Assembly: GCA_963422385.1 (NCBI GenBank)
Contig: OY729432.1
Location: 1,109,666 to 1,173,665 of the forward strand
DNA: 64,000 bases
Source of the DNA: Candidatus Binatia bacterium
Lineage (GTDB): Bacteria > Desulfobacterota > Binatia > UBA9968 > JAJDTQ01
Reading direction: 5' to 3'
Positions 1-64,000 of the stretch are shown piece after piece. How positions within the stretch are numbered: position 1 is the first letter of the stretch; every line of letters starts with the position of its first letter. The translations under genes were made by a program, and so were the position numbers. The notes beneath the pieces are model-generated. The model searched no databases and was not told the origin of the DNA. It saw only the letters and a list, made by a program, of their open reading frames with translations.

Positions 1-753
1 GCTGAAGCCGAAGATTCCGAAGGCATCGGGGTTGGCGTCCAGCTTCTGCACGATCAGGTTGTCGTTCTCGCCCGCCTCGACGAACGCACCGTCCTCACGC
101 ATGGTGCGGCAAGCGGCCCGTCCGGGCTTCTTCGACATCTTCTTGATGGCGGCAAACGTCTTGCAGCCGGCGTCCATCACCAACTCGACGAACGCGTCCC
201 GCGTTCCGGACGTCGGCGGAGGGCCCAGCACCTCGATCTTCACGGCCGGGAGCTCGGAGTTGACATCCTTCCAGGTCTTGTAGGGGTTGGCCTTGCGCTT
301 GCTCCCGTTGGCATTGGCCGGCACTTCCTTGGCCAGGGCGAGAAAGAGATCACGCGGCGTGAGGCTCAGCGCTCCGCTCTTCTTCGAGTTGGCCACCGCG
401 ATGCCGTCGTAGCCGACCTTGAGCTCGACGATCTGGTTGACGCCGTTCCTGGCGCACCGCGTAACCTCGCTCTTCTTGATGCGCCGCGAAGAGTTGGTCA
501 TGTCGGGATGCTCCACGCCGACGCCCGCGCAGAAGAGCTTGAGGCCGCCGCCCGAGCCGGTGGACTCGACCTTGGGGGTCTTGAACTTGGTGGTCTTGCC
601 GAACTGCTCGGCGACCACCGTGGTAAACGGATACACCGTGGACGATCCGACGATCTGGATGTAGTCGCGCTGTTGCGCCGCCGCCGAGGTCGCCAGACCT
701 GCCACGGCCAGTGCAACCACTGCTGCCATTAACACGGCTTGCCGAAACATGGG
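1..753 (-). CDS. pstS: Phosphate ABC transporter substrate-binding protein (PstS-like). The N-terminus and signal peptide are in the window; the C-terminus runs past the window start.
   Basis: Reverse-strand translation begins MFRQAVLMAAVVALAVAGLATSAAAQQRDYIQIVGSSTVYPF...ESTGSGGGLKLFCAG, which matches the PstS/PBP type-2 fold motifs. The start codon is the complement of 751-753. Confidence 0.6.
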
Positions 754-894
754 GAAACCCTCCTTTTTGGTTATACCTTTGTCGCTGGGCTCAATCACCG
801 AGCGAAGGGTCCCATGACCCTGCCAGTGTTGGCAGGAATCTCACCGACGGTAATTATCAGTCTATGACGGCGACATCACAGAGAAATTAAACCA

Positions 895-912
895 CTGTTA
901 CAAGTCTGTTAC
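895..912. promoter_or_regulatory. Pho-box-like direct repeat (CTGTTAC-AAGT-CTGTTAC) upstream of the pstS-like gene
   Basis: Two 7-bp direct repeats separated by 4 bp, as in PhoB boxes, about 140 nt upstream of the pstS start. Confidence 0.25.
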
Positions 913-1039
913 GAAGGCAGGGGAAAGGAAGCCCCAAGGATCGAGAAGGCAGCGACGCGGCGGGAAGCGGGCGTCTTTCCTTTGCTGTGAAAATACAATT
1001 TTCATGCCTTCGGGGTGGTCGTGCAACGACCATGAGCGT

Positions 1040-1570
1040 TTAGGCGGAAGGCGCGGTCTCGTTCTGTGACCTGCCTTCCTGGCCGATCTCGTCCAGACGC
1101 CGCTGAAGCGCCGACCGATCGAGAGAGGTCAGGGGCAGGCTCACGAAAATCGAGATCCTGTTGTAGAGCATCCGGTAGACGTCGGCGAAGTCCATTCGTT
1201 GCTCGGCCTCGTTACCTTCCACCGCGGCCGGGTCGGGAATACCCCAGTGGGCGGACATGGGTTGGCCGGGCCACAGAGGACAGACTTCCTGGGCCGCCTG
1301 ATCGCAAACCGTGAACACCAACTGCATCTCGGGGGCTCCGGGGGCCGCGAACTCGTCCCAACTCTTGGAGCGGAGATCGTCCGTCAGGTAGTTGAGCTTC
1401 TTCAACGTCTCGATGGTGTGTGGGTTGATCTCGCCCTTTGGGTGGCTGCCGGCGCTGAACGCCCGAAACCGCCCTCGTCCCAGGCGGTTCAGGATGCATT
1501 CGCCCATGACGCTGCGGGCGGAGTTCCCGGTGCACAGGCAAAGCACGTTGAAGAGTTTGTCGTCACTCAT
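1040..1570 (-). CDS. arsC: Arsenate reductase ArsC (LMW-PTP-like, thioredoxin-coupled)
   Basis: MSDDKLFNVLCLCTGNSARS carries the CX5R P-loop of LMW-PTP ArsC. The listed ORF 1040..2410 is an artificial fusion with an antisense frame. Confidence 0.8.
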   Translation of the reverse strand: MSDDKLFNVLCLCTGNSARSVMGECILNRLGRGRFRAFSAGSHPKGEINPHTIETLKKLNYLTDDLRSKSWDEFAAPGAPEMQLVFTVCDQAAQEVCPLWPGQPMSAHWGIPDPAAVEGNEAEQRMDFADVYRMLYNRISIFVSLPLTSLDRSALQRRLDEIGQEGRSQNETAPSA

Positions 1571-1593
1571 AATATGGACCTTCTGGGTCGTGA

Positions 1594-2364
1594 TTATTGG
1601 ACTGACGTGGATCCCGGCTTTCGCCGGAATGACGGATCGGGGACACCGTCGCCTGTTTCGGCTTCGATGACGGCCGAGGCCGGACGTCCGGGCGGCACCA
1701 GCCACCGGAACAACGCGGTGGCCGCGCCCGCGCCGATGAACTGCACCACGATGAACGCGGGGGCGTGCATCGGGTATATCCCCGCGAAGGTGTCCGAAAG
1801 CGTCCGGGCCACGGTCACCGCAGGATTGGCGAATGACGTGGACGAGGTGAACCAGTAGGCCGCGGTGATGTAGCCGCCAACGGCGAACGGCACCGCCGAG
1901 CTCCGCAGCCTCACGCAGCCCTGGATCACCGAAAGCAGGCCGAAGGTCGCGACGAACTCGCCCAGCCACTGTCCCGCTCCGAAGCGATGCTTCTGCGAGA
2001 AGAACACCGCGGGTTCGTCGAACATGAGGTTGGCCACGATCACTCCGACGATGGCCCCGATGACCTGCACGGCTACGTAGCCCGGAACGTCGCGCCACGA
2101 CAACCCGCCCAGGAAACCTTCGGCCACGGTCACCGCCGGGTTGAAGTGGGCGCCGGAGATGGGGCTGAAGGTCAGGATCAGCACCGTGAGCGCGGCGCCC
2201 GTGGACACCGTGTTGGCAAGCAAGGCCACCGCGACGTTGCCGCCGGCCAGCCGCTCTCCCATGATGCCCGACCCCACCGCCGCGGCCAGCAGGAACGCCG
2301 TACCGACGGCTTCCGCGGTCAGGCGACGCGGGAAGTCTTTCGGGTTTTTTTCGGTTTGCTCCAT
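1594..2364 (-). CDS. MIP-family aquaporin/aquaglyceroporin, a likely arsenite channel in an ars operon
   Basis: Two NPA motifs (HFNPAVT, ANPAVT) and six TM segments; it sits between arsR and arsC. Confidence 0.85.
   Translation of the reverse strand: MEQTEKNPKDFPRRLTAEAVGTAFLLAAAVGSGIMGERLAGGNVAVALLANTVSTGAALTVLILTFSPISGAHFNPAVTVAEGFLGGLSWRDVPGYVAVQVIGAIVGVIVANLMFDEPAVFFSQKHRFGAGQWLGEFVATFGLLSVIQGCVRLRSSAVPFAVGGYITAAYWFTSSTSFANPAVTVARTLSDTFAGIYPMHAPAFIVVQFIGAGAATALFRWLVPPGRPASAVIEAETGDGVPDPSFRRKPGSTSVQ
1612..1636. repeat. Short GC-rich palindromic repeat (ccggctttcgccgg core), copy 1; it lies inside the 3' tail of the aquaporin ORF
   Basis: 22/22-nt identity with 11158-11179. The core is a 5-bp stem with a TTTC loop. 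Confidence 0.4.
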
Positions 2365-2696
2365 GGACCGTCCCGAGCCGGCTCACACACGGGGACCGTG
2401 CAGGCGTCAACGTTGCCGCCGCAACAGTTCTCCGTCAGGTAGCCGAGCAGTTCGTTCATGACCTCGAAGTTGGACCGGTAGATGAGCGAACGCGACTCCC
2501 GCCGGAACTCCACGAGCCCGGCCTGCCTGAGCGCATTCAGGTGAAAAGAGAGGGTGGCCGGGGGCAGGGAGAGCCGCTTCCCGATCTGCCCCGCGGGCAA
2601 CCCCTCGGGGCCCACCTCCACCAGCAGGCGGAAGATGTCCAGCCGCGTCTCCTGCGCCAGCGCTGCCAGCGCGCCCACCGCGTGCTTATGTTCCAT
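2319..2696 (-). CDS. arsR: ArsR/SmtB-family transcriptional regulator
   Basis: The HTH region LDIFRLLVEVGPEGLPAGQIGKRLSLPPATLSFHLNALRQAGLV and a C-terminal Cys cluster; it is the first gene of the ars operon. The start at MEHKHAV is chosen over the upstream ATG. Confidence 0.75.
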   Translation of the reverse strand: MEHKHAVGALAALAQETRLDIFRLLVEVGPEGLPAGQIGKRLSLPPATLSFHLNALRQAGLVEFRRESRSLIYRSNFEVMNELLGYLTENCCGGNVDACTVPVCEPARDGPWSKPKKTRKTSRVA

Positions 2697-2768
2697 ATTT
2701 CCAGTATTATGGAAAATATTGCATGAAATCAACAAATGGCGAAGACCTCGTGAAGAGATTTTCCGTCG

Positions 2769-3638
2769 CTACCGCCGGTCGGGCGAATGGCCCAAGCGCT
2801 CCAGAAGATAGGCTGGCAGACTCACGATCCGGATCTCGTCCATTGTGGTGACGAAGTATGGCGCCAGACTCGCCAAGTACCCGGTACGAAGCCCGTGCAG
2901 CCGCAGATAGCCGGCGATTCCTCGCATGTGCTTGCGGTTCACGGTCAGCGCCGCCTTGCATTCGACCGGAAGGGCAGTATCGCCCCGTTTCACGATGAAG
3001 TCGATCTCCACCCCTGACGGGGTTCGCTTCCAACCGGAGAGAGCCGTACCGGAGCGCGCCAGCTCGATGGCGGTCTGGTTTTCGATCACCGCGCCGAGAG
3101 TCGTTCGAGCCCCGGCGGAGAGGGTGTTGACGGCGCTGATGAACGGCACCGCGGACTCACGCAACTCGCTCAGCACGAGGTCGGAAAGGTGCTTCTTGTC
3201 ATGGGCCAGCAGGAATTCCGAGAACGAGAATGGCCCCAGGATGAAACGGCGAACACGGCCTACGGGATAGCGGGCCTTGGGGCGGAAAAGACGCGTGAGG
3301 GTGGAGCCCGACAAGATGACCGTGGCCTTCGGCCATTCTTCCTTCATGAAGCGCACGAACTCTCCGAGCTTGCGGCTCTCCTGCGCCTCGTCGATGAACA
3401 GAACCTGGTCTGCATCGCCCTGGAAATCGAAGCGGTCACGCAGCACGTCCTCGTATTCGGCAAAGTCCCGGCAATCATCGAAAACCGACCGAATCAGCGC
3501 GTCTCGCTCCAGATTCACGTGCACGGCGCACTTTGGGGATTGCTGCAGGACGCGTTCTGCCAGCGTGGTCTTTCCCACTTGACGGGCGCCTTCCAGGAGC
3601 AACACCGGCTTGAATCTTGTTTCTTTGTCATTCTGCAC
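2769..3638 (-). CDS. AAA+ family ATPase (AAA_14/DUF4143-type). The N-terminus may be longer than called.
   Basis: Walker A motif EGARQVGKTTLA near the N-terminus; the architecture is that of uncharacterised DUF4143 ATPases. Confidence 0.55.
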   Translation of the reverse strand: MQNDKETRFKPVLLLEGARQVGKTTLAERVLQQSPKCAVHVNLERDALIRSVFDDCRDFAEYEDVLRDRFDFQGDADQVLFIDEAQESRKLGEFVRFMKEEWPKATVILSGSTLTRLFRPKARYPVGRVRRFILGPFSFSEFLLAHDKKHLSDLVLSELRESAVPFISAVNTLSAGARTTLGAVIENQTAIELARSGTALSGWKRTPSGVEIDFIVKRGDTALPVECKAALTVNRKHMRGIAGYLRLHGLRTGYLASLAPYFVTTMDEIRIVSLPAYLLERLGHSPDRR

Positions 3639-3774
3639 TGGACGAACTTGGCGTTGACATCCATTTGCGAACCGGGCAAAGTCCCGGTTGTCGAGGATAC
3701 CATCAACACATCGAAGTGCACTTTATCCAGGCAAGCGGACCGTCTCGGAAACCAAGACATTCCAGGAAAAACGT

Positions 3775-4065
3775 ATGGCTTTACGAGTAGGCAATCGGGT
3801 ATGGCTTCCCTGTGAGGTGAAACCAGGACCTTTCTCGAACGAGCGGCTTGTTCGGGTCAAGCTCTCCACCCGTGAATGGATCGGATTCGTTGATACGGGC
3901 GCCCTGAAAGATGAAATAGAAACAGGCCCGACACATGTCCTTGCCATCCTGACCTCCATTGATGACGACTGCGCAACCGCCATCGTCCAGGGACATGCCA
4001 TCGATGCCCGATATGTGCAGGCATCAACCTCAGAGGTGGAACCGTTTGTTCCTCTCGCGCCCTGA
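3775..4065 (+). CDS. Hypothetical small protein (96 aa)
   Basis: An ORF with ATG in a lower-GC stretch; no recognisable motif; it overlaps the dcd start by about 20 nt. Confidence 0.3.
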   Translation: MALRVGNRVWLPCEVKPGPFSNERLVRVKLSTREWIGFVDTGALKDEIETGPTHVLAILTSIDDDCATAIVQGHAIDARYVQASTSEVEPFVPLAP

Positions 4066-4636
4066 CCTGATCGGATATCTTCAGGAGCGCCGTCTTCGCT
4101 TCGAGCCTGCCGTGTCCGAAGACAGGATAGCCCAGGTCTCCGTTGACCTCCTGCTCGGGAAGCGGTTTACGAGGTTCAAGAAGGATGTACCCGGCTATCT
4201 CACCTCCGTACGCATGGACCCCTCGCTTTGGAGTTCCAAAGACCTATGGGAGAACGAAGAGGCCGATACCTTCCGGTTGGAGCCGAATGAATTCGTCCTG
4301 GCGCAGACTCTGGAACGTGTCTGCATGCCGAATGACTTGATCGGGCTTGTCGAGGGGCGCAGCAGCTACGCAAGAATTGGCGTGACGGTCCATGTAACCG
4401 CACCGAAAGTCGATCCTGGGTTCCAGGGTCACATCACCCTGGAAATGGCAAACTTCGGGAAAATACCCGTAGAACTGCGAGCGGGTGTTGATAAACCCGC
4501 CCAACTCCTGCTCGCGAAAACAACCCAGCCGCTGCCCGAATCCGAACTCTACGGAACGGACCCGGCCGACCTGTTCCAAAATCAGACGGAACCCATTCCC
4601 AAATCCCGTCGCGGGCGACTCGGACCGGCGGTGTGA
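4046..4636 (+). CDS. dcd: dCTP deaminase
   Basis: LSRPDLIGYLQERRLRFEP...LEPNEFVLAQTLERVCMPNDLIGLVEGRSSYARIGVTVHVTAPKVDPGFQGHITLE matches the Dcd/dUTPase fold. A TTG start at 4046 gives a 196-aa protein. Confidence 0.8.
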   Translation: MFLSRPDLIGYLQERRLRFEPAVSEDRIAQVSVDLLLGKRFTRFKKDVPGYLTSVRMDPSLWSSKDLWENEEADTFRLEPNEFVLAQTLERVCMPNDLIGLVEGRSSYARIGVTVHVTAPKVDPGFQGHITLEMANFGKIPVELRAGVDKPAQLLLAKTTQPLPESELYGTDPADLFQNQTEPIPKSRRGRLGPAV

Positions 4637-4721
4637 GAACATCGCTCAGGCTGGCGCGGGTGGACAATCTCGCGTAGACTGGCCGCATCCATCCAGAACA
4701 TATTCGGACAAGGAGTGCGCA

Positions 4722-5474
4722 ATGTTACATGTCTTGCGTGTCGCGGCAGGGTGTCTGTTGCTTTTTCTCACGGGTGCTGGGTCGGCTGCAGGCGCCGAAC
4801 AGGCCGCGGGTCCACGCTCGGTGGAAGAGATCGAGAAGATCGTCCGCGAGTATATCCTGAAGAACCCGGAAGTGCTCTTCGAGGCCGTGCAGCGCCATCA
4901 GGAGAGGCAACGGCAGCAGCAGGCCGAGCGCGACCGCGCTGCCCTCAAGGAACACGCGAAGGCGCTTCTGACGGACCCGGACTCGTTCGTGGGCGGCAAT
5001 CCCGACGGTGACGTGACCTTGGTGGAGTTCTTCGACTACCGTTGCGGCTACTGCAAGCGTTTTGCGCCGACCCTGGCGAGGATCACGAAGCAAGACCCGA
5101 AGCTCCGGGTGGTCTACAAGGAGTTCCCGGTACTGGGTCCGGACTCGTTCCGGGCCGCCCAGGCGGCGCTAGCGGCTCGGAACCAGGGATACTACCTGGC
5201 GTTTCATGATGCCTTGATGGGCGCCGAGGGCCCGCTGACCGACGACGCCATCACGACCGTGGCGCGCTCCGTGGGCCTGGACACGAACCGCCTCAAGAAA
5301 GACATGGAGACGCCTAACGTCCTCAACGTGCTCGACAACAACCACCGTCTGGCCAAGGCGTTGCGCATCGACGGCACCCCGACGCTGATCGTCGGCGACG
5401 AGATCGCGAGGGGCGCCGTCCCTCTGGAGCAGCTCACGGCGATGATCGCCAGGGCCAGGGCCAAAGGCTCCTGA
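4722..5474 (+). CDS. DsbA-family thiol:disulfide oxidoreductase with a signal peptide
   Basis: CGYC (CxxC) active site in a thioredoxin fold, plus the signal peptide MLHVLRVAAGCLLLFLTGAGSAAG. Confidence 0.75.
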   Translation: MLHVLRVAAGCLLLFLTGAGSAAGAEQAAGPRSVEEIEKIVREYILKNPEVLFEAVQRHQERQRQQQAERDRAALKEHAKALLTDPDSFVGGNPDGDVTLVEFFDYRCGYCKRFAPTLARITKQDPKLRVVYKEFPVLGPDSFRAAQAALAARNQGYYLAFHDALMGAEGPLTDDAITTVARSVGLDTNRLKKDMETPNVLNVLDNNHRLAKALRIDGTPTLIVGDEIARGAVPLEQLTAMIARARAKGS

Positions 5475-5511
5475 CCCGCGGCCAATCCACCAAGAGCCGG
5501 CGCTTCGGCTC

Positions 5512-6315
5512 TTGTCCGGTTTCCCCGGTTGCCCCTTGACGGAGACGCTCGAAAAGATTCGCGTGGTGCTGGTTCGGCCCAAGGGATCCGGCAATATCGG
5601 CTCCGTGGCCCGGGCCATGAAGAATACCGGAGTCGGTGATATGGCGCTGGTGGGCGGCGGGCGCACCGAAAGCCTGTCCGCGCGCGCCATGGCGGTACAC
5701 GCGCGGGACATCCTCGACAACGCGCGCCGATTCGAGACCATCCGCGAAGCCGTCTCCGACTGCGGGCTGGTAGTGGGGACCACCTGCCGCAAGGGATTGT
5801 ATCGCGACCACGTAAAGCTCCCGCGCGAAGCGGCGCAAGATCTGGTGGCGGCCGTCCGAGGTGATGAAGCCAGACCGGCGGCGCTCCTGTTCGGGCCGGA
5901 GGATCACGGGCTCAGCAACAGCGACCTCAAGCATTGCCAACGCCTCATCACCATTCCGAGCCACCCGGAGCAGCCGTCCCTGAACCTGGCGCAGGCCGTC
6001 ATGGTTTGCCTGTACGAAGTCTACCTGGCGGCCGCGGTCGGCCCCGCACCCGCGGAACGCATTCACCGTGCGCCGGCGGAAGCGGCCGAAGCCCTGTTCG
6101 ACCGCATGAAGGAGACTCTCCTGAAAGTGGGCTTTCTCGACCCGCAGAACCCCGAACACATCCTGCTCGCGCTGCGCCGGATTCTCGGCCGCGCCGGCCT
6201 CGAGGAGCGGGACGTCAAAATCCTCAGCGGACTGTTCCGGCAGATCGAGTGGTACACCCAAGGGGGATGGAAAGTGGCGGAAGAAAAACGCCGGCAAGGG
6301 ATCAAGCTGCGGTAG
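5512..6315 (+). CDS. SpoU/TrmH-family RNA 2'-O-methyltransferase (TrmJ-like)
   Basis: IRVVLVRPKGSGNIGSVARAMKNTG at the N-terminus and the SPOUT C-terminal motifs. Confidence 0.75.
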   Translation: MSGFPGCPLTETLEKIRVVLVRPKGSGNIGSVARAMKNTGVGDMALVGGGRTESLSARAMAVHARDILDNARRFETIREAVSDCGLVVGTTCRKGLYRDHVKLPREAAQDLVAAVRGDEARPAALLFGPEDHGLSNSDLKHCQRLITIPSHPEQPSLNLAQAVMVCLYEVYLAAAVGPAPAERIHRAPAEAAEALFDRMKETLLKVGFLDPQNPEHILLALRRILGRAGLEERDVKILSGLFRQIEWYTQGGWKVAEEKRRQGIKLR

Positions 6316-6336
6316 CCGGTGTCCGGCATCTTCAAC

Positions 6337-6398
6337 CAGTGTGGTGTCCTATATGAACCGTGGATAATCTGCGCAGGACTTCCATGGTTTATACAGGC
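6337..6398. repeat. Intergenic repeat motif (GTGTGGTGTCCTATATGAACCGTGGATAA) plus an imperfect 16-bp inverted partner, sitting between convergent gene ends
   Basis: A 31-nt motif also present at 30094-30124 (3 mismatches). Here it forms a hairpin with ccatggtttatacagg. Confidence 0.4.
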
Positions 6399-7561
6399 TC
6401 CCAAGGCAGGCCCAGGACTCTCTTGGCGGTGACGTTGCGCTGGATCTCGCTGGTGCCTGCGTAGATGGAGATGCGCCGGACCTCGCGCCACAGCACCGAA
6501 ACGTCCACGGGACCGTCCGGCGTCTCCAGCGCCCCCGCTTCGGCGCCGTGCTCACCGGCCGCCTCCAGCAAGAGGTCGGCAATACGCTGCACGATATCGG
6601 TGGAGACGATCTTGATGAAGGACGAGTCGGCGCCGATCTCCTTGCCCGCCCGCGCGATCCGGACCGCGTGGGCGAACACGGCCGACTGCGCCAGCACGTC
6701 CAGCTCGGCCCTGGTCAGCCGGTCCTGGAACACCGGATCGTCCGCGGCGCCCGTGGCCCGGGCCACTTTCCGCACCCGCTCCAGCATGTCCAGGGCCAGT
6801 TGCGGATTGGCGTTGCCGAGGCGTTCCGAATCCAGCAGCGCCTTGGCCACGCGCCAGCCGTCGTTCAGCTTCCCCACCACGTTGGTGAGCGGCACCCGCA
6901 CGTTGTCGAAGAATTCCTCGGCGAACTCCTCGTCGTCGGCCAGCGTCCTGATGGGACGGATGGTGATGCCCGGCGTCCTGAGATCGATCAGCACCATGGA
7001 GATGCCCGACTGCTTGCGCGGGGCGGCCGGGTCGGTGCGGATCAGCGCGTACATCCAGTCGGCGTGGTGGCCCCCGGTGGTCCAGATCTTGTGACCGTTG
7101 ATGACCAGCTCGTCACCGTCGATCTCGCCCCGGGTACGCAGGCTGGCCAGATCGGACCCCGATCCGGGCTCCGAGTAGCCCTGTGCCCACAACACCTCTC
7201 CCGAGAGCATCCTGGGCAGGTGCTCGGTCTTCTGCTCCTCGGTGCCGTGGCGGATCAGGATCGGCCCGATGTGCCCCACCGCCTGCCGCGACAACACCGG
7301 CGCCTCGGCGCGGCCGAACTCTTCCTGAAGGATCAACTGCTGGTTGAGGGTGGCCTCCATGCCACCGTACTGCTTCGGCCAGTTGGGGGCGATCCAGCCG
7401 CGGTCGTAGAGCTTGCGCTGCCACGGCCGGATCATCTCCGGCGGCGGCCGGGTGGACCATCCCTTCAGTTCCTGCGGCAGATTCTCTTCCAGCCAATCCC
7501 GGACTTCCAGCCGAAACGCCGCGTCGTCCTTGGTGTCCGCGGTGAAGCTGATGGTGCTCAT
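6389..7561 (-). CDS. Acyl-CoA dehydrogenase
   Basis: ACAD N-terminal, middle and C-terminal domain motifs (GYSEPGSGSDLASL, ERLGNANPQLAL...). The start is at MSTISF. Confidence 0.85.
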   Translation of the reverse strand: MSTISFTADTKDDAAFRLEVRDWLEENLPQELKGWSTRPPPEMIRPWQRKLYDRGWIAPNWPKQYGGMEATLNQQLILQEEFGRAEAPVLSRQAVGHIGPILIRHGTEEQKTEHLPRMLSGEVLWAQGYSEPGSGSDLASLRTRGEIDGDELVINGHKIWTTGGHHADWMYALIRTDPAAPRKQSGISMVLIDLRTPGITIRPIRTLADDEEFAEEFFDNVRVPLTNVVGKLNDGWRVAKALLDSERLGNANPQLALDMLERVRKVARATGAADDPVFQDRLTRAELDVLAQSAVFAHAVRIARAGKEIGADSSFIKIVSTDIVQRIADLLLEAAGEHGAEAGALETPDGPVDVSVLWREVRRISIYAGTSEIQRNVTAKRVLGLPWEPV

Positions 7562-7655
7562 GGGGCGCACCCTACCAGATCCGGCCGGGGCGCGCGAGAA
7601 GCCGGAACCGGCGCCGAAAGTTGCCATGTCAGAGAAGGGTAAACCTGTACCGTAT

Positions 7656-7810
7656 GTCCTGTCCGGCTCACCCGGATGCCAACTTACCGGTCATTGTCGC
7701 CGTCGGCTTCGTTGCTCCCCCTCGCGTGGCGCCCGCCACTGCTCGTCGTCATGCCTTGCCGACAACCAAAATCCCTGCACGACTTGACATCCGGGTGAGC
7801 CGGACAGGAC
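7656..7810. repeat. Structured intergenic repeat, copy A: an ~80-nt conserved core inside a 23-bp perfect inverted repeat (7656-7678 and 7788-7810)
   Basis: The core gccgtcggcttcgttgctccccctcgcgtggcgcccgccactgctcgtcgtcatgccttgccgac is about 85% identical to 28953-29036. The flanking arms are perfectly complementary to each other but differ from the arms of copy B. Confidence 0.55.
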
Positions 7811-7824
7811 ACTGCTCCACTGCC

Positions 7825-10014
7825 ATGAGCACCGAAAAGGTCGCGACACTGCTGAATCCCACGAGCGTCGCCATCCTGGGGGCCAGGGAAAACCCCACCG
7901 GATGGACGGCGCGCATCTTCGCCAACCTGACCCGCTTCGGTTTTGACGGGCCGGTGTATCCGGTGAACCCCAACCACGAGCGCATGTGGGGGGTAGAGTG
8001 CTTTCCCGACCTGCGCTCCCTGCCCGCGGTTCCGGACCACCTGGTGGTGATGCGGGCGGCGGCCAGCGTCCCGGGCATCCTTCGGGAAGCCGCGGCCATG
8101 GGCGCCCGCAGCGCCACCCTGTACGCCACCGGCTTCTCCGAGGCCGGCACCGACGCCGGCTGCGCGCTCGAGGCGGAACTGCGAGACGCCATCGAGGAGA
8201 CCGGGCTCGCCGTCTCCGGACCCAACTGTCTCGGCAACCTGTCGGCCCGCGCCCGCGTGCTGACCCTGCCGGACGACCGGGTGCAGGAACTCGTCACCGG
8301 TCCCGTGGCCATGGTAGGTCAGAGCGGCACCACCACGCCCAGCATCGCACGGACCCTCATGGACCGGGGCATCGACGTGAGCTACGTGATCACCAGCGGC
8401 AACGAGACCGGGCTCGTCACCGCGGACTACATCCGATACTTCGTCACCGACCCCGAGATCCGGCTGATCTTCTGTCTCGTGGAGGCGGTGCGCCGGGCCG
8501 AAGACTTTCTCGCCGCCTGCCGTAGCGCTCGTGACGCAGGCAAGCCGGTGGTGGTGCTCAAAATGGGCGTGTCCGAGGGCGGCCGCCGCGCCGCCCTGTC
8601 CCACACCGGCTCCCTGGCCGGTCGGGTGGAGGCCTTCGACGCCGTCGCCGGTCCCGCCGGCGTCATCCGCGTGCAAAGCGCCGACGGCGCGGTGGACGTC
8701 ATCGACTTGCTGCTGCACGCGAGCAAGCCCCGGGGCGAGGGCGTGGGGGCGCTGGTGTACTCCGGCGGTGTGCGCGGCCTGGCCGAGGACGCGGCCGACC
8801 GGCACCGGGTGCCGCTGCCGGATTTCGCGCCGGAAACGCGCGCGCGAATACGGGAACTCCTGGGCGACGGCCAGCCGATCAGCAATCCCCTGGACGCCAA
8901 CGGCTATCTCAACCGCCCCCTCGACGACGTGCTGAACGTCGTGGACGCCGTCTACAACGACCCCGGCGTGGACATGGTCGTTTTTCAGGAAGACCTGCCG
9001 CCCCACGAAGGCGCCAACGATGCCAACCGGCGGCGAGCCGCACGGGTGCTGACGACCCTGGAGGCCATCGACAACCGGTTCCTCGGACCCGGCCGGAAGC
9101 CCTTCGCGCTTACGTCTCCGGCATCCTGCGATCTGACGGATTTCAGCCGCGCCGCCCGGCGCCGCTTTCCGCACGTGCCGTGTCTCAACGAGCCCGAACG
9201 GGCCTTTCGCGCCATCCGCGCGGTATTGGACTACCGGCGGAATTCCCGGGAGGCCGAGGCCGTGACGACGACGGCCCTGCCGGATTCCTTGACCACCCGT
9301 ATCGAAACGCTCCGCGGACAGTCTGCCGCGGCGACCGCGGAATTTCCCCTGACCGAGCCCGAGTCCAAGGAGTTGCTGGGCGCCCTCGGGATTCCCCTGA
9401 GCGAAGAAGGGCTGGCGCGCACCGAGCAGGAAGTGCAGGACATCGCCGAGCGCATCGGCTATCCGGTGGTGGTCAAGGGAGTCGCCGCGGACCTCACCCA
9501 CAAGAGCGACGCCGGCGCCGTGCGTGTCAACCTGGGCGATGCCGCAGCCGTACGACGGGCCTGCCAGGAAGTCACGCGCAACGTAGCGGCTCACGATCCG
9601 GGCATCCACCTGGACGGATGGCTGGTGGCAAGGATGGCCCCGCCCGGGCTCGAGCTGGTACTGGGCATGCAGCGGGACCCCGAGATGGGCGCCGTGGTCA
9701 TGTTCGGCGCTGGCGGAGTGTGGCTGGAGCTCATGAAGGACGTGGCCTTCGGCCCGCCCGGATTGAGCCGCGACTGCGCCGCCCGGCTCATCGACTCGAC
9801 GCGCATCGGCCGGCTGCTGGACGGATACCGCGGCGAGGGACCCTACGACCGCGACGCGGTCGTAGACGCGCTGGTGGCACTGGGCCGGTTGGCGGCCGCG
9901 GCCGGAGACGCCATCGAAAGCCTGGACATCAACCCCTTCCTGGTGTGCCGCAAGGGTGCCGGAGGGCTGGCGCTGGACGCGCTGGCGGTGATCGCCCCAG
10001 CGCGGGAGAGGTGA
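7825..10014 (+). CDS. Acetate--CoA ligase (ADP-forming), an NDP-forming acyl-CoA synthetase family protein
   Basis: A CoA-binding domain, a succinyl-CoA-ligase-like domain and an ATP-grasp domain. The start is at MSTEKVATLL; the upstream part of the listed ORF covers the repeat element. Confidence 0.8.
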   Translation: MSTEKVATLLNPTSVAILGARENPTGWTARIFANLTRFGFDGPVYPVNPNHERMWGVECFPDLRSLPAVPDHLVVMRAAASVPGILREAAAMGARSATLYATGFSEAGTDAGCALEAELRDAIEETGLAVSGPNCLGNLSARARVLTLPDDRVQELVTGPVAMVGQSGTTTPSIARTLMDRGIDVSYVITSGNETGLVTADYIRYFVTDPEIRLIFCLVEAVRRAEDFLAACRSARDAGKPVVVLKMGVSEGGRRAALSHTGSLAGRVEAFDAVAGPAGVIRVQSADGAVDVIDLLLHASKPRGEGVGALVYSGGVRGLAEDAADRHRVPLPDFAPETRARIRELLGDGQPISNPLDANGYLNRPLDDVLNVVDAVYNDPGVDMVVFQEDLPPHEGANDANRRRAARVLTTLEAIDNRFLGPGRKPFALTSPASCDLTDFSRAARRRFPHVPCLNEPERAFRAIRAVLDYRRNSREAEAVTTTALPDSLTTRIETLRGQSAAATAEFPLTEPESKELLGALGIPLSEEGLARTEQEVQDIAERIGYPVVVKGVAADLTHKSDAGAVRVNLGDAAAVRRACQEVTRNVAAHDPGIHLDGWLVARMAPPGLELVLGMQRDPEMGAVVMFGAGGVWLELMKDVAFGPPGLSRDCAARLIDSTRIGRLLDGYRGEGPYDRDAVVDALVALGRLAAAAGDAIESLDINPFLVCRKGAGGLALDALAVIAPARER

Positions 10015-10018
10015 CTCG

Positions 10019-11128
10019 ATGGAACTGGTCCTCGATGAGGCACAGACCATTCTTCGGGAGAGCGCGGACAAGCTCATCGAACGTCACGCGGGTCCCGCCC
10101 GTTTCCGGGAGCTGCGTACGACCGGGCTCGGCTTCGACCCGGCGCGGCTCACCGTGGTGGCCGAGGCCGGCTGGCTCTCGCTGCTGGTGCCGGAAGACCG
10201 GGACGGCCTGGGCCTGGGCGCCACCGAGGCGGCGCTGGTGCTCGAATCGGCCGGGCGGGGCCTCATGACCGAGCCGGTCGCCGCGGCAATGGCAGCGGCG
10301 CGAGCCGTCGCTTCAGGACCCGAGGCCATGGGCGCGCCCCTGGAGGAGATCATGGGCGGCGGCTCCGTCATCCTGCCCGCGCTGCAGGACCCGGTAGCCG
10401 ACGACCCCGCCGGCGCGGGCGTCCAGGCCACTGCCGCAGGCAGCGGCTTCCGCCTCACCGGGGGTACCAGCACGGTTCCCGGCGCGGCCGCGGCTTCGGG
10501 TTTCATCATCGACGCCCGGAGCGGCGACGGCACGGTCGTCTGTCTGGTGCCGCGGGAAGCAGCGGGACTGGAGATCGTGCAACGCGGCCGGGTGGACGGC
10601 ACCGGGCACGCAACCCTGGCCTTGAAAGACGTGGCCGTCTCCGCAGATGCGGTGATCGCGGGCGGCGCGCCGGGCACGGCGGTTGCGGCGGCCACGCTGG
10701 ACCTGGTGCTGCTGGGGACATCCGCCGAGATGCTGGGCATCATGGAACAGGGTCTGGCGCTGGCGGTGAACTACCTTGGAACGCGGGAGCAGTTCGGCCG
10801 ACCCATCGGCTCCTTTCAGGCGCTCCAGCACCGGGCGGTCAACGACCACGTCGATATCGAGCTCACCCGCTCGCTGCTCTATCAGGTATGCGCGGCCTTG
10901 GACGAGGGACGGGGCAATCGCGCCATGGTGGCCGCGGTCAAGGCGCGGGCCTCGGATGCCGTGCTCTCGGTGACCAAGTCCATGGTGCAGATGCACGGCG
11001 CCATCGGCTTCACCGACGAGTACGACGCGAGCCTCTATCTGCGGCGGGCCATGGCCCTGTCGGCCCAGCACGGAAATGCCGCCTGGCACCGCAAACGCTA
11101 TGCGCGACTGTCGGCCGGGGCGGCGTGA
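10019..11128 (+). CDS. Acyl-CoA dehydrogenase family protein
   Basis: ACAD C-terminal domain (REQFGRPIGSFQALQHR...); it overlaps the stop of the upstream ACS gene. Confidence 0.75.
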   Translation: MELVLDEAQTILRESADKLIERHAGPARFRELRTTGLGFDPARLTVVAEAGWLSLLVPEDRDGLGLGATEAALVLESAGRGLMTEPVAAAMAAARAVASGPEAMGAPLEEIMGGGSVILPALQDPVADDPAGAGVQATAAGSGFRLTGGTSTVPGAAAASGFIIDARSGDGTVVCLVPREAAGLEIVQRGRVDGTGHATLALKDVAVSADAVIAGGAPGTAVAAATLDLVLLGTSAEMLGIMEQGLALAVNYLGTREQFGRPIGSFQALQHRAVNDHVDIELTRSLLYQVCAALDEGRGNRAMVAAVKARASDAVLSVTKSMVQMHGAIGFTDEYDASLYLRRAMALSAQHGNAAWHRKRYARLSAGAA

Positions 11129-11157
11129 CGGAGCAGCCGCCCCGGCCCCTCCGGATT

Positions 11158-11179
11158 CCGGCTTTCGCCGGAATGACGG
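11158..11179. repeat. Short GC-rich palindromic repeat (ccggctttcgccgg core), copy 2; it is followed by a cattgac...gtcaatg hairpin
   Basis: Identical 22-mer to 1615-1636, located just downstream of the ACAD stop codon. Confidence 0.4.
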
Positions 11180-11262
11180 GTGTGGACATTGACGGGCTGT
11201 TTTCCTGTCAATGACGGGAAGGCGACCGTACGGCGACAGCCATCCCGCAAAGGGAACTCACC

Positions 11263-11520
11263 ATGGCCAACGGCTCCGCTTTCAGACGCACCATCCAGTG
11301 GCCCGACGACAAGCTTGTCTGCTGCACGTTCAGCGTGGCCCTGGAGGCCTTCCGAAAGACCGGCCGCTTCAAGATGGACCCACGCATCGACGTGAACCTC
11401 AACTCCCTCTCCCACGCGAATTACCGCGGCAACGCCGGGACCTGGCAAATTCCGGAGATCCTGGAGCGGCAAAAGGTCCGGGCCATGGTCTTGGTGAATT
11501 CGCTGGCGGCGGAGAAATGA
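11263..11520 (+). pseudogene. Possible N-terminal fragment of a polysaccharide deacetylase (PuuE-like), truncated after 85 aa
   Basis: WPDDKLVCCTFSVALEAF resembles the WPxGxRxAxSFxxNxEE start of PuuE-like deacetylases; the ORF ends prematurely. Confidence 0.25.
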
Positions 11521-11849
11521 CCAGACGCGGTCCGCGCGCTGCATTAGGGAGAATGGCGCGACAACGCGCCGTTCCTACCCAACATCTTTCTCAGGCAGTT
11601 CAACAGGATCCTTCGAGTCTGCGTTCTATGTCCCGATCTTTCTTATCCGGGAAGCTGTCCCGAAGCCGCCCTCACCTTGGACAACCAAACCCGTATACCT
11701 CAGTATCGGTCGGCGCCGGACATGTGAAACAGCAACCAGCATCACCTGAACAACTGTTTGCTCGACCATCGAATCCTTTGCCCCAATACCTATTGGGATA
11801 ATCTCTTTGATTCCCGTGCCGTGCTCCTACGCACACACTGGTGCCACGA

Positions 11850-12678
11850 GTGCAAGACAGTCAGCCTGTTCTCTGGCCTGAACAATCTCAAGGGCATTAC
11901 GCTGGACTCGCGCTACTCGGCCCTGTGCGGCTACACCGAGACGGACCTGGACACGGTGTTCGCGCCGGAGCTTCCCGGCCTGGACCGGGACAGGATCCGC
12001 GACTGGCACAACGGCTACAACTGGCTGGAAGAGGAGAAGGTCTACAACCCCTTCGACGCGCTGCTGTTGTTCGACACGCGCCAGTTCAAGGCCTGGTGGT
12101 TCGAGACCGGCACCCCGACGTTCCTGGTGGAGACGCTGGTGGAGCGCGGGGTCGGCGCCCTGGAGTTGGACGGCATGCTGGCCAGCGACGAGTTGCTGTC
12201 CAGCTTCGACGTCGAGGACATGGCAACGGAGGCGCTGCTGTTCCAGACCGGCACCCTGACGATTCTGGACAGTGAGGAGCTGGGCGGGGAGTCGGTCCAT
12301 CGGCTGGGCTATCCGAACCGGGAGGTGCGGCAGAGCCTGAACAGAAGCCTGCTGAACCGCCTGACAGGGAATCCATCCAAGCGGCAAGAGCACGGCGTCC
12401 GGCTGCTCAAGGCCAACGACTTTGCCGGCCTGGAGGAGTTGTTCCGGGCGTTCTTCGCCAGCATTCCCTGCCAGTGGCATAGGAAAAACGACATCGCGGA
12501 CTACGAAGGCTACTACGCCAGCGTGTTCTACTCCTGCTTCGCCGGGCTGGGGCTGGACGTCACCGTGGAGGACAGCGGCAGCCGCGGCCGGCTGGACATG
12601 GCGGTGGTGTTCAGCAGCGAGACCCGCAACCTGGCGGCCTTCGCGGTGGAGCGGGCGCTCGCGTCCCCCACACCGTGA
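11850..12678 (+). pseudogene. 5'-truncated paralog of the AAA-ATPase/PD-(D/E)XK (PDDEXK_9) gene at 47695-49260
   Basis: VSLFSGLNNL...DSRYSALCGYTETDLDTVFAPELPGLDRDRIRDWHNGYNW aligns with the middle-to-C-terminal part of the 521-aa protein. The Walker A N-terminal half is absent. Confidence 0.6.
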
Positions 12679-12776
12679 TGCGCTCGCCATCACCGACCGC
12701 CTGGGGTCTTGCGTACTCTGTCGGGTTGAGGGCGGATGGAGTGGTTGGCTCCATGCCCTCGGACTACGGTCCGCCC

Positions 12777-14027
12777 TCACAGGTGCGATTCCCTCACCCT
12801 GGCAAGAAAAGGCAGCGGCAAGGCGATGGCCACGGCAAGGGCGGTCCACGCCATCCCGTAGGACTCGGTGTGATCTGCGATGAAGCCGAAGATCGGAGGC
12901 AGCACGACCACGCCGAGAAACACCACGGTATTGGTCAGTCCGATGGCGACGCCTGCCACGCCGATCCCCACGATCCTGGACACGAGGGCGAGATACAGTC
13001 CCTGCCAGCTCATGGTACCGAGACCGAGAAGCGATGCGACCACGGCCACCAGCCACGCGGGCATCGCCGGTGACAGGAGAGCCGTCGCAATGCCCATGCC
13101 GGCGCCCAGAACGCCCAACATCACCAGCATCGGCGCGCGCCGCCCGAAGAAAAGCCTGTCGCTTACCATGCCGAAAGCGATGCGGCCGACGGCGCTGCAT
13201 ACCTGACCCACGGCCAGCAGGGCTGCTGCGAAGACGAGAGACAAGAGGATGTCTTCGGTGAGATAGAGCTCGATGTAGCTCAGGTAGCACCACTGGCACC
13301 CGGCGAGCACCGCAGCATAAAACGTCACGGCCCAGATATCCTTGCGCCGGACGATCTCCCTCAGCCCGCCGACGGACGCCGCGCTGCCCGTCACCGGATG
13401 TCTCTCCGGCTCCTTGTAGCAGAGGAGCACCGCCACGCCCGTGCACGCGGTGATGACGCCGACCATAGACAGCGCCGGCCTCCAGCCGAAAGCCAGGCCC
13501 AGGGACGGCAGCGTGAGGGCCGCGATGGTGCCGCCCAGCGGAATCCCCGTCTGCCTTATGCCCATTGCGGTTCCCCGCTCCCGCTCCGGGAACCACCCGG
13601 CCACCGCCTTGCTGCCGGCCGGCGTGCCCGTGGCCACCGGCACCCCCACAAGCAGGAACACCGCCAGCAGCGCGGTAAAGCTCCCGGCGAAATGGACCGT
13701 CATGACGAGGAACCCGGCGGCCACGGTGCCGTATCCGATGACAAGCCGCTCGCCGAACCGATCCGCGGCCTTGCCCGCGCCAAGGACCGCGGCCACGACC
13801 CCTATGTTGACCATGGAGACGAGGATTCCCACCTCGGTGAGATTCAGGCCGAGCTCCCCCTGAATGAGGGGCATCAACGTCGGTATGCCGATATGGATGG
13901 TCGCCAGCGCCGTTTGTGAAAGCGTGGCAATGCACAGATAAAACCAACGCCGTGGTGCCGGTTCTGATGTCAGTGTCACGTTCCTTGCAGTGCGGAGACC
14001 GTGTTCAGCGGCCGCACGTGGAAACAT
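12777..14027 (-). CDS. MFS transporter
   Basis: Twelve predicted TM helices and MFS signature loops (GKAADRFGERL). The start codon is uncertain. Confidence 0.8.
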   Translation of the reverse strand: MFPRAAAEHGLRTARNVTLTSEPAPRRWFYLCIATLSQTALATIHIGIPTLMPLIQGELGLNLTEVGILVSMVNIGVVAAVLGAGKAADRFGERLVIGYGTVAAGFLVMTVHFAGSFTALLAVFLLVGVPVATGTPAGSKAVAGWFPERERGTAMGIRQTGIPLGGTIAALTLPSLGLAFGWRPALSMVGVITACTGVAVLLCYKEPERHPVTGSAASVGGLREIVRRKDIWAVTFYAAVLAGCQWCYLSYIELYLTEDILLSLVFAAALLAVGQVCSAVGRIAFGMVSDRLFFGRRAPMLVMLGVLGAGMGIATALLSPAMPAWLVAVVASLLGLGTMSWQGLYLALVSRIVGIGVAGVAIGLTNTVVFLGVVVLPPIFGFIADHTESYGMAWTALAVAIALPLPFLARVRESHL

Positions 14028-14165
14028 TCCCTCCCTTCCGGGAGAGCGGTACGGTGAGATTTGCGTCTACCCTGCCGACGGGTTAGTGTGTCGTTCAGCA
14101 CTTGGCGTCCCGTCCGGTTGATTCGCATGCCTTGACCGGACAGCACACTTGATATCCCGCGTCGC

Positions 14166-15569
14166 ATGAAACCGGAAACGAACCTGCTGCGTGAGCTGCC
14201 CTCCGTGGACCGCGTCATGACTCACCCTGCCGCGGCGCCGTTGCTGGAGCGGTTCAGCCGGCCGTTCGTGACCGAGACCCTGCGCGACCTCATCGACGAG
14301 TTCAGGCAGGTCATCAAATCCGGCCACGACCTTCCGCCCGACCGGCTGCAGGACGAATCTATCATAACGGATCTGGAAAAGAAGCTCGCTCAAGCCTTCC
14401 GCCCCGGCATGGTCCGGGTGGTGAACGCTTCCGGGACGATCCTCCATACGAACCTCGGGCGGGCGCTGCTCTCGGAGGCCGCGGCCGAGGCCGTGAGTCT
14501 CGCCGCACGCCACCCCGTCAACCTCGAGTTCGACCTTCGCCGGGGCAAGCGAGGCCAACGGGAGGCGGGTATCGAGTCGCTGCTCAGAGAGCTGACCGGG
14601 GCCGAGGCCGCGGCGATGGTCAACAACAATGCAGCGGCGGTTCTGCTGGGGCTCAACTCCATGGCGGAAGGCAGGCACGTCATCGTCTCCCGCGGCGAGC
14701 TTATCGAGATCGGCGGATCGTTCCGTATCCCGGAGGTCATGGCCAAGAGCGGCGCCATGCTCAGGGAAGTGGGCACCACCAACCGCACCCACCCGCGAGA
14801 TTATGCCGAGGCCATCGACGATAACACCGGGCTGCTGCTCAAGGTGCACACCAGCAACTACCGGGTAGTGGGCTTCTCCGCTGAGGTGGAGTTGAAGGAC
14901 CTGGTGGCCATCGGCCGGGAGCGCGGCGTGCCGGTGATGGAGGATCTGGGCAGCGGCGCCCTGGTGGACCTCGGGAAACTGGGACTGCCCCGGGAGCCGC
15001 TGGTGGCGGAGCGCGTGGCCATGGGAGCGGACGTGGTCACCTTCAGCGGCGACAAGATCCTCGGCGGACCCCAAGCGGGGCTCGTGGCCGGCAGGAAGGG
15101 CTGGATCGAGCGCATGAACCGCAACCCTCTCAAGCGCGCCCTGCGCTGCGACAAGCTCACCCTGGCGGCCCTGGAAGCCACCCTCCGGAGCTACATCCAG
15201 TCCCCCGACCTGCTCCGCGAGATCCCGACCCTGCGGGCCTTCAGCCGGCCCCTCGACGAGATCGAGGAAGGCGGCAGGAAGGTGTTGCCGCTGCTGCGGG
15301 AACGGTTGGGACCGGACTACGAGATCGAGTTGGTGGACTCCACTTGCCAGATCGGCAGCGGCGCCCTTCCCACCGAGGAGATCCCCAGCAAGGGCATCGC
15401 GGTCAGCGGCCGCGACATGAGCCCCGACCAGGTAGCGCAGGTCTTCCGCCGCGCCGACCCACCCATCATCGGACGCATCAAGAGCGACCGCTTCATCCTG
15501 GATCTCGGGAGTGCCGGCGATCCCGAGTCGCTGGCGCCCAACCTCCAGGGCCCGGAGGACCGCCGGTGA
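14166..15569 (+). CDS. selA: L-seryl-tRNA(Sec) selenium transferase
   Basis: The N-terminal LRELPSVDRVM motif and the PLP-dependent fold with the SGDKILGGPQAG lysine motif. Confidence 0.9.
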   Translation: MKPETNLLRELPSVDRVMTHPAAAPLLERFSRPFVTETLRDLIDEFRQVIKSGHDLPPDRLQDESIITDLEKKLAQAFRPGMVRVVNASGTILHTNLGRALLSEAAAEAVSLAARHPVNLEFDLRRGKRGQREAGIESLLRELTGAEAAAMVNNNAAAVLLGLNSMAEGRHVIVSRGELIEIGGSFRIPEVMAKSGAMLREVGTTNRTHPRDYAEAIDDNTGLLLKVHTSNYRVVGFSAEVELKDLVAIGRERGVPVMEDLGSGALVDLGKLGLPREPLVAERVAMGADVVTFSGDKILGGPQAGLVAGRKGWIERMNRNPLKRALRCDKLTLAALEATLRSYIQSPDLLREIPTLRAFSRPLDEIEEGGRKVLPLLRERLGPDYEIELVDSTCQIGSGALPTEEIPSKGIAVSGRDMSPDQVAQVFRRADPPIIGRIKSDRFILDLGSAGDPESLAPNLQGPEDRR

Positions 15570-15669
15570 CCGGGGCCGCGGGAGCTAGGGCGTCCTGCCC
15601 TCGCTCCCCAGGACGTGTTTCGCTGCCATTCGTTTGCTCGGACAGGCTCCCAGTCGGGCAGGAGACGCC

Positions 15670-17580
15670 ATGCCGTACATCATCGGAACCGCCGGCCACA
15701 TCGACCACGGAAAAACGAGCCTGATCAAGGCCCTCACTGGCAAGGACACGGACCGCCTCAAGGAAGAGAAGGAACGCGGCATCTCCATCGACCTGGGCTT
15801 CGCCCACCTGGCGCTGCCGGATGGCGCCGAGGCGGGCATTGTCGATGTGCCCGGCCACGAACGCTTCATCCGCAACATGCTGGCCGGCGCCCACGGCATC
15901 GATCTGGTGCTCTTTACCGTAGCCGCGGACGACGGCGTCATGCCGCAGACCGAGGAGCACCTGGACATCGTCCATCTCCTGGGGGTGCGGACGGCCCTGT
16001 TCGTCATCACCAAGGTGGATCTGGTGTCCGAGTCCCGAGTTCGGGAGGTGGAGGAAGAGATCGAGATCCTGACCTTCGAAACCGCGCTGGAGGGGTCGCC
16101 GGTGGTGCACTTCTCCGCGGTTTCGGGAGCCGGCCTGGAGCAGGTCCGGAAAGGTATCTTCGAACTGCTCGGGGTCATCGACCGGCCGGCCCCCAGCGGC
16201 TTCTTCCGGCTGCCGGTGGACCGGGTGTTCGTGCTCCAGGGGCATGGAGTCATCGTCACCGGCACCGCCCTGGCGGGCGAGGTGCGCACCGGCGATCACG
16301 TGCACGCGGTTCCCGGCGGCCGGAAGTTCCGCGTGCGCAGCATTCAGGTCCACGGCCAGTCGGTGGAAGCGGCGGAATGGGGCCAGCGCGTGGCCCTGAA
16401 CCTGACGGGCCAGGAGCGCGGCGTCCTGGAACGCGGCCACATGATCAGCCACGAGGAGTTGACCCTGGTATCGACGCGGTTCGACGCGCACCTGGAGGTG
16501 CGCCCTGCGGCCGCCAAGGGGATCCGCAACCACCAGCGGGTGCGGATTCACCTGGGGACCGCCGAGCGCATGGGCAAGCTCATCTTCCTGGGCGACACCG
16601 AGAAGGTGGAGCCCAAGGAGACAGCCTACTGCCAGGTGCTGCTGACGGAACCGCTGCTGGTGATGCGGGGCGATCATTTCATCGTGAGGGACGAAACCGC
16701 GCAAAGAACCCTGGGCGGCGGCGAGGTCGTGGACCCCCGGGCGCCGCGACACCGGCGCCGGGAAAAAGACACCGAGCAGAGACTCCGGACGCTGCACGCG
16801 GGTGACACGCCGGAGATGATCCGGAGCTTCCTCGACGGCGACCCGAGCCTTGCCACGGGAGTCGATTCCATCTGCCAGTTCCTCAACCGGAAGAGAGAAG
16901 AAACGCGGATCTGGCTGGAACGGACCAAGGGACTGCGCTCCTTCGATTCCGAACGGGAGCGCGTGTACATGACCGAAGACAAGTGGAACGGCTTCAGGGA
17001 GCGTCTCCGCTCGACCCTGGAAGCGTTCCACACGAGCCATCCACTGGCGCCGGGCATGGACCTGGAGGAGGTTCGGAGGCGGCTCGTCGCCGGCGTATCG
17101 GTGAGGCTGTTCCGGGATCTGACGGACCTGCTGGCGGCCGAGGGCGCCTGCGTCCGGGACGGCAACCATGTCCGCCTGCCGGACCACCGCGTCGAGCTCG
17201 GTGCGGAGGAGAAGTCGCTGTCCGGCAAGATCACTGTCGTGCTGGCCAAGGCGCCCCTCAGCCCGCCCTACCTGAAGGAGATCGAGAAGGCCCTGGGGGT
17301 CGAACGCCCCAGGCTCAACGAGGTGATCCGGGTGATGGAACGGCAGGGAGAGATCGTCCGGGTGACCACCGAGCTCTACTACCTCAAGGATTCCATTGAC
17401 AGGATCAAGAGCGATTTATATAGCTACTTCGAGAACCACGAGGAAATGAGCGCGGCCACGTTCCGGGATATTCTGCAGTCGAGCCGCAAGTACACCATCC
17501 CGGTCCTGGAGCACTTCGACCGCACCGGCCTCACCGTGAGGGTGGGCGACGTAAGAAAGCTCAAGACAGGAAGAAGCTGA
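15670..17580 (+). CDS. selB: Selenocysteine-specific elongation factor
   Basis: MPYIIGTAGHIDHGKTSL G-domain, EF-Tu-like domains and C-terminal winged-helix SECIS-binding domains. Confidence 0.9.
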   Translation: MPYIIGTAGHIDHGKTSLIKALTGKDTDRLKEEKERGISIDLGFAHLALPDGAEAGIVDVPGHERFIRNMLAGAHGIDLVLFTVAADDGVMPQTEEHLDIVHLLGVRTALFVITKVDLVSESRVREVEEEIEILTFETALEGSPVVHFSAVSGAGLEQVRKGIFELLGVIDRPAPSGFFRLPVDRVFVLQGHGVIVTGTALAGEVRTGDHVHAVPGGRKFRVRSIQVHGQSVEAAEWGQRVALNLTGQERGVLERGHMISHEELTLVSTRFDAHLEVRPAAAKGIRNHQRVRIHLGTAERMGKLIFLGDTEKVEPKETAYCQVLLTEPLLVMRGDHFIVRDETAQRTLGGGEVVDPRAPRHRRREKDTEQRLRTLHAGDTPEMIRSFLDGDPSLATGVDSICQFLNRKREETRIWLERTKGLRSFDSERERVYMTEDKWNGFRERLRSTLEAFHTSHPLAPGMDLEEVRRRLVAGVSVRLFRDLTDLLAAEGACVRDGNHVRLPDHRVELGAEEKSLSGKITVVLAKAPLSPPYLKEIEKALGVERPRLNEVIRVMERQGEIVRVTTELYYLKDSIDRIKSDLYSYFENHEEMSAATFRDILQSSRKYTIPVLEHFDRTGLTVRVGDVRKLKTGRS

Positions 17581-17604
17581 AACCACGATCCGAAGGAGCG
17601 TGAA

Positions 17605-18654
17605 ATGACCATGGAACCCATCCGGCTGACCCAGGAAGTCAAGGCCGCGGGCTGAGCAGCCAAGCTCGGCCCCGCCGACTTGGTGCAGGTCCTGCACCAA
17701 CTTCCCAAGTTCGCATCCCCGGAGCTGCTCGTAGGCACCGAGACGGCCGACGACGCCGGCGTGTATCAGTTGCGCCCCGACCTGGCCATCGTCAACACCG
17801 TGGACTTCTTCACGCCCATCGTCGACGACCCGTACATGTTCGGCCAGATCGCTGCCACCAACTCCCTGAGCGACGTGTATGCCATGGGCGGCGAGCCCGC
17901 CACGGCCCTCAACATCGTCTGCTTTCCCAAGGGGAAGATGGACATCCAGGTCCTTGGCGAGGTGCTGCGGGGCGGCGCCGACAAGGTCAAGGAATCCGGC
18001 GCGGTCATCGTCGGCGGCCACTCGATCATCGACGAGGAGATCAAGTACGGACTGGCCGTGACCGGCACCGTCCACCCCGACCGTATCCTGCGCAACATCG
18101 GCGCCCTGGAGGGCGACGTGCTGATCCTCACCAAGCCCTTGGGAACCGGCATCGCCACCACCGCCCTCAAGCGAGGCAACGCCTCCCAGGCCGGCATCGA
18201 GCAAGCCGTGGCCTCCATGGCCACCCTCAACATGTACGCCGCCGCGGTGATGAAGGACTACGAGGTCCACGCCTGCTCCGACATCACCGGCTACGGCCTG
18301 CTGGGGCACGGCCTGGAGATGACCAGCGACGGTTCCGTCAGCATCGTCTTCGAAGCCGCACGGCTGCCGGTGTTTCAAGACGTAGCCCAACTCGCCGAGG
18401 TCGGCGACAACCTCACCGGCGGCTGCAAGCGCAACCGCGAGTACCTCGGCGACAAGACCGTCATCGACAGCAGCGTCCCCGACGCCCTCGCCGAGGTCGC
18501 CCTCGACCCCCAGACCTCCGGCGGCCTGCTCATCGCCGTGGCCGGAAAAGACGGCGAGGCGCTGGTCAAGGCGCTCGTGGACCGCGACGTCCCCTCCGCC
18601 ACCATCGTCGGGCAAGTCACCGGGCGGGAGGAACACGGAGTGCGGCTGGTGTAA
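17605..18654 (+). CDS. selD: Selenide, water dikinase SelD, itself a selenoprotein with in-frame UGA (Sec) at 17653-17655
   Basis: MTMEPIRLTQEVKAAG-U-AAKLGPADL is the canonical SelD N-terminus with Sec/Cys in the GxGUxxK-like motif. The ORF track starts at 17680 only because of the UGA. Confidence 0.85.
17682..17698 (+). promoter_or_regulatory. Candidate bacterial SECIS hairpin (ggtgcag-gtc-ctgcacc), 27 nt downstream of the selD UGA
   Basis: A 7-bp stem with a 3-nt loop at the expected distance from the UGA codon. Confidence 0.3.
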
Positions 18655-18774
18655 CCACTCGCTCCTTCCCTTGTGACAGAGTTTCAGTCTTTTCCATCAC
18701 GGCTCTGCAAAGCCTGAGCGCAAGGTCGATGGGCGGTATGAGGAGGAGGCGTCAAACAGGGTGGATGAAATGAC

Positions 18775-18800
18775 GGGGAGAGGGCGGATGCCCTCTCCCC
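18775..18800. terminator. GC-rich hairpin (11-bp perfect stem, GGAT loop) between convergent selD and the SBP gene
   Basis: ggggagagggc-ggat-gccctctcccc. It has no clear U-tract, so rho-independent function is uncertain. Confidence 0.4.
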
Positions 18801-18835
18801 GGATAGCGTCAACGGGTGGACCTGAGGAAGGTCTC

Positions 18836-19882
18836 CTACTTCTTTTTCCGCACCAGAAAGCTCAGCGCGTCCTTGGACTCCGCGGACATGCCGAGAATCT
18901 GACTGACGTACTCCTCTATATCCCGGCCCGAGACGTAGTCGATGATGAGCTTGGCATCCTCGGCCTCCTTGAGAAACCGCGGATCCTGCAACGTCTTCTT
19001 GAAGCCGTCCCGTAGTTGCTGAAGCTGCTTCGCGGGGACGCCGGGCGGGGCCACGAACGGACGCTGAAACTCATACTGGTTGACCCATCCCTTGTAGGTC
19101 TCGGTGTGTTTCTTGCCACCCCGCTTTGCGATCAAATCCGGGATGATCAGCGAGTTCTTGAGTTCCGGGTCGGGGATCCTCCGGTGCGTGAGCACGGGGG
19201 TCAACTTGTCCGGCCCCTTGGCATCGAGCATGGACCGTGCCGTAACCCGGATGGATTCCCAGCCCCAGCAGGCGCCGGCGATTTCCTTGGCCTGCATGGC
19301 GAGCCGCGACTTGGCGGTTCCGGAATAGCCTGCCACGACATCGAAGTTCGTGCCGATGGTCTTGTTGAGGATCTTCGGCAGGTCGATCCCGGTGGATCCC
19401 GTCCGGGTACCGCCCACCTTGACCGGTTTCTCGGGATCCGTAATGTCCTCGAGCGTAGTCACGCCGGACCAGCCCATGAACACACAGGCTGGTATGCCCT
19501 TGACCGGAGCGCCTATCCAGCTCAACTCTTCGCCCTTGATCCGAACCTTCGTGTCGCCAAGCCCCTGCATGGTCACCAGGCCGCTGTTCCAGACGCCGAG
19601 AACCGTACCGTCGCGTTTGGCCCTCTTCTGGATGTAGTTGGCGGCCACGAGGCTTCCCGCGCCCGTCATGTTCTGCACGATGAAACTCGGGTTTCCCGGA
19701 ATGTGCCTGCCCATGTGGCGCACGACCTGGCGCGTATAGGTGTCATAGCCACCACCGGGTGAGTAGCCGACAATGACCCGGATGGTCTTGCCCTTGAAGA
19801 AGTCATCCGCGGCAGCGACGTTGCCTGCCGTCAGACCGAGAGCCGCCACGAGAGCGACCGCCAATCCTGTTTTTCTGATCAT
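18836..19882 (-). CDS. TctC/Bug-family tripartite tricarboxylate transporter substrate-binding protein
   Basis: A signal peptide and FKGKTIRVIVGYSPGGGYDTYTRQV...VQNMTGAGS, which matches the Bug-family N-terminal signature. Confidence 0.65.
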   Translation of the reverse strand: MIRKTGLAVALVAALGLTAGNVAAADDFFKGKTIRVIVGYSPGGGYDTYTRQVVRHMGRHIPGNPSFIVQNMTGAGSLVAANYIQKRAKRDGTVLGVWNSGLVTMQGLGDTKVRIKGEELSWIGAPVKGIPACVFMGWSGVTTLEDITDPEKPVKVGGTRTGSTGIDLPKILNKTIGTNFDVVAGYSGTAKSRLAMQAKEIAGACWGWESIRVTARSMLDAKGPDKLTPVLTHRRIPDPELKNSLIIPDLIAKRGGKKHTETYKGWVNQYEFQRPFVAPPGVPAKQLQQLRDGFKKTLQDPRFLKEAEDAKLIIDYVSGRDIEEYVSQILGMSAESKDALSFLVRKKK

Positions 19883-20106
19883 ATGAATCCCCCTTAGGTA
19901 TTATTGTTCCAGAGCAAGCCGGATATTCTACACATCCATCGGATTAAAGCCAACCCTGTTCCCGGTTGCGGGTCAACGGTGCCGGCGGCCACTGTCTCCG
20001 GCTACTGCTTTGTGCTAATGGCTTCATGCAGGCATCATGTCCGGGCCAGTGCTCCGCCCGGCGACACGGAACTCCCGGGTCAATCAGAGCCACTTCGGAG
20101 GTTGTC

Positions 20107-20913
20107 ATGCCAAAACTGAACGTCGGCGACGCCGACATCCACTACGAGGTTCAAGGAGACGGTCCCCCCTTCGTCTTCATCGCGGAAACGGCTTGCGACG
20201 GGGACGTGTGGAACATGTTCCAGGTGCCCGAGTTCTCCCGGGACCATCGCACCATCACCACGGATTTCCGCGGCACCGGACGCTCGACCCGGACCCCCAT
20301 GCGCTACACCACCCGCATGTTCGCCGACGACATCGCCGCGGTGATGGACCACCTCGATGCCACCCAGGCCGTTGTATGCGGTCATTCCATGGGCGGCAGG
20401 GTGGCGCAGTTGCTGGCTCTGGAACACCCCGAGCGGGTAAAGAAGCTCATCCTCGCCTCGTCCGGGGCTGCCCATCCCGGCGCCCACGGCATCCCGCTCC
20501 GGATCGCCACGGAGATGGTCGAGATGGGCTACGAGAAATACGTCCGTGACCACTCCATCGAGGTGGGCTGGACCGAGCAGTACGTGAAGGATCACCCGCA
20601 GGAGATCGAGAGCTTCCTCAAGGTGCGCATGCCCAACATGTCCTCGGTGGAGTGCTATTTCAGACACGTCATCGCGCGGCAGGAGCACGACACCCGTGAC
20701 CGGCTCAAGGACATCGCGGCGCCGACCCTGGTGCTTGTGGGCGAGGACGACCACTCGGTGGTCAGCGACATGTCACACCGTAAGGGCGCGGAAATCCTGG
20801 CCGAGGGGATCCCCGACGCCAAGCTCGTGATCCTGCCGGGAGAGCGCCACAGCTACTTCTTCTCGAACCCGGACGCCTCGCACAAGGCCATTCGGGAGTT
20901 TATCGAGGATTGA
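20107..20913 (+). CDS. Alpha/beta hydrolase
   Basis: GHSMGG nucleophile elbow and a conserved Asp/His distal region. Confidence 0.75.
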   Translation: MPKLNVGDADIHYEVQGDGPPFVFIAETACDGDVWNMFQVPEFSRDHRTITTDFRGTGRSTRTPMRYTTRMFADDIAAVMDHLDATQAVVCGHSMGGRVAQLLALEHPERVKKLILASSGAAHPGAHGIPLRIATEMVEMGYEKYVRDHSIEVGWTEQYVKDHPQEIESFLKVRMPNMSSVECYFRHVIARQEHDTRDRLKDIAAPTLVLVGEDDHSVVSDMSHRKGAEILAEGIPDAKLVILPGERHSYFFSNPDASHKAIREFIED

Positions 20914-20942
20914 TTGTCGAACGACGACTCAATGCCCGTCCG

Positions 20943-22307
20943 TCACGCGTGGCGGGCCGCCAACTCGTCGAGGCGCCCTTCGAGCCAGCGGGTGCTGACC
21001 CTGCCGCTGACGTAGTCCGGCTCTTCCATGACCGCGGCCAGGAACGGGATGGTGGTGTCGATGCCGGCGGCGCCGAACCGGGTGAGGGACTGCTTCATGC
21101 GCGCCACCGCCTGCTCGCGGTCATCGCCGTGGACGATGAGCTTGGCCAGCAGCGAGTCATAGAACGGCGGAACCCGATAGCCCGGGAAACACTGGGTGTC
21201 CACCCGGATGCCGGGTCCCTGGGGCGGACGCCACGCGGTCAGGGTCCCGGGGCACGGCATGAACCCCTGCCACGGTGCTTCCGCGGTGATGCGGCACTCG
21301 ATGGCGTGTCCGTTGAAGCGCACATCTTCCTGCGAGAACGACAGCCGTTCGCCTCCGGCCACGCGAATCTGTTCCCGCACGAGATCCAGGCCCGTGATCA
21401 TCTCGGTGACCGGATGCTCCACCTGAATGCGGGTGTTCATTTCGAGGAAGAAGAAATCCTGCCGGTCCTCGTCATAGATGAACTCTACGGTGCCGGCGTT
21501 CTCGTACTTGATCTCCCTGGCGACCTTGTGCCCGGCCTCGCGGATACGTTCCCTGAGCTCCACCGGGATACACGCCGCCGGCGCCTCCTCCACCACCTTC
21601 TGATAACGCCGTTGCAAAGAGCAGTCCCGCTCGCCCACGTGCACCACGTTGCCGAACCGGTCGCCGATGACCTGCACTTCGATGTGCCGGGCGTTGGGGA
21701 TGTAGCGCTCCATGTACAAGGTAGGGTCGCCGAAGGCCGCCCGGGCCTCGGCCGCCGCGGTCCCGAAGGCGGTCTGTAGCTCGCCGTCCTCCCGGACGAT
21801 CTTGATGCCCTTGCCGCCGCCACCGGCCGCCGCCTTCAGCAGCACCGGGTAGCCGACCTCCGCGGCTACCCCCGCCGCCTCCTCGAAGTCGCGGACGTTG
21901 TCGGAGCCGGGGACCAGCGGGACGCCGAACGCTCCCACGGTGGCCCGGGCCAGCAACTTGTTGCCCATCTGGCGAATGCTGTCGGCGCGCGGGCCCACGA
22001 ACGTGATCCCGTGCCTGGCGCAGGCCTCGGCCAACTCCGATTTCTCCGCCAGAAAACCGTAGCCCGGATGGAGGGCGTCGCAACCGGTGCCCAGGGCCGT
22101 GGCCACCAGCGCGTCGACCTTGAGGTAGCTCTCGGTGGACCGGGCCGGACCGATACATACGGTACGGTTCGCAAGACGCGCCGGCATGCTGTCCCGGTCG
22201 GCCTCGGAAACCACCGCCACCGACTCGATGCCCAGTGACTGGCAAGCTCTGATGATGCGGACCGCTATCTCGCCCCGGTTGGCGACCAGGAGACGATTAA
22301 CGGCCAT
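20943..22307 (-). CDS. accC: Acetyl-CoA carboxylase biotin carboxylase subunit
   Basis: MAVNRLLVANRGEIAVRIIRAC and ATP-grasp biotin carboxylase motifs throughout. Confidence 0.9.
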   Translation of the reverse strand: MAVNRLLVANRGEIAVRIIRACQSLGIESVAVVSEADRDSMPARLANRTVCIGPARSTESYLKVDALVATALGTGCDALHPGYGFLAEKSELAEACARHGITFVGPRADSIRQMGNKLLARATVGAFGVPLVPGSDNVRDFEEAAGVAAEVGYPVLLKAAAGGGGKGIKIVREDGELQTAFGTAAAEARAAFGDPTLYMERYIPNARHIEVQVIGDRFGNVVHVGERDCSLQRRYQKVVEEAPAACIPVELRERIREAGHKVAREIKYENAGTVEFIYDEDRQDFFFLEMNTRIQVEHPVTEMITGLDLVREQIRVAGGERLSFSQEDVRFNGHAIECRITAEAPWQGFMPCPGTLTAWRPPQGPGIRVDTQCFPGYRVPPFYDSLLAKLIVHGDDREQAVARMKQSLTRFGAAGIDTTIPFLAAVMEEPDYVSGRVSTRWLEGRLDELAARHA

Positions 22308-22318
22308 GGGGCAGGCTC

Positions 22319-22885
22319 TCAGTTGCCATCAGGCCGCACCAGAAAAAGGGTCTGGCCGTGCTCGACGAACTGGCCGCTTTCCACGCAGACCTCGTCGATG
22401 ATGCCGTCGACGCCGGAGCTCACGGCGTTGAAGACCTTCATGACCTCCACGAGGCCCACCGTGGTCTCGGCATCCACGTGACCGCCGAGCTTGACGAACG
22501 GCGCGGCGCCGGGCTCCGGCGTGGCGTAAAACGTGCCGACCATGGGCGCGGGAATGGGAACGGTGCCTTCCTTTGCGGTCACCGGCCGGGGATCCGGTGC
22601 GCTCTCGGCCACGGGGGCCGGAGCTGCGGCGGCCGGCGCTTCGACCGCGGGGGCTGCCGCCGCAGCCGGCGCCGCGGGTGCAGCCTGTGCCACGCTGACC
22701 GTTGCAGGCATGGCGGGAACTCCGGACTTGCTGACCGTGAGCTTCAGATCACCAATCTCAAGGTCGAGATAATCGAAGTTCGATTTCTCCACCAAGTCCA
22801 ATATCTGCAGTACTTCATCCTCGGTCAATTGCGTGTCCCTCTCTTCCTGTTCCGCTGGATTGTCGTGTCCTGCCGCGGTGGGCAT
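22319..22885 (-). CDS. accB: Biotin carboxyl carrier protein
   Basis: C-terminal biotinyl domain with the EVMKVFNAV (E[AV]MK[ML]) motif and an Ala/Pro-rich linker; it lies directly upstream of accC. Confidence 0.8.
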   Translation of the reverse strand: MPTAAGHDNPAEQEERDTQLTEDEVLQILDLVEKSNFDYLDLEIGDLKLTVSKSGVPAMPATVSVAQAAPAAPAAAAAPAVEAPAAAAPAPVAESAPDPRPVTAKEGTVPIPAPMVGTFYATPEPGAAPFVKLGGHVDAETTVGLVEVMKVFNAVSSGVDGIIDEVCVESGQFVEHGQTLFLVRPDGN

Positions 22886-23136
22886 GAAGACGCGAAAGCC
22901 CTGAATGCGCGGCTATTCTTAACAAGAATCCGAATCGGGCGTCAACCGGGACACGGGCCGGCTCGTTGCTTGCCGACCGGCGGCGACGAGGCCCGTGTCA
23001 GGGAACTTCCGCATCGTCGAGGCTTTTCCACGAAACCGACGGACCGTCGCCGGCAGAACGAACCGGCGTGTGCAAAAACTTGTGGGGGGCTCGGAAACCT
23101 GATAAAGACAATTTCTTGGTAAGGCTCGGTTGAGCC

Positions 23137-23604
23137 GTGCCCGTGAACCCGGCGAATCACAGGAAAGAAGCGGTTTCGATGCCGAAGCGTCAAGGCAACA
23201 ACCCCAAGCGTCGAATCGCTCCGAAGAACGGAACCGATCGGCAGTTTCTGGATCGTCTCGCGGGCCAAGCGGTCTATATTGGCAGCTCGCATCACAAGCG
23301 CTTTCCCGCCGACTACGGGTTTCAACCGCCGGTGAATCCGCGTCCGAACAAGTCGATATGCGACGGCAGCCGAGTGATCAAGCGCGCCGAGGCAACATCG
23401 CCCTTTCGGGAAGGCATCAGGCGAGGCATGATCAGCACCTATTGTGAAGGAGAGCTACCGAAATACGTCTGGGCAGTGGATGGGAATGGCCGCGTATACG
23501 AGGCGAAGCGTGACGGAGACAGGACGACCTATCACGGATATGAGCTTGGCGACGACGAAAGCGCCATGAAGAAACTTGTCGCCAAGGAGTGGCACGCCAG
23601 ATGA
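23137..23604 (+). CDS. Hypothetical protein in a low-GC islet. The start is probably internal (MPKRQ at 23179).
   Basis: Low local GC; motifs HHKRFP, ICDG and YCEGELPKYVWAVDGNGRVYEAK...YHGYEL; no family recognised with confidence. Confidence 0.4.
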   Translation: MPVNPANHRKEAVSMPKRQGNNPKRRIAPKNGTDRQFLDRLAGQAVYIGSSHHKRFPADYGFQPPVNPRPNKSICDGSRVIKRAEATSPFREGIRRGMISTYCEGELPKYVWAVDGNGRVYEAKRDGDRTTYHGYELGDDESAMKKLVAKEWHAR

Positions 23605-24962
23605 GCGGCGAACTCACAGTGTCGCTGTCCTCCGAGTCTCTTGACTTTGGATCGCCGGAAGAACGAGCGACATTCGGTCTGTTTGCGATGACGGCGAACG
23701 GGCGCCTGCTGACCGCCGGGGAAGATGTGGGAAACAAGGAACTTCGTCATGGTCCGTATGTTTCCGGGTATCCTATCGCGGAATGGCTGGTGTGGAACTG
23801 GTGGCGGATTCGGTGGGAGACCGGTCGTCCTTCGAACGAAGACGCCTTGTCGCGTTGGGAATTCGCGCATCGGATGTCAACCATCGGCGAAGGCTATGCG
23901 TGGCCCAACATCACGATTTTTTCCGACGGGGTGCAATCCTTTCTCGACTCCCAACCTTCGTCGGGTCCTGAATCAGTTCACTTCCCCTACTTCGGAGCAC
24001 AGAGGCGCCAAGCGGTTCCGGCGGTCAATCTGGAGGCTGCGATAGACGGATTCGTGGACGATGTATTGAACCGGCTTGAGCAGGCGAAAGTTCACGAAGG
24101 CAATCTTCATTGTCTGTGGAGAGAGCTCCAAACGGAGAGGGAAAATCCCGAACTCACGCGTTTCCGACGACTAGAAGCGCAACTCGGCCACGAGCCGGGC
24201 GAAGCCGATGAGGGTCGGTTCTGCATGTACCTCAACGACGCCACGAAACTGGGAGAAGAGGCGTTGGGGGAAATTGCCGCTGACGCGATGTATGGCGATG
24301 GCGATACAAACAGCATGATCCGAGCAAGCAATTTCGCGGAGATCGCCGAGCAGCACGGTTTCGAGGCCAACCCGAAAGATGCGATCAAATTGAACGATAT
24401 GACCGGCGTACCCCAACCGGGACAGGTCGAAGCTTGGCGTTTGGGAGAGCGTTGTGCAAAGCTCATTCGCGATCAGGAAAATCGGCACGGGCTGCCGATT
24501 GACGACAGAACCTTAACCGCCTTCGCGGGAACGACGAACAGTGCAATTTCGGGACAAAACGGTAATCCGTGTAAAGTGTCCTTCGCTCTGGATGGGGGAA
24601 ACGGTCGTTCCCACGTATGGCTCCGGTCGCGATGGGAAACGGGCCGACGTTTCGACCTCGCCCGACTCATCGGCGATCGCTTGCTGCGCATACGGCTGAA
24701 CGGGTCCACTGAATCACTACTTCCCGTGACGCGCGCATCTACCTACCGGCAGAAGATGCAGCGTGCATTCGCTGCGGAACTTCTGAGTCCGTTCGCGGAC
24801 ATGGACGACATGATGAGCGGCGACTATTCAGAAGAGAAACAAAACGAAGTCGCGGAATACTTCAAGGTTTCGTCCATGACCATTCAGACTCAACTGGTAA
24901 ATCACCATCGTATTGATCCCGACGATGCGCCGGATATTGTCGATCGTTCTCCTGCTTTGTGA
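23589..24962 (+). CDS. Hypothetical protein (457 aa) in a low-GC islet, with a C-terminal HTH-like segment
   Basis: Overlaps the upstream gene by 16 nt. The C-terminus has RAFAAELLSPF (an ImmA/IrrE-like post-HEXXH motif, but no HEXXH is found) and VAEYFKVSSMTIQTQLVN, which is HTH-like. Confidence 0.45.
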   Translation: MARQMSGELTVSLSSESLDFGSPEERATFGLFAMTANGRLLTAGEDVGNKELRHGPYVSGYPIAEWLVWNWWRIRWETGRPSNEDALSRWEFAHRMSTIGEGYAWPNITIFSDGVQSFLDSQPSSGPESVHFPYFGAQRRQAVPAVNLEAAIDGFVDDVLNRLEQAKVHEGNLHCLWRELQTERENPELTRFRRLEAQLGHEPGEADEGRFCMYLNDATKLGEEALGEIAADAMYGDGDTNSMIRASNFAEIAEQHGFEANPKDAIKLNDMTGVPQPGQVEAWRLGERCAKLIRDQENRHGLPIDDRTLTAFAGTTNSAISGQNGNPCKVSFALDGGNGRSHVWLRSRWETGRRFDLARLIGDRLLRIRLNGSTESLLPVTRASTYRQKMQRAFAAELLSPFADMDDMMSGDYSEEKQNEVAEYFKVSSMTIQTQLVNHHRIDPDDAPDIVDRSPAL

Positions 24963-25273
24963 TTGATACGCCCCTGAAGGCAACGCCGCCACCTCCAGCG
25001 ATCTGCGCCATTGCGCCGGCCTGCGAAGCCCGAATCCCCGCTCGAAATCGACCTGAACCGGTCATCCACGATTTTCGACGACGCGCCAGGATTGATCCTA
25101 TCGCCGTCCGCAGCAACCCGTCTCCAAAGCTCCGGTCCACTGTTCCGGACCACATGGACCTTGTCGGCCGAGTCGTACATCGACGAAACAGAACCCTGGA
25201 CTCTTCAATGGAGACGTACTATTCTGACTGCCCGTCGGCGTCCAACGCCGGACAAAATCGTGGGAGGCAAGTC

Positions 25274-25933
25274 ATGGGAGACACAATCACGTTCAAAAGG
25301 CCCGACGGCAACGAGGCATCCGGCTATTGCGCTTCGGCCGGCGACAACGCGCCGGGCATGGTGGTGATCCAGGAATGGTGGGGCGTGAACGATCAGATCA
25401 AGGGCGTCGCCAACCGGCTGGCGGGTCTAGGATACACCTCGCTGGTACCCGACCTCTACCGCGGCAAAGTGACCGTCGAAGCGGAAGAAGCCAGCCACAT
25501 GATGCAGAACCTCGATTTCGCGGATGCGACCACCGATGTATGCGGAGCGGTGGAGCATCTGAAGCAAAGCTGTCCCAAGGTGGGGGTCATCGGCTTCTGC
25601 ATGGGCGGGGCTCTGACGGTGCTGGCGGCGGTGTACGCCAAGGCCGCTGACGCAGCTTGCTGCTGGTACGGGGTTCCCCCGGAAGAAGCGGCCGACACGC
25701 GCACCATCTCGATTCCTTTCCAGGGCCATTTCGCGCTGGAGGATGGATTCTTCACCCCGGATAAGGTGGATGCCCTGGAAGCGCGCCTCAAGGAGGGCAA
25801 CGTCACGCACGAGATCTACCGCTACCAGGCGCAGCATGCGTTCGGTAACGAAACCGGGGCAGCCTACAACGCCGATGCCGCCAACCTGGCGTGGGAGAGG
25901 AGCACGAACTTCCTGGCCAGACACCTCAAGTAA
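25274..25933 (+). CDS. Dienelactone hydrolase family protein
   Basis: MVVIQEWWGVNDQIKGVANRLAGLGYTSLVPDLYRG and the GFCMGG nucleophile motif. Confidence 0.8.
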   Translation: MGDTITFKRPDGNEASGYCASAGDNAPGMVVIQEWWGVNDQIKGVANRLAGLGYTSLVPDLYRGKVTVEAEEASHMMQNLDFADATTDVCGAVEHLKQSCPKVGVIGFCMGGALTVLAAVYAKAADAACCWYGVPPEEAADTRTISIPFQGHFALEDGFFTPDKVDALEARLKEGNVTHEIYRYQAQHAFGNETGAAYNADAANLAWERSTNFLARHLK

Positions 25934-26075
25934 CCGGCTCGGGGCCTGTGGCAGGGGCGAGCTTGAAACCCGCCCCCGCACCTTGTTGTCGCGGCCTGCC
26001 GACAGTGAGGAGCCCCGCACATGTTGCCGCGCGTAACAGGCCGCCGGTTCCCGTCATGACGAAAGGGAGACAGCC

Positions 26076-27167
26076 ATGGCAACCTTCCCCATCATCGATG
26101 CCGACGGTCACGTACAAGAGAAGTTCGCGCCTTGGGAGGATCTGCTGGAGGGGCACTACAAGAAGAGGGCGCCAAGGGTGGTGGACTCCGACGGCCGCCA
26201 GCAACTGCTCATGGAGGGCCGTATCTGGGCCAAGCCCTCGGGGGTGGGTTGCGGCATCGGCGCCGTGCCCCACAACCGCTCGCCGCAGCCCACCACCGGC
26301 ATGTGGGACCCCGCACAGCGGCTCAAGGACATGGACCTCGAGCAGATCGAGATCTCGGTCAACTTCGGCACCACCGTTTTCCTGAGCCTGCCGTTCCTGA
26401 AAGACAAGGACTACGCCTGCGCCGTCGCCAAGGCCTACAACAACTGGCTCCACGAGTACTGCCGCACCGCTCCGGAACGGCTCAAGGGCGTGGCGTGCGT
26501 GCCCATGCAGGATCCGGCGGAGGCCGCCGCCGAGTTGCGGCGCTGCGTCACGGATCTCGGCTTCGTGGCTGCGGCCACCTCGGCCCACTCCGCCGGGCGC
26601 AATCTCGACCATCCCGACTTCGACCCGTTCTACGCCACGGCCGAGGAGCTGGGCGTTCCGGTGTGCGTCCACGTGGGCTCGGGCAGGCCGGCGGCGGCCG
26701 CCGATCGCTTCGACAACGCGCTGTTCGTGCACGCCACCACCCACCCCTTCGAGCAGATGATCGGCGTGATGTGCGTCATCGGCGGCGGCGTCCTGGAGAA
26801 ATTCCCGAAGCTCAAGGTGGCGTTTCTCGAAGCCGGCGCCGGCTGGGTACCCTTCTGGATGGAACGCCTGGACGAGCACTACGAGTACATGCAAGCGGCC
26901 GTGCCGCTCCTGACCATGCCTCCGAGCGAATACATACGCAAGCGGGACGTCTACTTCTCGTTCGAGCCGGACGAGACCACCCTGCCCTATGTCATGGACT
27001 TCATCGGCGACGACCGTCTGGTGTTCGCCTCGGACTACAACCACGGCGACTGCAAGTTCCCCAACGTGGTGAAAGAGGTACTGGACCGGGACGACATCGC
27101 GGCCGACTCGTTGCCCAGGATCATGGGCGGAAACGCGCGGAGGCTCTACAACATCGCGTCGGGCTGA
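26076..27167 (+). CDS. Amidohydrolase-2 family protein (ACMSD-like decarboxylase/hydrolase)
   Basis: IIDADGHV metal-binding start and a TIM-barrel amidohydrolase_2 pattern. Confidence 0.8.
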   Translation: MATFPIIDADGHVQEKFAPWEDLLEGHYKKRAPRVVDSDGRQQLLMEGRIWAKPSGVGCGIGAVPHNRSPQPTTGMWDPAQRLKDMDLEQIEISVNFGTTVFLSLPFLKDKDYACAVAKAYNNWLHEYCRTAPERLKGVACVPMQDPAEAAAELRRCVTDLGFVAAATSAHSAGRNLDHPDFDPFYATAEELGVPVCVHVGSGRPAAAADRFDNALFVHATTHPFEQMIGVMCVIGGGVLEKFPKLKVAFLEAGAGWVPFWMERLDEHYEYMQAAVPLLTMPPSEYIRKRDVYFSFEPDETTLPYVMDFIGDDRLVFASDYNHGDCKFPNVVKEVLDRDDIAADSLPRIMGGNARRLYNIASG

Positions 27168-27191
27168 ACCCGGACAGGACGGAGACAAGCC

Positions 27192-28211
27192 ATGATCCCG
27201 AAGACCATCGATTCGGACGCCCACGTCATCGAGATTCCCTTCACCTGGGAATTCATGACCGAGGCCGAACGAAGGTACGCGCCCTTCCCGGTCACGCAGG
27301 ACGGCGGCACCGAGTACTGGGTGGTGGATAGCCGGCTGCATCCCAAGAACAACAACATCGGCGCCAACACCTCCGCCGATCAGCGCGAGTTGCGCGACCT
27401 CGACGCCAGGCTCAAGCACATGGACGAGCTGGAGGTGGACGTGCAGGTGCTCTACCCCACGTTGATGCTGCGCCCCTACACCCGGAGCCGAGCCACCGAA
27501 CTGGCCATGTGCAAGAGCTACAACCGCTGGCTGGCCGAAATCTGGAAGAAGGGTCGAGGGCGGCTGCGGTGGGTAGCCATGCCTCCACTGCTCTCCATGG
27601 ACATGCTACGGGACGAGTTGGGCTTCGCCAGGGACAACGGCGCCTGCGGCATCTTCATGCGCGGGGTCGAGTACGAGAAGCGTCTGAGCGATCCCGACCT
27701 GTTCCCGCTCTACGAGATCGCCACGAAGCTGGATCTCCCCATCTGCGTCCACGCCGGCACCAACAGCAGCGCCATCCACGACCTCTACGAGGGCGAGACC
27801 GGGTTCTCGCGCTTCAAGCTGCCGGTAGTGGGGACCTTCCACTCGCTCCTCATGGACGGAACCCCCGCGCTCTTCCCCAAGCTCCGCTGGGGCTTCGTCG
27901 AGGTGAGCGCCCAGTGGGTGCCCTACGCCCTGAACGACCTCCGGCTCCGCTTGCAGAAGCTGGGAAGGCCGGTCCCGAACAACATCATGGCCGAGAACCG
28001 CATGTACGTGGCCTGCCAGACCAGCGACGACCTTCCGGTCATCCTCAAGGACGCGGGCGAGGACAATCTCGTCATCGGCACCGACTACGGCCACAACGAC
28101 ACATCGAGTCAGATCGAGGCGCTGCGCATGCTCCGCAGCGACGGTTCGGTGCCGGCCGGAATCATCGACAAGATCCTCGGCGACAACGCGCGGGCGTTGT
28201 ACGGACTCTGA
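27192..28211 (+). CDS. Amidohydrolase-2 family protein
   Basis: IDSDAHVIE ... VHAGT ... DYGHND metal-ligand pattern. Confidence 0.8.
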   Translation: MIPKTIDSDAHVIEIPFTWEFMTEAERRYAPFPVTQDGGTEYWVVDSRLHPKNNNIGANTSADQRELRDLDARLKHMDELEVDVQVLYPTLMLRPYTRSRATELAMCKSYNRWLAEIWKKGRGRLRWVAMPPLLSMDMLRDELGFARDNGACGIFMRGVEYEKRLSDPDLFPLYEIATKLDLPICVHAGTNSSAIHDLYEGETGFSRFKLPVVGTFHSLLMDGTPALFPKLRWGFVEVSAQWVPYALNDLRLRLQKLGRPVPNNIMAENRMYVACQTSDDLPVILKDAGEDNLVIGTDYGHNDTSSQIEALRMLRSDGSVPAGIIDKILGDNARALYGL

Positions 28212-28236
28212 AAGCGACTCCGCGGTCAAGGAAACC

Positions 28237-28866
28237 TCACCTCCACGGCGGCGGGTTGCCCCATTCGTCGTAGTAGGTGGTCTCGGAGGTGGGACAGCGG
28301 GCGGTGGTGCCGAACCGGCCTTCCGGATAACCCAGCGGAATGCAGCAGTGGACCTCGGCTTCCGGCGGGAGCCCGAACAGTTCGTGAATCCGGTCGGTGA
28401 CACACGGATGCAGTGTGGTCAACACCGACCCGATGCCCAGGGCCCGTGCGGCCAGCATCAGGTTCTGCGCCGCGGGGAGGACGGAACCGGCCTGTCCCGG
28501 TGAGGTGGAGACCGCCAGCACCACCACGGGCGCGTCCTTCATGGCCTCCGCCAGCCGCATGGGCGGCAGATGCCGGTCGCCCGGCTGAGCGTTCTCGGGG
28601 CTCCAGCCCTCCGGCTGCTTCGCCCACCACGCCTCGCGATACAGCTCGGCGAATCTCCGTATCTTCTCCCGGTTACGCACTACCAGGAACCGCCCTCTGT
28701 GCTCGTTGCGCGCGTTGGGCGCCTTGGACGCCGCATCCATCAAGGTTCGGATGTCATCATCGCCAATGGGATCCGGCCTGAGCCTGCGGATGGCCCGCTG
28801 GGTGAACATGACCTCCCCAAGGCTCATATCGAGATGTTCGGGCGGATCGAGTCTCACCATCGCCAT
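28237..28866 (-). CDS. Nitroreductase family protein
   Basis: FTQRAIRRLRPDPI N-terminus and the FMN-binding nitroreductase fold. The start is at MAMVRL; the longer listed ORF is an upstream extension. Confidence 0.8.
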   Translation of the reverse strand: MAMVRLDPPEHLDMSLGEVMFTQRAIRRLRPDPIGDDDIRTLMDAASKAPNARNEHRGRFLVVRNREKIRRFAELYREAWWAKQPEGWSPENAQPGDRHLPPMRLAEAMKDAPVVVLAVSTSPGQAGSVLPAAQNLMLAARALGIGSVLTTLHPCVTDRIHELFGLPPEAEVHCCIPLGYPEGRFGTTARCPTSETTYYDEWGNPPPWR

Positions 28867-28911
28867 CGTTCCGGTCCCCTTTCTCCTTCGCAAGATTGCG
28901 CCGGGGAACGA

Positions 28912-29070
28912 GTGTGCTGTCCCACGTATTCTTTCACCAATCTGCTGGTCTTTCTTGCCGTCGGCTGCGTTGCTCCCCCTCGCGTGGTATCGGCCACTGC
29001 TCGTCGTCGCGCCTTGCCGACCACAAGAAATCCTGCGCAGACTGGTGAAAGAATACGTGGGACGGCACAC
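28912..29070. repeat. Structured intergenic repeat, copy B: the conserved core inside a 34-bp inverted repeat (28912-28945 and 29037-29070; 2 mismatches)
   Basis: Core 28953-29036 is about 85% identical to copy A. The arms gtgtgctgtcccacgtattctttcaccaatctgc and gcagactggtgaaagaatacgtgggacggcacac are complementary to each other. Confidence 0.55.
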
Positions 29071-29930
29071 TAACGTCCCGTCAGCTCGCGCGCCCGGTTC
29101 AGCACGGCGAACGAACGCGGCGCGCTGGGCATGAGGAAGCGGTAGCCAGCCTCCACCAGGCGCTCGATGTTGTCGGCGCCGGGATGCGGATGGCCGCAGG
29201 GAACCCCTTGCTCCTTGCAGATATCCAGGATCCGGTTGATGGCGTCGGCCACTACCGGATGGTCGTAATCCCGTGGGTGGCCCAGCTCCTGGCTCAGGTC
29301 CCCTTCGCCAACAAGCACCACTCCGATGCCCGGGACATCCTTGAGCATGGCCGGCAGGTTTTCGATGGCGCGGACCTCCTCGCACTGGATCACCACCAGG
29401 ATCTCGCCGTCGGGCGCCAGCGGCCACACGTCCGCGCGCTTGTAGTACTCCTGCTGGGAGAGCCCCCAGTAACGGGCGGCTCGGGTGGGCGCGTCGCCGC
29501 GGATGCCCGGAGGATCATGGAGCGGAGCGGACGAAAGCCGCGGATAACGGCAGGCCGACACCGCGTTGCGCGCCTCCTCCACCGAGCTGACGTGAGGGAA
29601 AATAATCCCGTAGACGCCGATGTCCAGCACCTGCTTCGCCAGCCACTGGTTCATCTCGTTGCCGTTGGGAGGGATGCGCACCATCGGCGTTACCGCGGGG
29701 GTCAGGGTGCCGCGGTCCACCAACTGCCGCCGGTCCAGCATGTACTGCAACGCGTGCCGCAGCCCCGGAATGTCCAGGGGCGCATGCTCCATCTCGAAGG
29801 CCACGCCGTCGAGCCGGGAACCCGCCATGGCGATGGCGGTCTCGACGTCGTTGGAGGTGAAGCTCACGAAGGCCGTCCTGCCTTCCTCCAGCGCTTTGAC
29901 GACACCGTTGAGACGCGGGATTTCCGCCAT
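29070..29930 (-). CDS. HpcH/HpaI aldolase/citrate-lyase family protein
   Basis: TIM-barrel HpcH motifs (AFEMEHAP, VVLVGEGDLSQELG). Confidence 0.8.
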   Translation of the reverse strand: MAEIPRLNGVVKALEEGRTAFVSFTSNDVETAIAMAGSRLDGVAFEMEHAPLDIPGLRHALQYMLDRRQLVDRGTLTPAVTPMVRIPPNGNEMNQWLAKQVLDIGVYGIIFPHVSSVEEARNAVSACRYPRLSSAPLHDPPGIRGDAPTRAARYWGLSQQEYYKRADVWPLAPDGEILVVIQCEEVRAIENLPAMLKDVPGIGVVLVGEGDLSQELGHPRDYDHPVVADAINRILDICKEQGVPCGHPHPGADNIERLVEAGYRFLMPSAPRSFAVLNRARELTGR

Positions 29931-30045
29931 GAATCACTCCTTGGCCCTTCGACTTCGCTCCGCTACGCTCAGGGCGAACGGCAGATGGTCCTGAGCTTTG
30001 CCAAGCCTATAGCCTGTCCTTCCGGGCTTTGCTAGTGTAATTTCC

Positions 30046-30075
30046 CTTGGAGTCGGGAGACTTGGAGTCGGGAGA
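30046..30075. repeat. 15-bp tandem duplication (cttggagtcgggaga x2) in a divergent promoter region
   Basis: An exact tandem repeat seen directly in the sequence. Confidence 0.5.
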
Positions 30076-30093
30076 CGACACTGGAACACGCTT

Positions 30094-30124
30094 GGTGTGG
30101 TGTCCTGTATAAACCGTGGACAAG
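30094..30124. repeat. Second copy of the 31-nt intergenic motif GTGTGGTGTCCTGTATAAACCGTGGACAA, immediately upstream of the amidohydrolase start
   Basis: 28/31 identity with 6341-6371. Confidence 0.4.
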
Positions 30125-30137
30125 ACTCGTTGGGGGT

Positions 30138-31130
30138 ATGCTCGTGATCATCGACGCCCATGCACACTACACCACGGCGCCGGCAAAGCTTCAGTCCTTT
30201 CGCGCCCGGCAGATCGTCAACCAGGCGCGGCCGGCGCCCGGCAAGCTCAACATCAGTGATGAAGAGCTCGAACAGTCCATGCGCTCGCAGTTCAAGCGAA
30301 TGGCCGACACCGGCATCGACCGGCTGCTGTTCTCGCCCCAGGCCTCGGCCATGGGCCACCACTTCGGTTCCGAGCTCATCAGCCGCTATTGGAGCGAGGC
30401 CTGCAACGACCTCATCGGACGCATCGCCAGGCTGTGGCCGGACAAGGTCTCGCCGGTGTGCCAGCTCCCCCAGTCGCCGGGGGTCAGCCCCGGAAGCTGG
30501 GTGGAAGAACTCGAGCGCCGCGTCAGGGAACAGGGCTTCATCGCGTGCAACATCAACCCCGATCTGTGCAGCGGCCGCGAGCCGTGGACGCCGTCTCTGG
30601 GAGACGAGTGGTGGTATCCACTGTGGGAGAAGATGGTGGAGCTGGACATACCGGGGACCATCCATGCCAGCGCGTCCCTGAACCCTGCCTTCCACACCAC
30701 GAGCTCGTACTACATCGGCCAGCACCACAACGGCGCCGTGGAGTTGCTGAGCTCCCGCGTGTTCCAGGACTTCCCGAAGCTCAAGCTCGTCATTCCCCAC
30801 GGCGGCGGCGCCGTGCCCTACCAGTGGAACCGCCACCGGGGGATGCACGTGAAGGAGGGGCTGGAGCCGTTCGAGGAGGCGGCCCGCCGGGTCTACTGGG
30901 ACATGGCCATCTATGACGCCGAAGGCATGGAGATGCTGATCAAGCGGGTCGGGTCCGACCGCGTTCTGTTCGCCACCGAGATGTTCGGCGCGGTGAACGC
31001 CACCGACCCCCGGACCGGCCGCAACTTCGAGGAGGTCGTACCGATCTTCGAGTCCGTCCCGGGCCTGACCGACGAAGACCGCTACAACATCACCGAAGGC
31101 AACGCCAGGCGGCTCTACGGGTTGCCATAG
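30138..31130 (+). CDS. Amidohydrolase-2 family protein
   Basis: IIDAHAHY ... metal-ligand pattern of the amidohydrolase_2 family. Confidence 0.8.
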   Translation: MLVIIDAHAHYTTAPAKLQSFRARQIVNQARPAPGKLNISDEELEQSMRSQFKRMADTGIDRLLFSPQASAMGHHFGSELISRYWSEACNDLIGRIARLWPDKVSPVCQLPQSPGVSPGSWVEELERRVREQGFIACNINPDLCSGREPWTPSLGDEWWYPLWEKMVELDIPGTIHASASLNPAFHTTSSYYIGQHHNGAVELLSSRVFQDFPKLKLVIPHGGGAVPYQWNRHRGMHVKEGLEPFEEAARRVYWDMAIYDAEGMEMLIKRVGSDRVLFATEMFGAVNATDPRTGRNFEEVVPIFESVPGLTDEDRYNITEGNARRLYGLP

Positions 31131-31228
31131 ACAAACGCATTGGCCCTTCCCTGCATCGGCTGCGTGGCCGGAGCGGGCGGGCTTGAACCCCGTCCCTGCA
31201 GGCCGTAGGCGGACGGACGGAGACATTC

Positions 31229-32338
31229 ATGATCGACTTTTTCTTTCCCAACAACGTCATGGGCACCCAGACGCTTCGGCTCGTGGCCGAAGCCCAGCAG
31301 GGAGGCGGGGACGTTTTCGACATCGCGCGCCTGTGCCGCGACCTGGACCCCAACGACAGGAAGGGATGGGAACAGGCCTGGCTCGATCTGGCCCGGAGGA
31401 CCGAGGACACTGCCATGGACGCGCTGGCGGCGGGCCACGAGCACACCGCCATGCAGTTCTTCTTCCAGGCCAACCAGTATTTCCGCATGTCCGACGTATT
31501 CCTGACCATCGCCGAGAACGACGTCAAGGCCGAGCGGTTCCGGATGTCCCAGACGAGCTTCCGGGCGGCCGCGGCGCTGCACAGGCCGGCCATGGAAGTC
31601 ATCAGCGTCCGTTGCGGCGACGAAGAATATGACGGCTACTTCTGTCACCCCAAGTATCCGGCTCCGGGCAAGTGGCCGGCCGTGTTCCTCATCGGCGGCG
31701 CCGACGCCTTTGCCGAGGAGATCTTCTTCAGCGGCCGGCAGGTGCTGGAGTACGGCTGGGCGCTGCTGCTGGTGGACACGCCCGGACGGGGCTCGTCCAT
31801 GTACGTCAAGGGGATCCCCACCCGGGCGGACTACGAGGTGCCCGCCAAAGCGTGTATCGACTACCTGGTGTCCCGGCCGGAGGTGGATCCCGAGCGCATC
31901 GGCCTCATCGGCATCAGCATGGCCGGCTACTACGCGCCGCGGGCCGCGGCGTTCGATGAGCGCATCAAGGCGCTGGTGGGCTGGAGCGGCTGCTACAGCG
32001 TGCTGGACGACCTCTATCTCTTCTGCGAGCACCTCCAGCCGGTGGTGCAACGGCTGCTGGGCGGCGTGAGCGACGAAGTCGCCCGGGAGCGGCTCAAGGA
32101 CTTCACCATGGAGGGAGCCGCCCGGAACATCACCTGCCCCACGCTCATCACCCACGGCGCCGACGATCGGCTGATGAACCTGGAAGGCGCCAAGCGACTG
32201 TACGAAGAGATCGGCAGCACGGACAAGACCCTCAAGATTTACGACGACCCGGCCAGCGGGGGCGCCATCCATTGCAGCCACGACTACTGGGGCCACAACG
32301 TGCCGTACATGCTGGATTGGATGCAGGACCGGCTCTAG
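31229..32338 (+). CDS. Alpha/beta hydrolase family protein
   Basis: GISMAGYYA nucleophile elbow and a C-terminal His/Asp region (THGADDRL). Confidence 0.65.
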   Translation: MIDFFFPNNVMGTQTLRLVAEAQQGGGDVFDIARLCRDLDPNDRKGWEQAWLDLARRTEDTAMDALAAGHEHTAMQFFFQANQYFRMSDVFLTIAENDVKAERFRMSQTSFRAAAALHRPAMEVISVRCGDEEYDGYFCHPKYPAPGKWPAVFLIGGADAFAEEIFFSGRQVLEYGWALLLVDTPGRGSSMYVKGIPTRADYEVPAKACIDYLVSRPEVDPERIGLIGISMAGYYAPRAAAFDERIKALVGWSGCYSVLDDLYLFCEHLQPVVQRLLGGVSDEVARERLKDFTMEGAARNITCPTLITHGADDRLMNLEGAKRLYEEIGSTDKTLKIYDDPASGGAIHCSHDYWGHNVPYMLDWMQDRL

Positions 32339-32468
32339 GTTGGAGACTATGGCAAGCGATTTACACGTCGTGTGTACATGCCATTTCGTCAGAAAAACCG
32401 GGCTGTTTCACCTGAGATAACATAGTACAAGATTCGACCCTCATTTGTCCTGTCAAGGAGGAGCCGTC

Positions 32469-32948
32469 ATGGCCAAGGGATCGGTTGTCTCGATACAGAT
32501 CGCCAAGGACGCCAAGGGCGCGATGGAGAACGTCCAGAAAGCCCGCGCGGTGGAAGGAAAGGGCCTCGAAGGGGACCGTTACGGTAATCAGGTGGGCAGC
32601 TACTCGCACAACCCCGGTCCGGACCGCGAGGTGACGCTCATCGAGGTCGAAGCCATCGAGGCCATGGAGCACGACTACGGCACGAGGCTGGACTCCAAGG
32701 ACAGCCGTCGCAACATTACCACGCGCGGCGTTCCCCTGAATCACTTGGTGCAGGGGCGGGAGTTCACGGTGGGAGACGTGAAGCTGCGCGGGCTGCGCGT
32801 GTGCGAGCCCTGCGCCAACCTCGCGAGGCTCACGGGCAAGAATGTGCTGCAAGGCCTCGTGCACCGGGGCGGTCTGCGCGCCCAAGTGCTGACCGGCGGC
32901 ACCATCCGCGTGGGCGACACCGTGGAATGGGAGCCGGAAGGCGGCTAG
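32469..32948 (+). CDS. MOSC domain-containing protein
   Basis: MOSC beta-barrel motifs (GDRY ... LRVCEPCANL with the conserved Cys). Confidence 0.7.
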   Translation: MAKGSVVSIQIAKDAKGAMENVQKARAVEGKGLEGDRYGNQVGSYSHNPGPDREVTLIEVEAIEAMEHDYGTRLDSKDSRRNITTRGVPLNHLVQGREFTVGDVKLRGLRVCEPCANLARLTGKNVLQGLVHRGGLRAQVLTGGTIRVGDTVEWEPEGG

Positions 32949-33094
32949 GAGTCCGGCAATTCCATATGGAAGGGTAGAGGGACTTTCCGGGCATGGGTCT
33001 GCTTGTACGCGGCGCTGCGTCCACGCGACACCAGCGCCTTGAACTCTTCTCGCTCCTGTGGACTCAACCTGACTCGGTACTTCTTTGCCGGCAT
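32945..33094 (-). mobile_element. IS630/Tc1-mariner-family transposase N-terminal fragment (IS remnant)
   Basis: MPAKKYRVRLSPQEREEFKALVSRGRSAAYKQTHAR matches the conserved IS630 HTH N-terminus; the ORF stops after about 50 aa and no transposase body follows. Confidence 0.55.
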
Positions 33095-33185
33095 GATCAT
33101 CCTCCCGACCTTCAATCCCATGACCCAATGATCACCAGAACACTTGGAAGCATACATCAAGTACCACTCAATTTATGATGGAGGA

Positions 33186-34211
33186 CTACCAGGCGCGTGA
33201 ACTCTCAGGCACGATGAAGAGATCCCCGGTCCGGTATCGTTGCGGAGTGAGGCCCTGCTCATGGGCATAGTCGAGGAACGCCTCCACGGTCTTGCCATCT
33301 TCATCGAGGGAGTAGCTCCAGGGGTCTCTCAGATGCCCCGGGCCGCCGCACAGGATCTCCGTCTGCTCCGGGGCGAGGGACTCCCACCACTGCTCCTCCT
33401 CCAAAGCCAGGATGTAGCGTGATCTCGGCTCTTCGCCGCGGTTCCCCACAGCCTTGGCGCGAATAAACGCGTCGTAGAGCGCCTGGCACAGATCCTCATT
33501 CCTCTCGGCGACATCCTGCCACAGCGCGATAGTGTGCATGATGGGGAAAAAGCCGGTGCGCGCGTAGTAGTCCACTTCGAGCTGGCGGGTGTCCTCGCCC
33601 AAAAGCCACTGCACGCCGACCGCCTCCCACGCCGCCGGGCCCAGGCTGGAAGCTTCGATCATGGCATCGATACCGCCCCGCACCAGCAGCTCCTCCAGAC
33701 TCTCGCCGGGACGCACTACCTCCACCTCGAGGTGGTTGCGGACCGCGTCACGCAACGGCACGTCCACGGTCACCACCCAGGTGATGTCGTTCAGGTTGAC
33801 GCCGTATTCGTGCTGCAGCAGCGCCCGCGCCCACAGGCCGGCGCTCAGGTTGAGACGCCGCACGCCGACGCGCCGCCCGGCCAAGTCTTCCGGCGACTCG
33901 ATGCCCGCCCCGCCCCGGCAGAAGATGTGGGGATGCCGGAAGCGGCGGTAGTGAAAGACGGGAATGGCGACGAGCGGAACGCCCTGGGAGCGCGCGGTGA
34001 CCAACGGGGCCATGCCCATCTCGCAGATGTCGAAGGCCTTGTCATCGAGCATACGCAGAGTGCGTGGATACTGGTAGTCGCCCAGGATTCCGGTGGGTGG
34101 GAACGGATCGGGTATGATCTCGATGTCGTATCCCGCCACCGCAACGCGTCCGTCAAGCAACGCACGGGTCCGCTTGTATTCGCCACACGACAGGGTCGGT
34201 CGAGGCTTCAT
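33186..34211 (-). CDS. 4,5-dihydroxyphthalate decarboxylase-like (PhtD/NMT1-like) protein
   Basis: The N-terminus KPRPTLSCGEYKRTRALLDGRV matches the PhtD-like family start. Confidence 0.55.
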   Translation of the reverse strand: MKPRPTLSCGEYKRTRALLDGRVAVAGYDIEIIPDPFPPTGILGDYQYPRTLRMLDDKAFDICEMGMAPLVTARSQGVPLVAIPVFHYRRFRHPHIFCRGGAGIESPEDLAGRRVGVRRLNLSAGLWARALLQHEYGVNLNDITWVVTVDVPLRDAVRNHLEVEVVRPGESLEELLVRGGIDAMIEASSLGPAAWEAVGVQWLLGEDTRQLEVDYYARTGFFPIMHTIALWQDVAERNEDLCQALYDAFIRAKAVGNRGEEPRSRYILALEEEQWWESLAPEQTEILCGGPGHLRDPWSYSLDEDGKTVEAFLDYAHEQGLTPQRYRTGDLFIVPESSRAW

Positions 34212-34271
34212 GGTATCGGGCTGATATGAGCCGAACATGGAATCGCACTTCTGACGAGCCCGCCGCTCATG

Positions 34272-35951
34272 TCACTCTCCCCGCGCCACCCGATAGGGCA
34301 GGACGGTCACAGCGGCCCGGGTCAGGTCGAGTTTCGCCAGCGCGTCGAGAAAGACGCTGTCCGGGGCAGCGGGCTTTCCCGTCTCCTTCCTCGGATCGTA
34401 GCAGAACGGCGGGGCCAGCTTCTCGAAATCCAGACGCTTGCCCGCAGCGAGCACGATGATCGCCTCGTGACTGACCGTGCTGCCGCGCAACGGCGCCGAT
34501 GTGACGGGACAGCGACGGTCCCTTGGCAGCGTCACATGCCCGTCCTTCGGGATGGTCGGGTCCGGCTCAATGAAGTGCGGGTAAAGGCGAATCACCTTGT
34601 TGTCTGCGCCCCAAGCGAACATCGCTACATAAACCATCTCCTTCGCCGACAGCTTGATGCGGATCTCCTCTCCCGCGCGCAGCGCATCCTTTTCGAGCCT
34701 GGCTTCCAATTCCGGCCGCGAGTCCGTACCGACCTTGACGACACGCGCGTCCAGTTCACCCTTCCAGCCCCCCATCCTTGTCCCGCCACGGCCCATGAAC
34801 TGTTCGTCCGCCGGTATGCCATGTTCGAGAGTCAAGCGCAGCATCTCCACCCCCTCTGCCTCGGAACGAATCTGGTCGATTCCCGGCACCTCGAGACCCA
34901 GCGCCTCTGCTACCACCCGCGCTCGGGCCAGGTTCCTCACCGCCCGCTTCGCGCTGTTCTGGCCGAGGGTGCTCGACACCGCGGCGCGTGCGGAAGCCCT
35001 GTAGCGTCTTGTGCCTGAATCCTGCTCGGTCAAGTGCGCCGGCAGCCACTCTTTTCTGATCGTGGCCTTATTCCTTGCTACCTCGCCGCCGCCGTCCCGC
35101 AACGTTGCGGACACGAAGACGGTCTCCGTTGTCCGTGTAACCTCGCCGCGCAACTCGTAGCTACCGCGTGGCGCCACGGCGCCACCGTCGCTACCTCCCG
35201 TGATGGCGGTCGGAAGACTGCGACGGCGCCCTTCAAGCCTCTTCTCGGCGACTCTTCTTATCTCCCACCCGATAGCCTCGGTAAGCTTGGTTCGTTGGCC
35301 TGTCCCCGCGTCGGCAAAGAATACCCTCGAAATCGGATTCGGCTCGGCCGCCTCCTTCGCAAGCTCAAGACCCAAGCGGGCCAGTGTGTACTCGTAGCGG
35401 AACCGCGCGTCCACGGGAAACACCGCCAGCGGGCCGGGCACGTCACTCTCGAGTTTGCTATTTCTGCGGACGGGAGCTGCCACGCAGCTAAGTGCTATGC
35501 CATGGTCTTCCAATTGGTCTTCCAATTTCTGGTTTTTCAATTTCCTGTCTTCGCAAGACACTACGATGTTGACACCCCGGGTTTTTAAGAACTCATGGAA
35601 GTCGCTCTTCTCATTCTCACTTTGCCAGCTTTCCCATATATCTTCTCTGCGGTCCCTCGCATCGAGGTTATACTTTCCTTTGGATTCGTCATACATGGCT
35701 CTAAAAATACGGTCGTAAAGATGGGCTGCCACACCGTCGGGAATAGCGGTCTTCGGAGGCCCGAAGGGGAGCAGGGCGATGCGCTCCTTGCGCTCCTCGT
35801 TCTTTGGCAATCTCCGGATCAACTCCTGCCCGAGGCAGGTTTCTCGACACGCCTCCCCGTCGCCGGTCTGCGCGACAGCCGCATCCGCCATCATGCCGCC
35901 CAGCAAGACCGCCGCCAACCCGACGTGGCGCCATCGCCTGTGCATATCCAC
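34272..35951 (-). CDS. Secreted hypothetical protein with a C-terminal DUF4384-like domain
   Basis: A signal peptide, and a C-terminal segment (MVYVAMFAWGADNKVIRLYPH) typical of the DUF4384 that co-occurs with caspase-domain proteins. Confidence 0.55.
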   Translation of the reverse strand: MDMHRRWRHVGLAAVLLGGMMADAAVAQTGDGEACRETCLGQELIRRLPKNEERKERIALLPFGPPKTAIPDGVAAHLYDRIFRAMYDESKGKYNLDARDRREDIWESWQSENEKSDFHEFLKTRGVNIVVSCEDRKLKNQKLEDQLEDHGIALSCVAAPVRRNSKLESDVPGPLAVFPVDARFRYEYTLARLGLELAKEAAEPNPISRVFFADAGTGQRTKLTEAIGWEIRRVAEKRLEGRRRSLPTAITGGSDGGAVAPRGSYELRGEVTRTTETVFVSATLRDGGGEVARNKATIRKEWLPAHLTEQDSGTRRYRASARAAVSSTLGQNSAKRAVRNLARARVVAEALGLEVPGIDQIRSEAEGVEMLRLTLEHGIPADEQFMGRGGTRMGGWKGELDARVVKVGTDSRPELEARLEKDALRAGEEIRIKLSAKEMVYVAMFAWGADNKVIRLYPHFIEPDPTIPKDGHVTLPRDRRCPVTSAPLRGSTVSHEAIIVLAAGKRLDFEKLAPPFCYDPRKETGKPAAPDSVFLDALAKLDLTRAAVTVLPYRVARGE

Positions 35952-35960
35952 TTCCTCCCG

Positions 35961-36566
35961 TTACTGGATGGCTTGCAGGCCAGTGACGCCCTTGCCCTGC
36001 TCGCCCGCATCGGGCTGGCCCATCTTCCCGGCGTCAGTACCATCTGCATCGGCCTTGCCCGCGTGCCCGTACTCGGGACTGAAGACTACGATCTCGACAC
36101 GCCGGTGCCGCGGAGAATCGGGAGAGACTCCTTCAAGCAGGTGCTCCTCGCCACGGCCCTCGTGGCGAAACCGCTCATGGTCGAGGGCGAAATGTTCGAC
36201 TAGATAGGCCACCGCTGCCACTGCACGCTTTTCGGATAAGGCAAGGTTGTACGCAGCCGGGCCCGATGCGTCGGTATGACCGTAAACACCGACATCGAAC
36301 TCTCGCAACGCCTCGCCCGAGAGAGCCGCGCCAAGCTCGTCGAGTTGCCGCCGCGCCGCAACGGTGAGATCGGCCGAGCCGCGGGCGAAGGGCACCACCA
36401 GATCCACCGAACGCGCCGTTTCACCGGTAACGGGAATGAGCCGTCCGGTCAATTTGGCGCGGCCCAACGGTTCCGAAACGGCGACGGACGGATTCACCGA
36501 CGCTACCGCCAGGCACAGCCCTACGGCCCATAGGAGCCCCTTTGGCCGTCTTTGTTCGTCCGTTCT
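35961..36566 (-). CDS. OmpA-family protein (OmpA C-terminal peptidoglycan-binding domain)
   Basis: GHTDASGPAAYNLALSEKRAVAAVAYLVE...RRVEIVV. The start is probably internal to the listed ORF, after a signal peptide. Confidence 0.7.
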   Translation of the reverse strand, partial: RTDEQRRPKGLLWAVGLCLAVASVNPSVAVSEPLGRAKLTGRLIPVTGETARSVDLVVPFARGSADLTVAARRQLDELGAALSGEALREFDVGVYGHTDASGPAAYNLALSEKRAVAAVAYLVEHFALDHERFRHEGRGEEHLLEGVSPDSPRHRRVEIVVFSPEYGHAGKADADGTDAGKMGQPDAGEQGKGVTGLQAIQ

Positions 36567-36790
36567 CACGCCGCGTGTCGTCCTACCCACAGCATCGAAA
36601 GTGATACGTCGAACACACTCGAGAAACCACAAGACATCCAAGGTCGTCCCATGCCGACGTTACGTCGAGCGTCTGTCCTGCTTGCGCCGCCATCGCCCCT
36701 GAAAGATCTCCAGGGAAACGACTTGGCTGAAGCCAGCGGCAGGATTTCCATGGTTTTATCCGGACAAATGCGGGGGTAGCGCACCTCCGC

Positions 36791-36829
36791 CCGCACCCCT
36801 CCCCCGCGGCAGCGGGGCAGGAGGGGTGC
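36791..36829. terminator. GC-rich hairpin (10-bp perfect stem gcacccctcc/ggaggggtgc) downstream of the DGR TR on the minus-strand transcript
   Basis: A perfect inverted repeat seen in the sequence; its position suggests a terminator or a TR-RNA structural element. Confidence 0.3.
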
Positions 36830-36842
36830 GAAGCCATGTTCA

Positions 36843-38117
36843 TCATGACCGCCCCTGGACGCTCTCGGGCGCGCCCGGCGGCCCCGTGGGGACGCCGGCT
36901 CTGGCTGCGGAGCGTACGGAGGATACGGAACCCGGAGTTGTTGTTCCGGTTTCCGGCAGTGTTCCTGTTACGGTTCGCGGACCGGAGGTTCCTCGGTTTG
37001 TTGTTCCAGGAACCACCGCGCAATACGCGCCGGCAGGGGGACGGTCAGGCTCTCGAGATGGGTCGAACCACCCGTCCCGAAAGATCGCTTGGCGCAAGCG
37101 CCAAGTATTCGCATGTCTGGCATGGGCAACCCAAGCGCCGACCCGTTGCTCGATGTCTGCGCGCGTTACGCGGCCTTCGCGCCAGCGTGCGCGGAGCCCC
37201 CGCAATCGGTTACGGAAGCGGCGCACGTTTGCTTCAGGCAGACGGCGGCTTCCGTCGGGCAGGAGGACGAACCCCAGAAACTCCGCTGGCTCCTTCGTCT
37301 CCATGATCCGAGTCTTGTTCGGATGAAGACGCAGGCGACGGCCCTCCAGGAACCGGGCGATCCGGCGGCGCCAATCTTCGAGACACTCAGGGTCATCATG
37401 AAACAGTGCGAAGTCGTCCACGTAACGCACATAGCCCTTGGCCCTCAGGACTTCCTTGCAGAAGTGGTCCAGTCCATCCAGGTAGAGATTGGCGAAGAAC
37501 TGGCTGGTCAGATTGCCGATGGGCAGGCCGCGTCGGCGCTCGAACGGGGTGAACAGGTCATCGTCCGGATAGTACAGGAGCACCGGCTCCTGTGGATTGG
37601 AGCCATCGACGATGCGGTCGGCCAGCGCCAGCGTGCGGGGGCAGGCGATGCGCCGTCGCAGGTCGCGCTTCAGAATCTTGTGGTCGATGGCCGGGAAGTA
37701 GCGGTAAACATCACAACGCAACACGTGGCGAAAACGGTCGCGAAACCGCTCGTAACGGGCGACGGCCCGGTGTGTCCCCTTGGCCTTGCGGTTGGCGTAG
37801 CTGTCATGGACGAAACCCCGCTCGAAGAGCGGCTCGCATACGGCGCAGAAGGCGTGATGCACCACCCGGTCGCGGAAGGGCGCGGCAGAAACAACCCGGT
37901 GTTTCGGGTCGAAGATGGCGATGGTCTTGTAACGGCCCGGACGGTAGCTCCCGTTTCGGAGTTCCCGCTCCAGCCGTAGCACATCTTTCTCCTGGTTGGC
38001 GAGGAAGGCCGCCACACCCGGCTTGGCCCGCTTGCCCGTGGCCGCGCGCAAGGCCGCTGCCCGCAAGGCGGGGAACGACGTGATGGCGTCAAACAGATCG
38101 TGTGCTTTCTCTGGCAT
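36843..38117 (-). CDS. Diversity-generating retroelement reverse transcriptase. The 3' end of the ORF overlaps the TR, so the true C-terminus is uncertain.
   Basis: YVRYVDDFALF (YxDD) and the DGR-specific IGNLTSQFFANLYL motif (SQ rather than the SP of group II intron RTs). It aligns motif by motif with Bordetella bRT (FRDRVVHHAF..., AWVAHARHANTW). The start is at MPEKAHDLF; the listed ORF carries a spurious N-terminal extension. Confidence 0.85.
   Translation of the reverse strand: MPEKAHDLFDAITSFPALRAAALRAATGKRAKPGVAAFLANQEKDVLRLERELRNGSYRPGRYKTIAIFDPKHRVVSAAPFRDRVVHHAFCAVCEPLFERGFVHDSYANRKAKGTHRAVARYERFRDRFRHVLRCDVYRYFPAIDHKILKRDLRRRIACPRTLALADRIVDGSNPQEPVLLYYPDDDLFTPFERRRGLPIGNLTSQFFANLYLDGLDHFCKEVLRAKGYVRYVDDFALFHDDPECLEDWRRRIARFLEGRRLRLHPNKTRIMETKEPAEFLGFVLLPDGSRRLPEANVRRFRNRLRGLRARWREGRVTRADIEQRVGAWVAHARHANTWRLRQAIFRDGWFDPSREPDRPPAGAYCAVVPGTTNRGTSGPRTVTGTLPETGTTTPGSVSSVRSAARAGVPTGPPGAPESVQGRS
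36911..37030 (-). repeat. DGR template repeat (TR), 120 bp
   Basis: Aligns without gaps to 38641-38760. There are 22 mismatches, and 19 of them have T on the plus strand in the TR, which is A on the coding strand. In the target frame the TR reads RGGSWNNKPRNLRSANRNRNTAGNRNNNSGFRILRT and is rich in AAC (Asn) codons. Confidence 0.85.
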
Positions 38118-38190
38118 GATGCACCCTGCTCCAGGCTCCGATCTTGCGCCCGGTCTCGTCCAGACATCGCGCCGCGTGCTCGTAGCGCCG

Positions 38191-38508
38191 CTAGTCCAGA
38201 CAACGCAAGTCCAGGGCCAGCCGAAAGAGGAACCGCAGCTTCTCGATACCCAGGTTGGACCGGGCCAAGTGATTGCTGCGCTGCCGGGTGTAGGTCGCCT
38301 CGACAAGAGATTCCAGCAAATCCAGCGCAGTCCCCTGAATGCGGTCGCCCAGCAGGAATTTCTGGCTACGGGGGAACCGTTCGACCGTCGGCACCAGCCA
38401 GAGGAGGAAGCGATAGTGAGCCTCCAGCGCGGGACCCGTGTTGCGTGCGCCATCCCTGACGGTTTCTTCCGACGGCGCGCCTCCCTCGGTGGTCGCGTCA
38501 CTTCTCAC
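38191..38508 (-). CDS. Avd-like accessory variability determinant (four-helix-bundle protein)
   Basis: A small, mostly helical ORF between the target and the RT. YRFLLWLVPTVERFPRSQKFLLGDRIQGTALDLLESLVEA fits the Avd/four-helix-bundle family pattern. Confidence 0.6.
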   Translation of the reverse strand: MRSDATTEGGAPSEETVRDGARNTGPALEAHYRFLLWLVPTVERFPRSQKFLLGDRIQGTALDLLESLVEATYTRQRSNHLARSNLGIEKLRFLFRLALDLRCLD

Positions 38509-38587
38509 GAGTCATGCCCGCTTCTCTCTATTCACCGGGGTCTGTTCTTCGGCTTTTCGCCGCACCGATTCACGCCAAATCGTCCAA

Positions 38588-38603
38588 GGGGGCTTCGCCC
38601 CCT
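38588..38603 (-). promoter_or_regulatory. GC hairpin (gggggc-ttcg-gccccc) about 38 nt downstream of the VR 3' end; a DGR homing-associated stem-loop candidate
   Basis: A 6-bp GC stem with a 4-nt loop placed where DGR VR-flanking hairpins and cruciforms occur. Confidence 0.4.
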
Positions 38604-38630
38604 GGACCCCCGAGGTAAAGAGGTAACGAT

Positions 38631-40772
38631 TCATGGGGTGAGCGTCCGGAGGATACGGAACCCGGAGTAGTGGCTCCGGATAAAGGCAGGGAGCCAGCTA
38701 CGGAACGCGGACCGGAGGATCCTCGGCTCGAGGCCCCAGGAACCACCGCGCAATACGCGCTCGCCACAATTACCTGTGTCCCACGCACTCCCATCATTCG
38801 GCGCTCCCTCATAGTCCCCGTTCTCCCCGTTCCAACAATCCTCCACCCACTCCCATACGTTCCCGTGCACATCGTGCAATCCAAAACCATTCACCGCGAA
38901 AATCCCCACCGGTGTCGTCTCCTTTCTATACCGACCTTTGCGGCCTCTACCATAGGTGTAGTTCCCATCGTAATTTGCCTCATTCGTCGAGATCGTCTCT
39001 CCAAAATGAAACGGCCCCATCGTCCCCGCCCTCGCCGCGTACTCCCACTCCGACTCCGATAGTAAACGATATCTCTTTCCCGTCTTCCGCGACAGCCAGG
39101 CAACATACGCCCTGGCGTCTTCCCAGCTTACCTTTATGACCGGGCGATCCCCACGTCCCCAACCCATATCACTCGGCCGATGCCCACCGCACCCGCCGGA
39201 GGAAACGCACGCGTCCCACTCCTCGAACGTCACCTCGTATTTCCCCACTGCCAACGGTTTCGGTATCCTCACCCGATGAACCGGCCCCTCCCTATCTAAC
39301 CGGCCCTCTTCTTGAGACGGCGAGCCCATCATGAACGACCCCGCTGGAATCACCACCAGCTCCGGACACTCCTCGCAGTCACGAAACACCCTCCCCACAG
39401 CTATTCGCTCCCGCTCCTTCGCCTTCGCACTCAGAATACGCGCCTCGCCCGCGTGACGCCCCCCCGGATGCGACGACAGGTACGCTTCATAGGACGCCAC
39501 TGTGCCCGATGACTTCGCCCGCGCAAACGCCGCATCATCCACCCGCTCCCGCTCCGCCCGCCCCGCAGCCATCAGTGTGTCCGCCTGCTCACGGGTGAGA
39601 TACCCCGTCTCCCGCAGCCCCTTGGCCTTCTGCCATGCACCGACCGCAGCACGGGTCTTGCCGACAAACAGCCCGTCCGCTGGTCCCGCATCGAATCGAA
39701 GGGAACTCAGACCGCGCTGCACCAGCACCTTCGCTCCACGGTCCAGACCCAGCCCCTTCTCCACCCCCGCATGATCCGTCGGCGTCGGAGACCGTGAAAC
39801 GACTTCCCTCTCCTCTCTCCTGACCTCCCCACCAAGAACCGGTCGCTTCGGAAAACCCTCGCCGGCGGCCGCTGACAGCACGACCTTCGGTGTTCCTGCC
39901 AACAGGTTGGCCGTCTGCTCGGTCCTGCGCGCAAGCCACGCCGCCGGCGTCATGTAGTCGTCGAGATATTGCTTCGCCTCCACAGCCGTCACCCTGCCGT
40001 CGCCGTCCGCATCACCCTTGCCATAAAGCGCGTCCAACAGATGATGTGTGAACAGGCCGTGCTGCGCCTGCTCATCCCAGTTGGCGAGTTGCTTCGAACC
40101 CGCTGCGGTGAGCACCGTCACCTGCTCCGCGATCGCTTCCGGCAACGCCGCGGCAATGATCACGGGTGACGCGCCCTGAATCAGAAAACCTCCATAGCTG
40201 TTGCCGGTAAAACACGCATCCAAAAATACCTGAACGGACTTCGCGCGGCGCCTGCGGTCGGCCTTGCTCAACTCGTCCAGCCTCTTGTACAGGAGTTCCA
40301 GCGGGTAGCCCTCGTTCCGGGCCTCCCGCGGCGGCACATCGACAGGCAGGAGATAACCCATCCCGTCCTTCAGTCCGGGCACGCCGTGGCCGGAATAATA
40401 GACGACCACGGCGGAGCGCCCCTTGGGGTCGAGCTTCGCCAAGATATCGCTCATCGGGGCGTCGCGACTTCCGAAGACGTTGAGCATTTCCCGCCGTTTC
40501 GCGTTCTTCAGGGAGATGATCTTCGTTGGATCGAAGCCCATGACGTCGATGACGTAGCGCTTGAACGCCTCGGCGTCGCGATCGGCATAGTCGACGTCAG
40601 GAACGCCCCTGTGTGGATAATGCTTGTTGCCGATGATCACCGCCACGCCGTGCGGGTTCCGTACCTCCGCCAAGGCCAACGAGCCGACGACGAGACTCCA
40701 CAGGGCAATGGCCAGGACGGCACGGAAACCCATGGCCCACGCGAAGCGACACGGCAGAATCCTGAATTTCAT
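38631..40772 (-). CDS. DGR target protein: secreted caspase-like (C14) peptidase domain, a peptidoglycan-binding-like segment, and a C-terminal FGE-sulfatase/C-type-lectin-fold domain carrying the VR
   Basis: A signal peptide; the caspase His/Cys dyad context (YYSGHGV, FLDACFTG); and a C-terminal FGE/CLec fold (WGRGDRPVIKVSWEDARAYVAWL...GGSW), which is the usual scaffold of DGR variable proteins. Confidence 0.85.
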   Translation of the reverse strand: MKFRILPCRFAWAMGFRAVLAIALWSLVVGSLALAEVRNPHGVAVIIGNKHYPHRGVPDVDYADRDAEAFKRYVIDVMGFDPTKIISLKNAKRREMLNVFGSRDAPMSDILAKLDPKGRSAVVVYYSGHGVPGLKDGMGYLLPVDVPPREARNEGYPLELLYKRLDELSKADRRRRAKSVQVFLDACFTGNSYGGFLIQGASPVIIAAALPEAIAEQVTVLTAAGSKQLANWDEQAQHGLFTHHLLDALYGKGDADGDGRVTAVEAKQYLDDYMTPAAWLARRTEQTANLLAGTPKVVLSAAAGEGFPKRPVLGGEVRREEREVVSRSPTPTDHAGVEKGLGLDRGAKVLVQRGLSSLRFDAGPADGLFVGKTRAAVGAWQKAKGLRETGYLTREQADTLMAAGRAERERVDDAAFARAKSSGTVASYEAYLSSHPGGRHAGEARILSAKAKERERIAVGRVFRDCEECPELVVIPAGSFMMGSPSQEEGRLDREGPVHRVRIPKPLAVGKYEVTFEEWDACVSSGGCGGHRPSDMGWGRGDRPVIKVSWEDARAYVAWLSRKTGKRYRLLSESEWEYAARAGTMGPFHFGETISTNEANYDGNYTYGRGRKGRYRKETTPVGIFAVNGFGLHDVHGNVWEWVEDCWNGENGDYEGAPNDGSAWDTGNCGERVLRGGSWGLEPRILRSAFRSWLPAFIRSHYSGFRILRTLTP
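38641..38760 (-). repeat. DGR variable repeat (VR) at the 3' end of the target gene, ending 7 nt before its stop codon
   Basis: Counterpart of the TR. It encodes GGSWGLEPRILRSAFRSWLPAFIRSHYSGFRILRT, and every TR Asn (AAC) position is replaced by varied residues. Confidence 0.85.
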
Positions 40773-41025
40773 TCATCTCTCCTTGACGGCGGTCCGGCAG
40801 GGAAAAGTATAACCGCCCGTTCTCACCGCGCAAGCGCAATCCGGTGGCGAAGAACGGAAACGCCAAGCTCTTGCAGGCCCGCGAGCGCCGGGGCGGCACC
40901 ATCGGCCGCGAGCAGCCGCGCCACGTCCCCCGACGGGCTCGGAGCCGACACAATGGTCAGTTGCCACGACCAGGAATCGTGAAGATAAAGCGGCAGGTCC
41001 TGCAACAACCGCACCGGCGCCTGTG

Positions 41026-41620
41026 TCAGTGTGCCGGAGACCAGCCGCCGCGAGGGCGGCGGCTGCGGACCAGAGCGTGGTGAAGATCTTGCAAGGAGCG
41101 ATGCGGCGCAGCCTGTCGCAGCACGGCGTAAGTCCCTGCTACGTGAGGAGCCGCCATGGACGTTCCAGCGTCTTCCTTGAACGGCGCCCGTTCGCTTTCG
41201 GACCGTGGCACTGCTGAACGGATGGCAACACCCGGCGCAAGCACGTCCAGAATCGGCGCGCTGTTCGAGAACTTCGCCACTCGGGAACCCTTATCGATGG
41301 CTCCGACGCTGATGACGCCCGTGACGCAGGCCGGGCGCGATATTCCCCGCTTGTTCGATTCGTTCCCTGCTGCTGCCACCACAGCGACGTTTTGCCACGC
41401 AAGCCATCTCGTGGCCATGTCGAAGAACCGGTCCCGGCACGGAGTCGCGCGATGGGGCAGTCCCCCCAGACTCATGTTGACCGAAGCGATATCGATGCGC
41501 CGGGTCCAGGCCAACCCTATCAGCCAGTCGAGCGCTCCAAGGATGTTCGAGTTGCGCGCTCCACCCTCGCGGTTAAAGACGTTGATCGCTATCAGACCGG
41601 CCTCGGGTGCGACACCGGCG
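41026..41620 (-). pseudogene. Subtilisin-like (S8) serine protease, C-terminal fragment only
   Basis: GTSMAAPHVAG Ser motif and the GVAPEAGLIAINVF region are present. The frame is closed upstream by a stop, and the Asp and His catalytic motifs are missing. Confidence 0.55.
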
Positions 41621-41819
41621 ATTCAATTCTGACACTTTCTCTACACTCGCGTCCAACCTTCATGAATGGAAAGATCGGACCGGTATTCGTCCAAGCGCCG
41701 CCGCTATGGCTTCTATGGTCCGGCTCGGCAAGGCGTGGTAGAGTCCTCGTGACCTGTACCGTGCCGAACGCCGGCACGGGATGCAGGCCGCCAGATCAGG
41801 CACAAGGGGGGATGTTGCC

Positions 41820-43142
41820 ATGGCCAAGACACGGAAGACTGCCGATTCCTGGGAGCCGCCTGCCAGCCTGACCAAGGAGGAGCTGGTCAGGATCTCGGAC
41901 GGGATCCTGGCGGAGCCGGACATCCCCTACACCGAGACCGAGGACGTCTTCCGCATCCACGCCAACGGCATGGACTGGGATATCGGCTGCATGGTTTACG
42001 AGCCCAGGGACCCGGCCAGGGTTCCCACCGGGCCGGACGGCAACAAGCTCGGTATCTTCATGACCCACGGCGGCGCCAGCGACTGGCGCTCCATCGAGCG
42101 GCTGGCGCGGACCTTCGCCGGGAAGCGCGGCTACAAGGTATGCAGCATGACCTACCCCGGCCGGCTCTACCTCCCGGACCCGAGCCGCGACTGGCCCGGC
42201 GATACCTTCCACGAAGACGGCGGCGTGCGCACGCCCATCTGGCTGGACGGCGAATTCATCGCCAGGGACGAGTACGAGGTGGTCAACGACACCGCCCTGC
42301 GCGAGATCTACGGCTCCCGGGCGTACGCCAGGGCCAGGAAGGGGAGCAACTTCTACTACCGCATGGCGGCCTGGCCGGTGGCGTTCGAGGAAGGGATGCT
42401 GGACATCTGCCGCCGGCACCTGCCCGTGGGCGAGTACTCGGTGTTCACGCACGGCCATTCCACCGGCGGACCCTTCAGCCACTACCTGCTGCAACGCATC
42501 GAGAACGGCAAAGGGCTCATCGGCATCGAGAATTCGCCGTTCGCGTTCATCTTCCGCAAGATGAGCGGCCACGACTGGCCTACCCCCTTCGATCACGTGC
42601 TGATCCGGAACTGGCGCGAGCTGGCGCGCTACAAGGGCGCCGAAGTGGCGATGCAGGAAGGGGAGAAGCCGCTCTTCAGGCTGGCGTGGTTGATGGAGGA
42701 GATCTTCGAGATGTGGCAGCAGGCCAAGCGCTTCCCCCAGTTCAAGGCCGAGAACTGGCTCCACAGCGACAGCCACCCCTGCCTCACCGAAGCCGCCAGG
42801 GTCACGGCCGAGCGCCTCAAGATGAACGCCGAGGAGACCCAGGCATTGGTGGACCGTTACCTGGCCTACGGCCGGCCGCTCCCGGGCCCGGACGCCAGGC
42901 CGGTCCCGCCGCTCCTCTACGGCATCAACAAGTTCAGCCGGGACCACACCCCCGAGAAGTACAACAACATCGTCAAGGCCGAGTACGCGGCCATGAACCC
43001 GGCCCCCAAGGTGCGGGTCATCGAGATCGGCGCCGGCATCCATTCCTACTGGAAAACCGAGGACGGCCTGCCCCTGGGCGTCTGCCCGGTGATCACCAGG
43101 ATCTGGCACGACGCCATCATGAACGGGTACTACGAGGTGTAG
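41820..43142 (+). CDS. Hypothetical alpha/beta-hydrolase-like protein
   Basis: GHSTGG nucleophile-elbow-like motif; the rest is unrecognised. Confidence 0.45.
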   Translation: MAKTRKTADSWEPPASLTKEELVRISDGILAEPDIPYTETEDVFRIHANGMDWDIGCMVYEPRDPARVPTGPDGNKLGIFMTHGGASDWRSIERLARTFAGKRGYKVCSMTYPGRLYLPDPSRDWPGDTFHEDGGVRTPIWLDGEFIARDEYEVVNDTALREIYGSRAYARARKGSNFYYRMAAWPVAFEEGMLDICRRHLPVGEYSVFTHGHSTGGPFSHYLLQRIENGKGLIGIENSPFAFIFRKMSGHDWPTPFDHVLIRNWRELARYKGAEVAMQEGEKPLFRLAWLMEEIFEMWQQAKRFPQFKAENWLHSDSHPCLTEAARVTAERLKMNAEETQALVDRYLAYGRPLPGPDARPVPPLLYGINKFSRDHTPEKYNNIVKAEYAAMNPAPKVRVIEIGAGIHSYWKTEDGLPLGVCPVITRIWHDAIMNGYYEV

Positions 43143-43305
43143 ACCCTTCGGACAAGCTGGAAACCATCCACCGCATCGATATCCTCGGTACGAGAACAGG
43201 CGCCAACACCCGAAACCGAATTCCGGATGAGCGGCCGGTTCGCGGCCGCAGATCGCAAACTGGATGCGGAGTTTCCATTCCCGGACCGAAAACGGAATGG
43301 GCCGA

Positions 43306-44190
43306 CTACGGGGCCAGTAACTCCGCCAGCAGACGAAATTCGTGCTCCCGGGGCGATCTTGTCCGCCAGACCAGACCGATGGTGCGGCTGGGCTCGGGCT
43401 TTCGGAAGGGCCGGATGATGATGGGCGAGGGTGTGCGGCATTCCACCTCGAGAGCGATCCGCGGCAGCAGGGTGATGCCGATGCCCCCCGCCACCATCTG
43501 CACCAGCGTGTTCAGGCTGCCGGCGCGGAAGTCCCCCACCTCGCTGGCGCCGCCGGTCTGACACACCTCAAGGACCTGGTCCCGCAGGCAGTGGCCGTCG
43601 TCCAGCAGCAGCACCTGCTCTCCGGCGAGATCGGCCTCGGTCACTCCCCTGCGCGCGGAGAACCGATGGTCCCCGGGCACCGCGACCACGAAGGGGTCCG
43701 ACACCAGCGGCAACGTGATCACGTCGCCCAGGCTCGCCTCCAGGGCCACCAGCAGCAGGTCCAGCTTGCCTTCCGCCAACAGCGCCAGGAGCCGGTGGGT
43801 AAAGTCCTCGTGCAGCAGGATCCGGAGTTCCGGATACCGCTAGCGGATGGCCGGCAGCGCCCTGGGCAGCAGGTAGGGCGCCACGGTGGGGATGACCCCC
43901 AGCCGCAGCGTTGCCGAGAGCGGCCGGGTCAGGCTGCGAGCCGTGTCCACGAAATCCCCTGTCCGGGTAAGGATGTTCCGGGCAAGGGGCAGCAGCGTCT
44001 CCCCCTCGGGCGTGAGCAGCACCTTGCGCCGGCTACGCTCGAAGAGCTGCACATCGAGCATGCGCTCCAGGTCCTTGAGCTGGGCGCTCAGTCCGGGCTG
44101 GGTGACGAAACAGGCCTCGGCCGCGCCCCGGAAGCTCAAGCGCTCGGCCACGGCCACGAAGTATTCAAGCTGCCGTAGCGAGACATTCAT
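43306..44190 (-). pseudogene. oxyR: OxyR-type LysR-family regulator interrupted by an in-frame TAG at 43840-43842
   Basis: N-terminal HTH (43843-44190) and a C-terminal effector domain with LLLDDGHCLRDQ (43306-43839) lie in the same frame on either side of a single amber codon: ...LPRALPAIR*RYPELRILLHEDFTH... The gene is divergent from catalase. Confidence 0.7.
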
Positions 44191-44295
44191 AAGTTTTCTT
44201 TATCACCAAAAGAAATATTATCAAATTTACTTCGCGCCGATATCTCCTATACTGCAAGTCGGAGAGAAAGTTGACTCACGAGAAAGGAGAGCGCC

Positions 44296-45738
44296 ATGTC
44301 CCGGAAACGACGCCCCGTGATGACCACCAGCGCCGGCGCGCCGGTGGCCGACAACCAGAACGCCCTCACCGCGGGAGAACGCGGGCCAATCCTGCTGCAG
44401 GACTACCATCTCATCGAGAAGCTCGCGCACCAAAACCGCGAGCGCATTCCCGAGCGGGTGGTGCACGCCAAAGGCTGGGGGGCGTACGGGACCTTCACGG
44501 TCACCCACGACGTCTCGCGTTACACCTGGGCCAGATGCCTCCAGCCCGGCGCCAAATGCGACGTGCTGGTCCGGTTCTCCACCGTGGCCGGCGAGCTCGG
44601 CGCGGCGGATGCCGAGCGCGACGTGCGCGGCTTCGCGGTGAAGTTCTATACGGAGGAAGGCAACTGGGATCTGGTGGGGAACAACACGCCCGTGTTCTTC
44701 ATCCGTGACCCCTACAAGTTTCCGGACTTCATCCGCACCCAGAAACGGCATCCGAAGACGCACATGAGGAGCCCCGTGGCCATGTGGGATTTCTGGTCGC
44801 AGTCGCCGGAGTCGCTGCACCAGATCACCATCCTGATGTCGGACCGCGGCTGCCCCACGGCGCCCATGTACATGAACGGCTACGGCTCCCACACCTTCAG
44901 CTTCATCAACGGGGACGACGAGCGCTTCTGGGTCAAGTTCCACTTCAAGACCCGGCAAGGGCACCGGCACTACACCAACGCGGAAAGCGCCGAGGTCATC
45001 GGCCGGACCCGGGAGTCCTACCAGGAGGCTCTGTTCGGCGCCATCGAGGGGGGCGAGTACCCGAAGTGGGATCTCAAGGTGCAGATCATGCCGGAAGAAG
45101 AGGCGGAAAGGACGCCCTACAACCCTTTCGACCTGACCAAGGTCTGGCCCCACGGCGACTACCCGTTGATTGACGTGGGCGTGATGGAGCTGCACCGCAA
45201 CCCGGAGAACTACTTCGCCGAGGTGGAACAGGCAGCCTTCTCCCCCTCGAACATCGTACCGGGCATCGGCTTCTCACCGGACAAGGTGCTGCAGGCGCGC
45301 ATCTTCTCCTACGCCGACGCGCACCGTTACCGCCTGGGCACCCACTACGAGGCGCTGCCGGTGAATGCGCCCAAGTGCCCGGTCCATCACTATCACAAGG
45401 ACGGGCCCATGCGATTCTTCGAGCCCCGGCACGGCAATGTTGACGCCTACTACGAACCCAACAGCTTCGACGGTCCGGCGCAGGACGAGAGCTACGCGGA
45501 GCCGCCGCTCAAGATATCGGGCGACGCCTCCCGCTACGACCACCAGGCGGGAAACGACGACTACACCCAGGCGGGAAACCTGTTCCGGTTGTTCGACGAC
45601 GGCCAGAAGCAGCGTCTGTTCAGCAACATCGCCGAGGCCATGCATGGAGTCGGGCAGAAGATCGTCGAGAAACAGCTCGAGCACTTCGCCAAGGCCGACC
45701 CGGCCTATGCGGAAGGCGTGCGGAACGCCTTGGGGTGA
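44296..45738 (+). CDS. katA: Monofunctional (clade 3) catalase
   Basis: Catalase core motifs ([21 protein letters not shown], proximal Tyr region). Confidence 0.9.
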
Positions 45739-45786
45739 CCCGACGCCGCGTGAGGAGGATGAGGCTGGAGCCGTGTGGAACGGAGG

Positions 45787-46611
45787 CTAGCCGTCGCCCA
45801 GGGCGGCTAGCCGCGCCACCGCCTGCTCGTGATAGAGACGGTCGACGGCGTCCTCGGCGGGCTTCCTGATGGCGCGATCGAGCAGGCGGCGGGCCTCCTC
45901 CCGGTTCCGTTCCTCGTCCATCAGCAACAAGCCGAAGGCGTACTCCGCACAAGCCACCTTGGCGTCCGGCATGAGCTCGATGGCCCGGTCGTAATGCCTG
46001 CGGGCCTTCTTTTCCGTGGCTCCGTAAAGGAATCCCGCCATGCCGCCCGCGGCGTTGACGATCTCGGCATGCCAGGTAGCCATGCTCAGATGAGCGCCGG
46101 GCTTGTCCGGGTCCAGCCGCAACGCCTCCTCGATGGATTCCCGCACCTTCCCGGCGTATCCCCCGGCCACGGCCTGCAGGAAGCCGAGGGCCTTTGCGTA
46201 TCGGCCCGTGGTATGGGCCAGTTGGATGTGGGCATCCGGATTGGCCGCATCGAGCCGGACCGCCTCTTCCGCCAACTTCATGGCGCGTTGGAACAGGGCC
46301 TTCTTCTCCTCCTCCCTGGCAAAGAAGTGGCCTTGCATCGCGAGCGATTGCGCCGCCAACGCATGGCTCTCGGAGGTCTTGAGGGCCGCGCCGAGCTCGG
46401 CTGCCTGGGCAAACCGGCCTTCGGCGTACACCGCCCGCACCTCCTCCATCGACCGGGCGCCGGCGGCTCCTGGCAGCAGGAGCGCATACGCGATGGCCAC
46501 GCAGGCGTGCAACGCAGCTCCAATCATGGAGCTCGACTTGGAAAAATCCCCTTGAAACAACTGCATCGCTGATGCCTTTTCAGTCAACACCTGCTTGGCC
46601 GGTTCATGCAA
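45787..46611 (-). CDS. TPR-repeat-like hypothetical protein
   Basis: Ala-rich helical repeats of TPR type and an N-terminal hydrophobic segment. Confidence 0.45.
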   Translation of the reverse strand: MHEPAKQVLTEKASAMQLFQGDFSKSSSMIGAALHACVAIAYALLLPGAAGARSMEEVRAVYAEGRFAQAAELGAALKTSESHALAAQSLAMQGHFFAREEEKKALFQRAMKLAEEAVRLDAANPDAHIQLAHTTGRYAKALGFLQAVAGGYAGKVRESIEEALRLDPDKPGAHLSMATWHAEIVNAAGGMAGFLYGATEKKARRHYDRAIELMPDAKVACAEYAFGLLLMDEERNREEARRLLDRAIRKPAEDAVDRLYHEQAVARLAALGDG

Positions 46612-46693
46612 TTCCGAACACCGCCCGATTGGCGACGGTGTGACGCCGTGTTACAACCGACTCCACTCATTCAAGGAGGCTTGGTGTTCGATC

Positions 46694-47269
46694 ATGGTCA
46701 AACGTTGCAGTTGGTGCGGCGCCGATGAGCTTTACGTAGCGTACCACGATGAGGAATGGGGCACGCCGCTTTACGATGATCGGACCCTGTTCGAGTTCCT
46801 GGTGCTGGAAGGCGCCCAGGCGGGCCTGGCCTGGATCACGATCTTGCGCAAACGCGAGGGCTATCGCGCCGTCTTCGACGGGTTCGACGCCGGCAAGGTC
46901 GCCCGCTATAGCGACCGCAAGCTCGATGGATTGTTGCGGGACCCCCGCATCGTCCGCAACCGGCTCAAGGTATACAGCGCGAGACGGAACGCCCGCGCCT
47001 TCCTGGCGGTTCAGGAAGAGTGGGGCAGCTTTTCCGACTACATGTGGCATTTCGTCGATGGCAAGCCCATCCAGAATCGCTGGAAATCCACGGAAGAGAT
47101 GCCTGCATCCACTCCCCTCTCCGATACCATCAGCAAGGACATGAACAAACGCGGCTTCAATTTTGTCGGTTCCACCATCGTCTATGCCCACATGCAGGCG
47201 ACGGGCATGGTGAACGACCACACCCTCGACTGTTTTCGCTACAGAGAATGCAGGAACCCGGCTCGCTGA
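46694..47269 (+). CDS. tag: DNA-3-methyladenine glycosylase I
   Basis: CSWCGADELYVAYHDEEWGTP (zinc-bound Tag N-terminus) and the HhH fold. Confidence 0.85.
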   Translation: MVKRCSWCGADELYVAYHDEEWGTPLYDDRTLFEFLVLEGAQAGLAWITILRKREGYRAVFDGFDAGKVARYSDRKLDGLLRDPRIVRNRLKVYSARRNARAFLAVQEEWGSFSDYMWHFVDGKPIQNRWKSTEEMPASTPLSDTISKDMNKRGFNFVGSTIVYAHMQATGMVNDHTLDCFRYRECRNPAR

Positions 47270-47340
47270 CCGCGGCGCAATCGGGTGCTTGCCGTCACCT
47301 CGATAAGCGTCGGGCCAGCGTCGCTCCTCCCCATCAGCGC

Positions 47341-47375
47341 CTTGAAAAATGAACGGTCACCGTTCATTTTTCAAG
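47341..47375. repeat. Perfect 35-nt AT-rich palindrome (17-bp arms, 1-nt centre) at the junction where a truncated oxidoreductase fragment begins
   Basis: cttgaaaaatgaacggt-c-accgttcatttttcaag. The reverse complement of the left arm equals the right arm exactly. Confidence 0.6.
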
Positions 47376-47385
47376 GCCCTTGCAG

Positions 47386-47598
47386 ATCCTTCGGAGACAC
47401 CACCATTTCTTCATGGACCGTTACGCCGACGCCTACCGGCAAGAGATCGCCGCGTTCTGCGCCGTCGTCCGGGGTGATGATGTGGCGTACCCGAGCAGCC
47501 AGGACGGTCTGGCAGCGCTCGCCATCGCGGATGCGGCGGCGGAGTCGCGGGCCACGGGGCGGACGGTCATGGTCGGAGAGGCAGACGGCGTTTCGTGA
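47386..47598 (+). pseudogene. C-terminal fragment (~70 aa) of a Gfo/Idh/MocA-family oxidoreductase
   Basis: FMDRYADAYRQEIAAFCAVVRGDD...GLAALAIADAAAESRATGRTV matches the extreme C-terminus of the family; no upstream Rossmann domain is present. Confidence 0.4.
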
Positions 47599-47694
47599 CG
47601 GGCCGTCCATGATTGCATTTCCCACCGAACCGGGTAGTGAAGATACGAGGAATGAATCATCGTGCCGATTTCGTGCGCTCCTGAATAACCACCC

Positions 47695-49260
47695 ATGAAA
47701 CGCCGGCTCCCCATCGGCATGCAGACGTTCCGCGAGGTCCGTGAGCGGGACTGCTACTATGTGGACAAGACCGCCTACATCGAGAGGCTCGCGGCCTCGG
47801 GGAAGCACTACTTTCTCTCCCGGCCCCGGCGATTCGGCAAGAGCCTGTTCCTGGATACGCTGAAGGAACTCTTCGAGGCCAACGAGTCGCCGTTCAAGGG
47901 GCTTTACATCCACGACCGCTGGGACTGGTCCACGCGCTTCCCTGTTCTGCGCCTCAGCTTCGGCGCCGGCAGCTACAAGGAACCGGGGTACGTCGAAGCG
48001 AGCCTCATGGAACAGCTTGCCGGAATCGAGCGGCGGGCCGGTGTGGTTCTGGAATACGCCACCGCCGCGGGACGGCTCGGCGCTCTGCTGGAAGCGTTGC
48101 ATCTTCAGACGGGGCAGCCGGTGGTGGTGTTGGTGGACGAATACGACAAGCCCATCCTGGACGCCCTGGAGGCGCCGAAAGCGGCCGAAGCGAACCGCGA
48201 CTTCCTGCGCGGCCTCTACTCGGCCATCAAGGACCACGACGCGCACGTGCGGTTCACCTTCGTCACCGGGGTCAGCAAGTTCTCGAAGGTGAGCCTGTTC
48301 TCCGGTCTCAACAACCTCGCCGACCTCACGATGGACCCGCGCTATTCAGCCATATGCGGCTACACCGACGCCGACCTCGACACCGTGTTCGCACCCGAGC
48401 TTCCCGGACTCCACCGCGACGAGATCCGCGACTGGTACAACGGATACAGTTGGCGCGGCAACCAGAAAGTCTACAACCCGTTCGACATCCTGTTGTTGTT
48501 CGACAGCCGCGAGTACAAAGCCCACTGGTTCGAAACCGGGTCTCCATCGTTTCTGATCAAGACTCTGTTCGAACGGCGGCTGGGCGCGCCGGCCCTCGAA
48601 GACATGATCGGCACCGACGACCTGTTGTCGAAGTTCGATGTGGACGACATGACGACCGAGGCGCTGCTCTTCCAGACCGGCTATCTGACCATCCTGGAGG
48701 AGAGGAACCTGGGCGGCAAAACCCTCTACCGCCTGGGCTATCCGAACAGGGAGGTCAAGCAGAGCCTGAACGAGCACCTGTTGCGCGCCATGGGACCGGA
48801 CGCCTCACGGCAGGGACGGCACGACATCCGTCTCCATGAACTGCTTTCGGCCAACGACTTCGCCGGACTGGAAACGCTGTTCCGCTCGTTCTTCGCCGGC
48901 ATCCCGTACGAGTGGCATACGAACAACGACATCGCCAACTACGAAGGCTATTACGCCAGCGTGTTCGGCTATTACGCCAGCGTGTTCTATTCCTGGTTTG
49001 CCGCTCTCGGACTCGACGTTACGGTGGAGGACAGCAGCAGCCACGGCCGGCTCGACATGGCCGTGCGCTTCAACGGCAACGTTTACCTCTTCGAGTTCAA
49101 GGTGGTGGAGCTGGCGCCCAAGGGCGGGGCAATGGCGCAACTGAAAGAGAGAGCATATGCCGACAAGTACCGGCACTTGAACCAGCCCATCCACCTGGTT
49201 GCCGTCCAGTTCAGCAAGGAGAGGCGCAACCTGGCGTCGGTAGAGGTGGCGCGGGGTTGA
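47695..49260 (+). CDS. AAA-ATPase with a C-terminal PD-(D/E)XK nuclease-like domain (AAA_35/PDDEXK_9 architecture)
   Basis: N-terminus MKRRLPIGMQTFREVRERDCYYVDKTAYIERL...YFLSRPRRFGKSLFL is the hallmark of this family. It contains an in-frame 21-bp tandem duplication at 48946-48987. Confidence 0.75.
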   Translation: MKRRLPIGMQTFREVRERDCYYVDKTAYIERLAASGKHYFLSRPRRFGKSLFLDTLKELFEANESPFKGLYIHDRWDWSTRFPVLRLSFGAGSYKEPGYVEASLMEQLAGIERRAGVVLEYATAAGRLGALLEALHLQTGQPVVVLVDEYDKPILDALEAPKAAEANRDFLRGLYSAIKDHDAHVRFTFVTGVSKFSKVSLFSGLNNLADLTMDPRYSAICGYTDADLDTVFAPELPGLHRDEIRDWYNGYSWRGNQKVYNPFDILLLFDSREYKAHWFETGSPSFLIKTLFERRLGAPALEDMIGTDDLLSKFDVDDMTTEALLFQTGYLTILEERNLGGKTLYRLGYPNREVKQSLNEHLLRAMGPDASRQGRHDIRLHELLSANDFAGLETLFRSFFAGIPYEWHTNNDIANYEGYYASVFGYYASVFYSWFAALGLDVTVEDSSSHGRLDMAVRFNGNVYLFEFKVVELAPKGGAMAQLKERAYADKYRHLNQPIHLVAVQFSKERRNLASVEVARG

Positions 49261-49571
49261 AGCGAGAGGGGCAGGAGGAGCCAGGGAGACACCGGGTTCG
49301 TCAAGAGGCTCCTGTATTTGAAGCGGTCTACCAGCATGGTAGACTTCCCTTGCAGGTCATACTCGGCCAGCCGCAGTTCGGCGCCGTTGCCTTGGAGACA
49401 TTCAGCTTGGGAATCGACTCCGTGAATTGGCGGCTCATTACTGTCGACGCATTCATGATGGCGTAGGCATTGGAGCTTGTCGGTCCACCGCGAACATGCC
49501 CATGTCCAGCGCTCCCTGTGATCCATCCAGACATGGCCGGACCCGCGCCCACTAACGATCGTGCAATGAGG

Positions 49572-49589
49572 CCGGGCCTTTCGGCCCGG
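49572..49589 (+). promoter_or_regulatory. Hairpin (ccgggcc-tttc-ggcccgg) immediately upstream of the csb1 RBS
   Basis: A perfect 7-bp stem about 20 nt before the AGGAG RBS and the 49610 start. Confidence 0.3.
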
Positions 49590-49609
49590 ACCAACAGGAG
49601 AAAACCCGT

Positions 49610-50809
49610 ATGACCATTGACCTACAGACATTACAAACTGCTGTTGCCGGCACGGCCGCAGCGTTCCGGTGCGTGACCACCTATCAGCCGGCAGGAGGTC
49701 CCGGCGACAAGGTATTTCCCCCTACCTACAAAGGCGGGAAATACGCCACCGAGGAGCGAGTCGATCCCGAAACCGGCGAACGCCGACCCTGTGTTCTCCT
49801 GGATTCCGTGCAGTCGCAGGCCAACCGCATGGAACTGGCGTTGCTGGAAGCGCATCGCGCCAGCCAGGTGAGCCTTCCCTTGCTGGTCGCGCGCTTCAAT
49901 CAGGAGGAACTGCTCAAGAAGTTCACCGTGACCAGCCTTGAGGCGCCTCACCGCGTAGCGGATGCCCTTTTCCGAGACAGCCTCCTCGATGGCATGATCT
50001 TTCGCCGGTCAGAAAAGGGGCGAACACTTGACACCGCCGACGTGCGGAACGCCACCGGTCTGTTTGGCCTGTGTCCGACCGCCCTGGTATTCGGGCTGTG
50101 GGACTCGACCGGACCTCGTGGCGGTTCGGGTTGCAAGTTCCAGCGGGCGCTGGTGTCTGAAATAGTTGGGTATGATGCCGTGACGGGGAAGAAAACGTCC
50201 GGCCGCATTGACCCTGCGGAGATCATGCGTGATGCAGCTACGCTCTACGAGCGCAAGTCTGAAGGCGACAACGTGCCGCGCTGGACCTTGAAGGAAGGGG
50301 ACGGCAAGAGGAAGCTCAAGACGGGAAGGCCATCGGCAGCGAATCACGGAAACGTTGTACCCACCATCGCGGATGGCGGATTCACCCTGTCGGGAGCCCG
50401 ACAGACGACTACCTTGTCGCTCGCAGTCTTGCGACGCCTTCGTTTTCCGCTCGATGGAGCCGCCACTTCGAACGTCGCTACCGACCTTGCCGCACGCACC
50501 GCTCTGGCTGCCCTGGGTCTCGCCGCCGGGAGCCTGGCGCGCGTCGATACCGACCTTCGCTCTCGCTGCCAACTGTTCGCGGAGCAAACGCCCGCATGGG
50601 AGTTGCTCGACCACCCCGGTGAACCGCCACGGCAATTCGAACACGGTCCCGAAGACGCGCTCGAACTGTTGGATGAGGCGATCAAGGTGGCCAAAGATGC
50701 CGGCCTGCCGTGGGAGGGTGAGGTCGAATTGACTCCGTCGCCCGACTTGGTCGAACTGGTTCGGCGTAGCCAGGAAATGGCAAGCGCTTCGGAGGCGGAG
50801 CAAGGCTGA
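49610..50809 (+). CDS. cas7: Type I-G (formerly I-U) Cas7, Csb1/GSU0053 family
   Basis: YQPAGGPGDKVFPPTYKGGKYATEER and VLLDSVQSQANRMELAL are recalled signatures of the Csb1 family; the G-rich loop TGPRGGSGCKFQRAL; the gene lies directly upstream of csb2. Confidence 0.65.
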   Translation: MTIDLQTLQTAVAGTAAAFRCVTTYQPAGGPGDKVFPPTYKGGKYATEERVDPETGERRPCVLLDSVQSQANRMELALLEAHRASQVSLPLLVARFNQEELLKKFTVTSLEAPHRVADALFRDSLLDGMIFRRSEKGRTLDTADVRNATGLFGLCPTALVFGLWDSTGPRGGSGCKFQRALVSEIVGYDAVTGKKTSGRIDPAEIMRDAATLYERKSEGDNVPRWTLKEGDGKRKLKTGRPSAANHGNVVPTIADGGFTLSGARQTTTLSLAVLRRLRFPLDGAATSNVATDLAARTALAALGLAAGSLARVDTDLRSRCQLFAEQTPAWELLDHPGEPPRQFEHGPEDALELLDEAIKVAKDAGLPWEGEVELTPSPDLVELVRRSQEMASASEAEQG

Positions 50810-53169
50810 TGTTCGCTCTTGGCATCCGCTACCTGAACGGGTGGTCGATGGCCGCTGCGGACGGAGCGAGAAAGGAGAAGGCCGAATGGCCGCCGCATCC
50901 GGATCGGGTGTTCATGGCCTTGGCCGCGGCCTGGTTCGAGACCGATGCAGACGGCTCCGAAGGGGAAGCCTTGCGCTGGCTCGAAACCTTGCCGCCCCCT
51001 GAAATTGCCGCGTCGGATGCCGAGAGTCGCACCCCTGTCGTCAGCTACGTACCCGTCAACGACCCGAGCCTCGGTCGCAAGATGCCCGCAGGTCAAGACT
51101 TGGACAAGCTCAAGGATGCCGGACTGGGCCAACTGCCGGAGCATCGGTCGCCCCAGCCCCGCGGGTTTCCCGTGGCCATCCCTCGGGATCCGACGGTACA
51201 CCTGATTTGGCCGGAGGCACAGGTGGGCGTGCATCGCGAGGCCCTGGACCGGCTGGCCGCGAAGGTCACCCATGTGGGGCATTCCGCATCCTTCGTGCAA
51301 GCGTGGCTCGAAACCAGTCCATCGCCGCCCGCGTGGGTCCCGGGGACCGGGGTCGCGCGTCAGCGCCTGCGCGTGACGAGCCCTGGTCGCTTGAGGACTC
51401 TGGAAGGGCGCATGAACCGCGAAGCGTGGATCGCCTACCATGACCTTCGCCACGAAATCGAGCAGGCCGAGGCGGACCTCAAGGCGATGAAGCGCCCGCC
51501 AAGGGCGCCTTGGGAGGCATTCCCGGACGTGATTTTGCTGGCCGGCGAAACCCGAACCAGGCGGCATCCCGAGTACGCTGACGCAAAAGCCACCGACGAT
51601 GCTGTGGCCGCGGCCAACCTCGTCAACAGCCTGGTTGACGAAGCGGGGATTGCTGCGGTGCGGACACTGATCGCCACAGTCAGTGAAAGTGGTGAGCCGA
51701 TCCTGGTCAGCGCACATGCATTCGAGCGGCAGGGGCTCAATGCCATTCCCGCTGCCTTGACGAGATTGCTGAGCGAACGACTCCGCATCCCGCGCGAGAC
51801 TACCGTTGTGCAGACGAACGTTGTCTCCCACACGGGTGCAGACGGTTATGGTCGCCTTGCGCGACAAGCCTGTTTCGACGGCCGCATCGAAGCAGGTCGA
51901 GAGTATCTTATGGTGGACGATTTCGTTGGCCAAGGCGGGACCTTGGCCAATCTGCGCGGCTGGATGGAAAAACAAGGCGGTCAGGTCGTCGGAGCCGTTG
52001 CCCTGACCGGCAAATCGTACTCCGCCAAGTTGAACCCTTCAAAGGAGCAACTCCATGAACTCGGACAAAAGCACGGATCAGACTTTGAAAAGTGGTGGCA
52101 GGCGCACTTCGGCCACGCCTTCGATTGCCTTACTCAATCGGAAGCTCGGTACCTCGCCCGCTCCCCGGATGTTGACACCATCCGAAATCGCCTTGCTGCG
52201 GCAAAGCAAGGTGGAAGTGGATCGAGTAACAGGCGAAGTCCTGGCGAGCAAAGACAATACATAAAGGAAATGAAGACACGTCTAAGAGACACCTTCCCCG
52301 ATGGTGAACCCGTAAGCTTGCGCCCTGTACCGGGCCGCTGGCAGGGGTACACAGAGGCATCGAAAGATGGTGACCCTGAAGCACCGGGCCCGGTTTTCGC
52401 CCCGCGGCTCATTGTCCTGGACCTCAAGGGCAGGCGGGTGTCTTTGCCGGCCACGCTCAAGCTCACCGCGGCCCTGCGTGGGCTGTTGATGCGAGAGTGT
52501 GCCGACCAGCCCCCACCCGAGTGGTTCAGCGGCCATCGCACGGACGGCAAGCCAAGCGCCAACCCGCATCTCGCCCTGATACCGCTTCCCTTTGTCGGCG
52601 CCGAGCATGCAGACGGTCGCGTCATGGGTTTGGGTCTCGTACTGCCTGCGGATTTGGACTCATTGGCGGCCGGCCATTGTCTCGAACCGTTCTTGCACGA
52701 GTCGGCTACCGGCTTGCCACGCGAACATCCGTTGTTCGACGGCCAGTGGTTCGAGTGCGCTATCGAGTTGGAAACCCGCGAACGACCGCCGAGGAACCTC
52801 GACCCGAGAACCTGGACGCGGAGATCCTGCGTTTGGGCAAGCGTGACTCCGATCGTCCTGAACCGACACTTCGACGGCAAGGACAAGTGGGCGAAGGCCG
52901 CCGACAGCGTGAAAGACGCCTGCCGGCATATCGGCCTGCCGCGCCCCCGAGAAGTGCTGCTCCACCCGATCTCGCTGGTTGAAGGCGCACCGCACGCCAG
53001 GGACTACCCGCAACTGACCCGCAAGAACGCCGGTGGCGCGCGCAGCCACAGTCACGCGGCGATCATTTTCGACGAACCCGTGCGCGGGCCGGTAATTGTC
53101 GGGGCCGGGCGTTTCCGGGGGTATGGGTTGTGCCGGCCGATGGACGGGGGTGGCCAAGACCGTGGTTGA
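50809..53169 (+). CDS. Type I-G Cas5-Cas6 fusion (Csb2/GSU0054 family) with an inserted phosphoribosyltransferase-like domain
   Basis: N-terminal EWPPHPDRVFMALAAAW...VSYVPVNDP (Cas5 region of Csb2). C-terminal GAGRFRGYGLCRP glycine-rich loop (Cas6-like). At 786 aa it is far longer than the ~500 aa usual for Csb2, and the middle segment carries YLMVDDFVGQGGTL, a canonical type-I PRTase PRPP-binding motif. Confidence 0.65.
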   Translation: MFALGIRYLNGWSMAAADGARKEKAEWPPHPDRVFMALAAAWFETDADGSEGEALRWLETLPPPEIAASDAESRTPVVSYVPVNDPSLGRKMPAGQDLDKLKDAGLGQLPEHRSPQPRGFPVAIPRDPTVHLIWPEAQVGVHREALDRLAAKVTHVGHSASFVQAWLETSPSPPAWVPGTGVARQRLRVTSPGRLRTLEGRMNREAWIAYHDLRHEIEQAEADLKAMKRPPRAPWEAFPDVILLAGETRTRRHPEYADAKATDDAVAAANLVNSLVDEAGIAAVRTLIATVSESGEPILVSAHAFERQGLNAIPAALTRLLSERLRIPRETTVVQTNVVSHTGADGYGRLARQACFDGRIEAGREYLMVDDFVGQGGTLANLRGWMEKQGGQVVGAVALTGKSYSAKLNPSKEQLHELGQKHGSDFEKWWQAHFGHAFDCLTQSEARYLARSPDVDTIRNRLAAAKQGGSGSSNRRSPGEQRQYIKEMKTRLRDTFPDGEPVSLRPVPGRWQGYTEASKDGDPEAPGPVFAPRLIVLDLKGRRVSLPATLKLTAALRGLLMRECADQPPPEWFSGHRTDGKPSANPHLALIPLPFVGAEHADGRVMGLGLVLPADLDSLAAGHCLEPFLHESATGLPREHPLFDGQWFECAIELETRERPPRNLDPRTWTRRSCVWASVTPIVLNRHFDGKDKWAKAADSVKDACRHIGLPRPREVLLHPISLVEGAPHARDYPQLTRKNAGGARSHSHAAIIFDEPVRGPVIVGAGRFRGYGLCRPMDGGGQDRG

Positions 53170-54934
53170 ATCGAACGGCACGGCACGGGAACACGTGCTA
53201 CTGACAGTGCTCGGCACGAACCCGAAGAAGGCATGCTATCGCTTCAAGGACAGGCAGGCGGAGGCCATCCTCGCCCCGATCGCCCTGTATGACTTGTCGC
53301 CGGAAGCAGACCGGCCTGACCGGGTATTGGCACTCTGCACACCAGAGGCAAAGCAGAACAGTTTGCCGCTCCTTGAAGATGGGCTATGCGGTCGGTGCGT
53401 TGTGAAACCGGTTGACATTCCTGCCGGCAACTCTCAGGCGGACGTCCATACTTTCTTGGCTACGGTTGCCGCCGCCATACCGGAGAGAGCCGATCTCACC
53501 GTAGACGTCACCCACGGGTTCCGGCATTTCTCGTTCCTCACCTACATCGCCGTTCTCTACGTATCGGCGCTTCGCGGCATACGGGTACGCGGCGCCTACT
53601 ACGGTATGTTGAATCACAATGAGGCGAGTCCGTTTCTCGATCTGCGTCCGCTTCTGGAACTGCCCCGCTGGCTTCACGCGCTGCAGGTGTTGAACGATAC
53701 GGGGAGCGCCGTGTCCATTGCCAGTATCCTCGATGAGGGTTCCCAAGGACGGGGACCGCGGCTAATCGCAAGGCGTCTATCGCAGTGTCTATCGCAGTGT
53801 CTATCGCAGTTCTCGGAAGCGTACTTGTCCGGTCTCCCGCTCGAACTCGGCCGGCACGCGGCTGAGTTCACGCAGCAGTCGATCAAGCCGTTGAAGAGAC
53901 TGCTCCAGAACGATCACGCGTTACCCCTCGGGGGCGAGTTGGCCGATCAAATAGCAGAGTTCTTCAAGCCGCTGGCCCTGGGATCACAGGCTTCAGGGAG
54001 CGGGTGGAAGCAAAAGGTCGCGCTCTCGAAGGAAGAACTGGAACGTCAGGCCGCAGTTATCGACAACCTGCTGCGCCATGGAAGCGTCACAGCCGCATTG
54101 GGTCTCATGAACGAGTGGACCGTGTCGTGGGTAGTCCGGGTCCGCGACGGGCGCAACAGCGAATGGCTCGACTATCACAATGTCCGTCGCGGCGCCGCGA
54201 GCCTTCTCGGCGCCATGAGGGCCATCGGTAACGACCCTGAACTGCATTGTCTCTTGACGGATGAGCAGCGTTCGCTCGGAGTGTTCTGGGGAGAACTGTG
54301 TGACCTTCGCAACGGATACCACCACCACGGCATGCGCCCGCAGGTTCTGGTCGGCGACGCGCAAACCGGGAAAAAACTTCAGGGTGTGCGGGAATACTGG
54401 ACGACAACGCTCCGCTCATGCCCCGAGAATTTCGGGTTCTCGCTCGGCGATACGTCTGGAGGCCGGGTTCTGGTCAGTCCCATCGGAAAGCGCCCTGGCG
54501 TGCTGTACAGTGCGTTGCGCGCCTGCAGGGACGAAAACGGTAACAGCAGGTTGTCGCGATGCCTCGTCATCTGCTCGCCCGAAACCCGAGGAAAGATCGA
54601 CGAGGCGGTCGAGAACGCGGGGTACAAAGGGCATGTTGAGCCGCTTGTAATCAAAGACGCTTTCGGCGGCGGCTCCGGGGAAATCAGGAGCGTGGTGGCG
54701 AGGGGGCGAAAACATCTCATCGGTGCCGAGGCCGTCTTCGTGAACGTCACCGGCGGCACGACGCTCATGGGCCTTGCTGCCGAAGACCTTGCCAACGCGG
54801 GACGTGAACTTGCCTGCCCGGTGCGCCGGTTCGGCCTGATCGACCGCCGGCCGCCGAGAGAGCAGGAGGCCGACCCCTACCGGGCCGGCGAACCATTCTG
54901 GCTGGACCCGGGAGAAGACAAGAATGCCGACTGA
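53162..54934 (+). CDS. csx1: Csx1/Csm6-family CARF-HEPN protein (DxTHG family)
   Basis: N-terminal CARF strand LLTVLGTN and DVTHGFRHFS (DxTHG signature); C-terminal HEPN-like LCDLRNGYHHHG (R-x4-H). A GTG start at 53162 or 53195 is more likely than the listed ATG 53096, which overlaps csb2. Confidence 0.75.
   Translation: MVESNGTAREHVLLTVLGTNPKKACYRFKDRQAEAILAPIALYDLSPEADRPDRVLALCTPEAKQNSLPLLEDGLCGRCVVKPVDIPAGNSQADVHTFLATVAAAIPERADLTVDVTHGFRHFSFLTYIAVLYVSALRGIRVRGAYYGMLNHNEASPFLDLRPLLELPRWLHALQVLNDTGSAVSIASILDEGSQGRGPRLIARRLSQCLSQCLSQFSEAYLSGLPLELGRHAAEFTQQSIKPLKRLLQNDHALPLGGELADQIAEFFKPLALGSQASGSGWKQKVALSKEELERQAAVIDNLLRHGSVTAALGLMNEWTVSWVVRVRDGRNSEWLDYHNVRRGAASLLGAMRAIGNDPELHCLLTDEQRSLGVFWGELCDLRNGYHHHGMRPQVLVGDAQTGKKLQGVREYWTTTLRSCPENFGFSLGDTSGGRVLVSPIGKRPGVLYSALRACRDENGNSRLSRCLVICSPETRGKIDEAVENAGYKGHVEPLVIKDAFGGGSGEIRSVVARGRKHLIGAEAVFVNVTGGTTLMGLAAEDLANAGRELACPVRRFGLIDRRPPREQEADPYRAGEPFWLDPGEDKNAD
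53766..53801 (+). repeat. In-frame 12-bp x3 tandem repeat inside csx1, encoding (LSQC)x3
   Basis: gtctatcgcagt repeated three times. Confidence 0.5.
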
Positions 54935-56132
54935 AATCGAGGCAACCTATCGTGTCGTCACGCCGATGTTCTGCGCAGGCGCCACTCCCTCTCACGCCGA
55001 AGTTCGCGCGCCCTCCTTCAAAGGCGTGCTGCGCTTCTGGTGGCGGGCGCTGGCATGGTCGCGGCTGAAGGGTGACCTGGAAGCCATCAAGAAAGAGGAA
55101 GACAGGCTCTTTGGAAGCGCGAGCGGCGGTGGTTCGAAGGTGTCGATGCGTGTGGAGATGGACGCGCGTCAGAAAACAGTCCCGCAGAACACAGTACTTA
55201 CTGTTTCCGAAAAAAACCGCACCCCTGTCGGGGAGGGCGCCCGCTATCTCGGCTACGGCGTCATGGAAGCGTTCACGAGCAAGCCGAAGAATACGCGGGC
55301 AGGGCAACTCACGCGTTCGTGTCTCCATGCCCCTTTCGACTTCACTGCTCAAATGCGAGGTCGTAACCTGACTGAGGCGGAATCATCATCACTTAAGGAC
55401 GCTCTGGTCGCTCTGGGAACGTTCGGCAGTGTGGGAGCCAAAAACCGCAGGGGGTACGGCTCGTTGGTCCTTCAGTCTTTGCTTGTTGGTGGAGGCAACC
55501 AGTACCGTCAGCCACAGGACATGACCGGGCTGCATGACGCAATCAAGAAGCTCCAGCCCGATAGTGGGGGGCAAACGGCTCAAACCGGTTTGCCCGAGTT
55601 CACCGCATTGTCCGTGGAAGCGCGTCACCTACTGCTGTCAAGCGACAAGAAGGAACCCATGAATCTCCTGGATCTCGTTGGCCGCGAGTTGATGAGGTAT
55701 CGTAGCTGGGGCCACAACGGAAAGGTACTCGGTCAACCATCAGAGCGTAATTTCAAGGATGATCACGACCTGATGAAGAAGTCGGCTGGAGAGCGTAAGA
55801 CACATCCTCGCCGCATCGCCTTCGGCCTTCCTCACAACTACGGCAAGAGACCGGACCAACAGGTTGGCCCGTATGACAAGAAAACGGACCGTCGCGCCAG
55901 TCCGCTGTTTGTCCACATTCACGAATGTGGTGGTACACCGGTCGCCCTACTGTCGTTCCTCCCGGCCCGATTTCTGCGCAAAGATGGATCGGACGTTTCC
56001 GTCGGGCAAACCCGAATCGCTCACCGTCCAGAGGACGAACTCTACCGCCCGATTCACGACTTTCTTGACCGCCTGCTCGATGAAAACAAGCGGAAGGAAC
56101 AATTTACGGATGTTCAGGAGGTGCAACCGTGA
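54924..56132 (+). CDS. cmr1: Type III-B Cmr1 (Cas7-group RAMP)
   Basis: TPMFCAGA ... RAPSFKGVLRFWWRA, the Cmr1 N-terminal RAMP signature; the start overlaps the csx1 stop. Confidence 0.85.
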   Translation: MPTEIEATYRVVTPMFCAGATPSHAEVRAPSFKGVLRFWWRALAWSRLKGDLEAIKKEEDRLFGSASGGGSKVSMRVEMDARQKTVPQNTVLTVSEKNRTPVGEGARYLGYGVMEAFTSKPKNTRAGQLTRSCLHAPFDFTAQMRGRNLTEAESSSLKDALVALGTFGSVGAKNRRGYGSLVLQSLLVGGGNQYRQPQDMTGLHDAIKKLQPDSGGQTAQTGLPEFTALSVEARHLLLSSDKKEPMNLLDLVGRELMRYRSWGHNGKVLGQPSERNFKDDHDLMKKSAGERKTHPRRIAFGLPHNYGKRPDQQVGPYDKKTDRRASPLFVHIHECGGTPVALLSFLPARFLRKDGSDVSVGQTRIAHRPEDELYRPIHDFLDRLLDENKRKEQFTDVQEVQP

Positions 56133-58081
56133 CGATGCGTCTCGACATCTCCATCGGACCCGTGCAGGGCTTCGTCGCCCAGTCACGCCGCACACGCGAT
56201 CTCTGGGGGAGCTCCTATCTGCTGTCTTTTCTTTGTGCCCACGCGATGCGTGGTGCGGAACAGGCCGGCGCCAGGTTCATCCAACCGGTTGCCGGGGTTG
56301 TCGAGAAGGACCGGCTTTACCGTTGGGTTCGCGGCCAACGAGAGGGAGAACCGCCGCGAATCGGTTCGTTGCCGAACCATTTTGCTGTAGAAGTCGAGGG
56401 AGATGCCCGGAATGTTGCTGACGCGAGCGAACAGGCGTTCAACGATGCCTGGAAGCAGGCGTACAAGGCCGTGTGGAAGCAGTTTGTTGAACGTGCCTGT
56501 CCATCGGGCAACGCAACGGATGAAATCTGGAACCGTCAGGTTGGTGGATTCTGGGAGGTCACGTGGACGGCCGGGGACGTGCGTACAGAGGGCGGTTTGC
56601 TCGGCCGCCGCAAGCATTGGCGCAGCCACCGTCCACCCGAGGAGTCCGGCGACAAGTGCACGGTCATGCACGATTTGCAGGAGTTGTCGGGCCATGTTCG
56701 AGGGGAACACCGAACAAGCCGGGACTTGCAGAATCGGTTTTGGAAGACCGTTGGTGAACGCCTCGGACCGCTGGATTTGCGAGACGACGAACGTTTGTGC
56801 GCCGTCGCGTTGGTGAAGCGACTGTTCCCGAAGGTCGCCCGCGAAGCCTTGGGCTGGCGGGTCGACGCCTCGCACTGGCCGTCAACCGTTTATGTCGGTG
56901 CCGTTCCCTGGATTTGCCAAGTCGTGCAGACCAAACCGGGACTGGCACAGAAATACGCTGAAGCTGTCAGACAGAGCACAACCGACGTTCTGGCGGAACA
57001 TAAGCCTCTGTTCGCCAGCCTGGAGAAGAATGCCGGCGACTTCGCCAAGCTCGACGCGAACTACATGCACCGTGAATTCGTCGCCAATGAACGACTCTGT
57101 CCGTTGGCCGTAGACGGTGCTCGCGATAAGTTGAAAGAACTGCTGAAAGCCATTTACGACACGTCCGACGAAGCCGGTCACATACTTGGTCCACCACCGA
57201 CGTTCTACGCCCTTCTCCTTGCTGACGGCGACCGCCTCGGCAAGCTGGTGGGTGAACTCGGGGGCGAGACGGTAAGCAACGCGTTGGCAGCTTTCACAAA
57301 CAAAGTTCCACAGATCGTGAGAGAATCCGGCGGTGTCACGGTCTACGCGGGTGGAGACGACGTGCTCGCCATGCTGCCCGTGGTGGGCGCGCTGGACTGT
57401 GCGGACAACCTCGCCGAGGCGTATCGAGCCACGTTCAAGGACACCGAGGCGCCTGCCCGTGCGACCCTCTCCGCGGCGGTGGTCTTCGCCCACGTTCGTT
57501 TGCCGCTCAACCACGTCGTTGGCCAAGCGCATCGGCTGCTGGACGACGTTGCCAAGGATGGTAATGGCCGCAACTCCCTGGTCGCAGCGGTCCTCAAACC
57601 CGGCGGAATGCAGTGCCAATGGGTGACGACGTGGGCTCGCAGTGGCCCGGAAGGCGAGGTGCGCGCGGTGGGATCGCTCGGTGATCTGATCGGACAACTC
57701 AAAAGCAGCGCAACGGAACCGGGCCTCTCCTCGTCACTCATTTACCGGATGCGGGACACGTTCACCCGGCTCTGCGGCTGGGACCGATGGCGCCCCGGCA
57801 ACTGGGGCACGCTCCCCCAAGGTCTGGATGTTCGCGCATTCCTGCGGGCGGAGATACACCACAGCCTGGATGTGAGGATGGATAGCGGTGCCGACGCTCG
57901 CGCCAACGGAATGACTGCCAGCGTCTGGAACCTCCTGGGTCCGGCGCGGAATCCACAAGGCGACAAGCCCGACGCGGTGCCGGGGAGCAGCGAAAACACA
58001 CCTGTTACCGAAGCCGGCGTTGACTCGCTCTTGCTCGCCCGCTTTCTCGCGGACCCTGAAGAACAGGAGTCAAACCGATGA
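56129..58081 (+). CDS. cmr2: Type III-B Cmr2/Cas10 without an N-terminal HD domain; both Palm motifs are intact
   Basis: GPVQGFVAQSRRTRDLWGSSYLLSFL, LLADGDRLGKL, and YAGGDDVLAMLPV (the GGDD cyclase motif). At 650 aa it begins at the position where HD-containing Cas10 proteins have finished their HD domain. Confidence 0.9.
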   Translation: MTMRLDISIGPVQGFVAQSRRTRDLWGSSYLLSFLCAHAMRGAEQAGARFIQPVAGVVEKDRLYRWVRGQREGEPPRIGSLPNHFAVEVEGDARNVADASEQAFNDAWKQAYKAVWKQFVERACPSGNATDEIWNRQVGGFWEVTWTAGDVRTEGGLLGRRKHWRSHRPPEESGDKCTVMHDLQELSGHVRGEHRTSRDLQNRFWKTVGERLGPLDLRDDERLCAVALVKRLFPKVAREALGWRVDASHWPSTVYVGAVPWICQVVQTKPGLAQKYAEAVRQSTTDVLAEHKPLFASLEKNAGDFAKLDANYMHREFVANERLCPLAVDGARDKLKELLKAIYDTSDEAGHILGPPPTFYALLLADGDRLGKLVGELGGETVSNALAAFTNKVPQIVRESGGVTVYAGGDDVLAMLPVVGALDCADNLAEAYRATFKDTEAPARATLSAAVVFAHVRLPLNHVVGQAHRLLDDVAKDGNGRNSLVAAVLKPGGMQCQWVTTWARSGPEGEVRAVGSLGDLIGQLKSSATEPGLSSSLIYRMRDTFTRLCGWDRWRPGNWGTLPQGLDVRAFLRAEIHHSLDVRMDSGADARANGMTASVWNLLGPARNPQGDKPDAVPGSSENTPVTEAGVDSLLLARFLADPEEQESNR

Positions 58082-59241
58082 TTGGCGTCCAGCTCCAGCC
58101 GGTTGACACTTGGTTCTTTCGCGATGGGACGCCGTTCACCAAGGAGAGCGCGCCACAGGAGAACGTCAGCAGCCTGTTCCCACCGCATCCGCCGACGGTC
58201 GTGGGCGCACTCCGGGCCGCATTAGCATCAGCTCGCGGCAACGGTTGGACTGGCCAAGGGGAATGGCCGCCGGGAATTTGCGACGTGCTCGGCGACGGCC
58301 CCGAGAACCTGGGGCTTCTTTCCTTTGTCGGCCCGGTCCTTCTCCGAGATAACGCGCCGCTTTTTCGCGCGCCGCGTCATCTGCTGGGTTCGACCGACGA
58401 TGCGTGCTGGCGCCCGCGCATATTCCTCCGGCCCGGCCCTCCGGTGATGTGCGATCTGGACGACGCGACGCAGATCCCGGAGGTGTCCGGCACTACAGGA
58501 GAAATCGAAAAGCTCAAGACCGGCGATGCCTGTTGGCTGACACGGGCCGGCATGAGCGCGGTGCTTCACGGTCGTCGTCCGTGTCCCGACGACATGATAC
58601 CGGACTGCTGTCTGTGGTCCGACGAATCGCGCGTCGGGCTGGAACGCGACAACACGAAGCGCACGGCCAGGGAAGGTATGCTCTACAGTAACCGACACAT
58701 TCGTCCGCTGCGGGGAGTTTCACTCGGCGTGCAGATTGCCGGCCTGCCTCAAGGCTGGACGCCGCCCTTTGGAGAGTTGATACCACTGGGCGGCGAGAGC
58801 CGACTTGCCGAGTGTCAGGCGTGGAACGCGGATTTGGCTCTTGAGACGGACATGGAGAAAATCAAGGCAACCGGGAAGGCCACAGTCATGGCTCTTTCAC
58901 CGATGGAACTGGCGGAGGAAATCTGTCGCGGCGCCAAACCGATAGACGATCTGGGCGGCGCCCGTGTCGTATCGGCCTGCCTGGACCGGCCGCTACGAAT
59001 CGGAGGGTGGAATTCCCTGGCACGGCGTCCGTTGCCGCTGCGATCCGTGTTGCCATCGGGCAGTGTCCTCTTTTGCGAGGTCGACGACCCGGAACGCTTC
59101 GCGGAGAGCATGGCAGCCGGCGATGAGTTGCCACGCATGACGTCAGGCAATGCGCTGGCACGCATCGGGTCGCGCCGTGAATGGGGTTTTGGCCTTGTCG
59201 CTGTCGGCAGTTGGCCGGATGAACAGGAGGAAAATTCATGA
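58078..59241 (+). CDS. cmr3: Type III-B Cmr3 (Cas5 group)
   Basis: LQPVDTWFFRDGTPF N-terminal motif; ATGA overlap with the cmr2 stop. Confidence 0.85.
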   Translation: MIGVQLQPVDTWFFRDGTPFTKESAPQENVSSLFPPHPPTVVGALRAALASARGNGWTGQGEWPPGICDVLGDGPENLGLLSFVGPVLLRDNAPLFRAPRHLLGSTDDACWRPRIFLRPGPPVMCDLDDATQIPEVSGTTGEIEKLKTGDACWLTRAGMSAVLHGRRPCPDDMIPDCCLWSDESRVGLERDNTKRTAREGMLYSNRHIRPLRGVSLGVQIAGLPQGWTPPFGELIPLGGESRLAECQAWNADLALETDMEKIKATGKATVMALSPMELAEEICRGAKPIDDLGGARVVSACLDRPLRIGGWNSLARRPLPLRSVLPSGSVLFCEVDDPERFAESMAAGDELPRMTSGNALARIGSRREWGFGLVAVGSWPDEQEENS

Positions 59242-60071
59242 GAACAGCGATGCTCGGTCTCTTGGCCGAGACGCCCATCCATCCCGGCTCCGGGCGCGGC
59301 ATGGGTGTGGTGGACCTGCCCGTGGCGCGAGAAGCTGCCACCGACTACCCCGTGCTCGTCGGATCGAGCTTGAAGGGCGCATTGCGGGACAAGACGGGCA
59401 AGAATGCGGACGAAAATGCCGCGAACGAGAGGTTCGGGAAACCGGAGCAGGCGGGCGACCTGCTCGTCTCGGACGCGCGTCTGTTGTTGCTGCCCGTGCG
59501 TAGTCTGACCGGCGCGTACCGCTGGGCCACATGCCCGCATCTCGTCGAACGGTACGTTCGCGATTGCGCCCGGGCGGGCAGGCGAACGGAATCTCTGGCA
59601 CCTCCCGATGTGAAGGAGGGGGAAGTTCTGACGTCCGGTTCAGGCGATCTGTTCCTCGAAGAAAGACAATTCCCTATCTGTGGCGAACCTGCATCCGAGT
59701 TGGCGCGCGCCATCGCGCCGTTGCTGCTCCACCAGGAAACACGGGAACGGCTGCATGGACAGATTGCCGTGCTGTGTGACGACGACTTCGCCTGGTTTGT
59801 CCGCTATGGCCTTTCCATTCAGGCGCGCAACCATCTGGAAGACGAGACCAAAAAGAGCAAGAACCTGTGGTACGAGGAAACTCTGCCTCCCGATACGCTG
59901 CTTTACTCTCTCGTCGCGGGCCGAAACGACGCGGCTCTCGACACCCTGGATTCCCTCTTCCCCGACAGCGATCCCTACCTGCAAGCCGGCGGCAACGAGA
60001 CCGTGGGCCAGGGCTGGTTCGCTGTCAGGGTCCTTAAGCCCGTGGCACCGGATGCGGAGGAATCGCAATGA
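59238..60071 (+). CDS. cmr4: Type III-B Cmr4 (Cas7 backbone subunit)
   Basis: ETPIHPGSGRGMGVVDLPVAREAATDYPVLVGSSLKGALR is the canonical Cmr4 start. Confidence 0.9.
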   Translation: MRTAMLGLLAETPIHPGSGRGMGVVDLPVAREAATDYPVLVGSSLKGALRDKTGKNADENAANERFGKPEQAGDLLVSDARLLLLPVRSLTGAYRWATCPHLVERYVRDCARAGRRTESLAPPDVKEGEVLTSGSGDLFLEERQFPICGEPASELARAIAPLLLHQETRERLHGQIAVLCDDDFAWFVRYGLSIQARNHLEDETKKSKNLWYEETLPPDTLLYSLVAGRNDAALDTLDSLFPDSDPYLQAGGNETVGQGWFAVRVLKPVAPDAEESQ

Positions 60072-60478
60072 GGACCATCGAGCAGGAACGTGCGGCAAAC
60101 GCCCTTGGACGTGTAAACAAATTGAGTAGTGAGACCAACGACTTCAAAAAGCGATACAGAAGCTATGTCGACCGCCTCGGACCGACCATCGTGCTGAACG
60201 GTCTGGGCCAGGCACTGGCTACCGAGCGCGCTACGGCCGGCTCAGAACCGAAGGAACCGGACGAAAAGGCGCACCAGATGCTTTATGACAGCTTGCAGAG
60301 CTGGCTTTGCCGCGACGATGGCGTTTATCCGCCCGGCAACGATCTCTTGCAGGTTCTCATGGAGAAGGACGAAGTGCTTTACCTCCGCGCCCAGGCCGAA
60401 GCGCTGGCATGGCTTGAGTGGCACAAGAAATGCTGCCGAGCCTCGTTCCCGAAAAGCGATCCAGGAGACAAGCCGTGA
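60068..60478 (+). CDS. cmr5: Type III-B Cmr5 (Cas11 small subunit)
   Basis: A 136-aa helical protein positioned between cmr4 and cmr6 with coupled ATGA/GTGA overlaps. Confidence 0.7.
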   Translation: MRTIEQERAANALGRVNKLSSETNDFKKRYRSYVDRLGPTIVLNGLGQALATERATAGSEPKEPDEKAHQMLYDSLQSWLCRDDGVYPPGNDLLQVLMEKDEVLYLRAQAEALAWLEWHKKCCRASFPKSDPGDKP

Positions 60479-61617
60479 CTCTGCCGCTTTACAAGGCCGT
60501 GGCTGACCGACCGCCAAGCCGGGAGGTTACGGGACATGCGGGCCTGTGGTTCGACAAGTTCTGCAACCAGTGGCGCCATGAGAAGTCCACCTGGACCATG
60601 AAGAGCCGCGACGAGCACAACCCCAAGCTCCAATGGATCAAGACCCTGACGACGGGAAAAGTCGGTGCGGCGCCACACCTCCAGGAGACCGCGCTGCGCC
60701 TTGCGGCATTGGTCGAGAGCCGTAAAGGACACGTTGAAGTGTTCACCACGACGTCACGCTTCGTCACGGGCCTGGGCCGCAGCCATCCCATCGAGAACGG
60801 CTTTGCCTGGCATCCGACACTGGGAACACCGTATGTGCCGGGAAGCTCGGTGAAGGGTCTGGTTCGTTCCTGGGCCAAGCTGGAGGCTGACCCGCGTCCG
60901 GACAAGCAGCTTCGGGAACGCCTGCTTGGAACGCCTGATAAAGCGGGTAGCCTGTGTTTCCTCGATGCCATCCCTATTGCCCCCGTGCAGCTCGAAGCAG
61001 ACGTGATGACGCCTCACTACGCAGGCTGGAGTGTGGATGACCCGCCGGGAGATTGGCGGTCGCCGACGCCCATCCCCTTCCTGACCACGGCCGCGGATAC
61101 CCCCTTCCTGTTCGGTGTGACTCCGGTCCGTGACATTTCAGACGCTGACCTGCGTGCCGTCCAGGAATGGCTGCGCGCAGCCCTCGCGTGGGGCGGAGCT
61201 GGCTCCAAGACGGCGATTGGATACGGCCGCTTCGAGAGCAACGAGCGGGAAACGACCAGCCTGACGGACAGGATACGGAAGCGCAAAGAAGCGCGCGAGA
61301 CGTTGATGCAGGCCGAGAGGACGGCAAGGGAGCGTGCAGAGCGGTTGGCGGCTCTCAGCCCTACGGAGCGCGAGATCGAGGAATTGCTCAATACGCGTCG
61401 GGACAGAAACGTGCCTGAAATCACCGCCATCATTCAGGCAGTCAAGAGCGGTCGCTGGACTGGCGACGCCAAAATCGAAGCCGCACGATGTCTGAAGGAC
61501 CGGATGACCAGAGCGAAGAAGTGGAAAGAAACCAGCCGGAAGAAACAGCCTGCCAAGGACCGGGATTACCAGGACACGTTGACCGTCATACGCTGGCTGC
61601 GGGGCGAAGCGTCATAG
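60475..61617 (+). CDS. cmr6: Type III-B Cmr6 (Cas7 group)
   Basis: GLGRSHPIENGFAWHPTLGTPYVPGSSVKGLVRSW, the RAMP G-rich loop; a GTG start at 60475 overlapping the cmr5 stop (alternatively the GTG at 60418). Confidence 0.85.
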   Translation: MTLPLYKAVADRPPSREVTGHAGLWFDKFCNQWRHEKSTWTMKSRDEHNPKLQWIKTLTTGKVGAAPHLQETALRLAALVESRKGHVEVFTTTSRFVTGLGRSHPIENGFAWHPTLGTPYVPGSSVKGLVRSWAKLEADPRPDKQLRERLLGTPDKAGSLCFLDAIPIAPVQLEADVMTPHYAGWSVDDPPGDWRSPTPIPFLTTAADTPFLFGVTPVRDISDADLRAVQEWLRAALAWGGAGSKTAIGYGRFESNERETTSLTDRIRKRKEARETLMQAERTARERAERLAALSPTEREIEELLNTRRDRNVPEITAIIQAVKSGRWTGDAKIEAARCLKDRMTRAKKWKETSRKKQPAKDRDYQDTLTVIRWLRGEAS

Positions 61618-61640
61618 ACGACCGCCCCGCGTGCTGAACA

Positions 61641-64000
61641 ATGTCCCTGACTAACAAAGTGAGTCCCGTGACTGACCTGACCGCGACAGACTTCGCCGAC
61701 TTCTTTGCGGGGTCTTGGGGCTATCAGCCCTTTGCATGGCAGCAGACATTGGCGGAGAGGGTGCTGGAACATCCAGAGTCTCCCTGGCCCGAGGCGATCG
61801 CTCTACCGACGGCTTCCGGAAAGACCGCTTGCCTGGATATAGCGGTGTTCGCGTTGGCGGTCCAAGCGTCGCGGATGGAGCGAAAGCAGACCATCACCGC
61901 GCCTCGCCGCATCTTCTTCGTAGTGGACCGGCGCGTGATCGTGGACGAGGCATACGAGCGCGCCAAGCGGTTGGCAAAGAAACTGGATGAAGCCGATGCG
62001 GGCATCGTCAAGAGGGTCGCGGACAATCTTCGACAGATCGCCCACGGCGAACCGACGAACTCAGATCGCGAACGACCGCTGGCTGCCCATTTGTTGCGCG
62101 GCGGCATGTACCGCTCCGAAGCCTGGGCGCGGAATCCGCTACAACCGACGGTGGTGGCATCCACCGTTGATCAGATCGGCTCTCGTCTGCTGTTCCGCGC
62201 CTATGGACGCGGCTTCGGCACTTGGCCGATCCATGCCGGACTCATCGCCAACGACAGCCTCATCCTCCTCGACGAGGCGCATTGCGCTCAGCCGTTTCTT
62301 CAGACCTTGCGGGCGGTTCGACGTTTCCGGACCTGGGGGCACAATCCGCTCAAGCGATGCTTCTTTCCCGTGGTCATGTCCGCCACGCCACCGCTAGGGA
62401 TGACGGACGTATTCGAGGACCAGTCCGACGAACGGCTCGATCCGCGCCATCCGCTTGGCCGACGCCAATCGGCGCACAAACCCGCGGTCCTCAAGGCAGT
62501 CCACAACGCCAAGGGACCAAAAGCCACACATGTATTGGCTCGGGCTCTAGCCAATGCAGGAGTGGAACTGGTCAACGAACAACGTCGAGCGATCGTGATA
62601 TTCGCCAACCGCGTGGCGACGGCGCGGCAGACTCACCGGCTGTTGACGGCCGATCACGGAGACCGCGTGGTCCTGCTCACCGGCCGTATGCGCCCCGTGG
62701 ACAAGGACGCCATCGTTCAACAGCGTTTGAAGCTCCTTTACTCGAATCAGTCCGGGCAACGCGCTCTGGAAGAGCCGCTCATGGTCGTGGCTACTCAAAC
62801 CCTGGAAGTCGGGGCCGACCTCGACTTCGATGGTCTCGTCACCGAGTGCGCAAGTCTCGACGCCCTGCGTCAACGCTTCGGCCGCTTGAACCGCATGGGG
62901 CGCCCCATAGAGGCGCGAGCGGTGATCCTTGTCCGTGGGGATCAGGCCGGAGCAACGGCGGACGAGCCGGCGGCGACGAAAGTGAAGACGGGAGAGAACG
63001 AGGACCCTGTTTACGGTCGAGCCTTGACCCGGACGTGGACGTGGCTCAATACGCACAACGCCGAGACGGGCGAGGTCGACTTCGGAATCTCATCCCTCGG
63101 CCCGCAATTGCCGGAGGGCGATTCCCTGGCAGCACTAAACGCCCCGACCCGTGACGCTGCGGTGATGCTTCCCGCCCACCTCGATTGCTGGGCGCAGACG
63201 GCCCCAGCCCCATGCCCTTCCCCCGACGTCGGCCTGTTCCTGCATGGTCCGCGCGAAAGCGTGGCTGACGTGCAGGTCTGTTGGCGCGCGGACCTGGATC
63301 TGATCGAGGAGAAGGAAACAGTGCTGGAGCTGCTGTCCTTGTGCCCACCGAGCAGCAACGAGACGCTGCCGGTGCCGATCGGCGTATTCCGGCGTTGGCT
63401 GGCCGGGGGAGCCATCGAAGACGACAGCGCCGATGTGGAGGGAATCGGCACAGAAGACGACAGCAGCGGGAGGAGTGCGCCGGTAGTCCGGTGGCGCGGG
63501 GCAGGGACCGACGGGGACGACATCACGGATGACCCCAAGCTGGTTCGGCCCGGCGACGTGATCGTGATTCCGACCCGCCATCCGGGACAAGCGCGCCGAC
63601 TCGGCGACGTGCCGCAGGACGCTGTCCTCGACGTAGGTGACGAGGCCTATCGCCGCGCCCGCGCCAAGCCCATCCTTAGGCTGAGTCCGGCGCTCGTGAA
63701 CGATTGGCCGGACTCCATCAATGCAAAGGCCGCTGCATCCGGACTGTTGAAGAATCTGGAGCAGAGGTACGAGGATGATCCGCACGAGCTCGGCGATGCC
63801 TTGCGGGAGTTGCTGACGGAGGTGGCCGACTCGGAACCGATCTCGGAACGCTGGGCCTGGTTGCCGCAAGCGGCGAAAGAGCTGGCGGACGAGTACCGAG
63901 GCGCCGTGTTGGACCGCGCCTATCGGGTTGTCGGTAAAGAAAGCATCGTCCTCGTCGGGCATCGCCGCCTGCAACACCTCGCCCACGAAGCCGACAGCTT
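61641..64000 (+). CDS. cas3: Cas3-like superfamily-2 helicase with the helicase domain first (type I-G style); the ORF continues past the window end
   Basis: My own translation from ATG 61641 is open through 64000 and is absent from the ORF track because it has no stop. FADFFAGSWGYQPFAWQQTLAERVL; motif I LPTASGKTAC; motif II LLDEAHC; ATQTLEVGADLDFD; motif VI LRQRFGRLNRMGR. Confidence 0.7.
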   Translation, partial: MSLTNKVSPVTDLTATDFADFFAGSWGYQPFAWQQTLAERVLEHPESPWPEAIALPTASGKTACLDIAVFALAVQASRMERKQTITAPRRIFFVVDRRVIVDEAYERAKRLAKKLDEADAGIVKRVADNLRQIAHGEPTNSDRERPLAAHLLRGGMYRSEAWARNPLQPTVVASTVDQIGSRLLFRAYGRGFGTWPIHAGLIANDSLILLDEAHCAQPFLQTLRAVRRFRTWGHNPLKRCFFPVVMSATPPLGMTDVFEDQSDERLDPRHPLGRRQSAHKPAVLKAVHNAKGPKATHVLARALANAGVELVNEQRRAIVIFANRVATARQTHRLLTADHGDRVVLLTGRMRPVDKDAIVQQRLKLLYSNQSGQRALEEPLMVVATQTLEVGADLDFDGLVTECASLDALRQRFGRLNRMGRPIEARAVILVRGDQAGATADEPAATKVKTGENEDPVYGRALTRTWTWLNTHNAETGEVDFGISSLGPQLPEGDSLAALNAPTRDAAVMLPAHLDCWAQTAPAPCPSPDVGLFLHGPRESVADVQVCWRADLDLIEEKETVLELLSLCPPSSNETLPVPIGVFRRWLAGGAIEDDSADVEGIGTEDDSSGRSAPVVRWRGAGTDGDDITDDPKLVRPGDVIVIPTRHPGQARRLGDVPQDAVLDVGDEAYRRARAKPILRLSPALVNDWPDSINAKAAASGLLKNLEQRYEDDPHELGDALRELLTEVADSEPISERWAWLPQAAKELADEYRGAVLDRAYRVVGKESIVLVGHRRLQHLAHEADS

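Follow-up and report, generated by a model that had tools for sequence, protein, structure and literature searches.

Correia elements (CREE/NEMIS) of Neisseria duplicate a TA dinucleotide at their target, and mobilisation by IS630-Spn1 has been proposed for the RUP elements of Streptococcus pneumoniae. REPINs carry a GTAG head, do not duplicate their target and are associated with a tyrosine (HUH) transposase (RAYT, TnpA-REP). Correia elements are MITEs, about 104-157 bp in length, whose long terminal inverted repeats can form one hairpin and whose short forms derive from internal deletion; their copies are located near gene starts and can supply promoters (PMC3184786). RUP, 107 bp long, is a MITE with target duplications and TIRs of the classic kind, while bcr1, found in the Bacillus cereus group, is a mobile repeat of about 155 bp where compensatory changes keep the double-stranded structure (PMC3184786), thus providing a precedent for compensatory change in a mobile palindrome. 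The hallmarks of IS630/Tc1-mariner elements are insertion at TA, duplication of these 2 bp and a bias towards CTAG; in ISY100, the one bacterial member of the IS630 family that has been studied in vitro, the transposase footprint spans the entire 24-bp inverted repeat (PMC2170065).

The window, i.e. the whole 64-kb stretch of Binatia-like DNA analysed here, contains two full and three partial copies of a repeated sequence, reported in Table 1 together with the related features. With a probability of about 0.8, the two full copies, A and B, are MITEs (non-autonomous DNA transposons), ~160 bp long, resembling Correia and RUP elements and belonging to the IS630/Tc1-mariner type that duplicates TA. 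The family is recently active, non-coding and mobile; as a MITE family it is new, of a kind already known. Its one uncommon trait is a stem that varies among sub-families yet remains self-complementary.

Table 1. Features of the repeated sequence family, of its relatives and of neighboring systems. Positions refer to the window or to the related loci, indicated by L numbers.
Feature	Location	Strand	Remarks
Copy A, full-length MITE, A-type arms	window 7655..7812	+	inverted-repeat detection, DNA fold, empty sites in relatives
Copy A, left tip	window 7655-7664		
Copy A, left arm	window 7665-7682		
Copy A, core	window ~7689-7774		
Copy A, right arm	window 7784-7801		
Copy A, right tip	window 7802-7812		
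Copy B, full-length MITE, B-type arms	window 28912..29070	+	inverted repeat, DNA fold, spacer comparison
Core-less H-type derivative (GTGTGGTGTCCTATATGAACCGTGGA-TAATCTGCGCAGGACT-TCCATGGTTTATACAGG…)	window 6339..6403	+	on ACAD stop codon
Core-less 63-nt type-2 derivative	window 14086..14148	-	upstream of selA; TA at 14084-14085
Relics upstream of aldolase gene	window 30035..30120	-	
Solo H-type arm	window 30095-30120		within the aldolase-upstream relics
Degenerate mini element	window 30035-30081		adjoins TA 30033-30034
ACAD-stop hot spot	window 6389-6403; L025/L026 11159-11342; L027 11159-11163		
Copy C	L001 2293-2451 (OY282432.1)		arm differs from both A and B
Copies D, E, F, G	L014 (21 kb)		4 full copies; ACAD 95% identical to the window's
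Full and half copies	L025, L026, L027		5, 4 and 2 full copies, plus half copies; one identical ACAD protein in the three contigs
Single copy	L033		cut by contig end
Type 1 arm, CACAAATACGCTTAYGAA	copies D, E, F; five more in L025-L027		
Type 2 arm, GGTTAATTCGCATGGCAA	two loci in L025 and L026, one of these also in L027; right arm of G		
Arm types A, B, C, H			1 or 2 copies each
Nested REP-like hairpins	L014 13819-13998, 16684-16867		
Nested REP-like hairpins	L025 1369-1547, 11161-11340, 12552-12734, 13838-14020, 16832-17058		also L026/L027 orthologues
Similar REP-like hairpin	window 25950-25985		free-standing
REPIN-like palindrome, GTAGGTCGGATTAGCCGAAGGCGTAATCCGACATC … GATGTCGGATTACGCCTTCGGCTAATCCGACCTAC	L014 ~9640-9760; L028 ~9790-9925		large; in ACAD-ACS spacer
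Other intergenic repeat family, CAGGCTGTGTCAAAAC … CGTCATTCCCGCGAAAGCGGGAATC	L025 11343-11400, 12737-12800; L026 12580-12620; L015 5440-5500		recurs beside several MITE insertion sites
Diversity-generating retroelement (DGR)	window 36843-40772	-	
DGR reverse transcriptase ORF	window 36843-38504		
DGR template repeat (TR), 121 nt	window 36910-37030		
DGR variable repeat (VR)	window 38640-38760		
CRISPR-Cas cluster	window 49556-64000		looks like type III-B plus other components

Both full copies are present where the first-pass annotation had located them, as arms, core blocks and fold all bear out. The arms described there, 23 bp and perfect in A, 34 bp with two mismatches in B, proved slightly longer when measured: the inverted repeat of copy A spans 28 nt with one mismatch, 24 of them perfect (7655-7682/7784-7811), and that of copy B spans 35 nt, the two mismatches being retained (28911-28945/29037-29071). 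Inverted repeats of 28-35 bp are found at both ends of copies A, B and C, and the length of the element varies between 157 and 184 bp, reaching 227 bp when three hairpins are nested within it. Of the core blocks, the longest two, CGTTGCTCCCCCTCGCGTGG and GCCACTGCTCGTCGTCNNGCCTTGCCGAC, have exactly two occurrences each in the 64-kb window, against 0.07 and 0.00 expected respectively, and the single-strand DNA fold, compared to shuffled sequences, gives z = -5.9 for copy A and z = -11.0 for copy B.

The element may be described as one long imperfect palindrome, made up of three zones: conserved tips of 11 bp (GTGTSSTGTCY), the next ~17 bp, variable but matching the partner arm, and a conserved central region of ~90 nt. 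In A and B the tips read (G)TGTSCTGTCC … GGACRGSACAC, the first G of the element being missing from the left tip of copy A; the linkers AATCTGC… and …GCAGACT and the core of ~90 nt are also shared, while the stretch of 17-18 nt between tip and linker is unrelated. The claim that the arms differ between copies, except at the tips, therefore stands: identity is 32% for the arms between tip and core, against 82% for the tips and 82% for the core.

Evidence for mobility comes from the comparison of filled and empty sites. The site following the ACAD stop codon is empty in L027 (cccTAgcagg) and filled in L025 and L026 (cccTA[GTGTGG…CCACAC]TAgcagg), with flanks otherwise identical; in full, gggtctgcccTAgcaggctg in the former becomes gggtctgcccTA[GTGTGGTGTC…GACACCACAC]TAgcaggctg in the latter, which corresponds to an exact TA duplication. 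The ACAD stop TAG is an insertion hot spot, observed in three states: empty, occupied by a full type-1 element, or occupied by a core-less H-type one. Within the ACAD-ACS spacer, copy E of L014 is located at GACAC-TA-GCAGATCC, a site which is empty in L015, L028 and the window itself (~7570-7580). Similarly, the site of copy A, GCC-TA-TACTCC, is unfilled in L014, L015 and L028, the junctions in the window being CCGTA[TGTCC…GGACAC]TGCTCC. Since each of the two sites is empty in relatives, A and E are independent insertions in the same spacer.

Copy A is flanked by TA at 7653-7654 and by TG at 7813-7814, the latter being read as the decayed half of a TA duplication. Copy B occupies the TA of the stop codon of the aldolase gene, where the TA at 29071-29072 and the element base at 29070 re-form a TAG on the minus strand; its other flank, GA at 28910-28911, is decayed. 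The spacer between the aldolase and nitroreductase genes measures 203 nt in the window; in L023 it has 58 nt and in L024 90 nt, too short in both to accommodate an element. In several older copies the flanks are CA or TG instead of TA; these probably reflect decay as well, and fewer clean duplications are counted for this reason. More generally, the presence or absence of copies varies between near-identical strains.

Insertion takes place at TA dinucleotides, often in a CTAG or other YTAR context, and the TA is duplicated. In a small sample of five sites, the context is CTAG for the post-ACAD-stop site, for copy E and for the selA site (in L015), CTAT for copy A and TTAG for copy B. The window, with a GC content of 63.7%, contains 1016 TA versus 2110 expected, a two-fold depletion, and 14 CTAG versus 214 expected, a 15-fold depletion; it is this scarcity of TA and CTAG in a 64% GC genome that makes the copies gather on stop codons and AT-rich promoter boxes. 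Copies in fact often occupy a TAG stop codon or a TATACT box, in either orientation, and both orientations relative to local transcription are represented, in agreement with the earlier remark that orientation is independent of the neighboring genes. The first-pass annotation had considered a MITE-like element with a stem under selection, and had suggested a search for target-site duplications: the duplicated TA, the empty sites in relatives, the strain polymorphism and the multi-copy sub-families with identical arms all support the MITE-like reading.

On the basis of their arms, the copies fall into at least six types, two of which are multi-copy. Type-1 arms are identical at three or more unrelated loci, and type-2 arms occur at two or more loci. 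The arm types are graded homologues, with 29-59% identity: averaged over pairs of five types, identity is 43% in the arms, against 84% (range 68-100%) in the tips, 72% (57-91%) in the linkers and 82% (74-91%) in the core. One C/A mismatch between the arms (…TTACGAA vs …TTATGAA) is common to type-1 copies at three unrelated loci, indicating that arms are inherited through transposition and not rebuilt each time. Regeneration of the arms by snap-back synthesis at each transposition was rejected on this ground. Arms copied from the target site were also considered and discarded: no likeness to the flanks of empty sites was found, and loci that are unrelated share the same type-1 arms.

Copy G is chimeric, with a type 1 left arm and a type 2 right arm, versus type 2 on both sides in its orthologues in L025-L027. 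The same copy (L014 16640-16900) is flanked by a direct repeat of 19-21 bp, CAAGACCAT(G/AC)CTCCGCCTA, not present in the orthologues. A type-1 copy may have taken part in its origin, through gene conversion or recombination. Several MITE cores contain nested REP-like hairpins headed by GTAG (GTAGGGGCGACCGCCGGTCGCCCC, GTAGGGGCGGGTTTCAAACCCGCCC), always replacing the same TGCTC spot. The REPIN-like palindrome listed in Table 1 is missing from the window and from L015.

In order to evaluate covariation, the hairpin of copy B was mapped onto nine copies, defining 48 long-range pairs. Pairing involves about 90-91% of the cells, a share that drops to 32-47% once the partner is displaced by 1-3 columns. 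Both sides change in 23 of the 48 pairs and one side only in three, and none of 500 shuffles matches any of the five covariation measures, although only about six independent arm lineages, and hence few events, lie behind these statistics. Variant pairs pass almost purely from one Watson-Crick pair to another, with ~5 G-T cells vs 64 cells changed on both sides. Covariation persists at pairs located 41-46 nt from the ends, pair 46/185 being CG in three copies, GC in three and UA in two; that it extends 46 nt inwards favours, as an inference from the alignment, a constraint on the DNA-level complementarity of the whole palindrome over a pair of protein-binding sites or an RNA fold. Pairing could be maintained because an extruded hairpin is selected for in the course of mobilisation, or through templated correction of the quasi-palindrome. 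Target-site duplications are present as in a plain MITE, but they are accompanied by compensatory changes, which a plain MITE had been expected to lack.

Covariation might also be taken to indicate a structured RNA, one of the two readings of the first-pass annotation. It would be a cis-regulatory hairpin, an RNase III site or a sRNA, with a stem selected for RNA folding and copies acting as functional paralogues. In its favour, high stability is predicted for the hairpins as RNA (about -77 to -104 kcal/mol), the covariation is strong, the core retains a C-rich CUCCCCCUC motif, and copy B, being located within a co-directional gene pair, must be transcribed. However, the same motif becomes CUCUUCCUC in types 1 and 2, G-U pairs are nearly missing among the variant pairs, and orientation is arbitrary, as copy B is antisense to its operon and the L025 copy at 11161 is sense. 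TA duplications and insertion polymorphism among near-identical strains also argue against it. An Rfam search, one of the checks proposed at the outset, gave nothing real: with Rfam 15, no match at the gathering score was obtained in the window or on copy C (locus L001), and the only matches on copy A were chance ones with miRNA precursors (E > 0.5). Selection for RNA folding is consequently regarded as very improbable, and the structured RNA claim was abandoned in favour of the transposon.

Coding and regulatory roles were evaluated separately. A small peptide was rejected, as the ATG of copy A corresponds to GCG in B and no conserved ORF exists. No sigma-70-like promoter or intrinsic terminator scores above the scan threshold in or beside A or B. 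The insertion of copy A split a TATACT box, kept by relatives ~12 nt upstream of the ACS ATG. The sole arm mismatch of A creates a perfect TTGACA (7784-7789), located 18 nt before GACACT (7808-7813), with the ACS start codon at 7825; the pair scores 9/12 but, GACACT being a poor second hexamer, the TTGACA-18-GACACT combination remains below the promoter-scan threshold. A replacement promoter for ACS within copy A is possible.

The partial copies in the window consist of core-less derivatives and relics. The third copy tentatively placed at 14128-14150 corresponds to the right end of the core-less derivative upstream of selA; the core-less copy at 6339-6403 and the relics upstream of the aldolase gene are additional to the first reading. 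At the selA site, L025 (1369-1547) and L026 carry a type-2 element of full length, and L015 is unoccupied. As the full-length copy occurs at the same site, the simplest reading of the 14086-14148 sequence is an apical deletion of the full-length element. The H-type derivative, located on the ACAD stop codon, extends the ACAD ORF by four codons (WEPV), so that the protein is 390 aa long in the window versus 386 aa elsewhere. At the site of the degenerate mini element (30035-30081), mini hairpins of 47-55 nt are found in L023 and L024.

These short forms could alternatively point to a mosaic, where a hairpin made of tips plus arms is the primary mobile unit and the ~100-nt core is a second element, inserting at its apex. 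Core-less hairpins with the same tips are present in the window (6339-6403, 14086-14148) as well as in the more distant L023 and L024, which contain no full copy; moreover, GTAG-headed REPs do nest in the core at one fixed spot, and a short CTGC repeat bounds the core. A mosaic origin is nevertheless quite improbable: the 14086-14148 site is full-length in L025 and L026, apical deletion being simplest, recent insertions are whole units of 160-180 bp with TA flanks, and no core was seen outside arms in the loci scanned by nhmmer and blastn.

For a single transposon family, the following mechanism may be proposed. The element would be cut and pasted by a DDE transposase that is specific for TA, belongs to the IS630/Tc1-mariner type and acts in trans. 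Selection for mobility may keep tips and core, while the remaining arm might need only to pair as DNA, drifting through compensatory change or templated palindrome correction. Apical deletions give rise to core-less mini hairpins, such as those detected, and REP-like hairpins are nested inside some cores. No transposase gene was revealed by Pfam in 53 of the 55 candidate ORFs of the window, stop-to-stop ORFs many of which are probably shadow frames, and the other two contain the nitroreductase and aldolase genes. Similarly, no full-length IS with matching tips was found in the window, and neither such an IS nor a transposase gene was seen among the tip matches in ~300 kb of related loci.

One transposase recognising all sub-families, whose arms differ at positions 12-28, would be atypical. 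Each arm type could instead bind a cognate transposase of its own, its arms matching each other as protein sites and the core being homogenised by gene conversion. TIR identity is a normal consequence of transposase binding, the ISY100 footprint does span the whole inverted repeat (PMC2170065), and sub-families do recombine, as in the chimeric copy G. On the other hand, very close relatives would need at least six different transposases, of which none was seen; covariation at 41-46 nt from the ends exceeds any IS630-type footprint, and the arm types are homologous to varying degrees (29-59% identity) instead of being unrelated modules. Separate cognate transposases are for these reasons rather unlikely.

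As to how a single enzyme could act on all types, mobilisation might depend on structure rather than on arm sequence, an extruded hairpin or cruciform being recognised through the 11-bp tip duplex and the apical core. To our knowledge no structure-specific mechanism of this kind has been described for IS630/Tc1-mariner transposases, and the proposal is considered unlikely. If true, any stem of ~17 bp would be accepted provided that it pairs, and the core would act in cis as a signal for transposition.

The distribution of the family was evaluated on related contigs, collected through ACAD and aldolase homologues and members of the ACAD cluster, and scanned by blastn and with an nhmmer profile. 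Some 20 additional copies were detected, all of them in close relatives, and the family thus appears confined to a narrow, uncultured Binatia-like lineage. A 20-mer from the core has one match, copy C, among 185,579 species genomes, in a closed 'Candidatus Binatia' MAG (OY282432.1). A core 18-mer gave 11 matches in metagenome contigs, none of them real, and only chance matches in coding DNA over viral and metagenome contigs; no match was obtained by blastn of the plasmid collection. Full copies are present in some close relatives and absent from others: none is found in the loci L015-L024, where ACAD or aldolase is 88-92% identical, nor in L028 and L031 (genomes of 5.4 and 5.1 Mb) and L032, where ACAD is ~95% identical. 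Even between close relatives, then, the occurrence of the family is patchy.

Two other systems are present in the window. In the diversity-generating retroelement, the variable repeat forms the 3' end of a gene for a protein with caspase, PG_binding and FGE-sulfatase (C-type-lectin fold) domains, and all 21 TR/VR differences inside the repeat are changes of a TR adenine to another base. A relationship of the MITE with a retron or DGR was rejected, as the only RT of the window (36843-38504) has its own TR/VR pair and MITE copies are located in loci without RT. The CRISPR-Cas cluster encodes Cas_GSU0053, Cas_GSU0054, RAMP proteins, Cas10/Cmr2, Cmr3 and a Cas3-like helicase.

Interpretation as a transposon would explain long intergenic hairpins in Binatia-like genomes as transposon copies, rather than riboswitches or sRNAs. 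It would also account for oddities of the window, namely the four additional ACAD codons, the stop codon rebuilt from TA plus an element base, and the split TATACT box of ACS. With tips and core conserved and a covarying stem, the copies form a natural data set for testing arm pairing versus arm sequence in MITE mobilisation; that tips and core are strongly conserved while the stems covary freely deserves specialist attention.

The element may be compared with known repeat families. Like REPs and REPINs, the Binatia-like element is a hairpin-forming intergenic repeat with co-evolving halves; unlike them, it has TA duplications and tips starting with GTGT, the GTAG-headed REPs being separate sequences, nested in its core. 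For bcr1, which is transcribed and has direct repeats of 5 bp, the structure is discussed as one of RNA, whereas the element described here shows TA duplication and a pattern of pairing at the DNA level. RUP, IS630 and ISY100 are alike in TA insertion with a 2-bp duplication, but no partner transposase was found here, and 11 bp are conserved versus the 24-bp repeat contacted by the ISY100 transposase. The likeness to Correia elements lies in the architecture, with a hairpin formed by long TIRs and deletion forms. They are functional analogues only: the host belongs to a different phylum (Binatia-like, not Neisseria), there is no sequence similarity, and the 26-bp inverted repeat of Correia elements is unrelated to the GTGTSSTGTCY tips. 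In addition, no IHF site or promoter is demonstrated in the Binatia-like element. Finally, the inverted repeats of Correia elements are nearly uniform, whereas arm positions 12-28 vary here from one sub-family to another, each variant being matched on the other arm.

Follow-up and report, generated by a model that had tools for sequence, protein, structure and literature searches.

A chromosomal diversity-generating retroelement with an in-frame TAG in avd targets the C-type lectin domain of a caspase-like protein in a Candidatus Binatia bacterium

The window, a stretch of 64,000 nucleotides from a Candidatus Binatia bacterium, carries on its minus strand a target gene ending in a variable repeat (VR), an avd gene, a reverse transcriptase (RT) gene and a template repeat (TR), with the RT open reading frame (ORF) running through the TR. 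This gene order is the one given in the original prediction of a diversity-generating retroelement (DGR). The genes and repeats of the region are:

34272-35951, minus strand: DUF4384 gene, a neighbor in the same low-GC3 island
35961-36641, minus strand: OmpA-family gene, a neighbor in the same low-GC3 island
36843-38117, minus strand: RT ORF (P0001, 424 amino acids), start codon ATG at 38117
36910-37030, minus strand: TR with 30 adenines
38090-38508, minus strand: avd reading frame (start codon uncertain), in-frame TAG at 38193-38191
38582-38625, minus strand: cis element following the VR, a pyrimidine motif and then a GC hairpin (from the sequence, the DNA fold and relatives)
38631-40772, minus strand: target gene, 713 amino acids (from a Pfam scan and reading of the sequence)
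38640-38760, minus strand: VR, the last approximately 40 codons of the target
41026-41514, minus strand: Peptidase_S8 remnant directly upstream of the target, covering only profile positions 114-273 of 288

The Pfam scan of the target revealed a Peptidase_C14 domain (amino acids 42-252), a PG_binding_1 domain (350-399) and a C-terminal FGE-sulfatase/C-type lectin (CLec) domain (469-709). The caspase and CLec domains had been recognized before, but PG_binding_1 had been overlooked. Within the C14 domain, a catalytic dyad formed by the histidine in YYSGHG and the cysteine in DACFTG was read from the sequence, and the N-terminus resembles a signal peptide as judged by eye. The combination of signal peptide and PG_binding_1 suggests a site of signaling in the periplasm instead of the cytoplasm. 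The target would be a peptidoglycan-tethered, caspase-like protease of the periplasm, whose biological role is presumptive. Protein P0123 is 100% identical to the target and has identical precomputed Pfam domains. Among its relatives in the PDB are PvdO, FGE and TvpA, a variable protein of a DGR. Of these solved proteins, PvdO (5hha, E 2e-61) is nearest in sequence; it is not itself targeted by a DGR. Regarding population variation, the target forms a singleton cluster and metagenome scans returned no matches.

The repeat search detected TR and VR as a single direct repeat (36910-37030/38640-38760), gapless, with 82% identity and a length of 121 nt instead of the previously reported 120 bp. 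The base-by-base comparison confirmed 22 mismatches, 19 of which change an adenine of the TR (on the coding, that is, the minus strand) to any other base. With 30 adenines in a TR of 121 nt, at least 19 of 22 mismatches on adenine correspond to a hypergeometric P of 8.8e-12. These 19 differences show that adenine-specific transfer from TR to VR has occurred and has altered the putative ligand-binding tip of the target. In the target frame, the TR (RGGSWNNKPRNLRSANRNRNTAGNRNNNSGFRILRT) is rich in asparagine as described earlier (10 AAC and one AAA codon), its adenines being distributed over codon positions 1, 2 and 3 as 16/11/3, and the VR is translated as RGGSWGLEPRILRSAFRSWLPAFIRSHYSGFRILRT. 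The VR does end close to the stop codon of the target (TGA, 38633-38631), although at a distance of 6 rather than 7 nt.

The three non-adenine mismatches are GG to TT (TR 36954/36953), a pair that stands in a GGA to TTT change, and T to G (TR 36916). The latter is conserved in the family: the TR position is T here and C in most relatives, while every aligned VR has G. It is located at the edge of the TR-spacer duplex described below and resembles the IMH/IMH* difference.

The conserved part of the RT comprises 359 amino acids (38117-37041); the C-terminal 65 codons, which run across TR and spacer RNA, are not conserved in length among relatives. A longer ORF of 552 amino acids (36843-38501) was rejected as the RT gene, which begins at the ATG at 38117. 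Both predicted DGR motifs, IGNLTSQ and YVDDF, are present. The best PDB match is 8ub7_A (E 7e-41), which is 100% identical to brt of BPP-1 over the stretch compared, whereas group II intron RTs (E 3e-19) and retron-type RTs (E 2e-9) matched less well. In NCBIfam, which holds no DGR RT model, the best match was a group II intron RT/maturase model with 126.8 bits (cut-off 300).

The avd gene between target and RT, originally described as Avd-like, matches the DGR Avd equivalog NF033474 of NCBIfam. As sequenced, it reaches 69.5 bits (profile positions 4-80); translation through the TAG raises this score to 101.4 bits (positions 4-103) at a cut-off of 80, and that for PF22296 to 60.8 bits. The TAG deprives the four-helix bundle of its final helix and is absent from all relatives compared, 34 of 34 having a sense codon at this site. 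The DGR can thus not be called complete as it had been. The approximately 26 residues past the TAG (RRYEHAARCLDETGRKIGAWSRVHHA) represent the conserved Avd C-terminus and resemble the relatives as closely as the remainder of the protein. As this stretch is perfectly conserved, the TAG is either very recent or an error; it is known from one assembly. Read-through would stop at TGA (38092-38090) with a 28-nt overlap of the RT start, the same as in an intact relative (L042). An OxyR-like LysR gene in the window also contains an in-frame TAG in the identical context C-TAG-CGG, a recurrence that may point to a systematic origin in base-calling or in a mutational hotspot.

The cis element 3′ of the VR consists of the conserved pyrimidine motif TACCTCTTTACCTC (38625-38612) and the hairpin GTCCAGGGGGC-GAA-GCCCCCTTGGAC, folded as DNA into GTCCA-GGGGGC-GAA-GCCCCC-(T)-TGGAC. 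The GC hairpin expected here is real, but it is longer than the predicted 38588-38603 and extends from 38607 to 38582. The element is kept in 14 of 16 relatives, and substitutions in the stem preserve pairing. Folds and covariation delimited the following RNA features around the TR:

37038-37047, minus strand: TGACCGTCCC, within the 3′ coding region of the RT, 5′ strand of a long-range RNA duplex bracketing the TR
36792-36909, minus strand: structured spacer RNA 3′ of the TR, with the five elements below
36898-36875, minus strand: stem-loop shortly after the TR
36864-36859, minus strand: GAGCGT, pairing with the TR 3′ end ACGCTC (36915-36910)
36855-36846, minus strand: GGGGCGGTCA, pairing with 37047-37038
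minus strand: conserved TCATGATGA, within which the RT ORF stops
approximately 36830-36792, minus strand: terminal hairpin

The bracketing duplex was recovered in the single-sequence fold as well; six of its ten pairs covary and 98.6% of the cells are paired (RNAalifold and pair counts). For the RNA around the TR, 95-97% of the cells were paired and 17-27 pairs showed compensatory changes, compared to 44-53% and 4-18 pairs in slid controls, and none of 500 shuffles attained the observed values. RNA elements of these types are known from BPP-1 and a further 207 DGRs (bioRxiv 10.1101/2023.10.23.563531), and the folds predicted here match the priming architecture of BPP-1.

RTs with 67-89% identity and an identical gene order are found in metagenome-assembled genomes (MAGs) of approximately eight phyla, and the four-part cassette with adenine-biased mismatches was detected in more than 30 loci. 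The rarity implied by the original prediction is not borne out: the cassette occurs in dozens of MAGs, more than 1000 homologues share the C14, PG_binding_1 and FGE architecture, and orthocaspase-CLec targets have been published (PMC7517822; related systems in PMC10907252). Decay is common among the relatives, with avd frameshifted or truncated in seven loci (L012, L019, L024, L028, L031, L037, L039) and the RT split by a transposase in L044. Three chromosomes carry two copies of the lineage (L004/L011, L014/L016, L008/L017), and in several loci one TR serves multiple or remote VRs. GC3 values are 0.67-0.74 in the island and 0.82-0.93 in its flanks. The OmpA-family and DUF4384 pair is also found beside caspase-CLec genes in L042 and L045, and the L042 element adjoins an S8 gene, too.

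The locus is almost certainly a DGR; every test performed upheld adenine-specific transfer to the CLec domain at the C-terminus of a putatively secreted caspase-domain protein. From the best NCBIfam match of the RT, which is far below its cut-off, one could argue that the TR arose by partial duplication of the target 3′ end, has since decayed and happens to lie beside an unrelated group II intron- or retron-type RT. This reading is effectively refuted by the adenine bias, the proximity of the RT to bRT of BPP-1, the DGR-specific Avd, the recurrence of the cassette and the RNA covariation; moreover, Rfam identified no group II intron RNA and the TR lacks a reading-frame context of its own. On balance, we favor a chromosomal DGR of the BPP-1 type that resides on a horizontally acquired island of approximately 7 kb, has varied its VR and is now disabled, and consider these statements jointly to be rather probable. 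By analogy with BPP-1, avd, RT, TR and spacer would form a single transcript, folded by pairing of 37047-37038 with 36855-36846 and of the TR 3′ end with the spacer (36915-36910 with 36864-36859). The RT-Avd complex would self-prime on this RNA at a site likewise placed by analogy and copy the TR into cDNA with misincorporation opposite adenines. The cDNA would then replace the VR, with the 3′ sequence common to both repeats and the post-VR hairpin as guides, and so vary approximately 14 codons located at the CLec surface of the target. Because the TAG deletes the last Avd helix, the element was most likely switched off recently, barring a base-call error, suppression or complementation in trans, and the VR would be frozen in its present state.

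A fully functional element appears doubtful. In that case, the TAG would reflect an error of base calling or assembly, or a suppressor tRNA would decode it, and a full-length Avd of approximately 135 amino acids would sustain retrohoming. The conserved 26 residues, the coverage of the whole Avd model above cut-off, the retained overlap with the RT start and the intact state of RT, TR, spacer RNA, VR 3′ end and hairpin speak for this reading. The LysR TAG suggests a systematic artefact, and CTAG is strongly avoided in the window (14 observed, approximately 213 expected). However, TAG terminates 16 of 50 GC3-selected ORFs, about one third, and is therefore an ordinary stop codon here; the window contains no tRNA gene, suppressor or other; substitution errors creating the same codon twice would be atypical of an assembly; and a genuine nonsense mutation would be unremarkable given the decay of avd and RT in relatives. 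That another, intact DGR of the lineage elsewhere in the 3.95-Mb genome supplies Avd, possibly also RT, and so mobilizes the cassette in trans despite a truly broken avd seems quite improbable. Paired copies, shared or remote VRs and an Avd identity of 64-82% across the lineage would permit it, but the 64-kb window contains no further TR, VR or RT, and co-evolution may have matched Avd to the RNA elements of its own copy.

The favored reading, a disabled DGR of the BPP-1 type, invites comparison with the BPP-1 element itself (mtd-VR, avd, TR, brt). Both share adenine-specific transfer, an RT of the same clade, an Avd accessory protein, a CLec-fold target whose gene has the VR at its very 3′ end, a hairpin downstream of the VR, an RNA duplex between sequences upstream and downstream of the TR, a duplex of the TR 3′ end with the spacer and a stem-loop right after the TR. 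BPP-1 is a phage element, whereas the DGR of the window is chromosomal, and among phage and IMG/VR sequences no relative closer than 41% was found. The TR lies between avd and brt in BPP-1, but after the RT and inside its ORF here; the upstream bracketing strand is therefore RT coding sequence instead of avd coding sequence. Furthermore, the BPP-1 target is a tail-fiber protein rather than a multidomain protease with predicted periplasmic location, and only the avd of the window carries a premature stop. TvpA of Treponema denticola (2y3c) possesses a homologous C-terminal domain (E 7.6e-10) of the FGE-sulfatase CLec subtype with a C-terminal VR; unlike the target, this lipoprotein has neither a protease nor a PG-binding domain.

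In Thiohalocapsa PB-PSB1 and related cases, the proteins varied by DGRs are putative antigen sensors that belong to conflict systems (Doré et al. 2024, PMC10907252). No STAND NTPase, MoxR, vWA or adapter domains were found next to the element studied here, whose neighbors are OmpA-like, DUF4384 and an S8 remnant. Common to both are FGE-type CLec VRs fused or adjacent to peptidase effectors, caspase-like ones included, the presence of several DGR copies in one genome, horizontal spread across distant phyla and transposon decay of redundant components (cf. L044). In cyanobacteria, DGR targets have an orthocaspase-like peptidase or a Ser/Thr kinase at the N-terminus and a CLec VR at the C-terminus (Vallota-Eastman et al. 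2020, PMC7517822), as do the peptidase-CLec target described here and the kinase-CLec targets of its relatives. The closest annotated RT relatives are cyanobacterial and plasmid-borne (48-50% identity). The two groups differ in host phyla, in an RT identity of only about 50% and in the signal peptide and PG_binding_1 domain of the window-type proteins. The lineage is not unique, and caspase-CLec DGR targets are already known from cyanobacteria.

The element on the minus strand is a diversity-generating retroelement (DGR). Its region contains one long direct repeat, formed by positions 36910-37030 and 38640-38760 (121 nt, gapless, 82% identity in a repeat search). Base-by-base comparison on the minus (coding) strand gave 22 mismatches, of which 19 have an A in the downstream copy, the template repeat (TR), where the upstream copy, the variable region (VR), has C, G, or T. 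With 30 adenines among the 121 nt of the TR, the hypergeometric P for this distribution is 8.8e-12. Read in the frame of the target gene, the TR holds ten AAC codons and one AAA codon; its adenines occupy codon positions 1, 2, and 3 in 16, 11, and 3 cases, respectively, and the codons that differ within the repeat comprise 14 non-synonymous changes and one synonymous change. Repeat search, base-by-base comparison, and translation reproduced the coordinates, counts, and peptide strings of the original prediction, including the bias of the mismatches toward TR adenines. The 19 adenine-derived substitutions demonstrate past DGR activity.

Three mismatches do not involve adenine, namely GG to TT (TR 36954/36953) and T to G (TR 36916). 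The latter is family-wide: the TR has T or C at this position (C in most relatives) and every aligned VR has G. It is located at the 5' edge of the duplex between the TR 3' end and the spacer, within the adenine-poor 3' block common to TR and VR, CTCCGGGTTCCGTATCCTCCG(G/T)ACGCTC. We infer that this is a difference of the IMH/IMH* kind, as expected immediately beyond the part of the TR that is copied. The GGA to TTT difference is assigned to the VR side because most relatives have GGN as the TR codon; adenine mutagenesis is not its source. A few non-adenine differences also occur in relatives with an intact avd gene. Two metagenome scans, one with the VR 3' flank and one with a degenerate VR pattern derived from the TR, gave zero matches.

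The protein-coding parts of the element and the domains of the target protein are as follows.

Coding parts of the DGR
38631-40772, minus strand: target ORF, 713 aa
Target aa 42-252: Peptidase_C14 domain (Pfam PF00656, E = 3e-12)
Target aa 350-399: PG_binding_1 domain (Pfam), absent from the original prediction
Target aa 469-709: full-length FGE-sulfatase domain (Pfam, E = 1e-55)
38191-38508, minus strand: avd ORF (accessory variability determinant) as sequenced, between target and RT, with an in-frame TAG at 38193-38191
Start ATG at 38117, minus strand: reverse transcriptase (RT), 424 aa, identical to database protein P0001 on a contig of 3,949,999 bp

The VR codes for aa 672-711 of the 713-aa target and ends 6 nt before the TGA stop codon, which places it inside the C-terminal FGE-sulfatase/CLec domain, as had been proposed. 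The caspase domain is likewise confirmed by PF00656 and by the putative catalytic His-Cys dyad present in the translation (His in YYSGHG, Cys in DACFTG); the caspase model NF047832 scored 67.7 bits, under its cut-off of 140. The N-terminus MKFRILPCRFAWAMGFRAVLAIALWSLVVGSLALA/EV, read by eye, resembles a Sec signal peptide, and homologues at the related locus L002 are alike in this respect. The closest solved structure to the C-terminal domain by sequence is PvdO (5hha, 2e-61), with further matches to formylglycine-generating enzymes and to TvpA (2y3c, 7.6e-10), a variable protein of a DGR. An identity as PvdO or a formylglycine-generating enzyme was rejected (241 bits with the PvdO equivalog, cut-off 500), as were EgtB, GldK, and SenA, whose NCBIfam scores were all far under the cut-offs. 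The target domain is therefore a relative in fold rather than one of these enzymes, and it appears to be used as a binding scaffold. The architecture of caspase, PG_binding_1, and FGE domain yielded 1118 matches at E <= 1e-30, the nearest of which is just 58-65% identical to the window target. This target forms a singleton protein cluster and so offers no allelic VRs for comparison.

The RT frame is intact and contains the motifs IGNLTSQ (membership motif [I/L]GxxxSQ) and YVDDF. Among solved structures, its best relative is the chain 8ub7_A (E = 7e-41 vs. 3e-19 for group II RTs and 2e-9 for retron-type RTs); this chain is 100% identical to brt of the Bordetella phage BPP-1 over the stretch compared. 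With bRT closest by sequence search, the proposed grouping with DGR RTs holds. NCBIfam has no DGR RT model, and the RT gives sub-threshold group II and defence-RT matches only. A 552-aa ORF (start 38501) was rejected as the RT because it begins with 128 codons that cross avd out of frame. The TGA that ends the 424-aa ORF lies within the conserved block TCATGATGA, after the duplex that brackets the TR; in relatives the RT frame stops at varied points, earlier or later. The predicted overlap of the TR with the 3' end of the RT ORF is therefore real, but it is the RNA that accounts for the conservation. The C-terminal tail of the RT over the TR was rejected as a functional protein segment, its length being variable in relatives and the RNA pairing conserved.

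A consensus RNA structure around the TR was obtained from alignments of 16 and 21 relatives. The structured elements and the cis elements downstream of the VR are listed below.

Cis elements and structured RNA
38625-38612, minus strand: pyrimidine motif TACCTCTTTACCTC, after the target stop codon and before the post-VR hairpin, found in nearly all relatives
38607-38582, minus strand: GC hairpin GTCCAGGGGGC-GAA-GCCCCCTTGGAC, downstream of the VR, after the pyrimidine motif
37047-37038 with 36855-36846, minus strand: duplex (a), 10 bp, TGACCGTCCC with GGGGCGGTCA, brackets the TR, 6 of 10 pairs covary
36915-36910 with 36864-36859, minus strand: duplex (b), 6 bp, TR 3' end ACGCTC with GAGCGT, nearly invariant
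36898-36875, minus strand: stem (c), 10 bp with tetraloop, immediately after the TR, 7 pairs covary
About 36830-36792, minus strand: hairpin (d), long and terminal

In these alignments, 95-97% of the cells were paired compared with 44-53% when the partners were slid by 1-3 columns, and 17 and 27 pairs (16 and 21 relatives, respectively) showed compensatory change compared with 4-18 in the slid controls. For the 21 relatives, the paired share was 95%, compared with 44-50% after sliding. None of 500 shuffles attained the observed values. The upstream strand of duplex (a) belongs to the RT coding sequence and lies shortly before the TR. When the window RNA was folded as a single sequence, the centroid contained (a), (c), and (d), and the structure of minimum energy (z = -3.0) contained (b). 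Predicted helices within the TR were discounted, as they showed zero covariation. Rfam, searched over the whole window at gathering thresholds, contains no described RNA family that covers the TR/spacer RNA. The pyrimidine motif and the hairpin after the VR, the latter already recognized in the original prediction, recur in relatives with stem changes that preserve pairing. Candidate target-site cis elements, an IMH-like 3' end and the post-VR hairpin, are present. The DGR RNA of BPP-1 contains a template:primer TR:Sp duplex, a 'cPRT Stop' duplex flanking the TR, and an Avd-binding stem-loop after the TR, with elements of this type predicted for 207 of 278 DGRs that have an Avd (bioRxiv 10.1101/2023.10.23.563531). 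The window RNA displays the same types of element, that is, a bracketing duplex, a duplex of TR 3' end and spacer, and a stem-loop after the TR. The parts of the element are directly observed, unlike its mechanism, which is most likely that of BPP-1 moved into an order with the TR after the RT; priming chemistry, direction of transfer, and target-site recognition would then be those predicted by homology and conserved structure.

In a scan of one genome per species, 41 loci encoded RTs 67-86% identical to the window RT, most of them on complete MAG chromosomes from about eight phyla. The labels of these relatives include Alphaproteobacteria, Gammaproteobacteria, Dehalococcoidia, Binatia, three orders of Acidobacteriota, Spirochaetia, Nitrospirales, Latescibacterota, and Longimicrobiales. 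This mix of phyla may resemble a sponge or other host-associated community; literature searches on DGRs in sponge symbionts and on the relatives by their Candidatus genus or family found nothing relevant. The protein database contains thousands more RT relatives, the closest being P0002 (89%), encoded on the ENA metagenome scaffolds L042 and L043. RTs of cyanobacterial plasmids are the nearest ones with annotation (48-50% identity). The INPHARED phage collection reached at most 41% identity to the RT and a scan of IMG/VR gave no close relative, so a phage vector is not supported. The order of target with VR, avd, RT, and TR is the same in nearly all loci, which share the TR scaffold and adenine-biased TR/VR differences; in some loci a single TR serves two to four VRs. 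The same FGE-type domain was found at the C-terminal end of every relative target tested, and the N-terminal regions are built from varying modules (caspase, Ser/Thr kinase, ankyrin with Sel1, SH3, PEGA, often with PG_binding_1). The machinery has often decayed in this lineage. Seven loci (L012, L019, L024, L028, L031, L037, and L039) carry a frameshifted or truncated avd, and the RT of locus L044 is split by the insertion of a DDE transposase (L044:12922-16109). The avd gene of L010 has a 10-aa tandem duplication (approximately 5655-6005).

The flanks of the element comprise ordinary chromosomal genes (amidohydrolase, aldolase, catalase, biotin carboxylase, SelA/SelB, and an MFS transporter). 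The block 34272-41632, which contains a DUF4384 protein, an OmpA-like protein, the DGR, its target, and an S8 remnant, has a GC3 of 0.67-0.74 compared with 0.82-0.93 in the flanking genes. The lower GC3 fits horizontal acquisition and suggests that the block is an acquired island. The Peptidase_S8 (subtilase) remnant (41026-41632, minus strand), directly upstream of the target, covers only positions 114-273 of the 288 in the profile and is bordered by out-of-frame pieces; an intact S8 gene is found near the DGR of L042, the closest relative, whose avd is intact. OmpA-like and DUF4384 genes also flank the caspase-CLec genes of L042, which has a DGR, and of L045, where no DGR was found within 7 kb. 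A gene module thus recurs with or without an adjacent DGR; its products are a caspase-(PG_binding/SH3)-FGE protein, an OmpA-family protein, and a DUF4384 protein (approximately 570 aa).

Occurrences of the OmpA/caspase-FGE/DUF4384 module
L045:112-11079
L042:9381-16017
Window: 34272-40772

The combination of OmpA, caspase-PG-binding-CLec, and DUF4384 proteins suggests an envelope-located, ligand-sensing protease system. A CRISPR-associated cluster is encoded elsewhere in the window (49610-60071, plus strand), comprising Cas_GSU0053, Cas_GSU0054, and Cmr2/Cas10 (49.6-58.1 kb) with neighbours; its GC3 of 0.69-0.73 is below most of the window.

The avd ORF as sequenced matches the DGR Avd equivalog NF033474 (DivGenRetAVD) over profile positions 4-80 of 104 with 69.5 bits (cut-off 80), the partial coverage being due to the in-frame TAG. 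When the TAG is taken as sense, the match extends over positions 4-103 and reaches 101.4 bits; PF22296 (bAvd) also matches, with 60.8 bits for the read-through sequence. The predicted Avd-like gene between target and RT is therefore present, with a score above the NF033474 cut-off only if the TAG is read through. Beyond the TAG, the frame encodes RRYEHAARCLDETGRKIGAWSRVHHA, the conserved last Avd helix, and model positions 81-104 are lost. A read-through Avd would end 28 nt into the RT gene, exactly like that of L042. In relatives, the site is a sense codon in 34 of the 34 that have this segment, mostly CGG or CGC (Arg), but also Leu (TTG), Tyr (TAT), Gln (CAA), and several others. TAG is the stop of 16 of 50 GC3-selected ORFs in the window and thus an ordinary stop here, by which a genome-wide reassignment of TAG was rejected as well. 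The view of the element as complete was consequently not borne out. Avd is needed for cDNA synthesis in BPP-1 (bioRxiv 10.1101/2023.10.23.563531); as the last helix is missing here, present activity is doubtful.

The avd TAG is probably a real, very recent nonsense mutation, given that TAG is a normal stop in the window and that decay is frequent among the relatives. The remainder of avd, however, is pristine, which favors the less likely reading that the TAG is a base-call error or is suppressed. This reading also draws on a LysR/OxyR-like regulator gene 5.6 kb from avd (43306-44190, minus strand), divergent from the catalase gene (44296-45738). The gene is otherwise intact and has a single in-frame TAG at 43842-43840 (…LPRALPAIR*RYPELRILLHED…) in the same local context, C-TAG-CGG, as the avd TAG. 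The tetranucleotide CTAG is otherwise strongly avoided across the window, with 14 occurrences compared with approximately 213 expected from base composition, and two of the 14 are the in-frame stops of avd and the LysR gene. These two are the only in-frame stops backed by protein homology; a generic scan for in-frame stops with coding-like GC3 flanks was too noisy, since antisense frames of real genes pass it. A tRNA search of the window found no tRNA gene at all, and thus no local candidate for a suppressor. SelA and SelB are encoded at 14166-17580 (plus strand), so UGA is recoded at some sites, which has no bearing on TAG codons.

Relatives often have two DGR copies per genome, and no further copies of the TR were found in the 64-kb window; that Avd is supplied in trans by another DGR copy is improbable. 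It is conceivable, at very long odds, that the TAG codons of avd and the OxyR-like gene are non-accidental and constitute a conditional switch that toggles DGR activity (and the regulator) within the population. Such a switch might act by read-through, via a suppressor or context-dependent recoding at C-TAG-CGG, or by a methylation-directed, reversible C/T hotspot. If the recent nonsense mutation is real, the premature stop beside otherwise intact parts is a natural snapshot of DGR switch-off after diversification; if it is not, the case is a warning on assembly errors.

As a DGR, the element is little new in kind: FGE/CLec proteins are the commonest DGR targets, and the horizontal spread of DGRs is known. 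Its lineage, a tightly conserved cassette (RTs 67-89% identical) in approximately eight phyla, nevertheless offers a clean case for the movement and decay of DGR islands. The well-resolved, covariation-supported RNA of this lineage broadens the BPP-1 model to another arrangement of genes, one where the RT precedes the TR.

The caspase-CLec target type has already been described in cyanobacterial DGRs, whose targets combine an N-terminal orthocaspase or kinase with a C-terminal CLec VR (PMC7517822). In Thiohalocapsa and relatives, FGE-type CLec sensors are linked to peptidase effectors; genomes with several DGR copies, horizontal transfer among distant bacteria, and decay via transposons are described there as well (PMC10907252). 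The window element differs from these known systems in its target, which is apparently periplasmic and tethered to peptidoglycan. Further differences are the neighbouring OmpA and DUF4384 genes, a TR that comes after the RT, and the broken avd.

Follow-up and report, generated by a model that had tools for sequence, protein, structure and literature searches.

In the 3′ part of the 64-kb window (the whole stretch of DNA that was analysed), a DNA-targeting type I-G CRISPR-Cas system has a complete RNA-targeting type III-B module, accompanied by a Csx1 nuclease, set between two of its genes. Ten genes on the plus strand follow one another in the order csb1/cas7g, csb2 (cas5-cas6), a gene for a Csx1-like CARF-HEPN protein, cmr1 to cmr6 and the type I-G cas3 (Table 1), and they are best explained as one composite CRISPR-Cas operon, of which the window holds the 5′ two-thirds. 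It is likely that this is a type I-G variant with a nested III-B module and Csx1, in which the crRNAs of one array serve both effectors. An earlier sequence-only reading had assigned the identities and order of these genes, and profile matches bear out all ten, including those of Csb1 to Cas_GSU0053 and TIGR02570 and of Csb2 to TIGR02165. The locus is, as that reading proposed, one I-G operon interrupted by the III-B module and Csx1, rather than a pair of complete loci next to each other.

Table 1. Features of the composite locus, in window coordinates.
Feature	Coordinates	Strand	Evidence or position
Solitary degenerate CRISPR-repeat-like element	49563..49597	-	13-46 nt upstream of csb1 ATG, antisense to csb1
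csb1 (Cas7g), type I-G backbone subunit, 399 aa	49610..50809	+	Pfam Cas_GSU0053 3.5e-53
csb2	50809..53169	+	TIGR02165 4.5e-88
csb2, N-terminal Cas5-like part, about aa 1-235	50809..51513	+	First TIGR02165 stretch
csb2, inserted phosphoribosyltransferase (PRT)-fold domain, about aa 236-515	51514..52353	+	Motif, structure model
csb2, C-terminal Cas6-like part, about aa 516-786	52354..53169	+	Second TIGR02165 stretch
csx1-like CARF-HEPN ancillary RNase, 590 aa from GTG start	53162..54934	+	DxTHG motif; TIGR02549 2.1e-6
cmr1	54924..56132	+	TIGR01894 61.4 bits (cut-off 28.65); Pfam RAMPs
cmr2/cas10, 650 aa	56129..58081	+	Cmr2_N and Cas10-Cmr2_palm2; TIGR02577 2.4e-44
cmr3	58078..59241	+	Pfam Cas_Cmr3 6.3e-59, full length
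cmr4, Cas7-like RNA-cleaving backbone subunit	59238..60071	+	TIGR02580 3.8e-52, 177.9 bits (cut-off 87)
cmr5, Cas11-like small subunit	60068..60478	+	Pfam Cas_Cmr5 1.2e-28; TIGR01881
cmr6	60475..61617	+	TIGR01898 1.5e-37, 129.7 bits (cut-off 51.1)
cas3g, type I-G helicase-nuclease, first 786 codons	61641..64000, running off window end	+	TIGR02621

Organization of the locus

Neighboring genes overlap by 1-11 nt throughout, with the exception of a 23-nt gap between cmr6 and cas3g. The csb1/csb2 junction is TGATG, a 1-nt overlap, and the overlaps at csb2/csx1 and csx1/cmr1 are 8 and 11 nt, respectively. The ATGA or GTGA that the sequence-only reading had noted at every cmr junction is present as a 4-nt overlap at all five (the GTG start of cmr6, for instance, overlaps the cmr5 stop as GTGA), and each is preceded 8-10 nt upstream by a GGAGG-like ribosome-binding site. 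A consensus scan revealed no promoter of sigma-70 type, and terminator-like sites occur at chance level (13 found versus 12.2 expected), so the operon structure is read from the gene overlaps only; the genes of the locus are probably co-transcribed.

Upstream of csb1 lie genes unrelated to cas (AAA-ATPase_like/PDDEXK_9, tag and catalase). A PADLOC search of the 42 upstream ORFs gave no strong match to Cas6, Cas1 or Cas2 among the best 25 of 62 families, and the sole Cas1-named match among these, "Cas1_IIIb" (1.8e-25), probably reflects an RT-Cas1 model matching a reverse transcriptase. No tandem array is present in the whole 64-kb window. The solitary element next to csb1, which reads GGTCCGGGCCGAAAGGCCCGGCCTCATTGCACG on the minus strand, is laid out like the 36-nt repeats of related loci, with a 7-bp GC-rich stem followed by CCTCATTG; it is a degenerate match, since a strict 14-mer search allowing 2 mismatches misses it. 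Solo repeats or two-repeat mini-arrays also occur upstream of csb1 in the related loci L006, L087, L011, L070, L012/13, L021 and L030/31.

Type I-G components and the genes past the window edge

Csb1 matches TIGR02570 at 4.6e-21 (75.5 bits, cut-off 38) and is 76-92% identical to its counterparts in L001, L002, L003, L006 and L087. The truncated cas3g covers positions 1-611 of the 854 in TIGR02621 (4.4e-165, 551.8 bits, cut-off 400). The Cas3 HD domain, which the sequence-only reading proposed to look for further along the contig, is indeed missing from the in-window part, whereas a 1012-aa protein (P0121) that is 100% identical over all 786 in-window residues has a Cas3_HD match, which places a C-terminal HD domain just past the window edge.

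The order cas3-cas8u2-cas7-cas5/6, against which the locus had been measured as canonical, proves to be that of a different I-G variant. In relatives of the locus the normal order is csb1-csb2-cas3g-NF049934 protein ("cas8u1")-cas4/cas1-cas2-array, and the same order is given as csb1-csb2-cas3-cas8u1 in a myxobacterial survey (PMC11237760). Among loci whose sequence extends 3′ of csb2, cas3g comes directly next in 37, comprising all 35 from metagenomes and 2 from genomes. Because the variant normally runs csb1-csb2-cas3g, the only unusual feature here is the module between csb2 and cas3g.

The reported lack of cas8, adaptation genes and array holds for the window itself but is an effect of the window edge. 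The related locus L005, which is collinear with window positions 51628-64000 at 91% DNA identity, continues after cas3g with a gene for a 310-aa NF049934 protein, cas4/cas1, cas2 and 47 copies of a 36-nt repeat, GATTCCGAGGCAAGCTTGCCTCGGCCTCATTGAAGC. The same NF049934-cas4/cas1-cas2-array run, with at least 37 repeats, follows cas3g in L006. By this comparison, the present genome would be expected to have its NF049934 gene, its adaptation genes and an array just downstream of the window.

The type III-B module and its CARF-HEPN protein

Cmr2/Cas10 (152 bits against TIGR02577, cut-off 79.4) has no HD domain and opens directly with Cmr2_N; its cyclase GGDD motif is intact, with YAGGDDVLAML and LLLADGDRLG in the translation. 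Cmr3 scores 72 bits against NCBIfam TIGR01888, under the cut-off of 100.4. Near its N terminus, Cmr4 carries an Asp within GVVDLPVARE, which is probably catalytic, as in other members of the family.

The Csx1-like protein scores 70.1 bits against TIGR02221, under the cut-off of 76.25, and contains an RNGYHH motif in which R383, N384 and H388 are invariant in 23 homologues. Its AlphaFold2 model (pLDDT 82) finds its best Foldseek matches in Marinitoga Csx1-Crn2 (8Y6Z, 1.7e-12), S. islandicus Csx1 and Csm6, and the family profile, run against PDB sequences, matches 8Y75/8Y7G at 6.6e-8. The best structural and profile match is thus the Marinitoga sp. Csx1-Crn2 fusion (PDB 8Y6Z, 8Y7G), with which the protein shares both the HEPN R-N-x3-H motif and a layout of N-terminal DxTHG-type CARF, helical region, HEPN and extra C-terminal domain. 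Sequence identity to that fusion reaches only 12-17%, and differing domain orientations hold the TM-scores down to about 0.3. The extra C-terminal domain (aa 435-580), which carries NVTGGTT, looks like a second CARF/Rossmann domain and not like the Crn2 fold.

Conservation of the nested arrangement

The nesting of the III-B module in the I-G operon is genuine and conserved. Three other assemblies have the same order: L005; L003, at 83-86% DNA identity; and L087, on a 7.05-Mb contig, whose proteins are considerably diverged (Csx1 58%, Cas3g 66%, Csb1 81% and Cmr6 55% identical). The csb2/cas3g junction also accepts other type III cargo, as in L006, where I-G genes 89-92% identical to those of the window flank a Csm-type module (cas10/csm1, csm2, csm3, csm4 and a TIGR02710 CARF protein). 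Elsewhere the Csx1-Cmr module is divergently transcribed from the I-G genes (L004) or directly upstream of them (L089), so that it is I-G-adjacent in five of the six contexts examined; in the sixth, L088, it stands alone, with no I-G genes within 10 kb. Only a minority of the I-G loci of this variant are nested. Since un-nested I-G loci are common (the 37 above) and the Csx1-Cmr module can stand alone, nesting is not required for function. The absence of a stand-alone cas6, observed for the window in the sequence-only reading, extends to the flanks of four related loci.

A proposed division of labor and its alternatives

With no stand-alone cas6 found, the natural reading is that crRNA maturation for both effectors depends on Csb2, and processing by its Cas6 domain is plausible by analogy with two characterized systems. 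The cmr1-6 genes of Haliangium ochraceum were made to work in E. coli by supplying csb2 as their Cas6 homologue, and type III interference was obtained there with a minimal array (Steens et al., bioRxiv 10.1101/2023.06.23.546230). Similarly, cleavage by the Csb2 of Thioalkalivibrio sulfidiphilus falls 4 nt 3′ of the 7-bp stem in a 36-nt repeat, leaving an 8-nt handle (PMC9638904).

Most likely, a single array of 36-nt repeats, placed just downstream of the window on the model of the relatives, would supply transcripts that the Cas6-like domain of Csb2 cuts at a point 4 nt 3′ of the repeat's 7-bp hairpin; judging from T. sulfidiphilus Csb2 and the repeats of related loci, the 8-nt 5′ handle would be AUUGAAGC. 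The same crRNAs would be loaded into two effectors. One would be an I-G Cascade of Csb1, Csb2 and the NF049934 protein that recruits Cas3g for DNA degradation, and the other a Cmr complex that binds complementary transcripts, which Cmr4 would cleave. The HD-less, GGDD-intact Cas10 would then make cyclic oligoadenylate and so activate the Csx1-like RNase, whose extra CARF-like domain might, more speculatively, bind or degrade the signal. New spacers would come from the I-G Cas4/Cas1-Cas2 proteins. As a case of two CRISPR systems with common guide RNAs, the locus is tidy and largely expected.

The III-B module could instead be merely lodged in the I-G operon, for example through defence-island shuffling, with the systems independent and Cmr using a Cas6 and array elsewhere. 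Such independence would fit the solitary Csx1-Cmr module of L088 and the lack of a type III insert in most I-G loci of this variant; moreover, only the window of the source genome is in view, and a stand-alone cas6 or III-B-specific array could lie elsewhere in the ~3.95-Mb genome. It appears unlikely, however, given that the nested order survives the deep divergence of Csx1 and Cmr6 in L087, that start and stop codons overlap at csb2/csx1 and csx1/cmr1, and that the module is usually adjacent to I-G genes and lacks its own cas6, cas1 and cas2 in every context examined. The repeat tail of the relatives also yields a handle of the kind used by III-B complexes, and in H. ochraceum Csb2 demonstrably serves Cmr.

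A different possibility, and one that we regard as quite improbable, is that the I-G system is being dismantled, with csb1 and csb2 kept mainly as accessories for type III crRNA processing or binding and DNA interference by Cas3g weak or lost. The insertion does leave csb1-csb2 apart from both cas3g and the gene of the putative large subunit, canonical Cas8g1 (Csx17) and Cas8g2 are absent, and the alternative module at the same junction in L006 raises the prospect of type III being the primary effector. Yet the I-G genes are all intact and strongly conserved, with Csb1, Csb2 and Cas3g 66-92% identical across nested and un-nested loci; cas3g is stop-free over its 786 codons and its full-length identical counterpart has the HD domain; the position of the large subunit is taken, just as it is in un-nested loci, by an NF049934 protein; and the insert-bearing relatives L005 and L006 retain cas4/cas1, cas2 and long arrays. 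That the arrangement is an assembly artefact or a chimera of two separate loci is extremely improbable: although the related records include several metagenome assemblies and L005, at 5x coverage, has frameshifts, the order recurs in the window and in L003, L005 and L087, four records independent of one another that include contigs of 3.97 and 7.05 Mb, and coding overlaps seamlessly at both junctions.

Comparison with known systems

In the paired type I and III-B systems of Pyrococcus furiosus and Marinomonas mediterranea, crRNAs are processed by a stand-alone Cas6 or Cas6f. That enzyme is not a Cas5-Cas6 fusion doubling as a Cascade subunit, whereas Csb2 of the present locus is. A common theme is the reliance of III-B on crRNAs from co-resident type I arrays or repeats (P. 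furiosus Cst/Cmr, PMC4666368; M. mediterranea I-F/III-B, PMC5576922), and P. furiosus has a locus at which Cmr and type I modules go together (PMC4666368). The modules described there are adjacent, whereas that of the window is intercalated in one translationally coupled gene string.

The H. ochraceum III-B system is alike in having Cmr1-6 without their own Cas6 and an I-G Cas5-Cas6 fusion, Csb2, that processes crRNA; its ancillary effectors are SAVED-CHAT and PCaspase, in contrast to the Csx1-like CARF-HEPN protein found here. The T. sulfidiphilus I-G system shares the Csb1/Cas7 backbone, the Csb2 fusion and the C-terminal HD domain of Cas3, and is unlike the present locus in having Cas8g/Csx17 and the order cas3-cas8g-cas7-csb2; that genome also contains a type III-B locus, reported as a CRISPR system separate from I-G (PMC9638904).

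Loci that combine I-G with type III modules have been recorded before. The myxobacterial survey lists "Hybrid(I-G,III-B)" and "Hybrid(I-G,III-D)" loci, one Nannocystis hybrid entry spanning about 21.6 kb, and an array under a III-B entry that carries a repeat of I-G type (PMC11237760). The myxobacterial I-G systems resemble the present variant in gene order and in their 36-nt "G-type" repeat, which ends TTGAAGC. The hybrids appear there as typing labels in a data table only, and the accessible text gives no description of their gene order, insertion point or type III cargo swap (PMC11237760).

An inserted domain in Csb2

The first TIGR02165 stretch in Csb2 aligns aa 1-279 with profile positions 1-273 of 492, and the Cas5-like part is highly conserved in an alignment of 29 homologues. 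In the Cas6-like part H749 is invariant, H747 is nearly so, and a glycine-rich motif, GAGRFRGYG, is conserved as well. A histidine of this part is probably catalytic, on the analogy of H503 in the Csb2 of T. sulfidiphilus (PMC9638904). That protein was modelled as two linker-joined domains with the catalytic His503 near the C terminus (PMC9638904), and where it has a linker, the Csb2 of the window has a highly conserved PRT-fold domain of ~280 aa between its Cas5 and Cas6 halves. The insert contains a PRPP-loop motif, LMVDDFVGQGGT, and gives weak Pribosyltran/APRT sequence matches. It is modelled by AlphaFold2 at pLDDT 80-94, and its Foldseek matches in the PDB, among those listed and including the top ones, are all to type I PRT-fold proteins (ComF, OPRT, APRT, XPRT, PurR and ShosT). 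Canonical Csb2 proteins (~530 aa) lack the insert, as do those encoded by 28 out of 35 csb1-csb2-cas3g loci from metagenomes, a count made up of L036 and 27 csb2 matches of 1.56-1.7 kb, compared with 2.36 kb for csb2 in the window. Although a side finding, this domain is the least expected item of the locus.

A type III-B module between csb2 and cas3g

The gene string claimed for the plus strand by a sequence-only reading is borne out by ORF listing and profile searches, in which nearly all matches pass their curated cut-offs. Two models fall short, TIGR02221 (CARF protein) and the NCBIfam model for Cmr3. Csb1 and Csb2 pass the type I-G models for their families, and the set of Cmr1, Cas10/Cmr2, Cmr3, Cmr4, Cmr5 and Cmr6 is complete. 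The tight junctions are likewise present, with overlaps of 1 nt at csb1/csb2, 8 nt at csb2/csx1 and 11 nt at csx1/cmr1, followed by five GTGA/ATGA overlaps within cmr1-6, all of them preceded by a GGAGG-like site. The sole intergenic gap in the string, 23 nt, precedes cas3g. No promoters were returned by a consensus promoter and terminator scan of the window, and terminator-like sites occur at chance level; the string is probably co-transcribed as one operon. The genes upstream of csb1 (AAA-ATPase_like/PDDEXK_9, tag and catalase) are not CRISPR-related.

Features of the window, with the profile matches that support them (bits against curated cut-off)
Feature	Position	Strand	Match or description
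PADLOC candidate defence family PDC-S01 ORF	2772-3638	-	1.3e-39; first ~160 of ~440 profile positions only
Partial AAA-ATPase_like/PDDEXK_9 paralogue	~11860-12657 (about 11.2-12.7 kb)	+	
Cluster with reverse transcriptase and caspase protein	34275-41514	-	DUF4384 protein, OmpA-like protein, reverse transcriptase, caspase protein, subtilase fragment
Reverse transcriptase	36846-38501	-	552 aa; RVT_1 match
Caspase + PG-binding + FGE-sulfatase protein	38631-40772	-	
AAA-ATPase_like + PDDEXK_9 gene	47695-49260	+	immediately upstream of csb1
Degenerate solitary CRISPR-repeat-like element	49563-49597	-	13-46 nt upstream of csb1 start, antisense
csb1/cas7g	49610-50809	+	TIGR02570, 75.5 against 38; Pfam Cas_GSU0053, 3.5e-53
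csb2	50809-53169	+	786 aa; TIGR02165, 296.6 against 45, in two stretches around the insert
PRT-fold insert in csb2	51514-52353	+	codons ~236-515; ~280 aa
CARF protein (csx1)	53162-54934	+	DxTHG model, 27.7 against 21; TIGR02221, 70.1 against 76.25 (just short)
12-nt x3 tandem repeat in csx1	53775-53810	+	perfect, in frame
cmr1	54924-56132	+	402 aa; TIGR01894, above cut-off
cmr2/cas10	56129-58081	+	650 aa; TIGR02577, above cut-off
cmr3	58078-59241	+	Pfam Cas_Cmr3, 200.7 against 21, 6.3e-59; NCBIfam, 72 against 100.4 (below)
cmr4	59238-60071	+	TIGR02580, above cut-off
cmr5	60068-60478	+	TIGR01881, above cut-off
cmr6	60475-61617	+	TIGR01898, above cut-off
cas3g	61641 to beyond 64000	+	786 codons, no stop, exceeds window end; TIGR02621, 551.8 against 400

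The order cas3-cas8u2-cas7-cas5/6, taken as canonical in the sequence-only reading, is that of another I-G variant, and the kin of the window run csb1-csb2-cas3g. In a scan of genomes and another of metagenomes, with all loci annotated by tblastn, cas3g immediately follows csb1-csb2 in 37 loci, which continue, where the contig suffices, with an NF049934 gene, cas4/cas1 and cas2. PMC11237760 gives the myxobacterial order as csb1-csb2, then cas3-cas8u1, with 36-nt “G-type” repeats that end in TTGAAGC; there, cas8u1 is the name of the NF049934 protein, which NCBIfam calls “type I-G CRISPR-associated protein, Cas3-extension family”. Set against its own kin, the sole oddity of the window is the 8.5-kb csx1-cmr1-6 block between csb2 and cas3g.

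Beyond the window edge

Homology search returned P0121, a 1012-aa Cas3g homologue on a 3.95-Mb contig that is 100% identical to the Cas3g fragment over all 786 residues and carries a Cas3_HD match, so the window, which shows the helicase part of Cas3g, very probably just ends before the C-terminal HD nuclease. Through a member of the 90% cluster of P0121 we found L005, a related locus that is collinear with window positions 51628-64000 (DNA 91% identical). There, cas3g is followed on its 3′ side by a 310-aa NF049934 protein, a cas4/cas1 fusion, cas2 and an array in which the 36-nt repeat GATTCCGAGGCAAGCTTGCCTCGGCCTCATTGAAGC occurs 47 times, and two further related loci (L006 and L002) have the same downstream module. 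A genome scan of species representatives yielded relatives only, at 66-68% identity, and neither exact-sequence look-ups with Cmr3, Cmr4, Cmr5 and P0121 nor a scan of metagenome contigs for exact 30-mers gave a match.

Within the 64-kb window itself, Tandem Repeats Finder detects no tandem array, and profile searches detect no large subunit of the Cas8g1/Csx17 or Cas8g2/GSU0052 type. The claim that no array or adaptation genes are in view holds for the window. As L005, L006 and L002 carry the missing genes after cas3g, their absence is almost certainly an edge effect, and the content beyond position 64000 would resemble that of L005, L006 and L003.

Conservation of the nesting and exchange of cassettes

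The CARF (Csx1) family is large and conserved, with proteins of ~580-600 aa (55-80% identical) in more than 120 clusters, and genomic contexts were obtained for six of its members. The same nested order is found in L005, L003 and L087 (the last on a 7.05-Mb contig), whose Csx1 proteins are 89, 80 and 58% identical to that of the window. Elsewhere, csx1-cmr1-6 lies divergent from cas4/1-cas2-array-cas3g-NF049934-csb1-csb2 (L004, Csx1 67% identical), directly upstream of csb1-csb2-cas3g (L089, 56%) or alone (L088, 59%). The partnership of the module with this type I-G variant is therefore recurrent and its position variable. Nesting of type III-B genes in the I-G operon is real and conserved.

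The csb2/cas3g junction also accommodates other content. In L006, the most telling of these loci, whose csb1, csb2 and cas3g are 82-92% identical to those of the window and thus as close as those of L003 or closer, the junction (5041-9978) holds a reduced Csm-type cassette consisting of cas10/csm1, csm2, csm3, csm4 and a TIGR02710 CARF protein, with no csm5. Its cas10/csm1 encodes 489 aa against the 753 positions of TIGR02578, the best stretch covering profile positions 480-753 only. The junction is empty in L001 and L002, whose I-G genes are 66-79% identical to those of the window, a divergence like that of L087. Type III cassettes thus come, go or replace one another at the csb2/cas3g junction, and the swap at one junction in I-G loci that are ~90% identical illustrates module exchange.

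On a smaller scale, the Cmr1 of L003 (11757-12767, 337 aa) is 44% identical to that of the window, whereas all flanking genes are 77-89% identical, a pattern that points to recombination within the module affecting only cmr1.

The type III-B effector and Csx1

Cas10/Cmr2 of the window has no HD domain, as the protein opens directly with Cmr2_N, and it keeps the cyclase GGDD (‘YAGGDDVLAML’), a motif predicted to be competent for signaling. Cmr4 keeps its N-terminal Asp, presumably the residue expected for target-RNA cleavage in this family.

The CARF protein combines a DxTHG-type CARF domain with a HEPN R-x4-6-H motif, RNGYHH, of a predicted RNase, in which R383, N384 and H388 are invariant in 23 family members. 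Its AlphaFold2 model (mean pLDDT 82) has as its best Foldseek match the Marinitoga Csx1-Crn2 fusion 8Y6Z (E 1.7e-12), followed, to E 1e-4, by S. islandicus and P. furiosus Csx1 and several Csm6 proteins; by sequence, the family profile matches 8Y75 at 6.6e-8. These motifs and fold matches make the earlier label “csx1 (CARF-HEPN)” a fair name, and the protein would be the receiver of cOA signaling. Its C-terminal α/β domain (aa 435-580) bears a CARF-like NVTGGTT and could, speculatively, bind a second ligand or act as a ring nuclease.

Within csx1, the 12-nt unit GTCTATCGCAGT is repeated three times and codes for LSQC-LSQC-LSQ, which lies in the sole low-confidence internal loop of the model (aa 213-220). 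As the family consensus is shorter there, the repeat looks like a recent slippage expansion.

crRNA processing and a probable shared array

The C-terminal Cas6 domain of T. sulfidiphilus Csb2 cuts a 36-nt repeat 4 nt 3′ of a 7-bp hairpin, leaving an 8-nt handle (PMC9638904). Repeats of the window’s relatives fit this scheme exactly, with the stem CCGAGGC/GCCTCGG, CCTC and then ATTGAAGC. The repeat tail of the related loci, AUUGAAGC, is a tag of the kind that III-B complexes accept. One III-B entry in the myxobacterial dataset of PMC11237760 lists a repeat of the relatives’ type. The presence of one array and no stand-alone cas6 in L005 and L006, the repeat tail and the H. ochraceum precedent below point indirectly to shared crRNAs. 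Among the related loci examined, there is no stand-alone cas6 and no cas1 or cas2 besides those of type I-G.

The repeat fit, the type of tag and the III-B entry with a repeat of this type make a model with one array, one Csb2 and two effectors the best supported. A single array would be processed by a single enzyme, Csb2, and its crRNAs would be shared between an I-G Cascade that acts on DNA with Cas3g and a Cmr complex that acts on transcripts, with cOA switching on Csx1; a single Cas4/Cas1-Cas2 module would serve adaptation.

Such borrowing has precedents. Type III-B systems with no cas6, cas1 or cas2 that rely on crRNAs from a type I neighbor are established, as in P. furiosus (PMC4666368) and M. 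mediterranea (PMC5576922); Csb2 has been used experimentally in the service of Cmr from H. ochraceum (bioRxiv 10.1101/2023.06.23.546230); and a table in PMC11237760 already contains loci typed as “Hybrid(I-G,III-B)” and “Hybrid(I-G,III-D)”. III-B borrowing of type I Cas6, arrays and adaptation genes is well known, and the window locus overturns no current understanding. We found no published description of the exact nesting point, of its conservation to ~58% identity or of a cassette swap there.

Upstream of csb1 is a degenerate repeat-like element, found by eye and by 8-mer search, with a 7-bp GC stem followed by CCTCATTG... in its layout. With 2 mismatches allowed, the repeat tail GGCCTCATTGAAGC matches the window at chance level only, inside genes. 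L006, L087, L011, L070, L012/13, L021 and L030/31 likewise have a comparable solo repeat or a mini-array of two repeats ahead of csb1, and mini-arrays are reported in 46% of I-G loci (Shmakov et al.). The element may have a crRNA-like regulatory role or be what is left of an array.

A PRT-fold insert in Csb2

Csb2 of the window is longer than the 492 positions of TIGR02165 and the 530 aa of the short homologue in L089, the extra length being an insert between the Cas5-like and Cas6-like halves that is absent from canonical Csb2. The insert is extremely conserved, contains an intact PRPP-loop-like LMVDDFVGQGGT (MVDDFVGQGGT) and, at pLDDT 80-94, is the best-modeled part of the protein; the Cas5 and Cas6 parts are of low confidence (pLDDT <60) in the AlphaFold2 model. 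Its structural matches, among those listed, are of the type I PRT fold only (ComF, OPRT, APRT, XPRT, PurR and the Shosta toxin ShosT). Reading the extra length as the product of a gene fusion or a mis-called ORF is rejected, given more than 120 clusters of ~785-aa homologues (66-88% identical) and the quality of the modeled insert. The short form of Csb2 is found in 28 of the 35 metagenome loci with cas3g directly after csb2.

Free-standing homologues of the insert (240-265 aa, 50-67% identical; L015 and L041-L086) occur commonly in metagenomes, for the most part with unrelated neighbors. A consistent, defense-related neighborhood for them is rejected on the evidence of L068, L052, L058, L084 and L072, where the neighbors are unrelated and include sugar-modification genes, a helicase and gyrA. 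The only I-G-adjacent case is L015 (9995-17737), with a PRT-like gene directly upstream of a divergent cas3g-cas8g2(TIGR04106)-csb1-csb2, and because the domain is free-standing beside I-G genes there, it may be a recurrent I-G accessory. A full-text literature search for Csb2 together with phosphoribosyltransferase returned nothing relevant. That the insert binds a nucleotide or PRPP in I-G variants without Cas8g is a testable idea and offers a concrete lead on these variants.

Significance of the probable two-effector operon

The locus provides a clean natural pair of DNA- and RNA-targeting systems in one translationally coupled operon of ~20 kb, the probable sole crRNA-processing enzyme of which doubles as a Cascade subunit. 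Such an operon would lend itself to work on the division of crRNAs between type I and type III complexes and on type III as a back-up for type I when escape mutants arise.

More ambitiously, the csb2/cas3g junction of this I-G lineage could be a dedicated docking site for type III modules in an obligately integrated two-effector system with a single, PRT-regulated Csb2, a proposal that we consider rather unlikely. If it were true, the exchanged cassettes would be Cmr with Csx1 (the window, L003, L005 and L087) and Csm with the TIGR02710 CARF protein (L006), translational coupling would set the stoichiometry of the effectors, and all crRNA would pass through one Csb2. The PRT-fold, PRPP- or nucleotide-binding domain would then add an undescribed regulatory or enzymatic layer, in which, for example, nucleotide sensing gates crRNA processing or Cascade function, and would replace functions of the missing Cas8g.

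Other genes in the window

In the distant relative L002 (4176-5717; DNA 70% identical), too, an AAA-ATPase_like + PDDEXK_9 gene immediately precedes csb1, and a partial paralogue lies elsewhere in the window. This recurrence may be a coincidence, or the gene may be I-G-associated or mobile. One of 42 ORFs upstream of the locus (window 1-49700) matches PADLOC Csa3 models (5e-13) and is not among the ORFs re-scanned at 41-49 kb; it could be a cOA-responsive regulator. Near the start of the window, an ORF on the minus strand partially matches the candidate defense family PDC-S01.

The minus-strand cluster that contains the reverse transcriptase and the caspase protein is ~11 kb upstream of the CRISPR locus, and GC skew falls to -0.22 at 38-40 kb. 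Matches to PADLOC ‘RT’ (6.7e-49) and RT_UG17 (1.2e-28) in a pooled ORF scan very likely come from this reverse transcriptase, and the cluster may be a DRT-like defense island.
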